Shown here: positions 1-64,000 of the stretch, piece after piece
Numbering within the stretch: position 1 is the stretch's first letter
Layout of the letters: every line of letters begins with the position of its first letter
Source: Yuukianura sp. NJ FZ-2021
Taxonomy: Eukaryota
Length of the DNA stretch: 64,000 nt
Reading direction: 5' to 3'
NCBI GenBank assembly: GCA_046563655.1
Contig: CM102290.1
Location: forward strand, 6,200,001 to 6,264,000
Made by a program: the position numbers and the translations under genes
Notes under the pieces: model-generated
What the model was told of the DNA's origin: nothing
Database searches by the model: none
The model's input: only the letters and a program-made list of their open reading frames with translations

Positions 1-3000
1 CGGCATTGCTACGCGTGGGAGTTTTTCGAATGATTTGTTTTGAAATAAATTTTCATAAAATAAAGTCACGAGATGAGGGACGACACAGCAAGTGAAAGTG
101 GGTTCCTGTAGCCCTTTTTAAGAGGATTTCAAAAATATAGTTGACTTTTACCCAGCATCGTTCCGGAATGCATTTCTTTTGAATTCTTTGTTTTGAAACA
201 TCAATTTTCATAAATAAAGGTAACAAGATGACTGACGACACAGCAACTGAAAGTGGGTTCCTGTAGCACTTTTTATGAGGATTTCAAAAATGTAATTTAC
301 TTTCTGTTCATTCTCACATTTGCATTTTCATTCTCACAAATTTAAGTCGTTTTGCGTCAAAATGGTGCTCGACATTGCCCTGCGTGCCGTATACCAACCC
401 AACATAAAATCCTAGACAGAGCGGTTCATCCAGACTTTTAAGTACACGCTAACCGGATTTAATTGCGATATATCCACGATAATTAAACTTGGGTTCCTGT
501 AGTACTTTTCATGAAGATTTCAGAAAAGTAACTCATTTTCACGCGGCATCGCTACGCGTGGAAGTTTTTCGAATGATTTGTTTTGAGACAAATTTTCCTA
601 AAATAAAGTCACGAGATGAGGGACGACACAGCAAGTGAAAGTGGGATCCTGTAGCCCTTTTTATGAGGATTTCAAAAATATAGTGGACTTTTACCCAGCA
701 TCGTGCCGGAATGCATTTCTTTTGAATTCTTTGTTTTGAAACATAAATTTTCATAAATAAAGGTAACAAGATGAGGGACGACACAGCAAGTGAAAGTGGG
801 TTCCTGTAGCACTTTTTATGAGGATTTCAAAAATGTAATTTACTTTCTGTTCATTCTCACATTTGCATGTTCATTCTCACAAATTTAAGTCGTTTTGCGT
901 CAAAATGGTGCTCGACATTGCCCTGGGTGCCGTATACCAACCCAACATAAAATCCGAGACAGAGCGGTTCATCCAGACTTTTAAGTACACGCTAACCGGA
1001 TTTAATTGCGATATATCCACGATAATTAAACTTGGGTTCCTGTAGTACTTTTCATGAGGATTTCAGAAAAGTAACTCATTTTCACGCGGCATCGCTACGC
1101 GTGGAAGTTTTTCGAATGATTTGTTTTGAAACAAATTTTCATAAAATAGAGTCACGAGATGAGGGACGACACAGCAAGTGAAAGTGGGATCCTGTAGCCC
1201 TTTTATGAGGATTTCAAAAATATAGTGGACTTTTACCCAGCATCGTGCCGGAATGCATTTCTTTTGAATTCTTTGTTTTGAAACATAAATTTTCATAAAT
1301 AAAGGTAACAAGATGAGGGACGACACAGCAAGTGAAAGTGGGTTCCTGTAGCACTTTTTATGAGGATTTCAAAAATGTAATTTACTTTCTGTTCATTCTC
1401 ACATTTGCATGTTCATTCTCACAAATTTAAGTCGTTTTGCGTCAAAATGGTGCTCGACATTGCCCTGGGTGCCGTATACCAACCCAACATAAAATCCGAG
1501 ACAGAGCGGTTCATCCAGACTTTTAAGTACACGCTAACCGGATTTAATTGCGGTATATCCACGATAATTAAACTTGGGTTCCTGTAGTACTTTTCATGAG
1601 GATTTCAGAAAAGTAACTCATTTTCACGCGGCATCGCTACGCGTGGAAGTTTTTCGAATGATTTGTTTTGAAACAAATTTTCCTAAAATAAAGTCACGAG
1701 ATGAGGGACGACACAGCAAGTGAAAGTGGGATCCTGTAGCCCTTTTTATGAGGATTTCAAAAATATAGTGGACTTTTACCCAGCATCGTGCCGGAATGCA
1801 TTTCTTTTGAATTCTTTGTTTTGAAACATAAATTTTCATAAATAAAGGTAACAAGATGAGGGACGACACAGCAAGTGAAAGTGGGTTCCTGTAGCACTTT
1901 TTATGAGGATTTCAAAAATGTAATTTACTTTCTGTTCATTCTCACATTTGCATGTTCATTCTCACAAATTTAAGTCGTTTTGCGTCAAAATGGTGCTCGA
2001 CATTGCCCTGGGTGCCGTATACCAACCCAACATAAAATCCTAGACAGAGCGGTTCATCCAGACTTTTAAGTACACGCTAACCGGATTTAATTGCGATATA
2101 TCCACGATAATTAAACTTGGGTTCCTGTAGTACTTTTCATGAGGATTTCAGAAAAGTAACTCATTTTCACGCGGCATCGCTACGCGTGGAAGTTTTTCGA
2201 ATGATTTGTTTTGAAACAAATTTTCCTAAAATAAAGTCACGAGATGAGGGACGACACAGCAAGTGAAAGTGGGATCCTGTAGCCCTTTTTATGAGGATTT
2301 CAAAAATATAGTGGACTTTTACCCAGCATCGTGCCGGAATGCATTTCTTTTGAATTCTTTGTTTTGAAACATAAATTTTCATAAATAAAGGTAACAAGAT
2401 GAGGGACGACACAGCAAGTGAAAGTGGGTTCTTGTAGCACTTTTTATGAGGATTTCAAAAATGTAATTTACTTTCTGTTCATTCTCACATTTGCATGTTC
2501 ATTCTCACAAATTTAAGTCGTTTTGCGTCAAAATGGTGCTCGACATTGCCCTGGGTGCCGTATACCAACCCAACATAAAATCCTAGACAGAGCGGTTCAT
2601 CCAGACTTTTAAGTACACGCTAACCGGATTTAATTGCGATATATCCACGATAATTAAACTTGGGTTCCTGTAGTACTTTTCATGAGGATTTCAGAAAAGT
2701 AACTCATTTTCACGCGGCATCGCTACGCGTGGAAGTTTTTCGAATGATTTGTTTTGAAACAAATTTTCCTAAAATAAAGTCACGAGATGAGGGACGACAC
2801 AGCAAGTGAAAGTGGGATCCTGTAGCCCTTTTTATGAGGATTTCAAAAATATAGTGGACTTTTACCCAGCATCGTGCCGGAATGCATTTCTTTTGAATTC
2901 TTTGTTTTGAAACATAAATTTTCATAAATAAAGGTAACAAGATGAGGGACGACACAGCAAGTGAAAGTGGGTTCTTGTAGCACTTTTTATGAGGATTTCA

Positions 3001-6000
3001 AAAATGTAATTTACTTTCTGTTCATTCTCACATTTGCATGTTCATTCTCACAAATTTAAGTCGTTTTGCGTCAAAATGGTGCTCGACATTGCCCTGGGTG
3101 CCGTATACCAACCCAACATAAAATCCTAGACAGAGCGGTTCATCCAGACTTTTAAGTACACGCTAACCGGATTTAATTGCGATATATCCACGATAATTAA
3201 ACTTGGGTTCCTGTAGTACTTTTCATGAGGATTTCAGAAAAGTAACTCATTTTCACGCGGCATCGCTACGCGTGGAAGTTTTTCGAATGATTTGTTTTGA
3301 AACAAATTTTCCTAAAATAAAGTCACGAGATGAGGGACGACACAGCAAGTGAAAGTGGGATCCTGTAGCCCTTTTTATGAGGATTTCAAAAATATAGTGG
3401 ACTTTTACCCAGCATCGTGCCGGAATGCATTTCTTTTGAATTCTTTGTTTTGAAACATAAATTTTCATAAATAAAGGTAACAAGATGAGGGACGACACAG
3501 CAAGTGAAAGTGGGTTCTTGTAGCACTTTTTATGAGGATTTCAAAAATGTAATTTACTTTCTGTTCATTCTCACATTTGCATGTTCATTCTCACAAATTT
3601 AAGTCGTTTTGCGTCAAAATTGTGCTCGACATTGCCCTGGGTGCCGTATACCAACCCAACATAAAATCCGAGACAGAGCGGTTCATCCAGACTTTTAAGT
3701 ACACGCTAACCGGATTTAATTGCGGTATATCCACGATAATTAAACTTGGGTTCCTGTAGTACTTTTCATGAGGATTTCAGAAAAGTAACTCATTTTCACG
3801 CGGCATCGCTACGCGTGGAAGTTTTTCGAATGATTTGTTTTGAAACAAATTTTCCTAAAATAAAGTCACGAGATGAGGGACGACACAGCAAGTGAAATTG
3901 GGTTCCTGTAGCACTTTTTATGAGGATTTCAAAAATGTAATTTACTTTCTGTGCATTCTCACATTTGCATGTTCATTCTCACAAATTTAAGTCGTTTTGC
4001 GTCAAAATGGTGCTCGACATTGCCCTGGGTGCCGTATACCAACCCAACATAAAATCCGAGACAGAGCGGTTCATCCAGACTTTTAAGTACACGCTAACCG
4101 GATTTAATTGCGATATATCCACGATAATTAAACTTGGGTTCCTGTAGTACTTTTCATGAGGATTTCAGAAAAGTAACTCATTTTCACGCGGCATCGCTAC
4201 GCGTGGAAGTTTTTCGAATGATTTGTTTTGAAACAAATTTTCCTAAAATAAAGTCACGAGATGAGGGACGACACAGCAAGTGAAAGTGGGTTCCTGTAGC
4301 CCTTTTTATGAGGATTTCAAAAATATAGTTGACTTTTACCCAGCATCGTTCCGGAATGCATTTCTTTTGAATTCTTTGTTTTGAAACATGAATTTTCACA
4401 AATAAAGGTAACAAGATGACTGACGACACAGCAACTGAAAGTGGGTTCCTGTAGCACTTTTTATGGGGATTTCAAAAATGTAATTTACTTTCTGCTCATT
4501 CTCACATTTGCATGTTCATTCTCACAAATTTAAGTCGTTTTGCGTCAAAATGGTGCTCGACATTGCCCTGGGTGCCGTATACCAACCCAACATAAAATCC
4601 GAGACAGAGCGGTTCATCCAGACTTTTAAGTACACGCTAACCGGATCTAATTGCGATATATCCACGATAATTAAACTTGGGTTCCTGTAGTACTTTTCAG
4701 GAGGATTTCAGAAAAGTAACTCATTTTCACACGGCATTGCTACGCGTGGGAGTTTTCGAATGATTTGTTTTGAAATAAATTTTCATAACATAAAGTCACG
4801 AGATGAGGGACGACACAGCAAGTGAAAGTGGGTTCCTGTAGCCCTTTTTATGAGGATTTCAAAAATATAGTGGACTTTTACCCAGCATCGTGCCGGAATG
4901 CATTTCTTTTGAATTCTTTGTTTTGAAACATAATTTTTCATAAATAAAGGTAACAAGATGAGGGACGACGCAGCAAGTGAAAGTGGGTTCCTGTAGCACT
5001 TTTTATGATGATTTCAAAAATGTAATTTACTTTCTGTTCATTCTCACATTTGCATGTTCATTCTCACAAATTTAAGTCGTTTTGCGTCAAAATGGTGCTC
5101 GACATTGCCCTGGGTGCCGTATACCAACCCAAGAGAAAATCCGAGACAGAGCGATTCATCCAGACTTTTAAGTACACGCTAACCGGATTTAATTGCGATA
5201 TATCCACGATAATTAAACTTGGGTTCCTGTAGTACTTTTCAGGAGGATTTCAGAAAAGTAACTCATTTTCACCCGGCATTGCTACGCGTGGGAGTTTTTC
5301 GAATGATTTGTTTTGAAATAAATTTTCATAAAATAAAGTCACGAGATGAGGGACGACACAGCAAGTGAAAGTGGGTTCCTGTAGCCCTTTTTATGAGGAT
5401 TTCAAAAATATAGTGGACTTTTACCCAGCATCGTGCCGGAATGCATTTCTTTTGAATTCTTTGTTTTGAAACATAATTTTTCATAAATAAAGGTAACAAG
5501 ATGAGGGACGACGCAGCAAGTGAAAGTGGGTTCCTGTAGCACTTTTTATGATGATTTCAAAAATGTAATTTTCTTTCTGTTCATTCTCACATTTGCATGT
5601 TCATTCTCACAAATTTAAGTCGTTTTGCGTCAAAATGGTGCTCGACATTGCCCTGAGTGCCGTATACCAACCCATGATAAAATCCGAGACACAGCGATTC
5701 ATCCAGACTTTTAAGTACACGCTAACCGGATTTAATTGCGATATATCCACGATAATTAAACTTGGGTTCCTGTAGTACTTTTCAGGAGGATTTCAGAAAA
5801 GTAACTCATTTTCACCCGGCATTGCTACGCGTGGGAGTTTTTCGAATGATTTGTTTTGAAATAAATTTTCATAAAATAAAGTCACGAGATGAGGGACGAC
5901 ACAGCAAGTGAAAATGGGTTCCTGTAGCCCTTTTTATGAGGATTTCAAAAATATAGTTGACTTTTAGCCAACATCGTTCCGGAATGCATTTCTTTTGAAT

Positions 6001-7982
6001 TCTTTGTTTTGAAACATGAATTTTCATAAATAAAGGTAACAAAATGAGGGACGACACAGCAAGTGAAAGTGGGTTCCTGTAGCACTTTTTATGAGGATTT
6101 CAAAAATGTAATTTACTTTCTGTTCATTCTCACATTTGCATGTTCATTCTCACAAATTTAAGTCGTTTTGCGTCAAAATGGTGCTCGACATTGCCCTGGG
6201 TGCCGTATACCAACCCAAGATAAAATCCGAGACAGAGCGGTTCATCCAGACTTTTAAGTACACGCTAACCGGATTTAATTGCGATATATCCACGATAATT
6301 AAACTTGGGTTCCTGTAGTACTTTTCAGGAGGATTTCAGAAAAGTAACTCATTTTCACCCGGCATTGCTACGCGTGGGAGTTTTTCGAATGATTTGTTTT
6401 GAAATAAATTTTCATAAAATAAAGTCACGAGATGAGGGACGACACAGCAAGTGAAAATGGGTTCCTGTAGCCCTTTTTATGAGGATTTCAAAAATATAGT
6501 TGACTTTTAGCCAACATCGTTCCGGAATGCATTTCTTTTGAATTCTTTGTTTTGAAACATGAATTTTCATAAATAAAGGTAACAAAATGAGGGACGACAC
6601 AGCAAGTGAAAGTGGGTTCCTGTAGCACTTTTTATGAGGATTTCAAAAATGTAATTTACTTTCTGTTCATTCTCACATTTGCATGTTCATTCTCACAAAT
6701 TTAAGTCGTTTTGCGTCAAAATGGTGCTCGACATTGCCCTGGGTGCCGTATACCAACCCAAGATAAAATCCGAGACAGAGCGGTTCATCCAGACTTTTAA
6801 GTACACGCTAACCGGATTTAATTGCGATATATCCACGATAATTAAACTTGGGTTCCTGTAGTACTTTTCAGGAGGATTTCAGAAAAGTAACTCATTTTCA
6901 CACGGCATTGCTACGCGTGGGAGTTTTTCGAATGATTTGTTTTGAAATAAATTTTCATAAAATAAAGTCACGAGATGAGGGACGACACAGCAAGTGAAAA
7001 TGGGTTCCTGTAGCCCTTTTTATGAGGATTTCAAAAATATAGTTGACTTTTAGCCAACATCGTTCCGGAATGCATTTCTTTTGAATTCTTTGTTTTGAAA
7101 CATGAATTTTCATAAATAAAGGTAACAAAATGAGGGACGACACAGCAAGTGAAAGTGGTTTCCTGTAGCACTTTTTATGAGGATTTCAAAAATGTAATTT
7201 ACTTTCTGTTCATTCTCACATTTGCATGTTCATTCTCACAAATTTAAGTCGTTTTGCGTCAAAATGGTGCTCGACATTGCCCTGGGTGCCGTATACCAAC
7301 CCAAGATAAAATCCGAGACAGAGCGGTTCATCCAGACTTTTAAGTACACGCTAACCGGATTTAATTGCGATATATCCACGATAATTAAACTTGGGTTCCT
7401 GTAGTACTTTTCAGGAGGATTTCAGAAAAGTAACTCATTTTCACCCGGCATTGCTACGCGTGGGAGTTTTTCGAATTTTTTGTTTTGATATAAATTTTCA
7501 TAAAATAAAGTCACGAGATGAGGGACGACACAGCAAGTGAAAGTGGGTTCCTGTAGCCCTTTTTATGAGGATTTCAAAAATATAGTGGACTTTTACCCAG
7601 CATCGTGCCGGAATGCATTTCTTTTGAATTCTTTGTTTTGAAACATAAACATTTTCATAAATAAAGGTAACAAGATGAGGGACGACACAGCAAGTGAAAT
7701 TGGGTTCCTGTAGCACTTTTTATGAGGATTTCAAAAATGTAATTTACTTTCTGTTCATTCTCACATTTGCATGTTCATTCTCACAAATTTAAGTCGTTTT
7801 GCGTCAAAATGGTGCTCGACATTGCCCTGGGTGCCGTATACCAACCCAAGATAAAATCCGAGACAGAGCGGTTCATCCAGACTTTTAAGTACACGCTAAC
7901 CGGATTTAATTGCGATATATCCACGATAATTAAACTTGGGTTCCTGTAGTACTTTTCAGGAGGATTTCAGAAAAGTAACTCA
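1..7982. repeat. Satellite array, ~543-bp monomer (~15 copies), block 1
   Basis: Near-identical sequence recurs every 542-545 bp. Each monomer has three related subunits (~155/236/152 bp) sharing GGGTTCCTGTAG...GAGGATTTCA. One monomer near 3850-3900 lacks a 155-bp subunit. Confidence 0.98.
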
Positions 7983-8825
7983 GTCAAAAGCGTTGCGGTC
8001 ACTTGGGACACGCTCAAACGAAGCTTCATCGCCAACTGCCCAAAAGACGAAGTTGAGCGAGAATTACAACTCTACGACGTAGGTGATCATCCGCAAGAGC
8101 TCGGCGAAGGAGCATTGGCCTATATTTTTCGGATCCGGACTAGATTTGGCGAAAACTGGGGCAAGATGGCTGAAGAACATGCTGTAGAAGCTATTGTTAA
8201 ACACATGCTGCCGCCAATCCGACGCTACCTCCAGTACCGAGGTGTGCCAGCAAATTGGGCCGATTTGGTGAAAATGACCGGAGAATACGAAGGCAAAGGG
8301 ATGAAGGAAATCGATGACCTTAGTCCTTCGGCTGTTAAAGCTACTGTTTCGAAAACCAGCGTAGAGGAAAGTGACATTGCTAAACTGGCAAAAGCACTGG
8401 AGAATTTGCCAATACTCGCGGACTTAACCGTGAAAATAACAAATTTGGAGAGGTCAGTGAAAGCGGTAACGGACCGACAGAACGACAGAAATGGCCCAGC
8501 TCAAACCGCTCCTAGACCACAGAGGGGTCAAGGTCAACCCAGACCCTACGACAATCGTAGCTGCTTCATCTGTAAGAAACGAGGTCATCTGGCGGCAAGG
8601 TGTTACTACAACAGAGCCAACGACGGCAGAGCACAGAACCAGCGTAGCGGAGGGCCAAGCTATCAAAGCCCGCGGAACGGCAGAGAAAGTAACGGTCAGT
8701 GGGGTTCCAGATACAACTCCCCCCCGAATTACGGTGGATTTTACCAACAACGAGCAAACGGAAATCAAAATTCCGGGCAGGGAAACTTCCAAGGGCGAGC
8801 CGCCCAGGGCTCGCCTCAACAGTAA
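7983..8825 (+). pseudogene. gag: Gag, C-terminal part (5'-truncated)
   Basis: CCHC knuckle CFICKKRGHLAARC, G/Q/N-rich tail, directly upstream of pol; N-terminus replaced by satellite. Confidence 0.88.
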
Positions 8826-11800
8826 CGGGGGCAGTAACACACTCTCCAAATCTTGGAAACAGGACTGATCAAAGGGAACAACCGGAAAAATTCAAATTTA
8901 AAATTCCAAACACCAGAGAAATCAAAATTCATAGTGTGGCCGGAAATGAAGGTGGATCGAAGGTAGAAGTTAAGATAAAAATCGGAAGCCGGGACATAGT
9001 TGCCGTTATTGACTCGGGATCTCCTTTGTGCATCATCAAGGCCTCTCTAGCGGAAGGATTCAGGAAAATTCCAAACACTGTGGCAAGATTAAATCAGTTA
9101 CAAGGAAAATTGAAGGACAAGGGCGTCGTGTTCGCTCCAATCGAGTTTGGAATGCTGAGAGTAGATTACCCTTGCATTGCCATTGATGACATCGAAGACG
9201 ACTTACTAATTGGCGAAGATTTTCTAGAGAAATTTCTTATTCACATGGATCCCGAAGCAAGAATGTGTAGGTCACAAAGAACAGGAAATGTGCCCTACGT
9301 TTCACAGAAAGTTGACCTTTGGAGCCATCATGGTATCTACATTGATCAAGCGGAACAGAGAGAAATCCCAAATACCAGGCCTCGGATTCTTAGAATTCGA
9401 GCGGCCGAGAAAACAAAAATTCCAGCACGATCAAGGATCCTTCTGCCAATTCAACCAACGGGGCTAAGGTCAAATGAAGAATGCATTTTAAATGGATCGG
9501 AGAAAATTTACAAAAGTTGCCGCTTACTTATTCCAAGGATGCTGATCAATGGCGAAACACGAGCCATCGTGGTGACTAATCCAACAGAGGAAGATTCATT
9601 CATCAACAAGGACACAATTTTGGGAACGGAAATCGAGAAGGTTGAGTATGAAGATTTGACATCGAGGCCACAGGAAAAATCTAGAATTCGTGTCAACCGC
9701 ATTTCGATTGAGGACGAACTGAAACTGGACATCAACCCTGAACTCGACAAAGAAGACAAGAGAAAGTTGCTTGATGTGATACGGAAACATGAAAAAGCTT
9801 TCTCCTGGAATAGTCAAAGCATGGGAAGGACCGGACGTTTGAAATTTAAGATCAACACGGGTGACCATCCGCCAAAGCGAATAAGACCATACCCAGCGTC
9901 GGAGAAAGTCAGAGAAGAAATTCGGAAGGAAGTTAAAAGAATGATGGAACTGGACCTCATCGAGCCAAGTTCATCACCATGGTCAAGCCCAGTTCACATG
10001 GTAGCCAAAAAGGACAGCACTGCGAAACGATTCACGACAGACTTCCGGTTTCTGAATTCTATTACAACCAACGTCACGGCGTACCCCTTGCCTAGAATCG
10101 AAGATATCCTGTCCAGCCTAAGGAATGCAAAATTTATCACCGTGATGGATTTATACGCTGGATTTTGGCAGATCGAACTGGATGACAACGACAAAGAAAA
10201 AACAGCTTTTGCTACACCGGAAGGGCTATTCCAGTACAAAGTGCTACCGATGGGCATTGCTGGAGCACCTGGTCATTTTAGCAAACTAATGGACGTAATT
10301 TTAGCAGGCCTCAAACCGGAAGTAGTTGCATCTTACGTCGACGATTTGATTATCCACAGTCTCACAATTGACGAACATGTTGAGAAATTGGACAAGGTTC
10401 TATCCAGAATCGAAGATGAAGGCTTGACCCTTCAACCGAAGAAGTGCCACGTTGGATACCGGGAAACCAGGGTCCTCGGATTCGTCGTGGGGAATGGGGG
10501 AATCAAGATGGATGAAAGTGTACTGGCTGGAGTTAAGGACCTCCCCACACCCACCAAGGTCAAGAAGTTACAGCAGGCGCTAGGATTGTTCAATCATTAC
10601 AGAAGATTCATCCCCGGATATGCTCAAAAAATGGCGCCATTGTACAATCTTTTGAAAAAAGACGCAAAATTCCAGTGGGGAAAGGACGAGGAAGATGCTT
10701 TCACCTTTGCAAAAGAGGCCCTCGTATCAGAACCGATACTTGCCTTATTTCAACCAGGACTGGAGACTCGACTTCAGACAGATGCAAGCACAGTGGGCAT
10801 TGGAGCAACGCTGACACAAATTCAGAAAGACGGGGCTGAAAAACCAGTAGCATTCATAAGCAGGACGCTGACCAACGCGGAACAGCGATGGACCACAACG
10901 GAACAGGAACTTCTAGCAATTGTATTTGGACTAAAGAAGCTCAAGCAATTCCTGGACGGCCATCCAGTGAAAATTTATACTGACCATCATGCTTTATGTT
11001 GGATTTTGCAAGCAAAAAAGGAAGAAATCAGTCCAAAATTGACTCGGATGGCGATCAAATTATCTGAATTTGACATAACAGGAATCTACTACATCAAAGG
11101 AAAGAACAACCATGTTCCGGACGCTCTGTCTAGATGCCCATGCGTCCCAAAAGATCCGATCCAGCAGGAGAAAGCGACAAAAAACCGGAAACCAGAAGAA
11201 GTCCGAATCATGTCAATAAGACCCGAGACCTTAGCAGAGTTGCAGAAGCGTAACACCAAAATGGAAGCAATTCGTAAGAAAATCTCGGATGAAAACGGAA
11301 TTCATTATCGGATTATCAACGACATCCTATATTTTTTGGACGGAAGTGGCGTAACTAAGCCTTGCATTCCAGAGGAACTGCAGGACGAAGTCCTAGCTTC
11401 CTGCCATGACGACCCTCTGAGTGGCCACCTTGGATTTACGAAGACTTATGACCGTGTCAGAGGACGCTATTTTTGGCCAAAATTGAAGAAAAGTGTCTAT
11501 CAATTTGTGACGTCATGCCACGAGTGCCAGCTAAGAAAAATTCCAAGGAGAAAGCCTTACGGAGAAATGCAGTTTATTCCAGTACCGGACCAAGCATTCG
11601 ACCACATCCAAATTGATGTGATGGGGCCATTTAATAGGTCAGCTAAAGGAAATAAGTACGTAGTCACCGCAGTGGACTACCTGACGAAGTGGATAGAAGC
11701 GAAGGCCCTTAGAAATGCGGACACGCTCGAATTGGCAAAATTTCTGGTGGACCAAGTGATTTGTCGCCACGGCTGCCCAAGGGTCATCCAAAGTGATCAA

Positions 11801-12685
11801 GGAAGCATCCTGACAAGCGATCTTTTCAAAAACATCAACCATCTGCTAGGAATTGACCACAACAAGAGCACAGCTTATCATCCTCAATCTCAAGGGCTCG
11901 TGGAAAAGTCACATTCAACATTGACAGACTGCATTTCTATGTACGTTAGCTCTAATCAGAAGGATTGGGACATTTTTCTACCACATTTGGTCTTCGCTTA
12001 TAATACTTCAACTCAAAAGACCACGAGAGTGTCACCGTTCTTCCTAATGTACGGTCGAGAAGCTAAACTACCAGCTTTAGCGCTACTACCGGAATACACA
12101 GCATGCCAAGAGGTCGACGACCTTCATAAGAGGATTTCTGATGCCAGACTGCTAGCGAAAGCACACATCGAGGAGGAGCAAGAAAAATACGCCAAAAGGG
12201 TCAACTCAAAATTGACGCCGCCTCCGGAGTTTGAAATTGGATCCGAAGTCGTCATTCGAAAATTTGCAAAGAAGAAAGGACTTTCAGTTAAACTCATGGA
12301 GTATTTCAGTGGACCCTACAGGGTGATGGAAAAGAGGTCACCAGTTAATTATGTCGTAGAATATGGAGATGGTAAGACGAAACATCGCAAAACTGTCCAC
12401 GTCGACAAAATGAAACCATATTCAAGAAGGGAAGAAAATGAATTGCATTCTGCCCAACCTAATCAGGCCAACAATTCCGTTTGCAATGCTCAAGGAACAT
12501 CGGAAAATCTAAAAACTCCGAACGAGGCAAATTCCAAAAAATTGCCGAAGAGAGGCAAGAAGGAGCATATTTCAACGCCAGTAGAAGCTTCAGAGGAACC
12601 TCAGTGTCGTTATAACTTGCGCAGCAGAAGACCTAATAAAAACCAAGCACAAAATGAATCGGCCAACCAGGTTTGGGAGTTTTGA
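8699..12685 (+). CDS. pol: Gypsy Pol polyprotein (protease, RT, RNase H, integrase), expressed via frameshift
   Basis: VIDSGS protease, YVDD RT, TDAS RNase H, HHCC zinc finger, IDVMGP/SDQG/VEKS DDE integrase, GPY motif; uninterrupted. Confidence 0.97.
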   Translation: MGFQIQLPPELRWILPTTSKRKSKFRAGKLPRASRPGLASTVTGAVTHSPNLGNRTDQREQPEKFKFKIPNTREIKIHSVAGNEGGSKVEVKIKIGSRDIVAVIDSGSPLCIIKASLAEGFRKIPNTVARLNQLQGKLKDKGVVFAPIEFGMLRVDYPCIAIDDIEDDLLIGEDFLEKFLIHMDPEARMCRSQRTGNVPYVSQKVDLWSHHGIYIDQAEQREIPNTRPRILRIRAAEKTKIPARSRILLPIQPTGLRSNEECILNGSEKIYKSCRLLIPRMLINGETRAIVVTNPTEEDSFINKDTILGTEIEKVEYEDLTSRPQEKSRIRVNRISIEDELKLDINPELDKEDKRKLLDVIRKHEKAFSWNSQSMGRTGRLKFKINTGDHPPKRIRPYPASEKVREEIRKEVKRMMELDLIEPSSSPWSSPVHMVAKKDSTAKRFTTDFRFLNSITTNVTAYPLPRIEDILSSLRNAKFITVMDLYAGFWQIELDDNDKEKTAFATPEGLFQYKVLPMGIAGAPGHFSKLMDVILAGLKPEVVASYVDDLIIHSLTIDEHVEKLDKVLSRIEDEGLTLQPKKCHVGYRETRVLGFVVGNGGIKMDESVLAGVKDLPTPTKVKKLQQALGLFNHYRRFIPGYAQKMAPLYNLLKKDAKFQWGKDEEDAFTFAKEALVSEPILALFQPGLETRLQTDASTVGIGATLTQIQKDGAEKPVAFISRTLTNAEQRWTTTEQELLAIVFGLKKLKQFLDGHPVKIYTDHHALCWILQAKKEEISPKLTRMAIKLSEFDITGIYYIKGKNNHVPDALSRCPCVPKDPIQQEKATKNRKPEEVRIMSIRPETLAELQKRNTKMEAIRKKISDENGIHYRIINDILYFLDGSGVTKPCIPEELQDEVLASCHDDPLSGHLGFTKTYDRVRGRYFWPKLKKSVYQFVTSCHECQLRKIPRRKPYGEMQFIPVPDQAFDHIQIDVMGPFNRSAKGNKYVVTAVDYLTKWIEAKALRNADTLELAKFLVDQVICRHGCPRVIQSDQGSILTSDLFKNINHLLGIDHNKSTAYHPQSQGLVEKSHSTLTDCISMYVSSNQKDWDIFLPHLVFAYNTSTQKTTRVSPFFLMYGREAKLPALALLPEYTACQEVDDLHKRISDARLLAKAHIEEEQEKYAKRVNSKLTPPPEFEIGSEVVIRKFAKKKGLSVKLMEYFSGPYRVMEKRSPVNYVVEYGDGKTKHRKTVHVDKMKPYSRREENELHSAQPNQANNSVCNAQGTSENLKTPNEANSKKLPKRGKKEHISTPVEASEEPQCRYNLRSRRPNKNQAQNESANQVWEF
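8780..8832 (+). other. -1 ribosomal frameshift signal (G GGA AAC + putative pseudoknot), element 1
   Basis: Slippery heptamer 8780-8786 in gag phase and pol in the -1 frame. Stem GGCGAGCC/GGCTCGCC whose loop GCCC can pair with downstream GGGC. Confidence 0.75.
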
Positions 12686-15002
12686 AGGGACCAGGCGTCG
12701 AATGGAAAGTAACTCATCTGGGGAAGAAAGTGGACCACCAAGGGACGATCCACCGGCTTACGAGGACGAGGGACTCTACGTCCCTCCTCACCGGAGAAGT
12801 GTAATTGGATCTGGAGGTGAAAGTGGGCGTGCAGTACGACGTCCAGTTCGTGACAATTTAGTGATTGTGAGTGGACCGCAAGGTCGGAGAGTGATCCGTA
12901 CACCGGGCCGAGTGCCGTGCCAGGTACATTCGGAAAACCGAGAGCGGACCGGAAGAGCCGAGTACCGGACGTGGTACTTACGACTCGGACCAGGACGACG
13001 GATGAAGGCAAGAAACTGCTTCAATCACTGGATGAGGGAAGGAGTCCCCAAATGTAAGAAACATGAAAAGTTTGTTTGTTGGCATTGCCACAATTGGAAA
13101 AAGTTATCAGCGGAGGAAAGAAAGGCGGCCGCCGAAGCAAGACGTAGCGGTCCCGGGAATCCTCGGACCCCACAAATGGAGAAGTCGACCTCCGGAAGTG
13201 GAGGGTCATGGAGCCGCTACTTCCTAGCACTATTCCTCGTGCTGACACTGTTGGCGACGATGATCGCAGGAGCCAGCGGTGAAGAAATGGAACTCAAGCT
13301 TTCCAACGGAGTTCTAAAGAAAAATTGAGCGCCTGGGGATACGAAGAGTCGTTCCCCTCATATTTGACATGGATCTTCCCGGGAATCAAGAGTTCAACTT
13401 TAAAGAAAAACCCGAGGATCCACTCCAGAAGCAAATTCAAGAAGCCCTGCAGCAAATGAATCCCTGGATGAGGCCTTTGAACCCACACTTAGAAGAAACG
13501 GAAGCTCGATCTAAACGACAACTGAACTTCATAGGCGATTTCTACCATTGGTGTTGCGGGGTAGTCGCCCATGATCAATTAACAGAAATCCAACAAGAAG
13601 ACAGAAGATTGGAGACGATGGCGGCAAATTTCAAGAGCAATTTGGACCAAGATCACGCTGACATTGTACGAGTAATGGAGATTGTCAACAACTACAGTGC
13701 CAATGTGGATTTTGTGATGTCCCAAGAACAAGAAATGACCCGGAAGAACACAGTCAGACTTGTCAAGGACAACGAAGCTCTGGCAACAACTCTGACCCAC
13801 CATAGCAAAAATTTCATTACCATGTTTACGGCCCTTCAGAAGGTCATCACCACTGGAACTTGGAGAACCAGCATCTTGGAATGCAAAGAGGGGTACATTC
13901 CTAACCTTCTAGTGACCCCAGAAATCCTGGAAGCGGAACTGGCGATATTGGCTACTAAGGTCAAGGCATTCAACTTGGAGCCAATAATAAGCAGTGACCA
14001 CGCCCACCTTTACTACGAACTTAAAATAGCCAAGTGCTCCTATTCAAAAACGAAACTTGTAATAACAATCCGAGTTCCGCTGAAACCAACCGGAAGTAGC
14101 TACGAGTTCTACGAGTTGACCCCCACACCGTACTTGCTTCGGGGAAGCATTTGTCAACTGAATCTTGAGGTGACTAGAGTAGTGAAATCCAGCAACGGTG
14201 TGATCCCACTTCCGGAAACTCAGAGGAGTGGGTGCGATATCCCTAAGGATCGGCTTTGCCACGTCCCAGTGGCCCCACCAAGAATGAATCAACCCAGTTG
14301 CATCGCTGCCCTCATGCAGGAACAATCAAACTACACTGACATCAACCGGAAGGGCCTAGTTAAGTGCGAGGACCACGATGGAGCGACAAGAGTGACAGTG
14401 GCCGCACGAAACACCTACGCCATCATCAATACAAACGAAACTTTAATCATTAAGTGCCCCGATTCGGCGGAGAACATCGAGAGGATGGGAGATGTGGGAG
14501 TTAGGTTTGTCAAATTGAAATGCCACTGCGAGGTTTTCGGTGGTAACGGGAAGAAACTAATTCCGGCCCACTTTCCCTGTCCGGCAACAGAATCAAACAA
14601 CTCAATCCATCACGAAATCCCAGGGATCTGGTCGAAGGCAATGGATACAGGAGTCAGGGACCTGACTCACGAAAATCTCACCGATATCCTGGATGAGGAC
14701 TGGCATCATCACACAAATCACCTAAACATGACCTCAAGCCCACCACCTATTCCAGTGACGGTGGAGTCCATTCCATACTTTGAGGCTACCACGCACTACG
14801 CGATTCTTGGAAATGTCATGAACCTCATCATGGTCATTTGGGCAGCATGGGTTACATGGATGTTGGTTAAGCCGAACTGGCTGGGACTACTGGCGGGTTT
14901 GCCAGGCGTGAGGGGTCATTCGGACGACACCCATCTGGCTGTGGAGATTGCGGATGACCTCATCTTAATCCTCATTTGGACGACTATGGTACTCTGTTTC
15001 AG

Positions 15003-15038
15003 GGAGTTCGAGTTGAGACGCCAAATAGTGTAGACGTG
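15003..15038 (+). promoter_or_regulatory. Putative internal Pol II promoter (Inr-like + DPE AGACG at +28)
   Basis: With A15005 as +1, AGACGTG starts at 15032 (+28), the spacing known for insect LINE internal promoters. Confidence 0.5.
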
Positions 15039-15089
15039 TCACAAATCTCTCCTCTCCTCATTGTCACGAAGCTTAACCCAATACACAAC

Positions 15090-16166
15090 ATGGAAACCGC
15101 ATGCTTCTGTTTGAGTAGTCTAATTAAACTTCTCAAAAAAATTAAGCTTTCACCTTCAGAACTAGAAAAATTAGCAAGTCTAAAGTGCGAATTTGATAAT
15201 CAGTTTGAAAATCAAGTCACCAAGTTCAAACCGCCTAACCTAAACATCTATAAACGGAACTTCAATGTCCTCATTCACGGACTAACATTGACGGAGCCTC
15301 CAACGGTGTCTTCAATCGCGTACTGGTTCCTACAAAAGTTCAACGTTAGCGTTTGCGTCACCAGAGTGAAAACTTTCGGACCCAAAAAGACGATTCTCGC
15401 GTCCATGGCCAGCAGCACCGACAAAGCGAGGATATTCAGCCGCTGCCACTTACTCAAAGGTACCACCATCGGAATTTCAGATGATATACCCCAGTCACAA
15501 AGGATAATGAACGCCACGCAACATTACTCTGCATCCACCAGAAATGGGAAAGGGGCCCCTTTCCCAACCCTTACACCTATGTCAACTCCGCATTGCACAT
15601 CACAGGTCAGAACTCATGTTACAAACCCAGAATTAAAAAACGATGGTCCAGTTTTGGAGAAACCCATGACATCAGCCTCAACCGCAATCGTGTCACCCAT
15701 GGACTACACAGTTTTCTCCACGGCAACGAAGTCCAATCAAGACAGCATCGCCACCTCTGTGGAAATTCATCACGCTGATCCCAAGCGCAAAGACGACACG
15801 CCCAATGATGACCTGGCGGTTGACCGCGTTCCGACGCAGTCGCAATGTACATTTGTTCGTGAAAACAAAAAGAAACGAAGAAATCCACGTCACAAGAATT
15901 TGCAAGATCAACAACAAGTTGATGAGAAAGTTCCTCAGCTCAATTCTCATTCCCACCAAGAACCTACGAGACTTACAGAATTAAGCAAACTTCTGCAACT
16001 CAAAGCAGCAGCGATGAATGGCAGAAATTCATTTAAAGATGCAATCGCCTCACTTTACAACGAGGTGTCAGATGACTCCTTAAATGAAATCAACAAGTCG
16101 CTCCTAAAAGTCAAGATGAAAGAAATTAGATCAGCGTCACAAGAGAAGCGAAGAAAAAGATGTTAA
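15090..16166 (+). CDS. LINE ORF1-like protein (RRM-like region plus low-complexity basic tail)
   Basis: NVLIHGL...KARIF...LKGTTIGISDDIPQSQR resembles non-LTR ORF1 C-terminal domains; first ATG inside the insert is 15090. Confidence 0.65.
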   Translation: METACFCLSSLIKLLKKIKLSPSELEKLASLKCEFDNQFENQVTKFKPPNLNIYKRNFNVLIHGLTLTEPPTVSSIAYWFLQKFNVSVCVTRVKTFGPKKTILASMASSTDKARIFSRCHLLKGTTIGISDDIPQSQRIMNATQHYSASTRNGKGAPFPTLTPMSTPHCTSQVRTHVTNPELKNDGPVLEKPMTSASTAIVSPMDYTVFSTATKSNQDSIATSVEIHHADPKRKDDTPNDDLAVDRVPTQSQCTFVRENKKKRRNPRHKNLQDQQQVDEKVPQLNSHSHQEPTRLTELSKLLQLKAAAMNGRNSFKDAIASLYNEVSDDSLNEINKSLLKVKMKEIRSASQEKRRKRC

Positions 16167-16859
16167 CTCAGCACCACCTAACACTTATTTACGCGTCCCA
16201 TTTAAATATATATTAACGTCACAAAATTTAACCTAACTTAAGTCTGCACTGCTTAAAATTTTAATGTAACAAACTCCAACTCGAACTCCCTCTCCATGGG
16301 CTGCGGGCCCGCAGGGAGAGTACTTTACAAATAAAAAAAAAAAAAAAAAAAATGGTACTCTGTTTCATCATCCTGTTCATTCGACTTGGAAATCTAAGAA
16401 ACAAAAGAAAGAGCGGAGTTCGAGACGTCCCACCACCACCATCGGCCCCACCAGTAAGATACCGACCTAGGACGCAGAATCCGGCTCTCACCCAGTCACA
16501 ACCGAATCTAAATCGGACTATAGTAATTACCGAGGAGGACGACCTAATCTACTGAACCGAAAAATCAAAATTCAGAAACGGAACTACGGGATCGGAAACG
16601 GAATTCAACTTCCTCATAAACCATAGAATTATGATTTGAATGGACAGGACGAATGCAATGAGAAGCCTAAGTTTCACTTTACTCTAATATACATATTTAT
16701 AATAATTTTGAAATTTCAAATCAACTTCTAATTAACCTTCTTATTATGCAGAATACCGGAGAGGTCCCTCACTACTCCACATTCAACCACCTTTACTTTC
16801 ACTCGGTATAAGGAGGGAGAAAGTGGAGAAAGGAGGCCTCTACAAAGAAACGGGGCGAA

Positions 16860-17426
16860 TGCTAATTTCGGTATTCCCCCGTAAAGGGTACTGACCTAGC
16901 GTTAACACTGCGGCGATTTCTCCCGGGCGGATAGATCAAAAGGATGCGCCAAGGACACAGTCATACTTAACCATTCACACAACAATCAAAATGCAAATCC
17001 TCTTTGTCATGGGAATCAAAGTCATCTGGTTATCTGCTTTCACGTCACCTACATAGAATAAGTCAACTTTTTAGAATAATAAGTCGAAGTAAGTTTAACT
17101 TATCATTAGAATAGGACACTTATCTGATAGGTAAGAAGTAACGAGGTAGTACTTCCAACGTCCAAGTTTTCAAGATTTTCGCAAAATTGAACTTATTCGG
17201 AATTTCTTTCTGTCCCACTTTTGTTTTCAAACTGAAATTTAGAGCAGTGCAAAAGTCCTAGTGCTATAGTACTTAAGATATAGAGGTGCAGTTGCTCCTC
17301 TTTTGTTGTGTTGGGAGTGTTACACACACACTTTCAGTACAAGGACATTGTATGCCCTTGCACTGAGAGTGAGTGTGTGTGTGAGAGGATCTATCAATAA
17401 AGGCAGTTGATACGCAGCATCCAACA
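16860..17426 (+). repeat. 3' LTR of element 1 (start tentative)
   Basis: TG follows purine tract AAAGAAACGGGGCGAA; contains TTCAGT and AATAAA (~17396); ends in CA at the satellite junction. No second LTR to confirm. Confidence 0.6.
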
Positions 17427-20400
17427 GGATTTCAAAAATATAGTTGACTTTTAGCCAACATCGTTCCGGAATGCATTTCTTTTGAATTCTTTGTTTTGAA
17501 ACATGAATTTTCATAAATAAAGGTAACAAAATGAGGGACGACACAGCAAGTGAAAGTGGGTTCCTGTAGCACTTTTTATGAGGATTTCAAAAATGTAATT
17601 TACTTTCTGTTCATTCTCACATTTGCATGTTCATTCTCACAAATTTAAGTCGTTTTGCGTCAAAATGGTGCTCGACATTGCCCTGGGTGCCGTATACCAA
17701 CCCAAGATAAAATCCGAGACAGAGCGGTTCATCCAGACTTTTAAGTACACGCTAACCGGATTTAATTGCGATATATCCACGATAATTAAACTTGGGTTCC
17801 TGTAGTACTTTTCAGGAGGATTTCAGAAAAGTAACTCATTTTCACCCGGCATTGCTACGCGTGGGAGTTTTTCGAATTTTTTGTTTTGATATAAATTTTC
17901 ATAAAATAAAGTCACGAGATGAGGGACGACACAGCAAGTGAAAGTGGGTTCCTGTAGCCCTTTTTATGAGGATTTCAAAAATATAGTGGACTTTTACCCA
18001 GCATCGTGCCGGAATGCATTTCTTTTGAATTCTTTGTTTTGAAACATAAACATTTTCATAAATAAAGGTAACAAGATGAGGGACGACACAGCAAGTGAAA
18101 TTGGGTTCCTGTAGCACTTTTTATGAGGATTTCAAAAATGTAATTTACTTTCTGTTCATTCTCACATTTGCATGTTCATTCTCACAAATTTAAGTCGTTT
18201 TGCGTCAAAATGGTGCTCGACATTGCCCTGGGTGCCGTATACCAACCCAAGATAAAATCCGAGACAGAGCGGTTCATCCAGACTTTTAAGTACACGCTAA
18301 CCGGATTTAATTGCGATATATCCACGATAATTAAACTTGGGTTCCTGTAGTACTTTTCAGGAGGATTTCAGAAAAGTAACTCATTTTCACACGGCATTGC
18401 TACGCGTGGGAGTTTTTCGAATGATTTGTTTTGAAATAAATTTTCATAAAATAAAGTCACGAGATGAGGGACGACACAGCAAGTGAAAGTGGGTTCCTGT
18501 AGCCCTTTTTATGAGGATTTCAAAAATATAGTGGACTTTTACCCAGCATCGTGCCGGAATGCATTTCTTTTGAATTCTTTGTTTTGAAACATAATTTTTC
18601 ATAAATAAAGGTAACAAGATGAGGGACGACGCAGCAAGTGAAAGTGGGTTCCTGTAGCACTTTTTATGATGATTTCAAAAATGTAATTTACTTTCTGTTC
18701 ATTCTCACATTTGCATGTTCATTCTCACAAATTTAAGTCGTTTTGCGTCAAAATGGTGCTCGACATTGCCCTGGGTGCCGTATACCAACCCAAGATAAAA
18801 TCCGAGACAGAGCGATTCATCCAGACTTTTAAGTACACGCTAACCGGATTTAATTGCGATATATCCACGATAATTAAACTTGGGTTCCTGTAGTACTTTT
18901 CAGGAGGATTTCAGAAAAGTAACTCATTTTCACCCGGCATTGCTACGCGTGGGAGTTTTTCGAATGATTTGTTTTGAAATAAATTTTCATAAAATAAAGT
19001 CACGAGATGAGGGACGACACAGCAAGTGAAAATGGGTTCCTGTAGCCCTTTTTATGAGGATTTCAAAAATATAGTTGACTTTTAGCCAACATCGTTCCGG
19101 AATGCATTTCTTTTGAATTCTTTGTTTTGAAACATGAATTTTCATAAATAAAGGTAACAAAATGAGGGACGACACAGCAAGTGAAAGTGGGTTCCTGTAG
19201 CACTTTTTATGAGGATTTCAAAAATGTAATTTACTTTCTGTTCATTCTCACATTTGCATGTTCATTCTCACAAATTTAAGTCGTTTTGCGTCAAAATGGT
19301 GCTCGACATTGCCCTGGGTGCCGTATACCAACCCAAGATAAAATCCGAGACAGAGCGGTTCATCCAGACTTTTAAGTACACGCTAACCGGATTTAATTGC
19401 GATATATCCACGATAATTAAACTTGGGTTCCTGTAGTACTTTTCAGGAGGATTTCAGAAAAGTAACTCATTTTCACACGGCATTGCTACGCGTGGGAGTT
19501 TTCGAATGATTTGTTTTGAAATAAATTTTCATAAAATAAAGTCACGAGATGAGGGACGACACAGCAAGTGAAAGTGGGTTCCTGTAGCCCTTTTTATGAG
19601 GATTTCAAAAATATAGTGGACTTTTACCCAGCATCGTGCCGGAATGCATTTCTTTTGAATTCTTTGTTTTGAAACATAATTTTTCATAAATAAAGGTAAC
19701 AAGATGAGGGACGACGCAGCAAGTGAAAGTGGGTTCCTGTAGCACTTTTTATGATGATTTCAAAAATGTAATTTACTTTCTGTTCATTCTCACATTTGCA
19801 TGTTCATTCTCACAAATTAAAGTCGTTTTGCGTCAAAATGGTGCTCGACATTGCCCTGGGTGCCGTATACCAACCCAAGATAAAATCCGAGACAGAGCGG
19901 TTCATCCAGACTTTTAAGTACACGCTAACCGGATTTAATTGCGATATATCCACGATAATTAAACTTGGGTTCCTGTAGTACTTTTCAGGAGGATTTCAGA
20001 AAAGTAACTCATTTTCACCCGGCATTGCTACGCGTGGGAGTTTTTCGAATTTTTTGTTTTGATATAAATTTTCATAAAATAAAGTCACGAGATGAGGGAC
20101 GACACAGCAAGTGAAAGTGGGTTCCTGTAGGCCTTTTTATGAGGATTTCAAAAATATAGTGGACTTTTACCCAGCATCGTGCCGGAATGCATTTCTTTTG
20201 AATTCTTTGTTTTGAAACATAAATTTTCATAAATAAAGGTAACAAGATGAGGGACCACACAGCAAGTGAAAGTGGGTTCCTGTAGCACTTTTTATGATGA
20301 TTTCAAAAATGTAATTTACTTTCTGTTCATTCTCACATTTGCATGTTCATTCTCACAAATTTAAGTCGTTTTGCGTCAAAATGGTGCTCGACATTGCCCT

Positions 20401-23400
20401 GGGTGCCGTATACCAACCCAAGATAAAATCCTAGACAGAGCGGTTCATCCAGACTTTTAAGTACACGCTAACCGGATTTAATTGCGATATATCCACGATA
20501 ATTAAACTTGGGTTCCTGTAGTACTTTTCATGAGGATTTCAGAAAAGTAACTCATTTTCACGCGGCATCGCTACGCGTGGAAGTTTTTCGAATGATTTGT
20601 TTTGAAACAAATTTTCATAAAATAGAGTCACGAGATGAGGGACGACACAGCAAGTGAAAGTGGGTTCCTGTAGCCCTTTTTATGAGGATTTCAAAAATAT
20701 AGTGGACTTTTACCCAGCATCGTGCCGGAATGCATTTCTTTTGAATTCTTTGTTTTGAAACATAATTTTTCATAAATAAAGGTAACAAGATGAGGGACGA
20801 CGCAGCAAGTGAAAGTGGGTTCCTGTAGCACTTTTTATGATGATTTCAAAAATGTAATTTACTTTCTGTTCATTCTCACATTTGCATGTTCATTCTCACA
20901 AATTTAAGTCGTTTTGCGTCAAAATGGTGCTCGACATTGCCCTGGGTGCCGTATACCAACCCAAGATAAAATCCGAGACAGAGCGATTCATCCAGACTTT
21001 TAAGTACACGCTAACCGGATTTAATTGCGATATATCCACGATAATTAAACTTGGGTTCCTGTAGTACTTTTCAGGAGGATTTCAGAAAAGTAACTCATTT
21101 TCACCCGGCATTGCTACGCGTGGGAGTTTTTCGAATGATTTGTTTTGAAATAAATTTTCATAAAATAAAGTCACGAGATGAGGGACGACACAGCAAGTGA
21201 AAATGGGTTCCTGTAGCCCTTTTTATGAGGATTTCAAAAATATAGTTGACTTTTAGCCAACATCGTTCCGGAATGCATTTCTTTTGAATTCTTTGTTTTG
21301 AAACATGAATTTTCATAAATAAAGGTAACAAAATGAGGGACGACACAGCAAGTGAAAGTGGGTTCCTGTAGCACTTTTTATGAGGATTTCAAAAATGTAA
21401 TTTACTTTCTGTTCATTCTCACATTTGCATGTTCATTCTCACAAATTTAAGTCGTTTTGCGTCAAAATGGTGCTCGACATTGCCCTGGGTGCCGTATACC
21501 AACCCAAGATAAAATCCGAGACAGAGCGGTTCATCCAGACTTTTAAGTACACGCTAACCGGATTTAATTGCGATATATCCACGATAATTAAACTTGGGTT
21601 CCTGTAGTACTTTTCAGGAGGATTTCAGAAAGGTAACTCATTTTCACCCGGCATTGCTACGCGTGGGAGTTTTTCGAATGATTTCTTTTGATATAAATTT
21701 TCATAAAATAAAGTCACGAGATGAGGGACGACACAGCAAGTGAAAGTGGGTTCCTGTAGCCCTTTTTATGAGGATTTCAAAAATATAGTGGACTTTTACC
21801 CAGCATCGTGCCGGAATGCATTTCTTTTGAATTCTTTGTTTTGAAACATAAACATTCATAAATAAAGGTAACAAGATGAGGGACGACACAGCAAGTGAAA
21901 TTGGGTTCCTGTAGCACTTTTTATGAGGATTTCAAAAATGTAATTTACTTTCTGTTCATTCTCACATTTGCATGTTCATTCTCACAAATTTAAGTCGTTT
22001 TGCGTCAAAATGGTGCTCGACATTGCCCTGGGTGCCGTATACCAACCCAAGATAAAATCCGAGACAGAGCGGTTCATCCAGACTTTTAAGTACACGCTAA
22101 CCGGATTTAATTGCGATATATCCACGATAATTAAACTTGGGTTCCTGTAGTACTTTTCAGGAGGATTTCAGAAAAGTAACTCATTTTCACCCGGCATTGC
22201 TACGCGTGGGAGTTTTTCGAATGATTTGTTTTGAAATAAATTTTCATAAAATAAAGTCACGAGATGAGGGACGACACAGCAAGTGAAAATGGGTTCCTGT
22301 AGCCCTTTTTATGAGGATTTCAAAAATATAGTTGACTTTTAGCCAACATCGTTCCGGAATGCATTTCTTTTGAATTCTTTGTTTTGAAACATGAATTTTC
22401 ATAAATAAAGGTAACAAAATGAGGGACGACACAGCAAGTGAAAGTGGGTTACTGTAGCACTTTTTATGAGGATTTCAAAAATGTAATTTACTTTCTGTTC
22501 ATTCTCACATTTGCATGTTCATTCTCACAAATTTAAGTCGTTTTGCGTCAAAATGGTGCTCGACATTGCCCTGGGTGCCGTATACCAACCCAAGATAAAA
22601 TCCGAGACAGAGCGGTTCATCCAGACTTTTAAGTACACGCTAACCGGATTTAATTGCGATATATCCACGATAATTAAACTTGGGTTCCTGTAGTACTTTT
22701 CAGGAGGATTTCAGAAAGGTAACTCATTTTCACCCGGCATTGCTACGCGTGGGAGTTTTTCGAATGATTTCTTTTGATATAAATTTTCATAAAATAAAGT
22801 CACGAGATGAGGGACGACACAGCAAGTGAAAGTGGGTTCCTGTAGCCCTTTTTATGAGGATTTCAAAAATATAGTGGACTTTTACCCAGCATCGTGCCGG
22901 AATGCATTTCTTTTGAATTCTTTGTTTTGAAACATAAACATTCATAAATAAAGGTAACAAGATGAGGGACGACACAGCAAGTGAAATTGGGTTCCTGTAG
23001 CACTTTTTATGAGGATTTCAAAAATGTAATTTACTTTCTGTTCATTCTCACATTTGCATGTTCATTCTCACAAATTTAAGTCGTTTTGCGTCAAAATGGT
23101 GCTCGACATTGCCCTGGGTGCCGTATACCAACCCAAGATAAAATCCGAGACAGAGCGGTTCATCCAGACTTTTAAGTACACGCTAACCGGATTTAATTGC
23201 GATATATCCACGATAATTAAACTTGGGTTCCTGTAGTACTTTTCAGGAGGATTTCAGAAAAGTAACTCATTTTCACACGGCATTGCTACGCGTGGGAGTT
23301 TTCGAATGATTTGTTTTGAAATAAATTTTCATAAAATAAAGTCACGAGATGAGGGACGACACAGCAAGTGAAAGTGGGTTCCTGTAGGCCTTTTTATGAG

Positions 23401-25949
23401 GATTTCAAAAATATAGTGGACTTTTACCCAGCATCGTGCCGGAATGCATTTCTTTTGAATTCTTTGTTTTGAAACATAATTTTTCATAAATAAAGTTAAC
23501 AAGATGAGGGACGACGCAGCAAGTGAAAGTGGGTTCCTGTAGCACTTTTTATGATGATTTCAAAAATGTAATTTACTTTCTGTTCATTCTCACATTTGCA
23601 TGTTCATTCTCACAAATTTAAGTCGTTTTGCGTCAAAATGGTGCTCGACATTGCCCTGGGTGCCGTATACCAACCCAAGATAAAATCCGAGACAGAGCGA
23701 TTCATCCAGACTTTTAAGTACACGCTAACCGGATTTAATTGCGATATATCCACGATAATTAACTTGGGTTCCTGTAGTACTTTTCAGGAGGATTTCAGAA
23801 AAGTAACTCATTTTCACCCAGCATTGCTACGCGTGGGAGTTTTTCGAATGATTTGTTTTGAAATAAATTTTCATAAAATAAAGTCACGAGATGAGGGACG
23901 ACACAGCAAGTGAAAATGGGTTCCTGTAGCCCTTTTTATGAGGATTTCAAAAATATAGTTGACTTTTAGCCAACATCGTTCCGGAATGCATTTCTTTTGA
24001 ATTCTTTGTTTTGAAACATGAATTTTCATAAATAAAGGTAACAAAATGAGGGACGACACAGCAAGTGAAAGTGGGTTCCTGTAGCACTTTTTATGAGGAT
24101 TTCAAAAATGTAATTTACTTTCTGTTCATTCTCACATTTGCATGTTCATTCTCACAAATTTAAGTCGTTTTGCGTCAAAATGGTGCTCGACATTGCCCTG
24201 GGTGCCGTATACCAACCCAAGATAAAATCCGAGACAGAGCGGTTCATCCAGACTTTTAAGTACACGCTAACCGGATTTAATTGCGATATATCCACGATAA
24301 TTAAACTTGGGTTCCTGTAGTACTTTTCAGGAGGATTTCAGAAAAGTAACTCATTTTCACACGGCATTGCTACGCGTGGGAGTTTTCGAATGATTTGTTT
24401 TGAAATAAATTTTCATAAAATAGAGTCACGAGATGAGGGACGACACAGCAAGTGAAAGTGGGTTCCTGTAGCCCTTTTTATGAGGATTTCAAAAATATAG
24501 TGGACTTTTACCCAGCATCGTGCCGGAATGCATTTCTTTTGAATTCTTTGTTTTGAAACATAATTTTTCATAAATAAAGGTAACAAGATGAGGGACGACG
24601 CAGCAAGTGAAAGTGGGTTCCTGTAGCACTTTTTATGATGATTTCAAAAATGTAATTTACTTTCTGTTCATTCTCACATTTGCATGTTCATTCTCACAAA
24701 TTTAAGTCGTTTTGCGTCAAAATGGTGCTCGACATTGCCCTGGGTGCCGTATACCAACCCAAGATAAAATCCGAGACAGAGCGATTCATCCAGACTTTTA
24801 AGTACACGCTAACCGGATTTAATTGCGATATATCCACGATAATTAAACTTGGGTTCCTGTAGTACTTTTCAGGAGGATTTCAGAAAAGTAACTCATTTTC
24901 ACACGGCATTGCTACGCGTGGGAGTTTTCGAATGATTTGTTTTGAAATAAATTTTCATAAAATAGAGTCACGAGATGAGGGACGACACAGCAAGTGAAAG
25001 TGGGTTCCTGTAGCCCTTTTTATGAGGATTTCAAAAATATAGTGGACTTTTAGCCAACATCGTTCCGGAATGCATTTCTTTTGAATTCTTTGTTTTGAAA
25101 CATGAATTTTCATAAATAAAGGTAACAAGATGATGGACGACACAGCAAGTGAAAGTGGGTTCCTGTAGCACTTTTTATGAGGATTTCAAAAATGTAATAT
25201 ACTTTCTGTTCATTCTCACAAATTTAAGTCGTTTTGCGTCAAAATTGTGCTCGACATTGCCCTGGGTACCGTACCAACCCAAGATAAAATCCGAGACAGA
25301 GCGATTCATCCAGACTTTTAAGTACACGCTAACCGGATTTAATTGCGATATATCCACGATAATTAAACTTGGGTTCCTGTAGTACTTTTCAGGAGGATTT
25401 CAGAAAAGTAACTCATTTTCACCCGGCATTGCTACGCGTGGGAGTTTTTCGAATGATTTGTTTTGAAATAAATTTTCATAAAATAAAGTCACGAGATGAG
25501 GGACGACACAGCAAGTGAAAATGGGTTCCTGTAGCCCTTTTTATGAGGATTTCAAAAATATAGTTGACTTTTAGCCAACATCGTTCCGGAATGCATTTCT
25601 TTTGAATTCTTTGTTTTGAAACATGAATTTTCATAAATAAAGGTAACAAAATGAGGGACGACACAGCAAGTGAAAGTGGGTTCCTGTAGCACTTTTTATG
25701 AGGATTTCAAAAATGTAATTTACTTTCTGTTCATTCTCACATTTGCATGTTCATTCTCACAAATTTAAGTCGTTTTGCGTCAAAATGGTGCTCGACATTG
25801 CCCTGGGTGCCGTATACCAACCCAAGATAAAATCCGAGACAGAGCGATTCATCCAGACTTTTAAGTACACGCTAACCGGATTTAATTGCGATATATCCAC
25901 GATAATTAAACTTGGGTTCCTGTAGTACTTTTCAGGAGGATTTCAGAAA
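17427..25949. repeat. Satellite array, block 2 (~15.7 monomers)
   Basis: Same 543-bp monomer; one shortened monomer near 25200 lacks the internal 20-bp duplication. Confidence 0.98.
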
Positions 25950-27037
25950 TGTAACAGTGGAGAAAGCTGTCAATCAATCTTCTAGTATTGATTGGCAGAT
26001 TTCTCACTGGAGCACGGGAGAAGGGAATGAATTAGTTCATTCCTTTTTCGCGTGTTCCCTAATCAGGAGGGAGACGACCCCAGGGTGCTGACTGATCACC
26101 CTTATCAGCTGCGAAAAGTTTACGACTTTTCGCAATCAACAGTAAAAGTCAAGTCATGAGTAATCTGACGTGACTTAAGTTTCACTTAGTTAGCATTACT
26201 AATTCAAATTGTAAGACAAAGTTTATGTCTTTTTGTAAGAAAATAGATTAAGAAAAAGACTAGAAAATTGATGATTTTAGAACTTTGTAGTTACAAAGTG
26301 TAGATTAGTTTGACATGTTTATTAGTTAATGAGTTCGAAGATCATGTTCTTGCATGTTCAGATCTTCTAATCTTTAGGGATAAATAGAGGATCGGTAGTC
26401 CGACCTCTTGGTCAGTTGTCCGGTAGCTTTTACTTAACTCTTAACTTCTAGTAGGCACTCGGCCAGCCTGGCCCTTAAGTCTAAATTAAAAGCATCTACT
26501 TTCACTTCCTTTTCTTCACTTCTTTCAACTTCTAACTTCCAACGAGACGCTCCAGCCACCGTGGGTCAACCCGGGGAGTACCACCACCAACCAAAGTCTC
26601 CAGCCAACCCAAGGAGAGGTCGAGAGGTCAATCCAAACATCAGTAAGGGGTAGCGCCAAGGCCAGGCCAAAACCTCAGGTATGTAAAGCCACAGCACTTT
26701 ACTAGTAAAAGTACTCAGGTCCTCCTGCTGGGTTATGCCCACAAATGTTTAAAGAGCATTGAAGTTTAGCTACTTTCACTTTCATTCCTACCGACTTCCA
26801 CCAACCAATCCAAGAACTTAGGAAACCCCAGGACTAGTGCTAGACTAGTAGGTCATCGTTCTAACATAGATCAGTTAGGGAACAACTTCATGAGAATAGG
26901 TATTCCGTTCTCTTTTCTTTATTATAGATTATCGTTAGATTGATTGATTATTTCTCTATCGCCATTGATAGGCGTAGGAGTATGTAGATTAGATGATGAT
27001 ACGATGATAGTTAGAGTGAGAGATGGGAGAGGTTTCA
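25950..27037 (+). repeat. 5' LTR (1088 bp)
   Basis: TGTAAC...TTTCA; direct repeat of 44799-45887. Only one 1-bp indel was seen between them by eye. Confidence 0.97.
26379..26417 (+). promoter_or_regulatory. Putative LTR core promoter (TATA-like + Inr TCAGTT)
   Basis: TATA-like ATAAATA ~30 bp upstream of arthropod-type Inr TCAGTT (26412-26417). Confidence 0.45.
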
Positions 27038-27039
27038 AC

Positions 27040-27058
27040 TGGCGACCGTGACAGGATT
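27040..27058 (+). other. Primer-binding site, tRNA-Arg
   Basis: TGGCGACCGTGACAGGATT 2 nt after the LTR; complementary to the 3' end of insect tRNA-Arg(UCG), as in 412/mdg1-type elements. Confidence 0.88.
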
Positions 27059-28142
27059 GGTTGTCATGGAAGTCGCTATTGTCTTTAGAATTTGTTTTCG
27101 GAACAATAGGGATTTAGTCAAGTAGACGGTAGAAGGGGTCATGGACACCTCTATTCATGCAGTAGTAGGTATGGTGGTAGAAAGGTACCACATTAGTACT
27201 GACCGGTGGACTGTCTTTTTGGGACAATAGGAGATGTTGTAGTAGGCACCCCTTTTCCTTCTAGGTTATTATTTTAGGGAAACGATAAGTTAGGTTAAAA
27301 TTTTTCATAACGATATTAGGTTAGATTTCTTCTAGGTAGGTTAACTAATTTTAAGGACTTTTAGTTACTAGACAATTGACCCTCCAAGGGCTAGGATAGG
27401 CCAATGGAGTAAGACTTTAAGTGATTGCAGAACTTGAGTTCCGTGTCCGGAAAGGATTGGATTGTATTATTCCTTGTGAAAAGGACCAGTCGGGTCGATG
27501 AGTTGACCTTAGCAAACGGTGGAATCATGACCGGGCTATAGTTGTGGCTTTGCCCTATAGCTGCTCTTTCGTCGGGTGACAATCAGAAAACTTGGTGAGG
27601 GTGGAGTCATGACCTCCCGAGAGACAGGTTAGTATGTAGGAACAAGATTGGGGAGTGGTCACTTAGAGATATCACGATGGATCCGAAGGGGCGTGGACCC
27701 GCCTTAACTGGGCGGTCCATCATAGTTAGGGTGTTGATGTAGGTGTTAGGGATGTTCCTTCAGTAAGATGGCTAAGGTAGTAGAGGGCCCAATGGACTAC
27801 CGAAGAATGTTAAGGCGTTTTCGTTTACATTTTTGTAAAAGCTGTGAAAGCTTATAGAGCTGTGAAAGCTCACAGAAATTCACAATCCATGCCATCTGAC
27901 CGGGCCAGTAGCCTAAGGCTCGTTGTCAATTTTGCTCTGAAGTATACCCCATGCCTCCGGAAGAGGGCATAAGAGATTTTAAAAATTTTTGGGATTGTGA
28001 GAGGAACTGGTCTGACCCTGAACTAAAGCCACATCAGAGGGGTGATTGACCCGAAGATTGATGGGTCACCTACCTTATACAACTTGGACGTTAAGGTTAG
28101 GAAACTGGAATTGTTGAAATTCCTTTTATTTATCTTCTTAGA

Positions 28143-29525
28143 ATGACGAGGATGATAGGAATTATTTCGATTTGGGTGATGACCTTGATCTGTACAACAA
28201 CTACAATGGCTACCGTTCTCAGTTATGAGAACGAGGACACCATCCGCTGTCACGAAGGGATGGAGTACCCTATGAGGAGACGGAGACAAATTTTGGATCG
28301 GAGGTGGAAAACTTCAAATTTAACTTGGGACGTCAAAGAAGACATTCCCAATACGATGGATTTTAAAGATCTGATAGAGAACTTTGAGTTTGCTTTTCAA
28401 AAATGGGAAGAGATTTCGAATTTTACGTTTAGTCGTAGAGTCAATGAAACTGTAGACATTTCAATTCAATTTGCAAAAGGCTATCATGGCGACGTCATGG
28501 TTTTTGACGGTGTAGGAGGGATCCTAGCACACGCCTACTACCCGAATGTTGGGTTAGGCGGAGACATTCATTTTGATGCAGCCGAAAATTGGACTACCAC
28601 ACCTGGTAGAAAAGGAGTAGATGTATTTTCAGTTATGGTTCACGAGATAGGGCATGCACTAGGCTTATCACACTCTGAAGTACCAGGATCAGTGATGCAT
28701 CCGATGTATCATCTCATTGACAAGAACATGTCTATTGGAAAACGGGATAGAAATGCCTTGCGTGATCTTTATAGATTTAGTCGAAATCTATCGCATGGTA
28801 GGAGGGACGCATCCCCTACCTTGGATAACTTGATACAAAGTATGTGTAAGGAGAATTTCGAACATGTTTTAAAGTGGGGAAATGAGTTCTTCATTTTTAA
28901 TGACAACTACCATTATCGCCTTTCAAAGGGAAAAGTTTCTTTTCCATATAAAGTTTTCAATGCCAACTATTTTCAACATTACCCTCCGAACATGGGAATT
29001 GAGTTAATTTTCCGATTTTATGAGAAAACATTTCTCATTGGTGATGATCAACTCTGGGAGTTTGGGTTCGCAGCAACATTATCACCCGGGTATCCCAAAC
29101 CAATGACAGAACTAGGAATCAATGAAACTAGAGTTATCGGTGTATTGTCATCCCCAAAACGACTGTATTTACAGTTAGAAAACGGCTGGAAACAGTACTA
29201 TATACATCAAAGATTCCTGCAAGAATGGACCTACTCACAAGGCATGCTACCCCAACTTACTAATCTCACCCAGGCGTTTAACGTAATTGATATCCATCCG
29301 GAAGGCTACACCACGTATAATGGTAGCCATATTTTAGATTTTGACACCAATTTGGTCTTACATTCCGTGAAGCCTTTAATGGACTATTTGGAGTTGCCAT
29401 GCAATTCCGTTGAGGCTTTGGTAGTGTCAGAACCTATCGGTGGCCTGCCGTTAACAGGAATAGCTTTAGGTAGTACCACTGTTGTAGTCATAATTGTGGT
29501 GTTAGTTTGCTGGTTTTGCACCTAA
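28143..29525 (+). CDS. Membrane-type matrix metalloproteinase (M10 matrixin)
   Basis: Signal peptide, short prodomain with RC and furin site RRRR, FDGVGGILAHAYYP, GDIHFD, zinc motif HEIGHALGLSHS, Met-turn SVMHP, hemopexin-like region, C-terminal TM; intronless. Confidence 0.95.
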   Translation: MTRMIGIISIWVMTLICTTTTMATVLSYENEDTIRCHEGMEYPMRRRRQILDRRWKTSNLTWDVKEDIPNTMDFKDLIENFEFAFQKWEEISNFTFSRRVNETVDISIQFAKGYHGDVMVFDGVGGILAHAYYPNVGLGGDIHFDAAENWTTTPGRKGVDVFSVMVHEIGHALGLSHSEVPGSVMHPMYHLIDKNMSIGKRDRNALRDLYRFSRNLSHGRRDASPTLDNLIQSMCKENFEHVLKWGNEFFIFNDNYHYRLSKGKVSFPYKVFNANYFQHYPPNMGIELIFRFYEKTFLIGDDQLWEFGFAATLSPGYPKPMTELGINETRVIGVLSSPKRLYLQLENGWKQYYIHQRFLQEWTYSQGMLPQLTNLTQAFNVIDIHPEGYTTYNGSHILDFDTNLVLHSVKPLMDYLELPCNSVEALVVSEPIGGLPLTGIALGSTTVVVIIVVLVCWFCT

Positions 29526-29659
29526 GGGTATCCAGTAGGTTTCGTACCTCTATTTATTTATCCTATTTATTGATTGAATCATTCGGAAAATAAACTAGTA
29601 CGCAGATAATAAGTCGGGTGGAGTTTATATGGTTTGTTTTATTCTAAAGTTAACGTGGA

Positions 29660-31210
29660 ATGAGCGAAGGAGGTTCAAGTCCACCGCGAACTAGAAAACA
29701 ACAACAAGAACCAGAGTTTGGAGTTCACGATTTGTCCATTGTTTTGAAACAAGCCAGAGGGAAGTCGAAGTCACCAAATCAAGGTGATCAACCCCCAGGC
29801 TCGTCTACAGGTGTTGCGGTACCGGAGGTAGGTACATTACCTCAGACTTCCAGACCAAGCGATTCAGGGATTATTGAAGTTAGTATTTCACAACTCGCTT
29901 CTGATATCGAGGAAGTACCGTCAGGCACAGACGAAACTTTTCGATCTATAGAGTCAGGAGGATCTGATCAGGAGGCTGACGTATCCTTAGAAAGCATAAC
30001 TAGTATCCTTTCTCGGAGAGATAGGGTTAAAAGTGAATCGGAGGCAAATAAAATTCCTGAAGGCGAGTCAAGTTCAATGGCTGATCCAACTAGTATGGCA
30101 CAGGCTTCTACCGCGCAGGTTGCTGCACCCCAAGCTGGTGCAAGTAGCACTGCAGCTACTGCAGGGAGCGTCATTCAAGCTCCACCTCCGACCAGCATGA
30201 TTGTATCGATGTGGACACCCCCAGGGGATGTTTTGTTTGAGGGGAAACGCGGGTTTCCAGCATCCAACTTTTTGAGCACGTTTAAAGCAATAGCAGCTAA
30301 CCAGCATTGGGACTCTTCAACTAAGGTGAAGAATTTCCCGTTGTATCTCCGGAAATATGCAAAGACATGGTTTTTGAATTTCATGACGGATTGGGAAAGA
30401 GACCCAGCCCATAAGGACGCGGCAGGGCAACCCATTGAGGTCACTTGGAAAGATCTGAAAGAAGCTTTTCAAACTGATTTCCGTTCTCGTTTAACGGAAG
30501 AGGAGCTTGAGTTCAAGCTCACTCAAATGAAAAGAGCACCCAAAGAATCTGTTGAGGATTATTGTGGAAAAATTGGTCGTTTGTGTGACCAATTGGATAA
30601 AAGTCAAGGTACGGTTATGAAGGAGGAGAAAAGAGTCAATTTTCTTTTGAAGGGACTAACACCAGACGTTAGTCAGGAAATTTTCTTGCGGCAACCGAAG
30701 ACGTCAAAGGACGTTATGAAGTTTTTGATTGAGAAGGAAAATTATGAGTTCATGATGAAGAGAAAGAAGACTAGCGGCGACGTTGGGAAGGTCACTGCTC
30801 AGTTACATAACATAGTAGTAGGCAATGACAGTGACCCAGAAGATTCTTTCAAGGATTCAATGAAGAAATTCGATAAAGCTCTGAAAGTTCAGGATCAGCA
30901 GAGAGGAAAATTCAAAGGCTACAGAGGAATGGCAGGTCATGGTTATAGAGGTAGGGCAATTCCAGGTCAAGGCCCACGCATACCTGTGAATCAGGTTTAT
31001 GGAGGCTTGGCAGCGCAAGCAAATGTTTGGCCACGCCCTAGATTCCCAGCTAACAACTTCCGAGGTCGAGGTCGCGGGTATGTGATGTCACTTGCCTGTT
31101 GGAACTGTGGTGGGCCGCATCGTATGATGCAATGCCCTAATCGACAGCAAGTTGCCACCTCATCCACGCAAACCACACAACCGCAGGGAAACGCCAGAGT
31201 GCATCAGTAG
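29660..31210 (+). CDS. gag: Gag
   Basis: Retrotransposon capsid-like region (AKTWF...TWKDLKEAF...ESVEDY...FLLKGL), RG-rich region, CCHC CWNCGGPHRMMQC. Confidence 0.93.
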   Translation: MSEGGSSPPRTRKQQQEPEFGVHDLSIVLKQARGKSKSPNQGDQPPGSSTGVAVPEVGTLPQTSRPSDSGIIEVSISQLASDIEEVPSGTDETFRSIESGGSDQEADVSLESITSILSRRDRVKSESEANKIPEGESSSMADPTSMAQASTAQVAAPQAGASSTAATAGSVIQAPPPTSMIVSMWTPPGDVLFEGKRGFPASNFLSTFKAIAANQHWDSSTKVKNFPLYLRKYAKTWFLNFMTDWERDPAHKDAAGQPIEVTWKDLKEAFQTDFRSRLTEEELEFKLTQMKRAPKESVEDYCGKIGRLCDQLDKSQGTVMKEEKRVNFLLKGLTPDVSQEIFLRQPKTSKDVMKFLIEKENYEFMMKRKKTSGDVGKVTAQLHNIVVGNDSDPEDSFKDSMKKFDKALKVQDQQRGKFKGYRGMAGHGYRGRAIPGQGPRIPVNQVYGGLAAQANVWPRPRFPANNFRGRGRGYVMSLACWNCGGPHRMMQCPNRQQVATSSTQTTQPQGNARVHQ

Positions 31211-31244
31211 GAAGGGCTGATGTCGAATCTAGTGCAAAGCCTTC
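31186..31244 (+). other. -1 frameshift signal (G GGA AAC + putative pseudoknot), element 2
   Basis: Heptamer 31186-31192 in gag phase; the -1 frame is open into pol. Stem GCATCAG/CTGATGT whose loop GAAGG is complementary to downstream CCTTC. Confidence 0.78.
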
Positions 31245-34200
31245 ACTAAAATCAAATAAAGTCGAAATTGTTCCGGTTTATTCGCTGCTTACCAATGTTT
31301 CATTTGATAATAACAGAATGAACTGCGGTACAGGGATGAATAAGGGCAATTTGATAACTACCATTTATCTGCAAAGAGAAGGAAATCTGAAGAAATGTTC
31401 CTGCTTAATTGACACGGGTGCAGGAATTAGTTTTATTCGAATTAATAACGTTCGTAGAGATGAGTTGAAGGAAGATGACTCAGGTCATAAGATACTCATG
31501 CCCAACAAAGAGAGATTTCCCGTTTTAGGAACTGTAGTCAGAAATGTCACATTCTCTCGGAAGGAAGGTGAATTCGTCACTCACAAGTTTCATGTGGTGG
31601 AAAAAGCTTTTTATGATGTCATCCTGGGAAATGATTTCCATGATGATCACAGTCTAGCTTTGAAGTTTACCAGATCAGGTGGAATCCATGGATCATTTAA
31701 ATATGACAGCATGCCCCAGCCACAAACTTTCAGTTTGTTGACTAAGAAGGCGTTAGAGATCGATATCAATATGTTGTATAAAGTTGAAGATTCACAGGTT
31801 GTTAGACATGAGCCATCCCAACCGAAGGTTTTAACTGTCGATGAAGTAATTTTGCCACCGTTTGCAACAACCAAAGTTAAAGTGTTTCCCATTCATCGCA
31901 TTCAAGGGACTTTAGCGTTTGAGCCGAATAACGTAGCATTGGATAAACTGGGAATTTGTATTCCGTATTTAGCCAATATTCCTGAGGGAGAATTCGATCT
32001 ACCCGTAGATAATCCTAGACCACATCCCGTCCGATTATATCGAGGAGTTAACGTGGGAAATATCTGTAGAGTTCATATTCGAGAAGTTGAATCGGAAGAA
32101 AACATTCGTGAATTGAGAATGCAGTCTACAAAGGAAAATATAGATCAAATTGACATAAACAAGGAATTACCTGAAGAAGAACAAAAACAATTACGAGAAC
32201 TGTTACTCCAGTATGGTGACTGTTTTGCTTGGAATCTAGATCAGCTAGGGAAAGCAAAAGATGTAATGTTTCGAATAGACACAGGAGATTCACTTCCGAT
32301 AAGTTGTCCTCCTTATAAGAAATCCCCGGCGGAAAAAGAGATCATTGATGCTGAGGTAAATAATTTATTGAAGGCAGGGATCATTCGAGAAAGTCGATCT
32401 CCGTGGTCGGCTGGTGTCTCTCTCGTTAAAAAGAAAGATAGTAATAAATATCGAATGGTAGTTGACTGGCGTCGATTAAATTTCGTGACGAAGACTGTGA
32501 ATTGGCCGATGGCCATAATAAGTGAATTGTTGTCTTCATTTAACGGTGCTCGATATTTTTCCTGCATTGATTTAATGAGTGGTTACATGCAACTCCCCAT
32601 CCATCCGGATGATGTAGAAAAGACAAGCTTCGTGACTCATTCAGGCACATATGAATACCTATACATGGGTTTTGGTCTCACCAACGCACCAGCAGCTTTT
32701 AGTGCATATATAAAAACAGTTTTGGGAAATAGAATCCATTCCATATGCACTGCCTATTTAGACGATGTGTGCGTTTTCTCCAAAGATTTCGCAAGCCATC
32801 TTAAGAATCTAGAGGAAGTGCTGCGACAATTTAGAGCTTTCAATTTAACGTTGCAGCCGCCCAAATGCCATTTTGCAAAAACAAAATTGGAAATTTTAGG
32901 ACATGTTATTTCTGGAGAAGGAGTTGCTGTTAATCCAGATAAAGTTAGAGCTATCGTGGAAATGCCACCTCCTAGAAATATTAGCGAAGTTCGAACATTT
33001 CTCGGCATGACCGGTTATTATCGACGTTTTATTTTAAACTACAGTCAGATAGCCCAACCTCTAACGAATTTAACGAAAAAGAATGCAAACTTCAAATGGG
33101 GTTCTGAGGAAGACGAGGCTTTTAACATCTTAAGACAAAAGTTAACTTCCGCACCTATTTTGGCTTTCTTTAATGAAAGTGCTGAACTTGAGTTACACAC
33201 TGACGCATCTCACAAAGGTATTGCAGCCATTTTGAATCAACGGAGTCCGGAAGGAACTCTTCATGTCATTGCATATGCTAGCAGAACTTACAGAGGAGCA
33301 GAAGCTCGTTATAGTACGACAGAACAGGAACTTTTAGCTGTCGTCTGGGGACTGGAAAAATATAGGGAATATATTGGATTCAAGGGAATTATCATTGTTG
33401 TAGACCATCATGCACTTTGTTACTTGAAAACTTGTCGGAATCTACGTAATTCTCGAATGGCTAGGTGGGCTTTACGCCTTCAGGACGTCGACTACGTCAT
33501 CAAACATGTAAATGGTAAAACACATGTCCAAGCCGATTGTTTATCCAGATTTCCAGTGGAAGATAATTCCGAATTTGTTGATGACTTTCCAGATAGTTGG
33601 TACAATTTACAGTTGATTGTTCCAGTAGACTTTACAGAGAAATTAGCTGAGAGACAGCAATTAGATGATCGGTTGGTGAGAATCATCCAGTCGCTCAAGT
33701 CATCCAAACGAAAGTTTAGTAAGAGGTTTAGCTTAGATGACGATGTCTTAAAATATAAATGCCCAAGAAGTCAGAATTTATTACCAGTGATTCCATCTCA
33801 CTGGGTGTCAACCATCCTACCTCATTTTCATGATAACGTCATGATGGGACACATGGGTGTCGCCAGGACATTAGAACGGGCTCGTCAGAGTGTATTTTTC
33901 TTCAAGATGGAGAAATTGATTACCCGTTATGTCAAGTCTTGCAAAACTTGTCAGCTTAGGAGATCGAGAAATACGAAACCAATTGGAAAATTGTGTCCGA
34001 TTCCGGTTGGAGATTTATTTGAGCGTGTGTCTGTCGATGTAATAGGTCCGCTTCCGACTAGTAAGTCAGGAAATAAGTTCATTGTGGTACTGGTGGAGTA
34101 CCTTTCTAGATTCATTTTCGCCAAGGCAATCAAAGCGAATAACACCAAAGCTATGCTTGACTTTTTGATGGACATTATCCAAACACATGGTGTGTTTAAA

Positions 34201-35262
34201 TCAATTCAGACGGATAATGCGAGTACGTTCCGTTCATCCTTCTTTAAACAGTTCAATTCTTTGATCGGAACTGTGAACTTGTACTCCACTCCGTATCATA
34301 GTCGAACCAATGGACTGGTTGAGCGAAGTAACCGTAGTATCGAAGAAATTTTATCTAATTATGTACTGCAGAGTCAAAGGGACTGGGATCGGTATTTAGG
34401 TTCCGCTGTTTTTGCTCTCAATACTGCAGTTCACAAAGAGAGCACTGGGTTTAGCAGCTATTATATCATGTATGGACGCCATCCGTTCCATCCTCTTGAC
34501 GTTGCGTTGGATACATCGCGACAATGGGAAGACATCCCATCACGGATTCGTAAAATGCACGAGGCCAGAGAATTGGCTCGGGTTGGTATTCAAAAGGCAC
34601 AGAAAAAGCAAGCAGGTTTGTTCGATCCCAAACGTCTCCCGTTAGAGTATGACATTGGAGATAAGGTTCTCATTAAAGTTAAAGTTGTCAAAGCTGGCCG
34701 AACTCGGAAATTGGCCATGCGGTATAAAGGTCCATATGTTGTTGTACAGAAGGTCTCACCCTTAGCGTATCATTGCTCACCTGTCGGTGCTGCATCGGAT
34801 GATGTCCCAGTTAGGGTACATATTGAAAATATGAAGCGTTATGTTGAAGATGATTTACTTCACATTTGTGAGAGACTTTCCGCTCCAGGAGTAGCGGCAG
34901 ATCAAGTTGGGGAAGACGGTTGTAATAGACCCACCCAAGAAAATTTTGATGACCTAGCCGAAAAGTTGAAAGGAATTTCGATCGGCAAGGATAATGCTAG
35001 AGCAGTTTCAAATGAGTTGACGAATATTTCGAATTTTGAAATACCGTTGGAGTCGGATGTTCCCAATGAGTTGGAAACCGATGAATTGGAAGAGGACGTG
35101 GAATCCTCTGATGTAGAATCTGAAGAGTTCTTAGAATCTTCTGAAGATGAAGAAATTAGACAAGCAGAGTTAAAAGATAAAGAAGTAAATGTCGAAGAGA
35201 AAAATGTAATTACGACAAGGTACGGCCGAGTAGTCCGAAAACCAGTTAGGTTCCTGGACTAA
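31186..35262 (+). CDS. pol: Pol polyprotein (PR-RT-RH-IN), from the frameshift site
   Basis: LIDTGA, YLDD, TDAS, HDNVMMGHMG..CKTC, VDVIGP/TDNA/VERSN, KGPY, acidic tail ending TRYGRVVRKPVRF; no stops. Confidence 0.97.
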   Translation, partial: GKRQSASVGRADVESSAKPSLKSNKVEIVPVYSLLTNVSFDNNRMNCGTGMNKGNLITTIYLQREGNLKKCSCLIDTGAGISFIRINNVRRDELKEDDSGHKILMPNKERFPVLGTVVRNVTFSRKEGEFVTHKFHVVEKAFYDVILGNDFHDDHSLALKFTRSGGIHGSFKYDSMPQPQTFSLLTKKALEIDINMLYKVEDSQVVRHEPSQPKVLTVDEVILPPFATTKVKVFPIHRIQGTLAFEPNNVALDKLGICIPYLANIPEGEFDLPVDNPRPHPVRLYRGVNVGNICRVHIREVESEENIRELRMQSTKENIDQIDINKELPEEEQKQLRELLLQYGDCFAWNLDQLGKAKDVMFRIDTGDSLPISCPPYKKSPAEKEIIDAEVNNLLKAGIIRESRSPWSAGVSLVKKKDSNKYRMVVDWRRLNFVTKTVNWPMAIISELLSSFNGARYFSCIDLMSGYMQLPIHPDDVEKTSFVTHSGTYEYLYMGFGLTNAPAAFSAYIKTVLGNRIHSICTAYLDDVCVFSKDFASHLKNLEEVLRQFRAFNLTLQPPKCHFAKTKLEILGHVISGEGVAVNPDKVRAIVEMPPPRNISEVRTFLGMTGYYRRFILNYSQIAQPLTNLTKKNANFKWGSEEDEAFNILRQKLTSAPILAFFNESAELELHTDASHKGIAAILNQRSPEGTLHVIAYASRTYRGAEARYSTTEQELLAVVWGLEKYREYIGFKGIIIVVDHHALCYLKTCRNLRNSRMARWALRLQDVDYVIKHVNGKTHVQADCLSRFPVEDNSEFVDDFPDSWYNLQLIVPVDFTEKLAERQQLDDRLVRIIQSLKSSKRKFSKRFSLDDDVLKYKCPRSQNLLPVIPSHWVSTILPHFHDNVMMGHMGVARTLERARQSVFFFKMEKLITRYVKSCKTCQLRRSRNTKPIGKLCPIPVGDLFERVSVDVIGPLPTSKSGNKFIVVLVEYLSRFIFAKAIKANNTKAMLDFLMDIIQTHGVFKSIQTDNASTFRSSFFKQFNSLIGTVNLYSTPYHSRTNGLVERSNRSIEEILSNYVLQSQRDWDRYLGSAVFALNTAVHKESTGFSSYYIMYGRHPFHPLDVALDTSRQWEDIPSRIRKMHEARELARVGIQKAQKKQAGLFDPKRLPLEYDIGDKVLIKVKVVKAGRTRKLAMRYKGPYVVVQKVSPLAYHCSPVGAASDDVPVRVHIENMKRYVEDDLLHICERLSAPGVAADQVGEDGCNRPTQENFDDLAEKLKGISIGKDNARAVSNELTNISNFEIPLESDVPNELETDELEEDVESSDVESEEFLESSEDEEIRQAELKDKEVNVEEKNVITTRYGRVVRKPVRFLD

Positions 35263-35392
35263 AGCCTTGCACATTGGATCTTTCGTGTCCAAGCGCTGTT
35301 GGATAATATAAACTGTAGGCCTGTAAACCATAGGCTTATTGACTAAAAAAATTTTTAGATATACAAAATTTGTCAGGATATTGAGAAAAACA

Positions 35393-36208
35393 ATGGATTC
35401 GAAGAACACAGAAGTGTCCAAACACGGACCGGCAAAGGAAAGCCATCTTCAGATCCAAAGAGAACTTACGTCACTGAGTGATTTGCCACTCATCAGCATT
35501 ATAAGAAAGCTGTGCGTAATGGACGCCTCCAAGTTCAAGGAAGCTGTTCAAGGGTACCCAAGAGTAGTAGAACTAGTAGAAACAGAGATCGATAGGGCAA
35601 TGGCCAACTGGGATACAGTAATAGAAAAATTTGAATTACTCAGCCTCGTACCCCCTGATCAGTTCGAGACGGAACAAAAATACGGATCTCACGAGAAGAG
35701 ATGGTACATGTCTCAGATACCGATTGATCACACACCCGTTAGGCATATTGACATATTCAGAATCCTACATTGTGGGTTCAGGTGTGATGCAGAGGTTTTT
35801 AAGGCGTTGTCTGCTGACGACCTTATAGAAATCGTAAACACTTTGAAGGTAGAAGTCTCCGCAGGAGCATGCTTTAGATCACGAACCCCGAGGTCAGTCA
35901 GATTTCATAAACAGCATTTTCAGGATTACCCGTTTAATTTTTGCAAATTGGCACAAGTTGTGAGAGAGATGAAAGGGGATGAATCAGTATACCAGCAGTT
36001 ATTGCAGAATTATAAGAGTGAATACGAAAAATACTTAAACTCTCTCAGCCCCAGGCAAAGACAAATGCGGGAGACTGTGAAGAAAGAATGTGCCGAAAAC
36101 CAAAGGAATGTTTCCGACGAATATGTCGAATTTGTGTGTCAGCTTTCAGATGCGAAAAATCGACTTTACGATTTTCAAATCCCAGCCTCAGCAGGAGGTC
36201 TTGAGTAA
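35393..36208 (+). CDS. Accessory paralogue 1, N-terminal F-box-like motif
   Basis: SLSDLPLISIIRKL..MDA; shares HEKxWYxxQxP and YxxxLSxRQ motifs with the next two ORFs; ATG follows an AG acceptor. Confidence 0.7.
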   Translation: MDSKNTEVSKHGPAKESHLQIQRELTSLSDLPLISIIRKLCVMDASKFKEAVQGYPRVVELVETEIDRAMANWDTVIEKFELLSLVPPDQFETEQKYGSHEKRWYMSQIPIDHTPVRHIDIFRILHCGFRCDAEVFKALSADDLIEIVNTLKVEVSAGACFRSRTPRSVRFHKQHFQDYPFNFCKLAQVVREMKGDESVYQQLLQNYKSEYEKYLNSLSPRQRQMRETVKKECAENQRNVSDEYVEFVCQLSDAKNRLYDFQIPASAGGLE

Positions 36209-36274
36209 AACATAACGTGGACATTAAGCTGATTTAACTGAGAATAGAAATACAAAATTTTGGTAGGAATAACT

Positions 36275-37045
36275 ATGGAATTGAAGCACACAGAGACAGA
36301 GGGAGAACCGGCTAAGAAACGCCGTCTTCACATCCAAAGGAACATTTCGTCACTGGACGATCTACCTCTAATCAATATAGCTAGAAAGCTAAGCGTTTTA
36401 GATGCGTCAAAGTTTAACGATGCTTTACATGCATATCCCAGGATCATAACCTTATTTGCTAGAGAGATAGAAAAGGTCATGACCAATTGGGATGAATTAA
36501 TCGAGACATTTAATTTGTTTGGAAGTTCAAGCACTTTTCACTGTGAAATTGAAATGCGTGTTTGCGATCATGAGAAACGATGGTATTTAGCACAATTACC
36601 AATAGAATTTGCTCCATTCAGTTGTATGGATGTATTTAGAATTTTGAATTGTGGCTTTGTGTGTAAAGTAGAAACATTTAGAAGTTTGGTGGCTAGAGAG
36701 CTCATAGAGTTAGTTGAAACTCAAGGTCACCACATCCATGCAGATCTACCGTATGGGCGTACGCCGCCAAAGACAGTAAGCTTTCGTAAAGATGTCATAA
36801 CGACATATCCATTTAACTTTATGCGAATTGTAACCGCCGTAGAAGAAACAAACGGAAAAGAGTCCGTGCGACAAGAATTGTTAGTTAAATACAAAAATGA
36901 GTACGATAAGTACCTGAATACACTAAGCTTCCGACAGAGGCGTATGCGTGTTGTATATAAGAGGAGATGCACTGAGAATGGTAGGGAGGTTACAGACGAG
37001 TATGTTGAATTTCTGTGTAGGTTTTCTGATAGATACAATCAGTAA
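36275..37045 (+). CDS. Accessory paralogue 2, F-box-like
   Basis: Clearly similar to paralogue 1 along its whole length (LHIQR..SL.DLPLI.I.RKL, DEYVEF.C..SD). Confidence 0.7.
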   Translation: MELKHTETEGEPAKKRRLHIQRNISSLDDLPLINIARKLSVLDASKFNDALHAYPRIITLFAREIEKVMTNWDELIETFNLFGSSSTFHCEIEMRVCDHEKRWYLAQLPIEFAPFSCMDVFRILNCGFVCKVETFRSLVARELIELVETQGHHIHADLPYGRTPPKTVSFRKDVITTYPFNFMRIVTAVEETNGKESVRQELLVKYKNEYDKYLNTLSFRQRRMRVVYKRRCTENGREVTDEYVEFLCRFSDRYNQ

Positions 37046-37172
37046 TAACTGAAAGTCATTAGTCCTAATAGCTGCAAGTAGCTTTAGTAGGAGGACTTGA
37101 GTAGTTGAATAAATATTTGAATTGGGATTTTTGATATTAAGGCATATATCAGAGGTTATAATATTTAAGGAA

Positions 37173-37940
37173 ATGGAGGGGAGAAGCGAGACTACAATGA
37201 AGCCGCTTGCATACACTCCACTCCACTTCACTGCTTTGGGATTCGACGTCCTAGAAATCATCATAAAAGAACTCAACGCTTTAGACGCAAACAATTTAGC
37301 TGAAGCATTTCCCGAACTTAGTAACGAAATAGCCTTAATTATTAGAAAAACAATGGACACAAGGTGTTCCATAGTCGAGCAGTTTGAACTTTGTGGAAAG
37401 CGATACCCAGATCGACCCGCTGTAAATGTAGTAGATGAACTGGATACAGCTAGACACGAGAAGCTGTGGTACTTGGCTCAAATACCTATGAAATGGAAAC
37501 ATGTAGAAATGACGGACGTCGTGCGCTTAATTCACTGTCCCTTCACGTTAAAACCTAGTGCAATTATCAATATCAGTGTAGAATGTTGGGTCGACTTAAT
37601 CGCAGATGCTGAATGGAATGTCATCCCACAGCGAACATTAATTTCGGATAGGCTTATTGGCGTCAAATGTGTCAAGAAGCCTCATAATGTATTCACCATG
37701 TTCACATACAGTCGATTGGCCAAAGTTTTACGCGAACTGGGAGAACCAGAAAGCAAATGGAAGCCATTTACTTACGTGTTTCAAATACGATATCAGGCTT
37801 ATTGGGATACGTTGTCCCCAAGACGACAACAGATTCGGAATGATTTGTTTCGAATTTTTCAAGGTTTTGGATTTTATATGGACGAAGAAAAAGCAGAATA
37901 CATTTGTCAAACAGATCGAAGTCTCAGAGATTTTGACTAG
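37173..37940 (+). CDS. Accessory paralogue 3, F-box-like (most diverged)
   Basis: FTALGFDVLEIIIKELNALDANNL fits the F-box pattern; HEKLWYLAQIP and TLSPRRQQIR are shared with the paralogues. Confidence 0.68.
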   Translation: MEGRSETTMKPLAYTPLHFTALGFDVLEIIIKELNALDANNLAEAFPELSNEIALIIRKTMDTRCSIVEQFELCGKRYPDRPAVNVVDELDTARHEKLWYLAQIPMKWKHVEMTDVVRLIHCPFTLKPSAIINISVECWVDLIADAEWNVIPQRTLISDRLIGVKCVKKPHNVFTMFTYSRLAKVLRELGEPESKWKPFTYVFQIRYQAYWDTLSPRRQQIRNDLFRIFQGFGFYMDEEKAEYICQTDRSLRDFD

Positions 37941-38024
37941 TGGTTTAGTGTTAGGAACCACTAGCAATAGGTAGGTAGGTTAGCATAATAATTTTCCTTC
38001 TTGCTTCTTGTACAGAAAAATAAA

Positions 38025-40400
38025 ATGGCGTGCACACTGATCAGTACGTTGATGACGATCGGATTTATTGCCAAAGGAGTGGCATATCAGATCACTCCGA
38101 CAGAGGTTCGAGTGACAACCGGAACAACGATCCGGGAGATCCGGAACACGGAATTGTATACCGCATCGGTCCCATTGATCTACGACATACAAGTGTCATT
38201 CAGAGAATTTGAGAAAAACGTATTCGAGGCCTATAGATGTGTGGAAGTGGATGGAACGTGTATCTTCCCAAACACAATGCGTAGGCCCATCGGACATGTA
38301 TCAGAAATTTTGGGAAATATCATAGCCGATTCCTTAATGAGGGACGAATCAGGTACGTTTGGGATAGTAAGCGAGGACCAAGGTAAGTCCATCGGGAACA
38401 TGGGCCCTACCCGAAACGAAATTGTCAAAGAGAAGCCGGTGATATCAGTGGACGATATACCGATTGCCATTCAGCAGGCAAGAAACCGCGCTCGGTTGAA
38501 TCGAACTAAGCAGACATCCAAGGCTAAGGCTTCGAACCGGGGAAAAAGAGAATTTGATTTTCAGGCATACAACCCTTTAACCTTAATTGGGGACTGGTGG
38601 TCATTTTGTTGTGGTGTGGCTTCTAAAAGAGATTTAAGTGACATTAGCATGAACTCGGAAAAGATGGAACTGTTTCTTTCTGTCATGAAAGATTCAGTTG
38701 TGGAAACTAATCGGAATCTTATGACCATAAAAGGAGGATTGGAAATGTTCCAGGGCAATGCATCTCGCATTTTTAATTCCGTCCACCGACAGATTGAAAT
38801 AACGATGCGCGAACAACAGGAATTACAAGGGGAAGAGGATGCCCTGACAAAAGATGTGAAACGGTTAGAAAAGGAATTACTTTCACATCAAATGACTTTT
38901 GTCCAGGTTTATGAACACCTTAACTCGATCATGGAAATTATGAGATTTAAAGATCTCCAAGATCACTGTAGAGCAGGAACCATTTCTATCTTAGCAATTC
39001 CATTCAAACGATTGATTGCAGATTTGGGGGAATTGTCAAAGCAATTGCAAAACGATGGATACGAATTAGTTGTTCCGCCATCCGAAATCTCGAGATATTA
39101 CAAGTTAAAGATCGCTGATTGTGCATTTACCACGGAAGGACGAACGATCTTTAGATTGAGAATTCCAATCAGGCGTAAGGCCGCAAACTGGAAATTGTAC
39201 GCAATGACTAACATACCATTCAGTTATAAGGGTAGTACGTGCATTCTGCAACATGCGCCCACATATCTGGCATTAAGTAACGATACGTTGGTCACAATTC
39301 AGGGAACTCAATTACAACAATGTAAACCAGAGTCAGGATTGTGTTTGATCCCTCAATTTAATTCGGATCCACTCACTGGTTACATGTGTGCCCAAAAGTT
39401 GCTGAGAGGTGCATCACTAGCGGAATTAAATGAGTATTGTCTTTTTGAATGTTTGGCAGACAAGAGCGAGTTAACGATTTCACAACTGGATCATCATACT
39501 TTTGCGGTGACGGGTGCGACTGAAACCATGAACATAAGATGTCATAATAGAGACGATGATATTGATTTTCCGTTAGAGCCACCACCACATGGTATAGGAA
39601 GTATAGAAGTTAAGTTGGCATGCGACTGTGAGTTGCAGTTGCCAGGTAGAATGCCTATTAAACCACCGTATCCATGTCCTATCGGTTTGGCAGAAAGACC
39701 TCGAGTAAATCTGGTAATTCCAGCAATGATGGCACGAATGGATGTGTTGTTGAACACTACCCGATTTGGCAGAAACTCTGAGAAGAAGTTATATCCCGAC
39801 TTGAAAACAATATTTAACGAGACTTGGGATTTGGGATCTCCAAGGCTGAATTTGACAGAGATGAGTCATTTGAAGTCCATGATGGTTCCGAAATTAATTC
39901 AAATAACAGCCCCATCAACAAATACAGCGTTGATAATTTGGAATATCGTACTTTCAGTAGGCGTAGCCCTACTCTTGTACAAACAGTTCATGGCAAACGG
40001 GGGAATGGTCTTTGGAGTTCCCTTTGCAGGACAAATAGGAGGAGCAGTTGCGAATCCCACAGGCGTAGAATTGCATCATGCTATTAACATGTTCACCGTC
40101 GTCATGTGGTTAGTTTTATTACTCGTACTTTTGGGAGGACTCACCTGGTTTTACTGGCGTAAAAGGAACCAACTTAAGAAACAAAGAGAGGAACGAGATA
40201 AAGTGCGAAAAATGGAGATTTCCGAACCCTTCGTAGGAACGAGAGTTCAGTTTAATTTAGACGCTGAACAAGGGCGTCCACCACTGAAAATTATTTTGCA
40301 TTCTCCACAAGCTGACAAAATTGTGGACTTGATTAAGAGTGCTGTGAGTGAGTTGGAAGAACCAGCTCAAGAGTCTACCAGCGTAGATACTCGTGTTTAA
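38025..40400 (+). CDS. env: Env fusion glycoprotein (baculovirus-F/errantivirus-like)
   Basis: Signal peptide, furin RGKR, fusion peptide LIGDWWSFCCGV, heptad region, Cys-rich ectodomain, hydrophobic TM segments; homologous to element 1 env. Confidence 0.9.
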   Translation: MACTLISTLMTIGFIAKGVAYQITPTEVRVTTGTTIREIRNTELYTASVPLIYDIQVSFREFEKNVFEAYRCVEVDGTCIFPNTMRRPIGHVSEILGNIIADSLMRDESGTFGIVSEDQGKSIGNMGPTRNEIVKEKPVISVDDIPIAIQQARNRARLNRTKQTSKAKASNRGKREFDFQAYNPLTLIGDWWSFCCGVASKRDLSDISMNSEKMELFLSVMKDSVVETNRNLMTIKGGLEMFQGNASRIFNSVHRQIEITMREQQELQGEEDALTKDVKRLEKELLSHQMTFVQVYEHLNSIMEIMRFKDLQDHCRAGTISILAIPFKRLIADLGELSKQLQNDGYELVVPPSEISRYYKLKIADCAFTTEGRTIFRLRIPIRRKAANWKLYAMTNIPFSYKGSTCILQHAPTYLALSNDTLVTIQGTQLQQCKPESGLCLIPQFNSDPLTGYMCAQKLLRGASLAELNEYCLFECLADKSELTISQLDHHTFAVTGATETMNIRCHNRDDDIDFPLEPPPHGIGSIEVKLACDCELQLPGRMPIKPPYPCPIGLAERPRVNLVIPAMMARMDVLLNTTRFGRNSEKKLYPDLKTIFNETWDLGSPRLNLTEMSHLKSMMVPKLIQITAPSTNTALIIWNIVLSVGVALLLYKQFMANGGMVFGVPFAGQIGGAVANPTGVELHHAINMFTVVMWLVLLLVLLGGLTWFYWRKRNQLKKQREERDKVRKMEISEPFVGTRVQFNLDAEQGRPPLKIILHSPQADKIVDLIKSAVSELEEPAQESTSVDTRV

Positions 40401-40946
40401 GCATACGAGCAGGTCGAAAACATACCTCCTCGTTCAAATTTGACCCAGGTCTACCATTGACGATTTCATAATCACATTACTTCATCCAGCTCAGAAGCTT
40501 CCGATTTTTTTTTTAAATTTAAATTATTTTAAATTTTCTTATTTTATTCCAAATTCCAGAAAAAGTTTTACGTTAAACTCTGTACGTTAACGTAATTGTG
40601 GGAAAGTTGAAAAGTCAGGAGAATTTAGGTCCGGAGATTTGGATGGTCAGAGTCGCATTGACACCGCCATCACCACTGGAATTCTATCAGGATAGCCGTT
40701 TCTTCTTTTAGGATTTTCTATTATAATAAGTTCTGGACATTTCGCTTGCGATAGTGTGATGAGGTCACTAAGGGATCACAGTCAATGGGAAAAAGTAATT
40801 TAAGAGTCATAAATGTCAGAAACTTCAGAAAAACTGCATTTAGCGAACTCTCAGGATCGACATTAGAATTGCTGAAAGTATAACAAAAAAAAGGAAATAA
40901 GTTGGGGAAGAATGATTTTCCCGTAATTATAATTTAAATTTTAGAT

Positions 40947-41879
40947 ATGGCAAGGAGACAAGCTCCCGATTACTGGAAAAGTCAGATGCACAGATTCCGA
41001 GATCCCTCCACTATTGGGTGGATACAACATTGGAAAGAGATCGCCGCGAGCGAGTACAAACCTAGTAAGGGGTACCTACAAGACGTAAAAGATATCGAGT
41101 CAATTCTAGCGTCAAAGAAATCGAGAGTTGAGAAACAACACGAATTAGAACATAAGGTCAGTCAGGCTCGTAGTTTTAGCCCTATTGAAATGAGTATGTT
41201 ATCAATCCATTTTCCAGAGATAGAGCAACCTATGTGGAAACATATGCAATATAGCCTCCACTACATTGAGGATAAGATCAAGGAATTTCAAATGTGGTAT
41301 TATCCGAAGACAGGACTAGTTCAAGATAGTTATCTTTTACCATACTCACATCATGAGGCTGTATATAGGTTTTCGAAGGGGATGAGAAAACTTAGTCATC
41401 CCATCCATACACAAATTGTCGATAACGTAGATGGGGTTTATCTTGCTTTGAACATCGGAGTTTACATTTCTTTAAATATAGATGAAAAGATCCATTTGGC
41501 ACAACGATATCAGCACGTACCAGTTTACAAAGGTAGAATTGTTAGAACACATGAAACCGCGGATGCTATCTTGTTCGGGGAAGCCGAATTCTTAAAGACT
41601 AGAATGATAGAGGTTCACACAATTTTGATGTACAATGGGGGTAGACCTTCGGAAATTGATTTCTTTATGTACTATCATAATGTAATATGGAGAGAACGAG
41701 AGAAATCGTTGAAATCTCGTCAAGCCCATTACAGTCATTTGAGAAACATGAGATATCTAAAAATGGGATGGGATGATGACGCAGAATTTCGATCTTACTA
41801 TCACAGGAACAGCGATCCGTTCTTTAGTAGCAGCTCCAATAGCTCCGAATCGTCCGATCACACAGACGAAAGCGAATAG
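40947..41879 (+). CDS. Hypothetical 310-aa accessory protein
   Basis: Intact ATG-started sense ORF after a TTTTAG acceptor; no motif recognised. Confidence 0.65.
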   Translation: MARRQAPDYWKSQMHRFRDPSTIGWIQHWKEIAASEYKPSKGYLQDVKDIESILASKKSRVEKQHELEHKVSQARSFSPIEMSMLSIHFPEIEQPMWKHMQYSLHYIEDKIKEFQMWYYPKTGLVQDSYLLPYSHHEAVYRFSKGMRKLSHPIHTQIVDNVDGVYLALNIGVYISLNIDEKIHLAQRYQHVPVYKGRIVRTHETADAILFGEAEFLKTRMIEVHTILMYNGGRPSEIDFFMYYHNVIWREREKSLKSRQAHYSHLRNMRYLKMGWDDDAEFRSYYHRNSDPFFSSSSNSSESSDHTDESE

Positions 41880-41911
41880 CAGATTCCGAGTCATCAAGAA
41901 GACTCACCAAG

Positions 41912-42898
41912 ATGAACGACACGTCATTTTTAGAATATAGACGGATGTCACAATATGCTTTTCCATTAATTAGATCAAGCGCAAATTCTGCAGGTTTAGA
42001 TTTAACTTGTGCATACGAGAAAATAATTCAACCTAGGTCTTGGGGTTTAGTACTAACTGACATACAGGTCAAGTTACCGGCAGGTACTTATGGAAGGGTT
42101 GTACCCAAATCCGGATTAGCAGTTAAACATGGGATTACGTTAGAGTCAGGAATTATAGATCCCGATTTTCAAGGGACTATTGGTGTTGTTCTGTTTAATC
42201 ATTTAAACGAGGAGTTTACAGTAAAGAGAGGAGATAGATTCGCACAACTTATATGTGAAAAATTTGCACAACCAGAAGTTGTGGAAGTACAGGAAATTGT
42301 ACCAAGCATTCGCGGAGTGCGAAGCTTAGTGTCCATCAGAAATAGAGGACAGATTCAAGGAGACGGTTCAGGAGACGGACTTCTGTATTCTTTTGGAACA
42401 ATTTTGAAAAATGTTAAAATTATTCCAACCATGGGACGTGTAATAAGACACGTTTGCTTCATGACGATTGAAGACGTCGTGAGTGCACGAGCAAAAGGGA
42501 GCTTGACAGAGGTGCTTGAAGAAATAGCACGGCAGAAAACCGAATTTCGGTCACAAGTAGCAGTCTCAGTAGATTTCTTCTTAACGCTGCGCTTAGAAGA
42601 TATTATGGAGGTAGTAGAACAATTTTGCTTTTACCCTCCTCAATATTTCTATATGTATCCTGGACACGTTTGTATTGATCTTGCCACAAAGAAGCCATAC
42701 GACAGTATCGTAGGGTTGTGGCATATCATGGAGCGTACTCACACTTGTACAAATTTATTCGTGCACGCAGAATTATTTAATGCCATAACGTTAAAGTTTA
42801 ACGTGCTCCGAAAGTTGAAATTGTTAGAAGAGTCACCAGCAGCAGGACCTAGTAGTGCTGTAAGTGCAAATGCAAGCGTAAATACTAAATCTAAGTAA
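41912..42898 (+). CDS. dut: dUTPase-like protein with C-terminal extension
   Basis: Motifs I AGLDL, II GRVVPKSGLA, III GIIDPDFQG and IV GDRFAQLI; motif V degenerate (RGVRSLVS); ~185 extra C-terminal residues. Confidence 0.88.
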   Translation: MNDTSFLEYRRMSQYAFPLIRSSANSAGLDLTCAYEKIIQPRSWGLVLTDIQVKLPAGTYGRVVPKSGLAVKHGITLESGIIDPDFQGTIGVVLFNHLNEEFTVKRGDRFAQLICEKFAQPEVVEVQEIVPSIRGVRSLVSIRNRGQIQGDGSGDGLLYSFGTILKNVKIIPTMGRVIRHVCFMTIEDVVSARAKGSLTEVLEEIARQKTEFRSQVAVSVDFFLTLRLEDIMEVVEQFCFYPPQYFYMYPGHVCIDLATKKPYDSIVGLWHIMERTHTCTNLFVHAELFNAITLKFNVLRKLKLLEESPAAGPSSAVSANASVNTKSK

Positions 42899-42914
42899 AT
42901 ATTTCAATTCCAGA

Positions 42915-44483
42915 ATGCAAAAGATACTGAATGTAAAGCAGCATAAGATTAGGCTATTTACAACACCTACAGAATATTATAAAATTAGACATAAGAAAAA
43001 TATCGACATTGAGGTCATTCAACCCAAGCTAAAGAAAGAGATGATGGAGATGAGGGCCAGCTCTACTTTGCGTAATAAGCTGTTACACTTGCCGTTGAGA
43101 TCAGACAGACCACAGATCTTGCCCGAGATAATCCGAGAGGAAACAACACTCCTGGCTAACATCAGGAAGATCTATGATCGGAAACCGATGGTGATCTATG
43201 CGTTCCAGAACGAACAGACATATCTTGGGGAAACCACCCATATCGCAATCATGACTCCAGAGCGAGGTTTTGTCATTGATGCTAAAGAGACCGCCAAGCA
43301 GTTGCTGGAGCCTTTAAGAATTTTGATGGAATCCTCAGAAATTGCGAAGATTACGTATCAAGGGGAACGTCAGTTTAAGGCACTACTTAGAGATTTTGGC
43401 ATAACAGCAGCGGGTATAGTGGATATCGCTAAACTTCCACTCGTGGGAATCTCTGACTCAACAACGTCCTTCAGTTATGCAGCCTTGTGCCAGCAGTACA
43501 TTGATGAACACGTAGCAGTGGTAGACTACCAAACCGTTTGTGACACTCAGTTCAGCTCTCATGTTATAGAACACTTCCAGCTGATGACCGATTTTGCAGA
43601 GCAATTGCTGAACGTTTGGCTAGGCATTACTGACTCCTTACGACGAGACTTCATGAACCAGACAACGCGAATCATTGACCGGTGGCTACATGAGACAGAA
43701 AAAGACGTGGCTCTCTCCGTCCCACGCCCTGCATTTGAATCAACTTATCTCGGATGCTCCACCAGATTGCAATGCCTTCATACGACGGTAGTGACCATCG
43801 CTCGAAATCTTGACTGCCCTATCAGTTTGTTTGAATCCGATATTGAAGTGTGGAAGCGCTGCAGCAATGACGAGTTTGTACGAGGAGTACTGCGCAGATT
43901 TCGTCGCCTCCCAAAACCCGAGGGCATCCCGACGGATGCGTATGAACGTATCATGCCATCCTTGTATCATGAGTACGAGATCAAGTTTGACTTCAACGAC
44001 GCCATTCTTCGCCCCCAGTCATCCAAAGCTAAAGAGGTGCCAGTTAAGTCAATGGTCCCAAACCCTCTTCATTCGTCAAAAAGTTGTCTTGCCGTTGGGA
44101 AGCGTCGTATACAAGAATTCATTCCGGAGGTTGTTCAGGTCAAAGCACCAAAGACTCAAGAACGCCATGAGAAGCGCGAGGCCAGGCGAGAGCGGAACCA
44201 GAGACACCGAGAGGCCAGAGAACACGATCGAGATGAACGTTCCCTGCTACGTGAGCGAGTCCGAATTTTGGAGCAGCAGATGGCCACGATGCAGAAACAG
44301 ATGACCGGAGTCCTCCTTTGGAAGAGTTCCCGATCCAGCCGACCGGAAGCAGTGCCGGGCGCGAACAGACGAGGTACAAGGGAAGATCTACACCCTCCAG
44401 GTGATACACCCCCTCCGCCTTCCAGTACCCCTTGGCACAACCGACACCCCATCCCCTCTCCAGAGCGGAATCCTTGGGATTGA
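42915..44483 (+). CDS. Rrp6/RNase D-like 3'-5' exonuclease-fold protein, probably inactive
   Basis: TYLGETTHIAIMT..GFVID..L..LMESSEIAKI..G..LLRDFG..IVD follows the RNase D/EXOSC10 pattern; possible HRDC-like segment; DEDD acidic residues not evident. Confidence 0.62.
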   Translation: MQKILNVKQHKIRLFTTPTEYYKIRHKKNIDIEVIQPKLKKEMMEMRASSTLRNKLLHLPLRSDRPQILPEIIREETTLLANIRKIYDRKPMVIYAFQNEQTYLGETTHIAIMTPERGFVIDAKETAKQLLEPLRILMESSEIAKITYQGERQFKALLRDFGITAAGIVDIAKLPLVGISDSTTSFSYAALCQQYIDEHVAVVDYQTVCDTQFSSHVIEHFQLMTDFAEQLLNVWLGITDSLRRDFMNQTTRIIDRWLHETEKDVALSVPRPAFESTYLGCSTRLQCLHTTVVTIARNLDCPISLFESDIEVWKRCSNDEFVRGVLRRFRRLPKPEGIPTDAYERIMPSLYHEYEIKFDFNDAILRPQSSKAKEVPVKSMVPNPLHSSKSCLAVGKRRIQEFIPEVVQVKAPKTQERHEKREARRERNQRHREAREHDRDERSLLRERVRILEQQMATMQKQMTGVLLWKSSRSSRPEAVPGANRRGTREDLHPPGDTPPPPSSTPWHNRHPIPSPERNPWD

Positions 44484-44785
44484 ATGTTGACGACTTCAGT
44501 AATTTAATGTAGTACATCTTGTTGCGGTACATGTAACGGTTAATGACAGAGATATGCCCAAGCAGAGAGGGCTTGAGACAGCAGACGTAGTAAATTTATT
44601 TGTAGAATGTCCTAGACTGATAGGATGAGTTAGGCACTTCAAGATAACGCACTTTGTGACCTCTGCTTATCATGTCTTAGCTACTAGGTTATCACGGCAC
44701 GCGGAAATCGTGACTTTGTCACATATGTTAGGTTAGGTTAGGATAAGTTCGTTACACATGTAATCGCCGAGGACGGCTCATGACT

Positions 44786-44798
44786 AAGTTGGGGAAGA
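44786..44798 (+). other. Polypurine tract
   Basis: AAGTTGGGGAAGA immediately before the 3' LTR TG. Confidence 0.8.
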
Positions 44799-45887
44799 TG
44801 TAACAGTGGAGAAAGCTGTCAATCAATCTTCTAGTATTGATTGGCAGATTTCTCACTGGAGCACGGGAGAAGGGAATGAATTAGTTCATTCCTTTTTCGC
44901 GTGTTCCCTAATCAGGAGGGAGACGACCCCAGGGTGCTGACTGATCACCCTTATCAGCTGCGAAAAGTTTACGACTTTTCGCAATCAACAGTAAAAGTCA
45001 AGTCATGAGTAATCTGACGTGACTTAAGTTTCACTTAGTTAGCATTACTAATTCAAATTGTAAGACAAAGTTTATGTCTTTTTGTAAGAAAATAGATTAG
45101 AGAAAAAGACTAGAAAATTGATGATTTTAGAACTTTGTAGTTACAAAGTGTAGATTAGTTTGACATGTTTATTAGTTAATGAGTTCGAAGATCATGTTCT
45201 TGCATGTTCAGATCTTCTAATCTTTAGGGATAAATAGAGGATCGGTAGTCCGACCTCTTGGTCAGTTGTCCGGTAGCTTTTACTTAACTCTTAACTTCTA
45301 GTAGGCACTCGGCCAGCCTGGCCCTTAAGTCTAAATTAAAAGCATCTACTTTCACTTCCTTTTCTTCACTTCTTTCAACTTCTAACTTCCAACGAGACGC
45401 TCCAGCCACCGTGGGTCAACCCGGGGAGTACCACCACCAACCAAAGTCTCCAGCCAACCCAAGGAGAGGTCGAGAGGTCAATCCAAACATCAGTAAGGGG
45501 TAGCGCCAAGGCCAGGCCAAAACCTCAGGTATGTAAAGCCACAGCACTTTACTAGTAAAAGTACTCAGGTCCTCCTGCTGGGTTATGCCCACAAATGTTT
45601 AAAGAGCATTGAAGTTTAGCTACTTTCACTTTCATTCCTACCGACTTCCACCAACCAATCCAAGAACTTAGGAAACCCCAGGACTAGTGCTAGACTAGTA
45701 GGTCATCGTTCTAACATAGATCAGTTAGGGAACAACTTCATGAGAATAGGTATTCCGTTCTCTTTTCTTTATTATAGATTATCGTTAGATTGATTGATTA
45801 TTTCTCTATCGCCATTGATAGGCGTAGGAGTATGTAGATTAGATGATGATACGATGATAGTTAGAGTGAGAGATGGGAGAGGTTTCA
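44799..45887 (+). repeat. 3' LTR (1089 bp)
   Basis: Copy of 25950-27037 with one extra G (~45100). Confidence 0.97.
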
Positions 45888-48800
45888 GAAAAGTAACTCA
45901 TTTTCACCCGGCATTGCTACGCGTGGGAGTTTTTCGAATGATTTGTTTTGATATAAATTTTCATAAAATAAAGTCACGAGATGAGGGACGACACAGCAAG
46001 TGAAAGTGGGTTCCTGTAGCCCTTTTTATGAGGATTTCAAAAATATAGTGGACTTTTACCCAGCATCGTGCCGGAATGCATTTCTTTTGAATTCTTTGTT
46101 TTGAAACATAAACATTCATAAATAAAGGTAACAAGATGAGGGACGACACAGCAAGTGAAATTGGGTTCCTGTAGCACTTTTTATGAGGATTTCAAAAATG
46201 TAATTTACTTTCTGTTCATTCTCACATTTGCATGTTCATTCTCACAAATTTAAGTCGTTTTGCGTCAAAATGGTGCTCGACATTGCCCTGGGTGCCGTAT
46301 ACCAACCCAAGATAAAATCCGAGACAGAGCGGTTCATCCAGACTTTTAAGTACACGCTAACCGGATTTAATTGCGATATATCCACGATAATTAAACTTGG
46401 GTTCCTGTAGTACTTTTCAGGAGGATTTCAGAAAAGTAACTCATTTTCACACGGCATTGCTACGCGTGGGAGTTTTCGAATGATTTGTTTTGAAATAAAT
46501 TTTCATAAAATAAAGTCACGAGATGAGGGACGACACAGCAAGTGAAAGTGGGTTCCTGTAGCCCTTTTTATGAGGATTTCAAAAATATAGTGGACTTTTA
46601 CCCAGCATCGTGCCGGAATGCATTTCTTTTGAATTTTTTGTTTTGAAACATAAACATTTTCATAAATAAAGGTAACAAGATGAGGGACGACACAGCAAGT
46701 GAAATTGGGTTCCTGTAGCACTTTTTATGAGGATTTCAAAAATGTAATTTACTTTCTGTTCATTCTCACATTTGCATGTTCATTCTCACAAATTTAAGTC
46801 GTTTTGCGTCAAAATGGTGCTCGACATTGCCCTGGGTGCCGTATACCAACCCAAGATAAAATCCGAGACAGAGCGGTTCATCCAGACTTTTAAGTACACG
46901 CTAACCGGATTTAATTGCGATATATCCACGATAATTAAACTTGGGTTCCTGTAGTACTTTTCAGGAGGATTTCAGAAAAGTAACTCATTTTCACACGGCA
47001 TTGCTACGCGTGGGAGTTTTCGAATGATTTGTTTTGAAAGAAATTTTCATAAAATAAAGTCACGAGATGAGGGACGACACAGCAAGTGAAAGTGGGTTCC
47101 TGTAGGCCTTTTTATGAGGATTTCAAAAATATAGTGGACTTTTACCCAGCATCGTGCCGGAATGCATTTCTTTTGAATTCTTTGTTTTGAAACATAAATT
47201 TTCATAAATAAAGGTAACAAGATGAGGGACCACAGCAAGTGAAAGTGGGTTCCTGTAGCACTTTTTATGATGATTTCAAAAATGTAATTTACTTTCTGTT
47301 CATTCTCACATTTGCATGTTCATTCTCACAAATTTAAGTCGTTTTGCGTCAAAATGGTGCTCGACATTGCCCTGGGTGCCGTATACCAACCCAAGATAAA
47401 ATCCTAGACAGAGCGGTTCATCCAGACTTTTAAGTACACGCTAACCGGATTTAATTGCGATATATCCACGATAATTAAACTTGGGTTCCTGTAGTACTTT
47501 TCATGAGGATTTCAGAAAAGTAACTCATTTTCACGCGGCATCGCTACGCGTGGAAGTTTTTCGAATGATTTGTTTTGAAACAAATTTTCATAAAATAGAG
47601 TCACGAGATGAGGGACGACACAGCAAGTGAAAGTGGGTTCCTGTAGCCCTTTTTATGAGGATTTCAAAAATATAGTGGACTTTTACCCAGCATCGTGCCG
47701 GAATGCATTTCTTTTGAATTCTTTGTTTTGAAACATAATTTTTCATAAATAAAGGTAACAAGATGAGGGACGACGCAGCAAGTGAAAGTGGGTTCCTGTA
47801 GCACTTTTTATGATGATTTCAAAAATGTAATTTACTTTCTGTTCATTCTCACATTTGCATGTTCATTCTCACAAATTTAAGTCGTTTTGCGTCAAAATGG
47901 TGCTCGACATTGCCCTGGGTGCCGTATACCAACCCAAGATAAAATCCGAGACAGAGCGATTCATCCAGACTTTTAAGTACACGCTAACCGGATTTCATTG
48001 CGATATATCCACGATAATTAAACTTGGGTTCCTGTAGTACTTTTCAGGAGGATTTCAGAAAAGTAACTCATTTTCACACGGCATTGCTACGCGTGGGAGT
48101 TTTTCGAATGATTTGTTTTGAAATAAATTTTCATAAAATAAAGTCACGAGATGAGGGACGACACAGCAAGTGAAAATGGGTTCCTGTAGCCCTTTTTATG
48201 AGGATTTCAAAAATATAGTTGACTTTTAGCCAACATCGTTCCGGAATGCATTTCTTTTGAATTCTTTGTTTTGAAACATGAATTTTCATAAATAAAGGTA
48301 ACAAAATGAGGGACGACACAGCAAGTGAAAGTGGGTTCCTGTAGCACTTTTTATGATGATTTCAAAAATGTAATTTACTTTCTGTTCATTCTCACATTTG
48401 CATGTTCATTCTCACAAATTTAAGTCGTTTTGCGTCAAAATGGTGCTCGACATTGCCCTGGGTGCCGTATACCAACCCAAGATAAAATCCGAGACAGAGC
48501 GGTTCATCCAGACTTTTAAGTACACGCTAACCGGATTTAATTGCGATATATCCACGATAATTAAACTTGGGTTCCTGTAGTACTTTTCAGGAGGATTTCA
48601 GAAAAGTAACTCATTTTCACACGGCATTGCTACGCGTGGGAGTTTTCGAATGATTTGTTTTGAAATAAATTTTCATAAAATAAAGTCACGAGATGAGGGA
48701 CGACACAGCAAGTGAAAGTGGGTTCCTGTAGCCCTTTTTATGAGGATTTCAAAAATATAGTGGACTTTTACCCAGCATCGTGCCGGAATGCATTTCTTTT

Positions 48801-51800
48801 GAATTCTTTGTTTTGAAACATAATTTTTCATAAATAAAGGTAACAAGATGAGGGACGACACAGCAAGTGAAAGTGGGTTCCTGTAGCACTTTTTATGATG
48901 ATTTCAAAAATGTAATTTACTTTCTGTTCATTCTCACATTTGCATGTTCATTCTCACAAATTTAAGTCGTTTTGCGTCAAAATGGTGCTCGACATTGCCC
49001 TGGGTGCCGTATACCAACCCAAGATAAAATCCGAGACAGAGCGATTCATCCAGACTTTTAAGTACACGCTAACCGAATTTAATTGCGATATATCCACGAT
49101 AATTAAACTTGGGTTCCTGTAGTACTTTTCAGGAGGATTTCAGAAAAGTAACTCATTTTCACACGGCATTGCTACGCGTGGGAGTTTTCGAATGATTTGT
49201 TTTGAAATAAATTTTCATAAAATAAAGTCACGAGATGAGGGACGACACAGCAAGTGAAAGTGGGTTCCTGTAGCCCTTTTTATGAGGATTTCAAAAATAT
49301 AGTGGACTTTTACCCAGCATCGTGCCGGAATGCATTTCTTTTGAATTCTTTGTTTTGAAACATAAACATTCATAAATAAAGGTAACAAGATGAGGGACGA
49401 CACAGCAAGTGAAATTGGGTTCCTGTAGCACTTTTTATGAGGATTTCAAAAATGTAATTTACTTTCTGTTCATTCTCACATTTGCATGTTCATTCTCACA
49501 AATTTAAGTCGTTTTGCGTCAAAATGGTGCTCGACATTGCCCTGGGTGCCGTATACCAACCCAAGATAAAATCCGAGACAGAGCGGTTCATCCAGACTTT
49601 TAAGTACACGCTAACCGGATTTAATTGCGATATATCCACGATAATTAAACTTGGGTTCCTGTAGTACTTTTCAGGAGGATTTCAGAAAAGTAACTCATTT
49701 TCACACGGCATTGCTACGCGTGGGAGTTTTCGAATGATTTGTTTTGAAATAAATTTTCATAAAATAAAGTCACGAGATGAGGGACGACACAGCAAGTGAA
49801 AGTGGGTTCCTGTAGCCCTTTTTATGAGGATTTCAAAAATATAGTGGACTTTTACCCAGCATCGTGCCGGAATGCATTTCTTTTGAATTCTTTGTTTTGA
49901 AACATAATTTTTCATAAATAAAGGTAACAAGATGAGGGACGACGCAGCAAGTGAAAGTGGGTTCCTGTAGCACTTTTTATGATGATTTCAAAAATGTAAT
50001 TTACTTTCTGTTCATTCTCACATTTGCATGTTCATTCTCACAAATTTAAGTCGTTTTGCGTCAAAATGGTGCTCGACATTGCCCTGGGTGCCGTATACCA
50101 ACCCAAGATAAAATCCGAGACAGAGCGATTCATCCAGACTTTTAAGTACACGCTAACCGGATTTAATTGCGATATATCCACGATAATTAAACTTGGGTTC
50201 CTGTAGTACTTTTCAGGAGGATTTCAGAAAAGTAACTCATTTTCACCCGGCATTGCTACGCGTGGGAGTTTTTCGAATGATTTGTTTTGAAATAAATTTT
50301 CATAAAATAAAGTCACGAGATGAGGGACGACACAGCAAGTGAAAATGGGTTCCTGTAGCCCTTTTTATGAGGATTTCAAAAATATAGTTGACTTTTAGCC
50401 AACATCGTTCCGGAATGCATTTCTTTTGAATTCTTTGTTTTGAAACATGAATTTTCATAAATAAAGGTAACAAAATGAGGGACGACACAGCAAGTGAAAG
50501 TGGGTTCCTGTAGCACTTTTTATGAGGATTTCAAAAATGTAATTTACTTTCTGTTCATTCTCACATTTGCATGTTCATTCTCACAAATTTAAGTCGTTTT
50601 GCGTCAAAATGGTGCTCGACATTGCCCTGGGTGCCGTATACCAACCCAAGATAAAATCCGAGACAGAGCGGTTCATCCAGACCTTTAAGTACACGCTAAC
50701 CGGATTTAATTGCGATATATCCACGATAATTAAACTTGGGTTCCTGTAGTACTTTTCAGGAGGATTTCAGAAAAGTAACTCATTTTCACACGGCATTGCT
50801 ACGCGTGGGAGTTTTCGAATAATTTGTTTTGAAATAAATTTTCATAAAATAAAGTCACGAGATGAGGGACGACACAGCAAGTGAAAGTGGGTTCCTGTAG
50901 CCCTTTTTATGAGGATTTCAAAAATATAGTGGACTTTTACCCAGCATCGTGCCGGAATGCATTTCTTTTGAATTCTTTGTTTTGAAACATAATTTTTCAT
51001 AAATAAAGGTAACAAGATGAGGGACGACGCAGCAAGTGAAAGTGGGTTCCTGTAGCACTTTTTATGATGATTTCAAAAATGTAATTTACTTTCTGTTCAT
51101 TCTCACATTTGCATGTTCATTCTCACAAATTTAAGTCGTTTTGCGTCAAAATGGTGCTCGACATTGCCCTGGGTGCCGTATACCAACCCAAGATAAAATC
51201 CGAGACAGAGCGATTCATCCAGACTTTTAAGTACACGCTAACCGGATTTAATTGCGATATATCCACGATAATTAAACTTGGGTTCCTGTAGTACTTTTCA
51301 GGAGGATTTCAGAAAAGTAACTCATTTTCACACGGCATTGCTACGCGTGGGAGTTTTCGAATAATTTGTTTTGAAATAAATTTTCATAAAATAAAGTCAC
51401 GAGATGAGGGACGACACAGCAAGTGAAAGTGGGTTCCTGTAGCCCTTTTTATGAGGATTTCAAAAATATAGTGGACTTTTACCCAGCATCGTGCCGGAAT
51501 GCATTTCTTTTGAATTCTTTGTTTTGAAACATAATTTTTCATAAATAAAGGTAACAAGATGAGGGACGACGCAGCAAGTGAAAGTGGGTTCCTGTAGCAC
51601 TTTTTATGATGATTTCAAAAATGTAATTTACTTTCTGTTCATTCTCACATTTGCATGTTCATTCTCACAAATTTAAGTCGTTTTGCGTCAAAATGGTGCT
51701 CGACATTGCCCTGGGTGCCGTATACCAACCCAAGATAAAATCCGAGACAGAGCGATTCATCCAGACTTTTAAGTACACGCTAACCGGATTTAATTGCGAT

Positions 51801-52647
51801 ATATCCACGATAATTAAACTTGGGTTCCTGTAGTACTTTTCAGGAGGATTTCAGAAAAGTAACTCATTTTCACCCGGCATTGCTACGCGTGGGAGTTTTT
51901 CGAATGATTTGTTTTGAAATAAATTTTCATAAAATAAAGTCACGAGATGAGGGACGACACAGCAAGTGAAAGTGGGTTCCTGTAGCCCTTTTTATGAGGA
52001 TTTCAAAAATATAGTGGACTTTTACCCAGCATCGTGCCGGAATGCATTTCTTTTGAATTCTTTGTTTTGAAACATAATTTTTCATAAATAAAGGTAACAA
52101 GATGAGGGACGACGCAGCAAGTGAAAGTGGGTTCCTGTAGCACTTTTTATGATGATTTCAAAAATGTAATTTACTTTCTGTTCATTCTCACATTTGCATG
52201 TTCATTCTCACAAATTTAAGTCGTTTTGCGTCAAAATGGTGCTCGACATTGCCCTGGGTGCCGTATACCAACCCAAGATAAAATCCGAGACAGAGCGATT
52301 CATCCAGACTTTTAAGTACACGCTAACCGGATTTAATTGCGATATATCCACGATAATTAAACTTGGGTTCCTGTAGTACTTTTCAGGAGGATTTCAGAAA
52401 AGTAACTCATTTTCACCCGGCATTGCTACGCGTGGGAGTTTTTCGAATGATTTGTTTTGAAATAAATTTTCATAAAATAAAGTCACGAGATGAGGGACGA
52501 CACAGCAAGTGAAAATGGGTTCCTGTAGCCCTTTTTAAGAGGATTTCAAAAATATAGTTGACTTTTAGCCAACATCGTTCCGGAATGCATTTCTTTTGAA
52601 TTCTTTGTTTTGAAACATGAATTTTCATAAATAAAGGTAACAAGATG
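45888..52647. repeat. Satellite array, block 3 (~12.5 monomers)
   Basis: Resumes in exact phase after the TSD; ends at CAAGATG, which joins the BEL/Pao sequence. Confidence 0.98.
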
Positions 52648-54270
52648 GATCTCTTCGTGTCGGTGGACGGCTCCACCTGGCATCGCTCCCAGAAGCTGCC
52701 AAACACCCTCTGATCATTCACGGAAAGTCTTCAGTCACTAAACTACTTGTCCAGCATTACCACCACAAGCATCATCATGCTGGGAATCGTCTTCTGCTCT
52801 CACTTCTACGCCAAGATTATTGGATTGTCCACGCACGAGATTTGATCAAATCTGTCATCTCTCGCTGCCTCAGATGTAAGCTGTTGAGACAAAAGACGGC
52901 AACACAACTCATGGGTACACTGCCTCAACCAAGAGTCACGATGTCACCTACGTTTCATCACACTGGTTTGGACTACGCTGGTCCATTTACACTCCAATCT
53001 GTCAAAGGACGAGGCCAAAAACAATTCAAGGGCTACTTCTGCATCTTCATCTGTCTCTCTACGGAAGCCGTTCACGTGGAGTTCGGAACCGAACTGTCGA
53101 CCGAATCCTTCCTCGGCAGTTTCAAACAGTTTGTATCACGTCGGGGTAACCCACTACATTTGTATTCTGATTGTGGTGCAAATTTTGTAGGTGCTAATAA
53201 CGAGTTGATGGATTTGGTGAGCTCTCACCAGTTCAACTCGGAAGTTTCTTCTTACTTTGCAGAATCACAGACACATTGGCATTTCAATCCTCCGTCTGCT
53301 CCTCATCATGGTGGAATCTGGGAGGCAGCAGTACGTTCTGTCAAATTTCATTTGAAGAGGATCATTGGGACCACCACTTCAACGCTTGAGGAATTTGCAA
53401 CAGTTCTTTGCCAAGCGGAGGCAGCGCTGAACTCCCGACCTCTTCTACCGATGTCCAGTGACACGTCCGATTTAGGTGTGATCACACCGGGCCACTTCCT
53501 CGTCGGCAGACCTCTCCTCGCCGCTCTTCAACCAGATCATGCTGATGTCAAGGTCAATCGCCTCTCACGTTGGCTGTTGCAGGAGAAGCTATTCCAAACG
53601 TTCTGGAAGGTCTGGTCACTCGAATACCTCACATCCCTTCAACAACGAGTAAAGTGGACCAAGAAAACCAACAACTTGACAATCGGAGATCTCGTGGCCA
53701 TCAAAGATGACAATTTACCCCCTCTAAAGTGGAAACTGGCTCGCGTCATCAACGTTCATCCTGGTCCAGACGGACTAGTCAGAGTCGTCACTCTTCGTAC
53801 GGCCCTCGGAGAACTCCAACGCCCTGTAGCGTCTCGGACCGCTACTATCCCCAAAATATGACCGCAGCCCCACCATCAGACTCTCATCTCTGAGTCCGCA
53901 GACTCTGACAACTCACCAAAAGACCAAAAACTCACCAAAACACTGACAACAACGATCAGTGAATAAATGTATGAAAATATATTTATTCACTGGAATAAAT
54001 AAAGAACTGAAAAACACTGATGACTACATCATATAATACAACTGATCCTCCTCCTCCTCTAACAACCAAAACCAGACTGCCTAAAACTACATACTAAATC
54101 CTAAACTCCTCGCTCCTCGCCTCAACCCAAATCTACCGCGAGCCACATCATCATCTCAACCTGCCCCTAACATAACACTACACTAACGCTACGGACGAGC
54201 AGGCGTCTCAGCCCAATTGTCAAAGTGGTTCCACTTTTAACCAACGACGAGTTAGTAGGTAGCACGTAAT
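52644..54270 (+). pseudogene. pol: BEL/Pao retrotransposon pol remnant (integrase), 5'-truncated, split by a solo LTR
   Basis: DGSLRVGGRL, HHAG..YW..CLRC, GLDYAGP, SDCGANF, GGIWEAAVRSVK, TPGHFLVG, HPGPDGLVRVV. Removing 53825-54214 restores QRPIVKVVPLL. Confidence 0.9.
53825..54210. mobile_element. Solo LTR (386 bp)
   Basis: TG...CA bounded by 4-bp TSD GCCC (53821-53824 / 54211-54214) and interrupting the Pao ORF; contains AATAAA and a 12-bp-arm palindrome at 53957-53992. Confidence 0.82.
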
Positions 54271-54530
54271 GACCCGTAGTCAAAAATACGTCCTTGAACG
54301 ATCGTAAAACGGTCGTAAAAAACTTCAGTCAAAACATGATCATGTTTTGAACTTGTCAGTGCATGTGTACTGAATGAGTGCGGGGTGGTGTGGGAAGAAA
54401 GACATAAAATTAAATTTTATGTCTTCTTCTTCCAGTTGAGACATAAATTTGACAAAGTGTTAATTTGACAAAAAGTAAGACAAAGTTCACGATGCCATTG
54501 TTTTGGATGCGTGATTTTCACAAAGCAAGA

Positions 54531-54587
54531 CCCGAGTTGTCTTGCTTATCCCGAGTTGTCTTGCTTATCCCGAGTTGTCTTGCTTAT
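54531..54587. repeat. 3 x 19-bp tandem repeat CCCGAGTTGTCTTGCTTAT
   Basis: Three perfect copies; partial inverted copies nearby (~54523, ~54666). Confidence 0.9.
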
Positions 54588-55014
54588 CAACTTTGTATTA
54601 GCGTTTTTCCCGATGTGTTTTTCCTAATACCTAGAGTCACCTTCTCTAGCCGAATGGAAAGATAGTAAGACAACTCACAACGCGAAGTAGTGTAAGGCCC
54701 TGTGAGGGGGGACTACCTCTCGTACCCATTCAAAAAAAAAAAAAAAGTTTTTTGGAGAAATTAAAATTGATTTTATGTTTCTCCTGTGTTTCTGAAAAAA
54801 AAAACTTGACAACTTGAGCAGCGTCCTACAAAAGTTGAAAAATACAAAGTTTCAATTTTTGCTGCTACAAAAAAAATCTAAAATTTGATATGTTTGAAAA
54901 TGAAGCGGAACAAATGTGGTGCCTTAACAAATGGACACTTTTTAGTTACTCTTGTCCTCTTTCTGAACAAAAAGGGACTTAGTTAACTTTTGAAGAAGAG
55001 TGAAAGTGCACGAA

Positions 55015-56354
55015 ATGTCTGCTATTTGTCCAATTTGTTTGGAAAAGCTGAAGTTAGAGAATGAAAAAATTTGGACAATCGTTTGTGGACATACTTTCCA
55101 CAAGTAAGTACCCAATTTGTTCTAAATTTTTGTTAAGTTAAATTTTCCATAAAAAAATTTTTTTTGGGCTTAGTAACTTGTTAATTTGAAGGTATGATTT
55201 TTTTTTGTAGAAAGTGTCTCTTACGTGTGTGCATAAACCACGTAAGCAAAGAAATTGAAAGACGGAAAACGGAATCTAGACAGAATGGCACACGCTACGT
55301 CAAACTGACGAAGTATTAGTAAGTTTGTATTTTAGTTGCGACTTTAGGAATTTTGTTTTTTTTTAACTTATATTTGCATTTGGTTAATTTATATTTTGGT
55401 TTTTTAGTCCTCAATGTGCCGCTTGCAAGGATGAGCATACACTGTTTAAACCAAAGTGCAGAAATAAGGATGGCTTTTTTTTGGCGGGAATTCGGACTTA
55501 TATTTTGGAGGAAGAAAATAATGACACGTAAGGTTATAAGAAAGCAAAGTACCAAATAAATGTTGATGTTTTGTGTGTTGTAATTTGTTTTAGTATCAAC
55601 TCTGTTAGTTCTGTTGAACCTGTCAAATCTGGAAAGAGTGAAAGTTGTGGTACCCAAACCACGCCAACACGTTTGGAAGAACCTACGCAAAGATCTAGGT
55701 ATGAAGAAGTATTTTTTTTTTAAACTTTTGGTAAATTTTGTAGTAATAATATTTTTTTTTGTTAGAAGAATGCAGACAGACATGGAGCAAGAAATTGAGC
55801 AGCTCCAAATACATTTAACTTTAGCTCAACAACGTGCAAGTGATGCTGAAGAAACACTTGCTTCTGCTCTTCGTGAGATGGAGAATCATGAGCAGAAAAG
55901 GCGGAAAGTTTGTTCCATGCAATCGCTTCCAGTTGACCCACCCCGTGCGGTCACCCCTGAACCGGATGGGGAAGTTCCTGGACCATCAAGTGGTATAAGG
56001 AGACCGTTGAGATGGAGTGGCGGCTGGGATGGAACATGGATTCCTACGAATGATGCAGAGAGAGACAACAATTATGTAAACCGTGGATCTGTTGGTGGTT
56101 CGGAGAAAGTTCCGTTTGTGCCAAAGTTTGGGAAACCAGTGGAAACTTCCAACTCTGGAGAAACGTGGGTCAAGCGGACTCCACAAACTGAAGCGGCCAT
56201 TAATGACATGTTTCTTCGTCGTCGTATCAAAATTACCCTGGACAAGTTAATTCTTGGAAAAACAGAAAAGAAGCCCACGGAAAATGTGGATGATGCAAAA
56301 GAAGAAGAAGAAACAGATTCAGATGGGACAGTCTGTATTTCAGATTCCGACTAA
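55015..56354 (+). CDS. RING-H2 finger / coiled-coil protein, 5 exons (55015-55103, 55211-55318, 55408-55527, 55594-55698, 55766-56354; ~336 aa)
   Basis: GT-AG splicing assembles CPIC...CGHTFHKKC...PQCAAC in frame into the 55614-56354 ORF. Confidence 0.78.
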
Positions 56355-57181
56355 AAAAAAAACTTTTTCAACTTCAAAAAAAAATAAGCTGTTAAAGTAG
56401 GTTTTGTTTTTTTTGCAGGATTCCGAATATGTGTTCAGTTTATGTTCAATTTGTGTTCAGTTTGTGTTCAAAAAGTACTACTTAAAACAAGGTTTTACAA
56501 CTTTTGTAAATATGTGCTAGTTAAAAAAAATGCTTGTTCAACAATTTACTCTTAAAATTTTAAAAACATGTTTATGCTCTTGTCAAAATACATTGTCATA
56601 AAATTTGGTTGAAATGTTGTAAAAATGTTTGAGCTTGACGTTTTGTTAAAATTAATAGCTTAATTATTTTCTGCTACTCCACATGAGTAGAGTTACTGCG
56701 CAAAGGTGAAAAGGTTGACTTTGAGCAATAATCTACTCCTCTTTTGTGTTGTGATGTTTAGGCGTGTGTTCAATTCCTGACGAGGGCAGCAATTTTTTTA
56801 CGTTTTACGAATTTTGTTATATTTTTACGAGTCGGAGGGACGAGTCGTTAAGTTGGTTGAGTGTGACTAATTGTTTCAGGTTTTCTGTTGCCATGTACGA
56901 GTCGTAAAAAATGAGTTTGGATGTGACCGAATGTCTCACCTTCAATGTGGAAATTTTGTAGTTTACTACTACTACGAAGATGCTTATGATGATGATGATG
57001 TTGCGTTGAATGCAAGAGTGACTAAACTACCCTTGTGTGGTTTTGAATCTTCCCTCCACAAAACTTGTTTACTCTTCAGTTCAGTTTTTGAACCAAACTG
57101 TTGAAGAAAACACATTTCGAGTAGAACGTGAAGTTACCAAAAGCTGAAGTAAAACTTTATCTCTGTTTTTTTGGCGCTACA

Positions 57182-58774
57182 ATGGAATACGTGGCGACCC
57201 TGCATTGTTTACCACCAGAGGTAAGTAAAATTTGCCAAAAACTTTTTCTTTTGCAATACTTTACGAGTTAGATTGTTTATAACAAGTTTGGAATTTGGTT
57301 TTAGGTGTTGGGAGTGATTGTTGGGTTTTTGGATAACCGAGGTTTGACAGCTGCTAGAAGTACTAGTAAACAGCTGAAGGAAGTTGTGGATGCATTTGGA
57401 GAGTACGACATGACAATTTCTGAAGACAATGTTGATGGTTATAGTGCACCGTACCTACAACTAAGAAAAGCTCACGTGCATTTGAAATATTTTGATAAGG
57501 ATTCGGAAGTGGATTCCGTTCTCAATTTGCCGCATTGGGACAAGGTGCAGGGACTTACTTTTGAACTTGTGCGTAGTTATAAACTCATTCGTGAGTTACT
57601 GATCAAGTGCAAACAAGTGTCCGGAATAAAATTCAAAGTGCTTATATCCCGTGAGGATGAGGAACTTTTTGATGAAGACAAGTACTCGTATGAAAATTTG
57701 TTCTCTCAATTTAAGCACTTGAGCCGTTTATACCTGTTTTGTTTGGAGAATGATACCAGCAGGTCATTGCTGTCAACCGTAACACTTTCCCCATTGAAGT
57801 TTGAAAAATTACGTGACTTTGCATTTGGGATCCGGTTTGAAAATATTTATTTTTTGGGGAAGCTTGTCGAGTTTTTGAATAAACATTCAACTACTCTGGA
57901 AGAACTGGACATTGAGTGCCATGGGGTGAAATCGTTTGTTGTCCATGAAGTTGCAGAATTTGTTGGAAATGTTAAACTGAATGAATTTCCAAAACTGAAA
58001 GTGTTGAATATCAAGTGCTTTCCTACATTTTGTCATTGGAATTGTGCTCTTCATAAATTGTGGAAGCGGTTTCTAGTTATCCCAAAATACTTTGAGGAAC
58101 TCGACTATCAGCTTGATTACATTGCTTTGGAAGAAATTCCACAACTTTTAAAAAATAGCTTTACAACAATTTCAAAGCTATGTTTTAGTCACGTAGACAA
58201 GTCATTGGGTGTGGAAGCGAGTATGGACTGGCTTAAGAAGTGTGTCAATCTAACTCAGCTGGCACTTGGATTTGGTTCAAACAGTCGACATACCTTTGTT
58301 CCTGGACATGGCCCTGTGAATCCTTACTTTACGGAGGATTTGACATTTGAGTTTCCACAAACGTTGAAGAGGTTGGAACTGCGAAAGTGTAATGTGAGGC
58401 GTGACAAACTTGTGTCCATGTTATCATCTCTACCAAATTTGGAATTTGTTTCGTTGACAGATCTTGGGGAGTATACAGATTTTGTGAATGGGGTTAACGA
58501 GAAAGTGCTCCTGCAGCTCTTGAAGATGTGTCCAGCTTTGACTCAACTAATTATTCGCGGAATTTCAAGGAACCCTATGGCACGAAAAGATGAGGAAGAA
58601 GAAATGTGGATTGAAATTGTTCAACTTGGATATAAGCTGCAAATGTGCGACACTCCTTTTTTGTTGCTTCCCTCATTGCATTTGACATTGACAATGAAAA
58701 ATTTGGAAAATTCGGTCAAAGTTCATCATAGGTTTAGAAGAAGACATTATTCCGCGTTACGCATCCAAAATTGA
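57182..58774 (+). CDS. F-box/LRR protein, 2 exons (57182-57220, 57305-58774)
   Basis: Splicing gives LHCLPPEVLGVIVGFLD...RSTSKQL (F-box), followed by LxxLxL repeats. Confidence 0.82.
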
Positions 58775-59012
58775 AAAAAGTCTTGAAAAAAAACCCTACA
58801 CAGGATCACCACCGCCGTCGCCCGGTCCCAGTCGGTTCCTGACGATGGGTTATGACAGAACGTGAGTTGGGGGAAAAAAAAGTTGGTATGTGTTTTTATT
58901 TTCTTTGAGTCTGTGTGAGGTTAGTTGTAATTTGACTGTTTGTTGAGTAAGTTGTCTTCTTGTTTTCTATTGAAACAGTAACGTCAAAAAAAAAACCAGA
59001 ACAATTGTCATC

Positions 59013-59597
59013 ATGGCCTCAAAGAAAAATTTTACAAGTGAGCAAGAAAAGATGCGACTGAGGTGTTGGTACTCTGCGGATCAAATTGGTTGGACCAAGA
59101 CTGTCACGTTCAAAAGAGCTGGTTGGCGTTCAGACATTTTAATGACGGACGTTCCGTACATTGTTGAAAATCTTAGCAAGTGCTACATAATCAGCGGAAG
59201 TAATCCCAAAAAATTGCCAAATTTTAAACATGTGGTTGGCGCAGCAAACGGGGAATATTTGGCCAGGCAGCGGGATATCAAATTTTCGGGAGAGATGGCT
59301 CGATGTCGGATGGAAAGGAGGTTGGACGACATGAAGGCAGATCATTGGAACACGGAAAAGTGGGGTGAAGTGGAATTTGGGTACGGACGAGATGATGAAG
59401 AAGATTGGTACGACAAGGACAGGCGCATAAATGTGTCGGCAGCTGAGGATGAGGTGAGTTCATACCACCGTGAAATTGACAAAAATGGAAAACATCACGC
59501 ACCGGAAGGAGAAGAAGAAGAAGAAGAAGAAGAAGAAGCAAAGGAACAACTTTACGACCGCGAACCCTCGGCGCCCCCAGAAACGATTGACTGCTAA
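59013..59597 (+). CDS. Hypothetical protein, acidic C-terminus
   Basis: 194-aa ATG ORF; N-terminal half resembles the 59984-60462 product. Confidence 0.6.
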   Translation: MASKKNFTSEQEKMRLRCWYSADQIGWTKTVTFKRAGWRSDILMTDVPYIVENLSKCYIISGSNPKKLPNFKHVVGAANGEYLARQRDIKFSGEMARCRMERRLDDMKADHWNTEKWGEVEFGYGRDDEEDWYDKDRRINVSAAEDEVSSYHREIDKNGKHHAPEGEEEEEEEEEAKEQLYDREPSAPPETIDC

Positions 59598-59983
59598 AGA
59601 AAAAACAATTAAAGGAAAATCTTTTATTTATGTGTGAATTTGACATGCTGTCGCCGTAAGAATTGCGTACGTCTAGTCTTTTGTTTTTATGTTAGTCGTA
59701 AAAAACGTTTTCAGGTAGACAGACCAAGATGGAGTAGCCAGAAATGAGGCAGGGCTTCTGTCTGTTGGAACAACAGTTGGTCAAATTTAACACTGAAAGA
59801 GGTGGAGTCTGTTAGTAGTGAGATGTGGGAGGAGGAGGAGAGACGTAGAAATAGGTAGGACAAGTGAGGTTTTTGTTGTTGTAAGGACTGATATGAGTTG
59901 GAATGGAGTTGGTTTCGAGCAGCAGCAGCAGTTTCCGTTTGTCTCTCGTCAAGTCAACACTTGTACTTATTTTGGTACTAACA

Positions 59984-60462
59984 ATGGCATCAGATCAGAT
60001 GAGTAAGTGAATTTGATTGTTGTCTTTGGACAACTTTTGTTTTTTACTTTTTATGTGTATGTGTGGAACAAGTAGTAAACTGACAAAAAAACAAAAAAAA
60101 AACTAATTGTTTGTTGTTTTCCAAAACTAGAGGATGGAGGAGTTGGGGACTTGGATGTGACAGCATATGCTCCAGCAGATTCCATGTTTGATGACAAGAA
60201 GCGGTTGGCAGTATACAATCGGGATACGGTGTATGCAGGGAAGACCTATCATTGGATCTATTTTCGTCGCATGGATAAAACTGTCAACTTTGAAGTTAGT
60301 GCTGTCCCATACGTTTTGCGTCGTTTGGCAAATTTTTATTTGAGGGCGTCCGGAGGATCAGAGGAGCGTCAAGCAACTTTGCGAACTACTCTCAGCCAAT
60401 GTCTTGGTGACATTGACGCATTCAACATGGAACTCCAAGACGTTCCTCATGACGACAAGTAA
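59984..60462 (+). CDS. Small hypothetical protein, 2 exons (59984-60002, 60131-60462)
   Basis: A GTAAGT...TAG intron joins the ATG in frame to the 60151 ORF. Confidence 0.6.
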
Positions 60463-60582
60463 TTTATTTTTTCAAGAAAAAAAAATATAGATGTGTGTAA
60501 TATTTTTAACCCAATTTGGCTCAACTCTTTTGCAAAAATTAAAAGCATAACAGTACAACTTTTTTTTTTACTATTTTCATTG

Positions 60583-61119
60583 TTAAAATGGAGTACAACA
60601 TTGCTCAATTGTAGCTGACAATGAGGAGGAGGATGAGAAAAATTTTGTATTTCTATTTTTTAGTCGTTTTCTTACAAATTGCTTAACTAACCTATCATTT
60701 CGTTTTAAATTTGAATTGAAGTTACAGTAGATGCTCATGAGACAACAAGAATTGTAGAGTTTATACAAAAAGTAGATTGCGAATTCACCGCAAACTTGAG
60801 AGTTGTGGCTTTGGAGTGTTTTTACATTTTCTACAATTGGAGCTCCAAGTCGATTAGCAAAGTTTGTGAAGGATTTGTCATAAAAGTCAATCCCCATTCC
60901 ATATGAATCGATAAACTTGAGAGATGCTCTGGAATGTTCCCGAAATAGAGCCAACCAATGACTTCCAGGAGAAGTGGACGGATCCGAATTTACAACAAGG
61001 CATAGAGGATAACGTGAAACTGTAAGAAGAGTCAAATAATCACAAGGAAGGACGTGGAAGGTGGCCGAGTTACTTTTCAAAAAGTATGAAAGGTATTTTA
61101 AAATTTGACTCGTCTCCAT
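60583..61119 (-). CDS. Adenain-type (C5) maturation cysteine protease of Polinton
   Basis: VVNSDPSTSPGSHWLA, FIDSYG, LQ..SQVCG catalytic H/D/Q/C pattern. Confidence 0.9.
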   Translation of the reverse strand: METSQILKYLSYFLKSNSATFHVLPCDYLTLLTVSRYPLCLVVNSDPSTSPGSHWLALFREHSRASLKFIDSYGMGIDFYDKSFTNFANRLGAPIVENVKTLQSHNSQVCGEFAIYFLYKLYNSCCLMSIYCNFNSNLKRNDRLVKQFVRKRLKNRNTKFFSSSSSLSATIEQCCTPF

Positions 61120-61193
61120 TTCTGGCGGTGGTTCCAGAGTTAAACTCTTCCACGCGAGAGTTGTTGTTGTTGTTGTTGTTTTTTAGACTCTTC

Positions 61194-62564
61194 CTAGTTG
61201 CTACTACTCGTACTACTGTAGTCTTTCCAAAAGACGTTCTTGCTCGAGTCAATGTAGAGTACTGCTTGATATTCAGCATATACTAGGACAGTTATGGCCT
61301 TTGCTAGAGCTTTTTTAAATTTTAATTCAATTTTGACGTTTCCATGTCGTGGCGGAGCAAATCCTTCTCTGGTATGACGTAAGTTATAAATCATGAGGGG
61401 TTGATTTTTATACTCGGCTCGCGTCATATCAATTCCAACATCTTCGTTTGACATTCCAAGTCCGTAAAAAAGATTGTTGTAGAGTTGAATGTATTGGTCT
61501 CCGTCCCAATCCAAATGAAGAGGTAGACAAGAACTTTGTTCTCCATTGACTGTAACATTGAGATGATTTAGGTCAAAGTGAGAAAAGTTGTATGGATTAG
61601 AAGTTATGGTTCCCATGTAGTCTTCTGATTGTAAAAGTCCAATGATGATTCTATCTGGCAAGAGACCGCTTAATAAATTCTCGTTTATAGATTGAACACT
61701 ACCAGGTCCAATTGTATAAGTTTTAATTTCCACTCGTCGTAGAGGATATGTGATTGGTCGTCCAAGTTCCCATTCTTTAAAAATTGAAGTAACCAGAGAA
61801 GGTAGTAGGGTATGCTTTTGTATCAAAAGTCTTGCGTCCGAAATTTGAACTTGATATTTTCCAGTTGGGGTATTACTAATTAAACAAAATGTAGGAGAAG
61901 ATCGAAGGAAGCTAACACGTACATCAATTCCAGGAATCAAAAACTTGTTTTGAGAAAAAATATCTCCAAATGGACGTCCAATCAGTTCTATGCTTTTGCT
62001 ATTTTTTGTCAAATCAAAGCGAGTCTTGTACCCGTCTTCAGTAGTTGTACTTTTGTTGGAAGGATCCTTATCCTTGTAGTATAGTGCTCCTTGAGCTTGA
62101 GACTTTTTAAACTCTTTATTATAGCCAAGTAGCGTTTCAAGGTAGCTTCGATACGCATATTGATTAGATGATGGTGTAATGAGACTTTCATTGAGATGTA
62201 CACTTAGTTGTTGAAAGAGTGAGTGGAGAAAATTGTTTACAGGAGCAACAAGATCCTCTTCACCCAAAGCACTTCCATCTTCAGCAACAATTCGAGTTTT
62301 TAGATAAAGTTTTGTCTCTGACAAGTCTAAAAATTGTGTGTCATTCCCTTGAATATAAAATTCAATGGGTGCCATAGAGTCAGCCAATGAAGTAATTGAA
62401 TGGTACTCTGATTGAATTGTAGACAAGAGACTAACGTCAAAAGCTGGTTCTTCAAACAAATTTGTTTCCGATCTGACAAATGTATATGGAGAAATTGGTC
62501 CAACCCCTGATCCTCCATATCCTTTTGTAGTCTTTACCTTTGGCATTTTTTTTTGTTTCTCCAA
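61194..62564 (-). CDS. Polinton major capsid protein (double jelly-roll)
   Basis: PIEFYIQG..FLDLSET.L, PVNNFLHSLF, YAYRSYLETLL, LLPDRIIIG, NPYNF are typical of Polinton MCP; adjacent to the protease. Confidence 0.85.
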   Translation of the reverse strand: MEKQKKMPKVKTTKGYGGSGVGPISPYTFVRSETNLFEEPAFDVSLLSTIQSEYHSITSLADSMAPIEFYIQGNDTQFLDLSETKLYLKTRIVAEDGSALGEEDLVAPVNNFLHSLFQQLSVHLNESLITPSSNQYAYRSYLETLLGYNKEFKKSQAQGALYYKDKDPSNKSTTTEDGYKTRFDLTKNSKSIELIGRPFGDIFSQNKFLIPGIDVRVSFLRSSPTFCLISNTPTGKYQVQISDARLLIQKHTLLPSLVTSIFKEWELGRPITYPLRRVEIKTYTIGPGSVQSINENLLSGLLPDRIIIGLLQSEDYMGTITSNPYNFSHFDLNHLNVTVNGEQSSCLPLHLDWDGDQYIQLYNNLFYGLGMSNEDVGIDMTRAEYKNQPLMIYNLRHTREGFAPPRHGNVKIELKFKKALAKAITVLVYAEYQAVLYIDSSKNVFWKDYSSTSSSN

Positions 62565-62616
62565 ATTTGTTCGTTTTTCTCACCTCGAAAAAAGTCCAGA
62601 TTCCGGGTTAGGTTTT

Positions 62617-63312
62617 TTAGAAAATATATCTGATTCCAGTGGGTTTGTTGTTCTTTCGCGTTTTGGTTGCTCTTCGTTTTTTCCTCAAGTGTTGTTTCCG
62701 TTGTCGTCGTCGCAGCTGTAGCTTCTTCCTTCCTTTCCGTCTAGTAGTTCTTTTGGATTTTTGTTTTAACCTCCGTCTACTCTTCTTGACTCCTCGAATA
62801 CCTGATCCCGTCTGTTGATTCATAACGTCTCTTCCTACTCCTTTTAATGCTTCCCAACCATGTGATTTTAAAGAATTTTTAATTGATTGTCGATTAAAAA
62901 TTACGTCAGCTGCTACACTTTTTGCGGCAGATGCAGCGTGTGGTAAAATGTATTGTTTAACAAATGGTAACAAATGACGTGCAATTGTACCAAAAACACC
63001 TCCAAGCCCAGCTCCTAATTAAACCGGAATTTTTTTTAAACCCAAAAAAAAAAGAAGGAAGTTAAGAATATTTTTTTTTGTTTTTATTAATTTTTATTCT
63101 CTTCTTTTCGTTTTTTTTTCCTTTTTTGCCTAACCTTTTTGACGTCTAACTCCACTAAAGTAAAGTTGAGGAGAACCTCCTCCTCGCTGCTGCTGCTGCT
63201 GCTGTCCAACCTGATTCGAATGTAAATTTTGTTGAAAAAATGAATTAATAGGAAAGTCTCCAGCACAGTTGTATGGAAGAGTAGGTTGTGATGGCGGCAG
63301 CCTTGACCTCAT
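62617..63312 (-). CDS. Basic core/DNA-condensing-like Polinton protein, spliced (63312-63135 + 63014-62617; ~191 aa)
   Basis: A 120-bp GT-AG intron joins RRQKG|AGLGGVFG..LLPFVK; QxGxG motifs and an R/K-rich C-terminus. Confidence 0.72.
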
Positions 63313-64000
63313 GTCTTTTTTTCACGAAAGCGTAGTGTAGCCGTAAGGTTACCAAACTCGAATGGCATCCTCTCTCCCACTTCATTCATTATATACATAT
63401 GAATTGTGTCAAATTCTGATACTGCCAAATCCATGTAATGTGCATGAACAAATTCATGCGAGTGTTGCTTCCGGAATTTTCCTTCATAGTTTACTACTCG
63501 AAGAACCGGAGCCAGAGCATCTCCAATAAATTGCGGTCGAATTAAATTACAATAAACAAAAAGTTTTGTTTGTCCAGCATTCAAAAAGACTGGGTAAGCC
63601 CCTTCTCCTTCGTAGAGACGAAATCCATCTGCTGGCAAAGTTGGTCTTGCTTGGTTTGACAAGGACAATTCTCTTCCATAAAGTCCTAAAATATCAGCCA
63701 CTTTGGAACTAAATTTGATTGTTGTTCCATCCACAAGGGGTACACGATACTTGAAAATGTTTGCTTCAATTCGAAACGAGGAGTGTGGAAGTAGTTCATG
63801 TAAAAGATTTAATAATTGGTACTCTGTCATCAAACGCTTTGGAGCCTTCACTGCAATTTCAACTGCTTTTGGTGGAGATGAAGGACGTTGAAGGGTGCGG
63901 ATGTTGCTGTGAAAATTAGAAGAAGAGGTATTGGTTGAAGCAGCGGCAATTGCAGCAGAAGCTCGTCTCTGACGTTCACGAAACGAAATGCTCTTATCCT
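63309..64000 (-). CDS. Polinton minor capsid (penton), 5' part outside the window
   Basis: FVYCNLIRPQFIGD..APVLRVV...GERMPF..G...TLRF; frame open to the window edge; stop overlaps the next ATG (ATGA). Confidence 0.78.
   Translation of the reverse strand, partial: DKSISFRERQRRASAAIAAASTNTSSSNFHSNIRTLQRPSSPPKAVEIAVKAPKRLMTEYQLLNLLHELLPHSSFRIEANIFKYRVPLVDGTTIKFSSKVADILGLYGRELSLSNQARPTLPADGFRLYEGEGAYPVFLNAGQTKLFVYCNLIRPQFIGDALAPVLRVVNYEGKFRKQHSHEFVHAHYMDLAVSEFDTIHMYIMNEVGERMPFEFGNLTATLRFREKKT

Follow-up and report, generated by a model that had tools for sequence, protein, structure and literature searches.

An intact, very young Ty3/gypsy-type insertion carrying env and seven additional genes in Yuukianura sp.

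The locus described here raises the question of whether seven genes accompanying gag, pol and env within a single LTR element of 19,938 nt are integral parts of one provirus, or whether they represent captured passengers or the product of a nested insertion or an incorrect assembly. The element occupies positions 25950-45887 of the window, i.e. the whole 64,000-nt stretch of the contig CM102290.1 from Yuukianura sp. NJ FZ-2021 that was analysed and to which all the coordinates refer (Table 1).

The ends of the element are well defined. Its two LTRs differ from each other by a single 1-nt indel, an extra G in the 3′ LTR opposite position 26251, and the insertion is hosted by a satellite with a 543-nt repeat unit, the uninterrupted target sequence of which, GGATTTCAGAAAAGTAAC, is exact in 39 of the 44 matches found at up to two mismatches. 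The junctions correspond to half-sites of that sequence—CAGAAA followed by TGT, and TCA followed by GAAAAG—with the 543-nt satellite register kept, so that the comparison with the uninterrupted satellite defines the 4-bp duplication GAAA. The near-identity of the LTRs and the clean duplication had already been put forward in the initial annotation, as had a series of exclusively open and sense reading frames; both are borne out, the 17.8-kb internal region containing ten intact ORFs (255-1314 aa), all on the + strand and separated by spacers of 16-546 nt, with the longest antisense ORF starting from ATG reaching 149 aa. Their order—MMP, gag, pol, three paralogs (P1-P3), env, orphan, dUTPase and Rrp6-like protein—was confirmed by the ORFs and Pfam, apart from one label discussed below. 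No long direct or inverted repeats of the LTR or TIR type, pointing to a nested insertion, were found within the element.

Table 1 Features of the element and their positions in the window
Feature	Position	Strand	Remark
Target-site duplication GAAA, 5′ copy	25946..25949		in satellite
5′ LTR	25950..27037	+	1088 nt, TGT...TCA ends
Leader	27038..28142	+	1.1 kb, splice-acceptor-like site at its end
PBS-like TGGCGACCGTGACAGG	27040..27055	+	begins 2 nt past 5′ LTR; primer-binding-site-like by sequence
ORF1 MMP	28143..29525	+	460 aa; membrane-anchored matrix metalloproteinase by sequence
gag	29660..31210	+	516 aa; Retrotrans_gag / Ty3_capsid; CX2CX3HX4C knuckle-like motif
pol frame	31141..35262	+	PR with DTG, RT, RNase H, integrase; -1 relative to gag
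Slippery heptamer GGGAAAC	31186..31192	+	candidate -1 gag-pol frameshift site
Internal PPT copy 1 AAGTTGGGGAAGA	34904..34916	+	inside pol
Paralog P1	35393..36208	+	271 aa; no assigned family
Paralog P2	36275..37045	+	256 aa; 48% identical to P1
Paralog P3	37173..37940	+	255 aa; 27% identical to P1
env	38025..40400	+	791 aa; F-type, RGKR furin-like site, C-terminal hydrophobic segments
Internal PPT copy 2 AAGTTGGGGAAGA	40899..40911	+	env-orphan spacer
Orphan ORF	40947..41879	+	310 aa; core-gene-like codon usage in own frame only
dUTPase gene	41912..42898	+	dUTPase = aa 1-139, plus ~190-aa C-terminal domain
Rrp6-like protein	42915..44483	+	522 aa; exonuclease fold; arginine-rich/coiled C-terminus
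PPT AAGTTGGGGAAGA	44786..44798	+	13 nt; adjoins 3′ LTR
3′ LTR	44799..45887	+	1089 nt, TGT...TCA ends
Target-site duplication GAAA, 3′ copy	45888..45891		in satellite

The core genes are those of a Ty3/gypsy element, gag matching the Pfam family Retrotrans_gag (3e-12), pol the families RVT_1, RNase H, Integrase_H2C2 and rve, and env the family Baculo_F (4e-7). The top database matches of pol exhibit 37-40% identity and include arachnid proteins. The heptamer GGGAAAC sits in the gag-pol overlap, with the phase G GGA AAC in the gag frame. The earlier description as a recent, complex, env-carrying gypsy element agrees with an intact and very young insertion with near-identical LTRs. The same window also holds a second element with an F-type env, 34%-related to the present one.

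Several signals extend over both core and additional genes. The 13-mer AAGTTGGGGAAGA is present in three exact copies, all on the + strand and all within the element (0.17 expected; three copies reached in 0 of 100 shuffles), the flanks of the three copies being unrelated to one another. Sites resembling splice acceptors, with 13 of 15 pyrimidines, end at 28141 (with TAG), 1 nt before the ATG of MMP, and at 38015 (with YAG), 9 nt before the ATG of env, just 20 sites of 13/15 pyrimidines plus YAG existing in 17.76 kb. A codon model based on gag, pol and env gave each of the ten ORFs a positive score when read in its own frame and negative scores in all five remaining frames.

Concerning the additional genes, the MMP combines a signal-peptide-like N-terminus, an RRRR furin-like site and the sequence HEIGHALGLSH with a partial hemopexin-like region and a hydrophobic C-terminus; it matches Peptidase_M10 (8e-48) and, as the best PDB match, human MMP-12 (4e-38). 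The paralogs P1-P3, the frames of which are intact despite their divergence, have no match above the curated cut-off in Pfam. Their former label, F-box-like, is backed by neither Pfam nor PDB profile search, the only hint being one weak local fold match, and the ubiquitin hijack that depended on this label loses its basis as well. The orphan ORF has no match at all in Pfam and no relative in any database searched. The dUTPase domain is recognised by Pfam (4e-31), with the shrimp (3e-37) and human (1e-36) dUTPases as the best PDB matches; its motif V is degenerate in the present copy. Its C-terminal domain is, judging from the sequence, a novel one. As for the Rrp6-like protein (DNA_pol_A_exo1, 3e-6), its homology to Rrp6 holds, but three mapped catalytic positions are occupied by non-acidic residues, so that it is probably not a nuclease and the suggested modulation of RNA decay, if any, would not proceed via its own nuclease activity. 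With both degeneracies considered, the two "enzymes" may lack enzymatic activity.

A counterpart of this part of the element was found in a metagenome contig of 3,041 nt, designated L001, which encodes a P-family protein, a dUTPase and an exonuclease-like protein, in this order. The dUTPase, including the same C-terminal domain, shares 40% identity over 295 aa (E 1e-72), and the exonuclease-like protein 26% over 284 aa (E 3e-24); the latter protein and the Rrp6-like one of the element possess the same replacement, Gln, at the mapped ExoII position. The sequences thus indicate a paralog-dUTPase-exonuclease cassette conserved, in the same order, in an unrelated, very divergent contig, a 3-kb fragment lacking RT and LTR and therefore not necessarily a retroelement.

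The family to which the element belongs was surveyed in contigs from three DNA runs of one sample, kept at a likeness to the element of at least 85%; these runs are possibly the source of the assembly itself and do not serve as an independent confirmation of the assembled structure. The runs yielded 707, 1007 and 227 matching contigs, distributed among the identity classes 99+, 95-99, 90-95 and <90 as 239/137/207/124, 358/227/299/123 and 88/54/55/30, respectively. Several copies at differing divergence therefore exist, as the initial annotation had called for checking. The listed contigs bridge pol-P1, P1-P2, P3-env, env-orphan, orphan-dUTPase and dUTPase-exonuclease, none of those matched covering the whole element. 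The depth of contigs, a relative measure giving no absolute copy number, is even from gag through the last gene: the eight near-identical contigs listed for X1 range over 376-480 (gag 474, P1-P2 444, P3 376, env 434, env-orphan 458, orphan-dUTPase 411), and the bins of dUTPase and exonuclease over 448-674. An abundant internally deleted derivative, with joints 28672>41801 and 41857>42962, has a depth of 296 versus ~450 (X1).

Diverged contigs differ from the element at 45 positions in 985 nt of MMP, 38 in 399 of P2, 24 in 860 of env, 20 in 762 of dUTPase and 46 in 907 of the exonuclease gene. Among the 40 differences listed out of 1,288, those on one contig being linked, 39 are coding and 32 of these synonymous, the chance expectation being ~27% (binomial P = 2e-12 overall). 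The synonymous share is 12/17 in MMP (P = 2.4e-4), 5/6 in P2 (P = 7e-3), 6/6 in env, 8/8 in pol, 1/1 in gag and 0/1 in P1, most of the listed differences thus being synonymous in MMP and P2 too, and the single one of P1 non-synonymous. P3, orphan, dUTPase and exonuclease have none among these 40; selection on the first two was judged from intact frames and codon usage, and on the latter two also from the homologues in L001. Altogether, the seven extra genes appear to be under selection.

Based on the above results, the element is very probably a genuine and very recent provirus from a multi-copy, complex, env-carrying Ty3/gypsy (errantivirus-like) family, in which the seven extra genes are integral and kept by selection, not transduced. 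It is improbable that an ordinary gypsy-type element captured its MMP, dUTPase and exonuclease by transduction or template switching, all the extra ORFs being recent passengers without a role. The resemblance of MMP and dUTPase to cellular proteins in PDB and the degenerate motif V and exonuclease positions would suit such an origin, and LTR elements can capture ORFs 3′ of pol, as stated in a review (Arkhipova and Yushenova 2019, PMC6431247). Passengers of this kind, however, are at odds with the mostly synonymous differences in MMP and P2, with paralogs diverged so far in intact frames, with the even depth over core and accessory genes, with the acceptor-like sites directly 5′ of the MMP and env start codons and with the recurrence, in the very distant L001, of the P-dUTPase-exonuclease order, of the ExoII Gln and of the C-terminal domain attached to the dUTPase.

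A normal 8-10-kb element with other mobile DNA inserted or mis-joined is highly improbable. The long satellite array is difficult to assemble and the bridging contigs are all partial, but the matching LTRs flanked by a clean, in-register duplication of a known empty-site sequence, the lack of internal LTR- or TIR-like repeats, the shared strand of the ten ORFs with their spacers of 16-546 nt, the bridged gene junctions, the recurrence of the same PPT and the independent linkage of P, dUTPase and exonuclease in L001 all argue for one unit. Whether the provirus belongs to an exogenous retrovirus that is infectious in the host at present and has just reached the germ line is a different matter; this seems rather unlikely. 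The intact genes, the near-identical LTRs, the env with its furin-like site and membrane anchors, and the mostly synonymous differences, an outcome of replication through functional copies, would all be compatible with it, but the data fit intracellular retrotransposition equally well, and an endogenous family would account just as well for the abundant deleted derivative and for the location in the satellite.

For the proviral family preferred here, a long genomic RNA would be tRNA-primed and reverse-transcribed, with pol made via a -1 frameshift at the candidate heptamer. The plus strand might be primed at all three identical PPTs (34904, 40899 and 44786), which would shorten the second-strand synthesis across the internal region. 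Lentiviruses have internal polypurine tracts. Such tracts are also reported from plant LTR elements. MMP and env could be expressed from spliced mRNAs via the acceptor-like sites and, since both are furin-processed membrane proteins by their features, both could be displayed by budding particles, env mediating membrane fusion and the MMP cutting basal lamina or extracellular matrix to let particles pass between tissues, as MMPs help particles of some baculoviruses to do. The dUTPase domain, the last motif of which is degenerate in the present copy and to which the conserved extra domain is attached, may lower dUTP during reverse transcription, as happens in non-primate lentiviruses and betaretroviruses; dUTPases occur in some lineages of complex vertebrate retroviruses. 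It may be speculated that P1-P3 and the probably catalytically dead Rrp6-like protein bind host proteins or RNA, thereby blunting RNA-based control by the host.

With respect to known systems, four groups come closest. Env-carrying Ty3/gypsy elements, errantiviruses in the broad sense, form multi-copy recent families across metazoans (Chary and Hayashi, eLife 2026, PMC13524379) and share with the element the layout LTR-PBS-gag-pol(PR-RT-RH-IN)-F-type env-PPT-LTR and the 4-bp duplication, whereas the present element is twice the size, with three ORFs (2.76 kb) between pol and env, one 5′ of gag and three 3′ of env. The limits of that survey (pol-env gap ≤500-1000 nt, region ≤10 kb, LTR distance ≤14 kb) would make an element of this kind undetectable, and the terms accessory, dUTPase, metalloprot- and exonuclease are absent from its main text. 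The planarian Burro/GYPSM1 elements (Arkhipova and Yushenova 2019, PMC6431247) are likewise giant gypsy-like proviruses in many copies, which exhibit env homology and contain a dUTPase domain besides others believed to disturb host pathways. In Burro, however, the extra domains (BIR, BCL2-like, MATH/TRAF, ankyrin, SUMO-like) belong to one ~5,000-aa polyprotein, in which an in-frame env separates gag from pol and the dUTPase is placed between PR and RT, in contrast to ten separate ORFs, a different set (MMP, P family, probably dead Rrp6-like protein) and a dUTPase gene of its own with a new C-terminal domain. Among the bdelloid rotifer LTR elements Juno, Vesta and TelKA (Rodriguez et al. 2017, PMC5408684), a dUTPase, a DEDDy exonuclease ORF of the RNase D/Rrp6 type or an F env resembling that of paramyxoviruses is likewise encountered. 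Their dUTPase, however, forms a domain of pol, a single type of ORF3 is present per family, and the catalytic residues (DEED) of the exonuclease are preserved, whereas the mapped positions are non-acidic in the present element, which unites dUTPase, exonuclease-like protein and F env as separate genes and in addition possesses MMP, the orphan and the P family. Several accessory ORFs beyond gag-pol-env, in elements of up to 17 kb, also characterise complex vertebrate retroviruses and fish foamy-like ERVs (Arkhipova and Yushenova 2019, PMC6431247), yet the pol described here is of the Ty3/gypsy and not the Retroviridae type, the env is F-type and the accessory genes are unrelated. The same architecture was not found in the literature searched, but with Burro and the rotifer elements already in print, "undescribed system" was too strong a term. 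The element represents an invertebrate-style provirus of unusual complexity, belonging to a type that the published surveys were not designed to detect.

The giant gypsy-type provirus, 19,938 nt in total, is bounded by two long terminal repeats (LTRs), delimited by a direct-repeat search, alignment and a script, which differ from each other solely by an additional G that the 3′ copy has opposite position 26251. The insertion lies within a satellite with a unit of ~543 bp, whose empty target, GGATTTCAGAAAAGTAAC, was found exactly 39 times among 44 matches with two mismatches at most; since both element junctions are half-sites of this target, in register with the adjoining satellite monomers, the duplicated target site is GAAA. 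The primer-binding-site (PBS)-like sequence TGGCGACCGTGACAGG starts two bases after the 5′ LTR, and the polypurine tract (PPT) AAGTTGGGGAAGA directly adjoins the 3′ LTR. The interior accommodates ten open reading frames (ORFs) of 255–1314 codons, all in the plus-strand orientation, the Pfam assignments of which are given in the table together with the coordinates of other features. For P1–P3, the three paralogous ORFs between pol and env, no Pfam family was found above the curated cut-off, and the orphan ORF (310 aa) had no Pfam match whatever, even at a maximum E of 10; nor did the element contain any Rfam family or, in its interior, long direct or inverted repeats hinting at a nested insertion. 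The gene map of the initial annotation—ten sense ORFs in the order proposed—has proved correct, as have the LTRs about one indel apart and the clean target duplication, the latter lying within the in-register satellite half-sites; the near-identical LTRs and ten intact ORFs also bear out the view of an intact and recent insertion.

Coordinates and domain assignments of features of the giant element (positions in the window; residues within the respective ORF product)
Feature	Position	Strand	Location or assignment	E-value
5′ LTR	25950–27037		1088 nt	
3′ LTR	44799–45887		1089 nt	
Donor-like site	26679		LTR	
Donor-like site	27336		leader	
Donor-like site	27628		leader	
pol frame, open from	31141		overlaps gag	
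GGGAAAC	31186–31192		within gag–pol overlap	
PPT copy	34904	+	inside pol	
PPT copy	40899	+	env–orphan spacer	
PPT copy	44786	+	at 3′ LTR	
MMP ORF		+	Peptidase_M10	8e-48
gag ORF		+	Retrotrans_gag / Ty3_capsid	
pol ORF	residues 370–531	+	RVT_1	
pol ORF	residues 594–723	+	RNase H	
pol ORF	residues 825–883	+	Integrase_H2C2	
pol ORF	residues 903–994	+	rve	
env ORF	residues 254–538	+	Baculo_F	4e-7
dUTPase ORF		+	dUTPase	4e-31
Exonuclease-like ORF		+	DNA_pol_A_exo1 (27.6 bits, cut-off 23.6)	3e-6

With regard to its classification, the element exhibits the structure of Ty3/gypsy elements (Metaviridae), i.e. paired TG...CA LTRs, a short target site duplication, a PBS and a PPT, as well as their genes, with the pol order PR-RT-RNase H-IN, a DTG protease motif and a Ty3-type gag. 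The env product is of the fusion-protein type, an RGKR site and hydrophobic anchors being visible in the sequence. The element departs from the compact errantivirus layout, in which env follows right after pol within 4–10 kb, its overall length being 19.9 kb and its pol–env gap 2.76 kb with three ORFs. The pol product is at most 40% identical to any entry in a collection of 5.8 billion proteins; the best matches range from 37 to 40%, the best named ones being pseudoscorpion and tick proteins.

Concerning the signals for expression, the pol frame, −1 relative to gag, shares 70 nt with it; the GGGAAAC within this overlap is read as G GGA AAC in the gag phase, and past it the −1 frame continues into the protease with LIDTGAG. 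This is a textbook −1 frameshift arrangement, and the frameshift is presumably used. Acceptor-like sites (13 of 15 pyrimidines plus YAG), of which only 20 occur within 17.76 kb, end 1 nt before the ATG of MMP and 9 nt before that of env; because of these and the donor-like sites in the LTR and leader, spliced mRNAs for both genes are likely. No tRNA gene was found within the 64-kb window. As to replication, the 13-nt PPT has three copies in the window, all of them on the plus strand and within the giant element, against ~0.17 expected; none of 100 shuffles gave three, and the sequences flanking the three copies are unrelated to one another. The two internal copies could serve as additional plus-strand primers for the 17.8-kb interior. 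Internal polypurine tracts are a feature of lentiviruses. They also occur in plant LTR elements, according to the portions of the literature consulted.

To follow the family beyond this copy, DNA contigs from three runs of one sample (X1–X3; possibly the assembly's own data) were matched to positions 27038–46000 at no less than 85% likeness, with differences on one contig being linked. The numbers of matched contigs were 707, 1007 and 227, distributed over the identity classes of 99% and more, 95–99%, 90–95% and below 90% as 239/137/207/124, 358/227/299/123 and 88/54/55/30, respectively; the genome therefore has family members of several ages. Eight near-identical contigs among those listed for X1, with a depth of 376–480, reach from gag to the orphan–dUTPase junction, the bins of the dUTPase and exonuclease-like genes have depths of 448–674, and the LTR bin 2560. 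The even depth in X1 therefore places core and accessory genes at about equal dosage, in the sense of relative and not absolute copy number. In X1 and X2, seven contigs each end or turn unrelated on both sides of the PPT copy in pol, with loose contig ends at 34882 and 34915 (agreement 0.56–0.60); the short stretch 34882–34915 seems to be common to other repeats of the genome. Contigs of X1 and X3 also contain an internally deleted derivative with the joints 28672>41801 and 41857>42962, in which the region of the MMP zinc site is joined to the end of the orphan and then, with 37 foreign letters in between, to where the exonuclease-like gene begins. With its depth of 296 compared with ~450 for the full form in X1, and with variants of its own at 28448, 28451, 28532 and 28538, it looks like a non-autonomous member of the family.

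Diverged contig pieces differ from the giant element at 45 of 985 nt in MMP, 38 of 399 in P2, 24 of 860 in env, 20 of 762 in the dUTPase and 46 of 907 in the exonuclease-like gene. Among the differences listed (40 of 1,288), one is intergenic and 39 are coding; 32 of the latter are synonymous (MMP 12/17, P2 5/6, env 6/6, pol 8/8, gag 1/1, P1 0/1). Given the codons and a transition bias of 4, a synonymous fraction of about 27% would be expected. The binomial P for the synonymous excess among these listed differences is 2e-12 overall, 2.4e-4 for MMP and 7e-3 for P2. Under a codon model trained on gag, pol and env, each of the ten ORFs scored positive only in its own frame, the five other frames being negative. 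Further copies thus exist, and at least two accessory genes, MMP and P2, show selection through their mostly synonymous differences.

The first ORF is a matrix metalloproteinase, as initially annotated: its product matches the Peptidase_M10 profile over the full length, with the HExxHxxGxxH zinc site and the Met-turn, and its HEIGHALGLSH aligns to MMP-12 (E 4e-38). This alignment extends into the hemopexin region, for which Pfam Hemopexin gave 21.0 bits at a cut-off of 21.3. The canonical cysteine switch of MMPs is PRCGxPD; instead of it, the short propeptide has IRCHEGM, followed by RRRR. With the hydrophobic N-terminus and the hydrophobic extreme C-terminus, the predicted layout is that of a furin-activated, membrane- or GPI-anchored MMP.

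In the case of the dUTPase, the core of trimeric dUTPases (motifs I–IV) is present, residues 5–139 aligning to the shrimp (3e-37) and human (1e-36) enzymes. dUTPases are described by motifs I–V, motif V being glycine-rich (RGxxGFGS). It is this motif that is degenerate in the giant-element copy, which reads RGVRSLVS; shrimp has RGEGGF at this place and L001, a metagenome contig of 3,041 nt, RGDKGFGS. The dUTPase assignment thus stands for the core and fails for motif V. The C-terminal part of ~190 aa, for which no Pfam family was found, is kept in L001.

The exonuclease-like protein, the 522-aa product of the last ORF, had as a single sequence no match in the PDB, with none among 8,000 word-sharing candidates. 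A two-sequence profile made from it and its L001 counterpart retrieved 18 PDB matches, the top 13 of which belong without exception to Rrp6/EXOSC10 (best 5.3e-6); a CCHC-domain protein and Egalitarian come next. In these alignments, the Asp and Glu of the Rrp6 'VDlE' (ExoI) face Y/S and A/C in the two exonuclease-like proteins, and the ExoII Asp—the second D of human HGADSDI, at whose place the yeast chain has a mutated N—is opposite Gln in either protein. These three residues are taken here to be the catalytic ones of Rrp6; a shifted alignment would restore the Glu at most. The domain is thus Rrp6-like, yet probably not a nuclease: of the original label, the homology is retained (DNA_pol_A_exo1 and the Rrp6/EXOSC10 profile matches) and the mapped catalytic positions are non-acidic. 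The protein-atlas rows for this ORF, a Nucleocytoviricota exonuclease and an arthropod Exd1 homologue (0.85, 148–151 shared features), serve as leads only. EXD1 itself is an inactive relative of Rrp6 that acts as a partner in piRNA biogenesis. The single-sequence AlphaFold model has a mean pLDDT of 33, too low for use. The C-terminal part encoded at 44180–44320 is arginine-rich and continues with a leucine-rich heptad-like stretch, KREARRERNQRHREAREHDRDERSLLRERVRILEQQM; the impression it gives, by analogy, is that of RNA-binding/export proteins of complex retroviruses. Scans of IMG/VR with the MMP, the dUTPase and the exonuclease alignment found no relatives.

P1–P3 share mutual identities of 48% and 27%, with synonymous sites saturated (pS 0.76–0.81). 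Their profile, searched against 1.84 billion representatives, retrieved only three proteins at E ≤ 0.001. One of them, P0115, was set aside as a repetitive match (20 repeated stretches at profile positions 203–235); the other two, P0116 (233 aa) and P0117 (285 aa), match with E about 3e-4 and have the conserved columns HE, Y..L(S/T)..Q..R and E...C..D, P0116 alone being found in a profile word search as well. The AlphaFold model based on the five-sequence alignment has a mean pLDDT of 70.7, and Foldseek found nothing at E ≤ 0.001 in either the PDB or BFVD. Polerovirus P0 silencing suppressors, at BFVD ranks 5, 17 and 41, were rejected as noise-level matches (E 0.13–0.84, TM <0.2). With VIA-align, the best matches were generic helical bundles (residues 178–265, Z 5.2).

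The three proteins had been labelled F-box-like, which would be in line with a match at rank 45 of the best 50 VIA-align results, where residues 25–66 superpose on residues 29–70 of cyclin F (Z 4.1, rmsd 2.2, 42 residues). Pfam at a maximum E of 10, where the HMMER filters drop most matches above about 0.1, gave no F-box in P1–P3 or P0117, and a PDB profile search yielded seven weak matches, no F-box among them. Since neither search speaks for it and the cyclin F match, the sole hint, is weak, the F-box idea is left open, without support. The pol–env gap of the neighbouring element contains an ORF that does not belong to the P family (hhalign probability 0.2%). As for the orphan, a SWIM-type assignment in the atlas (0.91–0.92) was not trusted, the recognition being 2065 (<2300) with only 133–146 shared features.

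The contig L001 is informative as to the age of these accessory genes. It encodes, in this order, a P-family protein (P0117), a dUTPase with a long C-terminal extension and an exonuclease-like protein (Pfam 32.9 bits). Along 295 aa, extension included, the dUTPases of L001 and the giant element are 40% identical (E 1e-72), and the exonuclease-like proteins share 26% identity over 284 aa (E 3e-24); because gene kinds and order are alike at such divergence, the cassette is old and conserved. The 3-kb contig has no RT or LTR and thus is not established as a retroelement. Its last 93 nt (2949–3041), 3′ of the exonuclease-like ORF, read DLIFSNLTLKQVSAIAEVYPRIRID..., resembling the P-family N-terminal ...EA..YPR(I/V) (hhalign not significant, E 0.04, 13 columns), and a second P-family gene may start there.

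Regarding the surroundings, the ~543-bp satellite array fills most of the window (1–7980, 17800–25949 and 45888–~52400; GC ~0.37–0.38) and is broken by two LTR-type elements. Its contig depth (bin 45395–46000) is about 300 times that of the interior of the giant element, and TRF revealed a 388-bp variant unit at 3444–4336. The second, smaller env-carrying gypsy-type element lies at ~7980–17800, with ORFs at 8166–16166 and no LTR pair at the settings used; compared with the giant element, its identity is 34% in pol and 22% in the F-type env (E 2e-31 for env). Its env frame is apparently split into 12654–13328, a signal-peptide-like end, and 13369–15033, the main part, and an additional 358-aa ORF of no known family follows at 15090–16166. 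Where the satellite array stops, a BEL/Pao-type integrase fragment (Integrase_H2C2 and DUF5641, 1.5e-33) is found at 52641–53861; further ORFs at 55–64 kb had no Pfam match.

The initial annotation suggested an undescribed system. In the parts of the literature consulted, the kind of element—giant or ORF-capturing LTR elements—is already known, and it is the gene combination that appears to be new. In rotifer LTR elements, the dUTPase lies within pol, and, depending on the family, a DEDDy exonuclease ORF whose residues are intact, an F-type env or a GDSL esterase is present (PMC5408684, as far as consulted); the giant element differs by its stand-alone dUTPase gene and by the non-acidic residues at the mapped exonuclease positions. 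The planarian Burro, exceeding 30 kb, combines env homology, a dUTPase and apoptosis- and ubiquitin-related domains in one huge polyprotein, unlike the ten separate genes here, and foamy-like endogenous retroviruses of fish reach up to 17 kb with accessory ORFs (both from the consulted parts of PMC6431247). The survey by Chary & Hayashi, in the sections seen, limited the pol–env gap to 500–1000 nt, the region to 10 kb and the LTR distance to 14 kb, and because of these limits could not have found the giant architecture; the terms accessory, dUTPase, metalloprot- and exonuclease do not occur in the portion of its main text consulted (PMC13524379). Neither a retroelement-encoded MMP nor the gene set of the giant element was found in the portions of the literature searched; the sole paper joining matrixin, retrotransposon and gypsy concerns baculovirus-like contigs in a mite.

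Based on the above results, the giant element is real, intact and very young, and belongs to a multi-copy family of complex gypsy-type proviruses with env. What sets it apart as an apparently new variant is that ten separate genes come together with three PPT copies: an MMP lies upstream of gag, a new protein family is present in triplicate, the dUTPase is a gene of its own with a new domain, and an Rrp6-like protein, probably dead, is encoded as well. A joint reading of these features, rather improbable as a whole, is that an old lineage of truly complex invertebrate retroviruses exists, with an accessory cassette, a virion MMP and multiple PPTs, and that this element is its first member to be recognised. 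Such a lineage would be defined by the P family, by a dUTPase whose C-terminal domain is novel, and by an RNA binder that is Rrp6-like but catalytically dead; these genes would neutralise the RNA surveillance or piRNA-type control that the host exerts on the unspliced 18-kb RNA, the virion-borne, furin-activated MMP would open basal laminae so that particles could pass from the soma into the germ line or from one host to another, and the multiple internal PPTs would be the replication adaptation permitting a genome of double the usual size.

Env-carrying gypsy elements, which in invertebrates correspond to the retroviruses, are commonly portrayed as simple units consisting of gag, pol and env. 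The giant element indicates that they can match the coding complexity of the complex vertebrate retroviruses. Its membrane-anchored MMP is a candidate for how particles cross tissue barriers to the germ line, and the probably dead Rrp6-like protein and the new protein family are candidates for how a long unspliced RNA escapes host RNA control. Since the size and gap filters of the largest published survey, as described in its consulted parts, exclude such elements (PMC13524379), more of them may await in existing assemblies.

Follow-up and report, generated by a model that had tools for sequence, protein, structure and literature searches.

We have identified a matrix metalloproteinase (MMP, matrixin) gene that belongs integrally to an LTR retroelement. 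The gene lies in a 64,000-nt stretch of the Yuukianura sp. genome (hereafter the window), within a complete element of 19.9 kb (25950-45887) whose features are listed in Table 1. Judged by these features, the element is a young, env-bearing, errantivirus-like member of Ty3/gypsy that inserted very recently into a satellite array. We consider it probable (roughly 0.6) that the MMP is a matrixin acquired long ago and kept by selection, and that it serves as an accessory gene of the element that aids particle spread. A first-pass annotation had described the gene as intronless and located upstream of gag, and both points hold: the MMP is encoded by one uninterrupted ORF of 460 codons, and a gap of 134 nt separates it from gag on the same strand.

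Table 1. Features of the MMP-bearing element (positions in the window)
Feature	Position	Strand	Basis or remark
Target-site duplication GAAA, 5' copy	25946..25949	.	Flanks compared with satellite monomer
5' LTR, 1088 nt, TG...CA	25950..27037	+	blastn of both ends
Leader, 1.1 kb, 19 ATGs	27038..28142	+	
Primer-binding site, TGG..., two bases past LTR	27040..27055	+	Read from sequence
Matrixin (MMP) ORF, 460 aa	28143..29525	+	ORF list, Pfam, alignment, model
MMP signal peptide	28143-28211	+	
MMP propeptide	28212-28286	+	Cys36 codon 28248-28250; RRRR 28275-28286
MMP catalytic domain	28302-28772	+	HEIGHALGLSH at 28641-28673
MMP hemopexin domain	28845-29402	+	
MMP hydrophobic C-terminal anchor	29454-29522	+	
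gag	29660..31210	+	Retrotrans_gag/Ty3_capsid domains (Pfam), CCHC knuckle
pol, -1 frame	31141..35262	+	PR (DTG)-RT-RNase H-IN
Slippery heptamer G_GGA_AAC	31186..31192	+	In register with gag frame
Three tandem paralogous ORFs	35393-36208, 36275-37045, 37173-37940	+	
F-type envelope glycoprotein (env)	38025..40400	+	Baculo_F E 4.1e-7, 29.4 bits vs cut-off 24.1
ORF, 310 aa, no family match	40947..41879	+	Pfam
Stand-alone dUTPase ORF, 328 aa	41912..42898	+	Domain residues 21-135, Pfam dUTPase E 4.2e-31
ORF, 522 aa, 3'-5' exonuclease	42915..44483	+	DNA_pol_A_exo1 E 2.9e-6, 27.6 bits vs cut-off 23.6
Polypurine tract AAGTTGGGGAAGA, adjoining 3' LTR	44786..44798	+	
3' LTR, 1089 nt	44799..45887	+	blastn of both ends
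Target-site duplication GAAA, 3' copy	45888-45891	.	

The element sits in a 543-bp satellite. Its 5' and 3' LTRs differ by one 1-nt indel only, and the flanks read ...TTTCA GAAA|TGTAAC... and ...GGTTTCA|GAAA AGTAACTC; an intact satellite monomer reads TTTCAGAAAAGTAACTC. The near-identical LTRs and the matching 4-bp duplication of one satellite target show that the whole 19.9 kb integrated in a single event. An ATAAATA box is found in the 5' LTR at 26380. The polypurine tract has three exact matches in the window, as compared with 0 in 100 shuffles, with identical copies at 34904-34916 and 40899-40911. Rfam and tRNA scans of the 64,000-nt window were empty.

The region is repeat-rich, containing satellite and several elements, and no single contig of three DNA runs spans the whole element. 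Both facts would suit a scenario in which the MMP lies outside the element, either as a host gene caught between a pair of solo LTRs or as an assembly chimera. The single integration event speaks against this scenario, as do the surroundings, which are satellite and not host genes. Depth bins were covered in full (30/30) in all three runs, and in a deletion derivative described below the MMP is joined directly to sequence from the element's 3' portion. We therefore regard a gene foreign to the element as highly improbable.

In other respects the element is orthodox. The gag and pol frames overlap by 70 nt, and the overlap contains the slippery heptamer; the Pfam domains of pol follow in the order RVT_1, RT_RNaseH, Integrase_H2C2 and rve, with the DTG close to the N-terminus. 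Env, a class I fusion envelope protein encoded downstream of pol, has a furin site (RGKR, residues 172-175) followed by a hydrophobic peptide, and two homologues were found in metagenomes (47% and 42% identity). The three tandem ORFs are paralogous, with mutual identities of 48% and about 25-27%; they matched no Pfam family at threshold and gave no informative fold match, the model being of low confidence with generic helical matches only (Z <=5.1). An F-box assignment of these ORFs, considered for an LPLIxIIRKL-like motif, was rejected, as it had no Pfam support and the Atlas lead was weak (0.78). For the 310-aa ORF, Atlas pointed weakly toward SWIM-type clusters (0.92, 146 shared features).

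The MMP gene encodes a genuine, apparently active-type matrixin (MEROPS M10A). Its match to the Pfam family Peptidase_M10 (PF00413) spans residues 54-210, covers the whole profile and is far above chance (E 8.1e-48, 162.7 bits vs a cut-off of 24). The zinc motif HEIGHALGLSHS begins at residue 167 (HEIGHALGLSH, residues 167-177). In an alignment of 52 sequences, H167, E168, H171, H177 and M185 of the Met-turn occupy invariant columns, in agreement with the intact zinc motif and Met-turn reported initially. The structural-zinc and calcium positions H115, D117, H130, H143 and E148 are invariant as well, and D122, G123 and the hemopexin cysteines C235 and C420 fall in columns that are at least 90% conserved. 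The AlphaFold model has a mean pLDDT of 79.5, with values >90 over the greater part of the catalytic domain, and this modelled domain superimposes on that of MMP-12 at 1.2-1.4 A over 157-158 columns (TM 0.91-0.94; identity 39-40%). Hemopexin scored slightly under its Pfam cut-off (21.0 vs 21.3 bits). Two results nevertheless support a four-bladed hemopexin propeller: phmmer aligned residues 55-326 to full-length MMP-12, and four beta-strand groups are predicted in the AlphaFold model with pLDDT 75-91.

The N-terminal region is reduced. The furin-type site that had been noted earlier is present (RRRR, residues 45-48) and aligns with the RRKR/RRRKR of MMP14a and MMP15. Ahead of it, the propeptide comprises about 25 residues, PG_binding_1 (Pfam) had no match in the protein and the three-helix prodomain is absent, as expected from the claim of a shortened prodomain without the cysteine switch. 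The second half of that claim needs amendment. R35-C36 (TIRCHEG) is kept and aligns with the R-C of PRCGxPD, which is at least 90% conserved, and only the rest of the switch motif is absent. Apart from C36, cysteines occur only in the signal peptide, in the tail and as the hemopexin pair C235/C420. AlphaFold modelled the propeptide region at pLDDT <50, so that latency by Cys36 is a conjecture.

Only two hydrophobic peaks occur in the protein, an N-terminal one (residues 4-26) and a C-terminal one (residues 432-460). The protein ends inside the latter (...VVLVCWFCT) and has no cytoplasmic tail. The transmembrane anchor proposed in the first-pass annotation needs correction to a hydrophobic C-terminus, for which a GPI signal would be as possible as a transmembrane helix. 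Such a tail-less tether would put the active site at the membrane surface, and the predicted furin dependence of both MMP and Env would send them along the same secretory route. Membrane-type MMPs, such as MT1-MMP, are known sheddases. These points have led us to weigh a function in which the MMP acts on surface proteins and not on matrix, as a sheddase or receptor-destroying enzyme. It would strip the producer cell or the particle of the Env receptor, of adhesion molecules or of immune receptors, and trimming of Env or of a host factor is a further possibility. Release would thereby be aided, superinfection prevented or defence blunted. We have no candidate substrate to name, however, and hemopexin domains are usually tied to recognition of matrix substrates. 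The sequence fits shedding and matrix breach alike, and we consider an enzyme devoted to shedding unlikely.

Translation of the MMP, like that of env, probably starts from a dedicated subgenomic mRNA produced by splicing. An acceptor-like pyrimidine tract with TAG ends at 28141, one base ahead of the MMP ATG, and a similar site (38015) lies 9 nt ahead of the env ATG. These are two of only three strong acceptor-like sites on the + strand of 26400-44797; 0.02 would be expected so close to the two start codons, with a threshold that was set after both sites had been seen. Candidate donors are CAG|GTTAGT at 27628 in the leader and CAG|GTATGT at 26679 in the 5' LTR. The number of ATGs in the leader argues against simple scanning. 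The position of the ORF also raises a question of translation control, as gag is found behind a 460-codon ORF in a 20-kb retroelement. An AATAAA occurs 66 nt past the MMP stop, but the internal region has six such motifs in all, and this one is therefore not informative.

The best named matches of the MMP were fish and mammal MMP14/15/24 (29-32% identity, about 62% of the query). Identity to public proteins did not exceed 48%, and then over parts of the catalytic domain, which bears out that the gene is not near-identical to a known MMP. In a phylogeny that included viral and other MMPs, it was found on a long branch (1.5 changes per site) away from public MMPs, and the free tree did not resolve its placement. 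Constraining it with the MT-MMP clade gave a log-likelihood 2.4 higher than the free tree (AU test, p 0.54), and constraining it with the large-DNA-virus MMP clade, outside of which it falls on the free tree, gave p 0.47; neither grouping was rejected. Phylogeny thus names no donor of the gene. An 8-residue gap in the alignment lies opposite the insertion of MMP14a and MMP15 known as the MT-loop, and because this loop is absent the protein does not appear to be a vertebrate-type MT-MMP. Capture of a host MT-MMP, as stated in the first-pass annotation, is accordingly not sustained: the MT-loop and the cytoplasmic tail are both missing, and the tree leaves the donor unplaced.

Searches for relatives returned matrixins from large insect DNA viruses and from no retroelement. 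No fused MMP-retroelement protein was seen, in that RT, gag and env domains were absent from 15 long or top matches (best 150 of 7852). A metagenome scan with the MMP gave 27 pattern matches and 0 relatives, and one with the pol alignment gave 27 short loci, of which 0 had a homologue of any accessory ORF; these scans thus yielded no related MMP-carrying element outside the Yuukianura sp. genome. The two closest contigs of the viral collection (L001 and L003) were rejected as retroelements, as their dense ORFs on both strands have a DNA-virus-like layout, judged from ORF lists alone.

Copies and variants were assessed in contigs of the three DNA runs, which derive from one sample. The element is present in several diverged copies: 298, 417 and 192 contigs lie on it in the three runs, and their likeness ranges from >99% to <90%. 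One 985-nt contig over 28406-29396, within the MMP, carries 45 differences. The gene is thus not confined to one copy, as diverged contigs cover it and their differences are biased toward synonymous change. Among the variants listed, 14/21 in the MMP ORF are synonymous and 7/21 are conservative replacements. These 21 are the best-supported variants in the ORF among those listed, and the list leaves out 1598 further entries for the whole stretch. About 21% of MMP sites are synonymous, giving a binomial p of 9e-6 (p 0.0016 vs a 33% null). The MMP is therefore under purifying selection among copies. In the other ORFs of the element, 16/18 coding variants are synonymous, and replacements number 7/21 in the MMP vs 0/8 in pol, a laxer pattern in the MMP (both among the variants listed). 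Codon usage of the MMP correlates with that of the rest of the element at r 0.79, in the range of gag (0.78), pol (0.85) and env (0.86).

Some copies carry a broken MMP, given a deletion derivative that joins 28672 to 41801, cutting the MMP at the third zinc histidine, and a 1-nt deletion at 28154 in some contigs. Part of the MMP variation probably belongs to the deletion derivative. A second env-bearing element in the same window, for which no LTRs were found at a 100-nt threshold, is without an MMP, so the MMP is not needed by env-bearing elements in general. Truncated or frameshifted copies and an MMP-free neighbor would both be expected if the gene were neutral cargo, a processed host mRNA that entered the leader of a single element lineage by recombination and gives the element no benefit. 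ORF capture by LTR elements is documented in PMC6431247 and PMC5408684, and extra ORFs of bdelloid elements are reported there without significant departure from neutrality. The synonymous bias (among the variants listed) argues to the contrary, as do the intact state of all catalytic and structural residues, a codon usage that fits the element, and an acceptor-like site placed exactly at the MMP ATG. The long branch of the MMP further implies long residence or fast evolution with the frame kept. We consider neutral cargo quite improbable.

We favor retention of the MMP as an accessory gene. A matrixin of cellular or possibly viral source would have been acquired long ago and retained because selection on the lineage of the element favored it. 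The product most likely enters the secretory pathway, given its signal peptide and nine N-glycosylation sequons, with latency provided at most by a minimal one-cysteine propeptide. Furin would free the enzyme at RRRR|Q in the trans-Golgi, as it would the element's F-type Env at RGKR. A tail-less hydrophobic or GPI anchor may then tether the MMP to the surface of the cell, and perhaps to the envelope of the particle as well, where it could cut pericellular matrix, basal lamina or surface proteins. This would help enveloped particles to exit the cell layer that makes them and to arrive at new cells. We infer splicing, MMP activity, surface display and the role in spread, the last by matrix breach or by surface shedding. 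By reasonable analogy with granulovirus MMPs, the enzyme might let particles pass basement membranes on the way from soma to germline. More doubtful, in our estimation, is the claim that this is the first known retrovirus-like element with its own extracellular-matrix protease, an infectious invertebrate retroelement in which a furin-activated matrixin displayed beside an F-type fusogen cuts basal laminae.

Env-bearing Ty3/gypsy elements are known across animal phyla. To our knowledge, a few Drosophila elements are the only ones for which particle passage over tissue barriers to the germ line or to new hosts is understood. The presence of a membrane-tethered matrix protease that is under selection suggests pericellular proteolysis as a concrete step, and it shows that retroelements, like large insect DNA viruses, are able to recruit host-type tissue-remodelling enzymes. 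With this element, matrixins are known from a third kind of mobile genome, a fact of relevance to the movement of MMP genes between lineages. If the proposed role is true, basal-lamina cutting could permit passage from soma to germ line, or gut or epidermal crossing between individuals, and the MMP would have in the granulovirus MMP its counterpart among DNA viruses. Its presence alongside the dUTPase, the exonuclease and the triplicated orphan gene would make the lineage nearer to complex retroviruses than to transposons in gene content.

In vertebrate-type MT-MMPs (MMP14/15/16/24), a cytoplasmic tail of some 20 residues follows a type I transmembrane helix, and MMP17/25 are GPI-type. The element MMP resembles animal membrane-type MMPs in its signal peptide, the RX[K/R]R furin site just before the catalytic domain, the full zinc, calcium and Met-turn set, a hemopexin domain that a Cys pair closes, and membrane tethering at the C-terminus. 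In contrast to them, it is intronless, resides in a retroelement and has a vestigial R-C only, with no three-helix prodomain. Unlike vertebrate MMP14/15/16/24, it is without the MT-loop and the cytoplasmic tail; the C-termini of invertebrate MMPs with a furin site (Lingula, Patella) are closer to it than the vertebrate transmembrane-plus-tail arrangement.

Matrixins of nudi-, granulo-, asco-, irido-, entomopox- and hytrosaviruses were the top viral structural matches (E 3.5e-24 to 1e-6). They are likewise virus-borne, but identity to the element MMP is 16-35% structurally and 30-41% in the catalytic domain, and 14/15 of those sampled form their own clade excluding it (91/89 support, free tree). 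Their hemopexin match is above the cut-off in 1/15, and they reside on dsDNA genomes of 100-230 kb and not on a retroelement. According to PMC4500397, granulovirus MMP has been proposed to degrade basement membrane, aiding systemic infection.

Errantiviruses, env-carrying Ty3/gypsy elements of insects and other metazoans (PMC13524379), share with this element the LTR-PBS-gag-pol-env-PPT-LTR layout, with env downstream of pol. Their Env is likewise of the F type and has a fusion peptide and a furin site. Compared with them, this element is large (19.9 kb) and has seven extra ORFs, one of them ahead of gag. The main text of PMC13524379 contains 0 occurrences of metalloprote-, matrixin, dUTPase or exonuclease, and those of PMC6431247 and PMC5408684 contain 0 occurrences of metalloprotease. 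According to the latter two sources, bdelloid Juno/Vesta have captured a dUTPase, a DEDDy exonuclease and a GDSL lipase. In Juno/Vesta and giant Burro the dUTPase is inside pol and extra ORFs are mostly after pol, whereas the dUTPase is stand-alone here. Juno/Vesta and planarian Burro are, like this element, retrovirus-like with an added dUTPase and a 3'-5' exonuclease-type ORF, and a Burro-like element of Dugesia has, as here, an accessory ORF upstream of the polyprotein (PMC6431247, PMC5408684).

The element's matrixin ORF (MMP; residue numbers refer to its protein unless another is named) is, with a probability of about 0.9, an integral, selected gene of the env-bearing Ty3/gypsy LTR retroelement that carries it. 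A 543-bp satellite in tandem array makes up the window, broken up by insertions of which the element is one. Its LTRs start with TG and finish with CA, and the pair differs by one 1-nt indel. GAAA is found at both LTR flanks whereas an intact satellite monomer has only one GAAA, so the insertion produced a 4-bp target duplication. All ORFs inside the LTRs lie on the plus strand, with the MMP preceding gag, and the 70-nt gag/pol overlap contains G_GGA_AAC in phase with gag. The element is complete and very young; given this complete anatomy, the MMP has therefore been reverse-transcribed and integrated within a 19,938-bp env-bearing Ty3/gypsy element.

Features of the MMP-bearing element (window coordinates)
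Feature	Position	Strand	Description
Element	25950-45887		env-bearing Ty3/gypsy
5' LTR	25950-27037		direct repeat, 1088 nt
Primer-binding site	starts two bases 3' of 5' LTR		TGG-initiated
MMP	28143-29525	+	single unbroken ORF, 460 codons
gag		+	Retrotrans_gag/Ty3_capsid
pol		+	-1 frame; RVT_1, RT_RNaseH, Integrase_H2C2, rve
Three tandem paralogous ORFs	35393-37940	+	271, 256, 255 aa; pol-env interval
env		+	Baculo_F, 29.4 bits vs cut-off 24.1
Orphan ORF (no family)	40947-41879	+	310 aa
dUTPase ORF	within 41912-44483	+	stand-alone, 3' of env; C-terminal extension of ~190 aa without family
Exonuclease ORF	within 41912-44483	+	522 aa, 3' of env; DNA_pol_A_exo1 3'-5' exonuclease domain
Polypurine tract AAGTTGGGGAAGA	44786-44798		13 nt, adjoins 3' LTR
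3' LTR	44799-45887		direct repeat, 1089 nt

The polypurine tract is repeated exactly at 34904-34916 and 40899-40911 (0 matches in 100 shuffles), and these internal copies may be central tracts that prime plus-strand synthesis at additional points of the 20-kb genome. The motif is seemingly common to other elements, because many sequencing-run contigs match only ~34882-34915. The three paralogous ORFs are 48% and ~25-27% identical to one another and share an N-terminal (D)LPLIxIIRKL...DA motif; no family was found for them with Pfam, Atlas or fold search, and a reading of the motif as an F-box had no support from these three sources. Env has RGKR at Env residues 172-175 with a hydrophobic peptide after it.

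The satellite (1-8000, 17500-25950 and 45890-52000; at least 43 tandem copies, monomers 97-100% identical) is a landing pad for several retroelements. A second, distinct env-bearing Ty3/gypsy element occupies ~8000-17500 with pol at 9152-12685 and an ORF (13369-15033) that is 22% identical to the first element's F-type env; within it neither an MMP nor LTRs of at least 100 nt were found. An ORF with DUF5641 (52911-53861) resembles a Bel/Pao-type integrase tail, and a minus-strand ORF (60583-62546) with a weak, sub-threshold Peptidase_C5 (adenovirus-protease) match (E 0.0017) could be a Polinton/Maverick remnant. Some contigs of a diverged relative, ~84% identical over 43698-44501, enter (TTAGG)n at 43688-43698. 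This is an arthropod-type telomeric repeat, and the junction is a weak hint to the host or to telomere-adjacent copies.

The MMP start is the first ATG of a frame open from 28101. Pfam matched the full Peptidase_M10 (matrixin) profile at residues 54-210 (E 8.1e-48, 162.7 bits vs cut-off 24), and a hemopexin match was marginally sub-threshold (21.0 bits vs cut-off 21.3). In a phmmer search of solved structures, residues 55-326 aligned with full-length human MMP-12 (3ba0; E 3.7e-38) across the catalytic domain, hinge and first hemopexin blades. An alignment of the MMP with 51 homologues was used for conservation and AlphaFold modelling. Catalytic H167, E168, H171 and H177, the Met-turn M185, and structural-site H115, D117, H130, H143 and E148 all fall in invariant columns, and conservation reaches at least 90% for the hemopexin pair C235/C420. 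The model (mean pLDDT 79.5, pTM 0.69) exceeds pLDDT 90 over most of the catalytic domain and reaches 75-91 over four beta-strand groups, with helices at the N-terminus (signal peptide) and at 443-459. Its catalytic domain fits MMP-12 structures to within 1.2-1.4 A (157-158 columns, 39-40% identity), and its top structural matches are full-length MMP-1, -13 and -12. Hydropathy has two peaks only, one over residues 4-26 and one over 432-460, and the protein contains nine N-glycosylation sequons as well as six cysteines (17, 36, 235, 420, 456 and 459). The ORF, domain match, invariant columns, model and secretory features, together with the RRRR furin site (45-48), therefore confirm the first-pass annotation's observation of an intact matrixin with catalytic motif, Met-turn and furin site. 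The enzyme is probably catalytically competent.

That annotation also described a shortened prodomain lacking the canonical cysteine switch and a transmembrane anchor, and both descriptions held in part. Only ~25 residues separate the signal peptide from RRRR, Pfam found no PG_binding_1 domain in the propeptide, and pLDDT there is below 50. R35-C36 (TIRCHEG) nevertheless falls in the PRCG column of the alignment, nine residues upstream of the furin site; as aligned, the canonical motif is gone and C36 is an apparent one-cysteine remnant, at most a candidate zinc cap given the low model confidence there. The hydrophobic C-terminus is present and is the very end of the protein. Vertebrate MMP14/15 in the alignment carry an 8-residue MT-loop and, after the transmembrane stretch, a ~20-residue tail; the element MMP has neither tail nor loop. 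Its C-terminus is like that of the Lingula and Patella proteins, which close with a bare hydrophobic stretch. GPI-anchored MMPs exist (MMP17/25), and a GPI signal would be as likely here as a tail-less transmembrane helix.

The MMP start is preceded by a leader of 1105 nt with 19 ATGs, so simple scanning is unlikely. A scan of the plus strand from 26400 to 44797 for YAG behind an 18-nt stretch of at least 78% pyrimidines gave three acceptor-like sites only. At two of these the first exon base precedes the MMP ATG by 1 nt and the env ATG by 9 nt, respectively; ~0.02 such coincidences are expected, at a threshold chosen after the sites were seen. Donor-like sequences occur in the LTR (CAG/GTATGT at 26679) and in the leader 3' of the primer-binding site (CAG/GTTAGT at 27628). 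These sites would fit separate spliced mRNAs for MMP and env, and env of Drosophila errantiviruses is made from a spliced mRNA. Gag lies behind the leader, the MMP ORF and a spacer (29526-29659), with no strong acceptor ahead of it in the same scan; internal entry, reinitiation or another splice are candidate routes for its translation.

A search for sequencing runs returned three DNA runs and no RNA run, all from one sample, and their contigs were mapped to 27000-44800. They numbered 298, 417 and 192, ranged in likeness from >99% to <90%, and covered 30 of 30 depth bins in each run. One 985-nt contig (28406-29396) illustrates a diverged MMP region: it shows 45 differences and 6 gaps. In a deletion derivative, 28672 (the third zinc-histidine codon) is connected to 41801, so that the leader and first 177 MMP codons are kept before a jump to the end of the orphan ORF; a second skip runs from 41857 to 42962. 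In run X1 this derivative reaches about two-thirds of the depth of the full-length parts; it explains the roughly doubled depth over 27594-28781 and probably supplies part of the variation counted below. Some contigs have a 1-nt deletion at 28154, and one combines a deletion at 28359 with an insertion at 28367 that jointly keep the frame. Among the best-supported variants listed for this sample (1598 further rows concern the whole stretch), 14 of 21 in the MMP ORF are synonymous and the other seven change an amino acid (I>F, I>V twice, R>K, D>N, S>A, R>Q). With ~21% of MMP ORF sites synonymous, the binomial p for these listed variants is 9e-6; a generous 33% null raises it to 0.0016. In the other ORFs, 16 of the 18 coding variants listed are synonymous (pol, 8/8). 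Within the limits of one sample, the variants listed and the derivative's share in them, more than one lineage of the element has the MMP, and the differences between its versions carry a signature of purifying selection somewhat laxer than that on pol. MMP codon usage correlates with the rest of the element at r 0.79 (gag 0.78, pol 0.85, env 0.86).

A word-indexed protein search with the MMP returned 257 proteins at E <=0.001; the best named were fish and mammal MMP14/15/24 (29-32% identity over ~62% of the query), and the highest identities, 41-57%, spanned just 18-40% of it. An exhaustive search against 1.84 billion representatives yielded 7852 matches (46 at E <=1e-30); none of the best 150 exceeded 48% identity, and Pfam found no retroelement domain in 15 of the top or longest. 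The top predicted viral structures were matrixins of a nudivirus, granuloviruses, ascoviruses, an iridovirus and entomopoxviruses (16-35% identity), with no retroelement protein among the 50 viral matches listed. Viral loci were drawn from 183 relatives in 602 pattern matches, 80 being kept, and a catalytic-domain tree was built from 15 viral matrixins, 39 named cellular MMPs and the element MMP. A separate clade unites 14 of the 15 viral proteins (91/89 support) and leaves the element MMP outside, and vertebrate MT-MMPs form another (100/98); the element MMP sits in a basal polytomy on a long branch of 1.5 changes per column. Capture of a host MT-MMP, as first proposed, is a possible origin and compatible with the tree (AU p 0.54 when forced into that clade, the constrained tree scoring 2.4 log units above the free search), but placement in the viral clade is likewise unrejected (AU p 0.47), and two MT-MMP hallmarks, the MT-loop and cytoplasmic tail, are missing. 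Since neither grouping is rejected, the tree does not name the donor. Hemopexin matches exceed the cut-off in one of the 15 viral proteins, the element's own being sub-threshold too. Pol is at most 35-43% identical to public sequences, and env has just two homologues, from metagenomes (47% and 42%).

Judging from this anatomy, the MMP would be co-translationally secreted, cut by furin between RRRR and Q in the compartment where Env is processed, and anchored in the outer leaflet or membrane of the cell that makes it, possibly in the particle envelope too, where it would cleave pericellular substrates. The first-pass annotation had the enzyme helping particles cross basement membranes; breach of matrix or basal lamina as such is a tentative assignment, somewhat short of an even chance. 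Such a tethered protease may alternatively act as a sheddase or receptor-destroying enzyme, a serious rival; the sequence fits this role and matrix breach alike.

A full-text literature search (subscription journals not covered) found no retroelement-borne matrixin in the titles or abstracts listed. The term metalloprote- is absent from the main text of a giant-transposon review (PMC6431247) and of a study of bdelloid LTR elements and their extra ORFs (PMC5408684); metalloprote-, matrixin, dUTPase and exonuclease are absent from that of a paper on errantiviruses of insects and other metazoans (PMC13524379), and virus, transpos- and retro- from that of a 2025 study of horizontally transferred MMP genes (PMC12587646). 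Within the listings and passages covered, the combination of a matrixin and an env-bearing LTR element appears unreported, while both parts, a matrixin and an env-bearing LTR element with accessory genes, are already known kinds. The element shares dUTPase and 3'-5' exonuclease functions with the bdelloid Juno/Vesta LTR elements, in which, according to sections of the bdelloid study (PMC5408684), the dUTPase is a pol domain and a DEDDy exonuclease is an extra ORF; the dUTPase of our element, in contrast, stands alone. For the MMP itself, the closest functional precedent by analogy is the granulovirus matrixin, proposed in passages of PMC4500397 to degrade basement membrane and so aid systemic infection.
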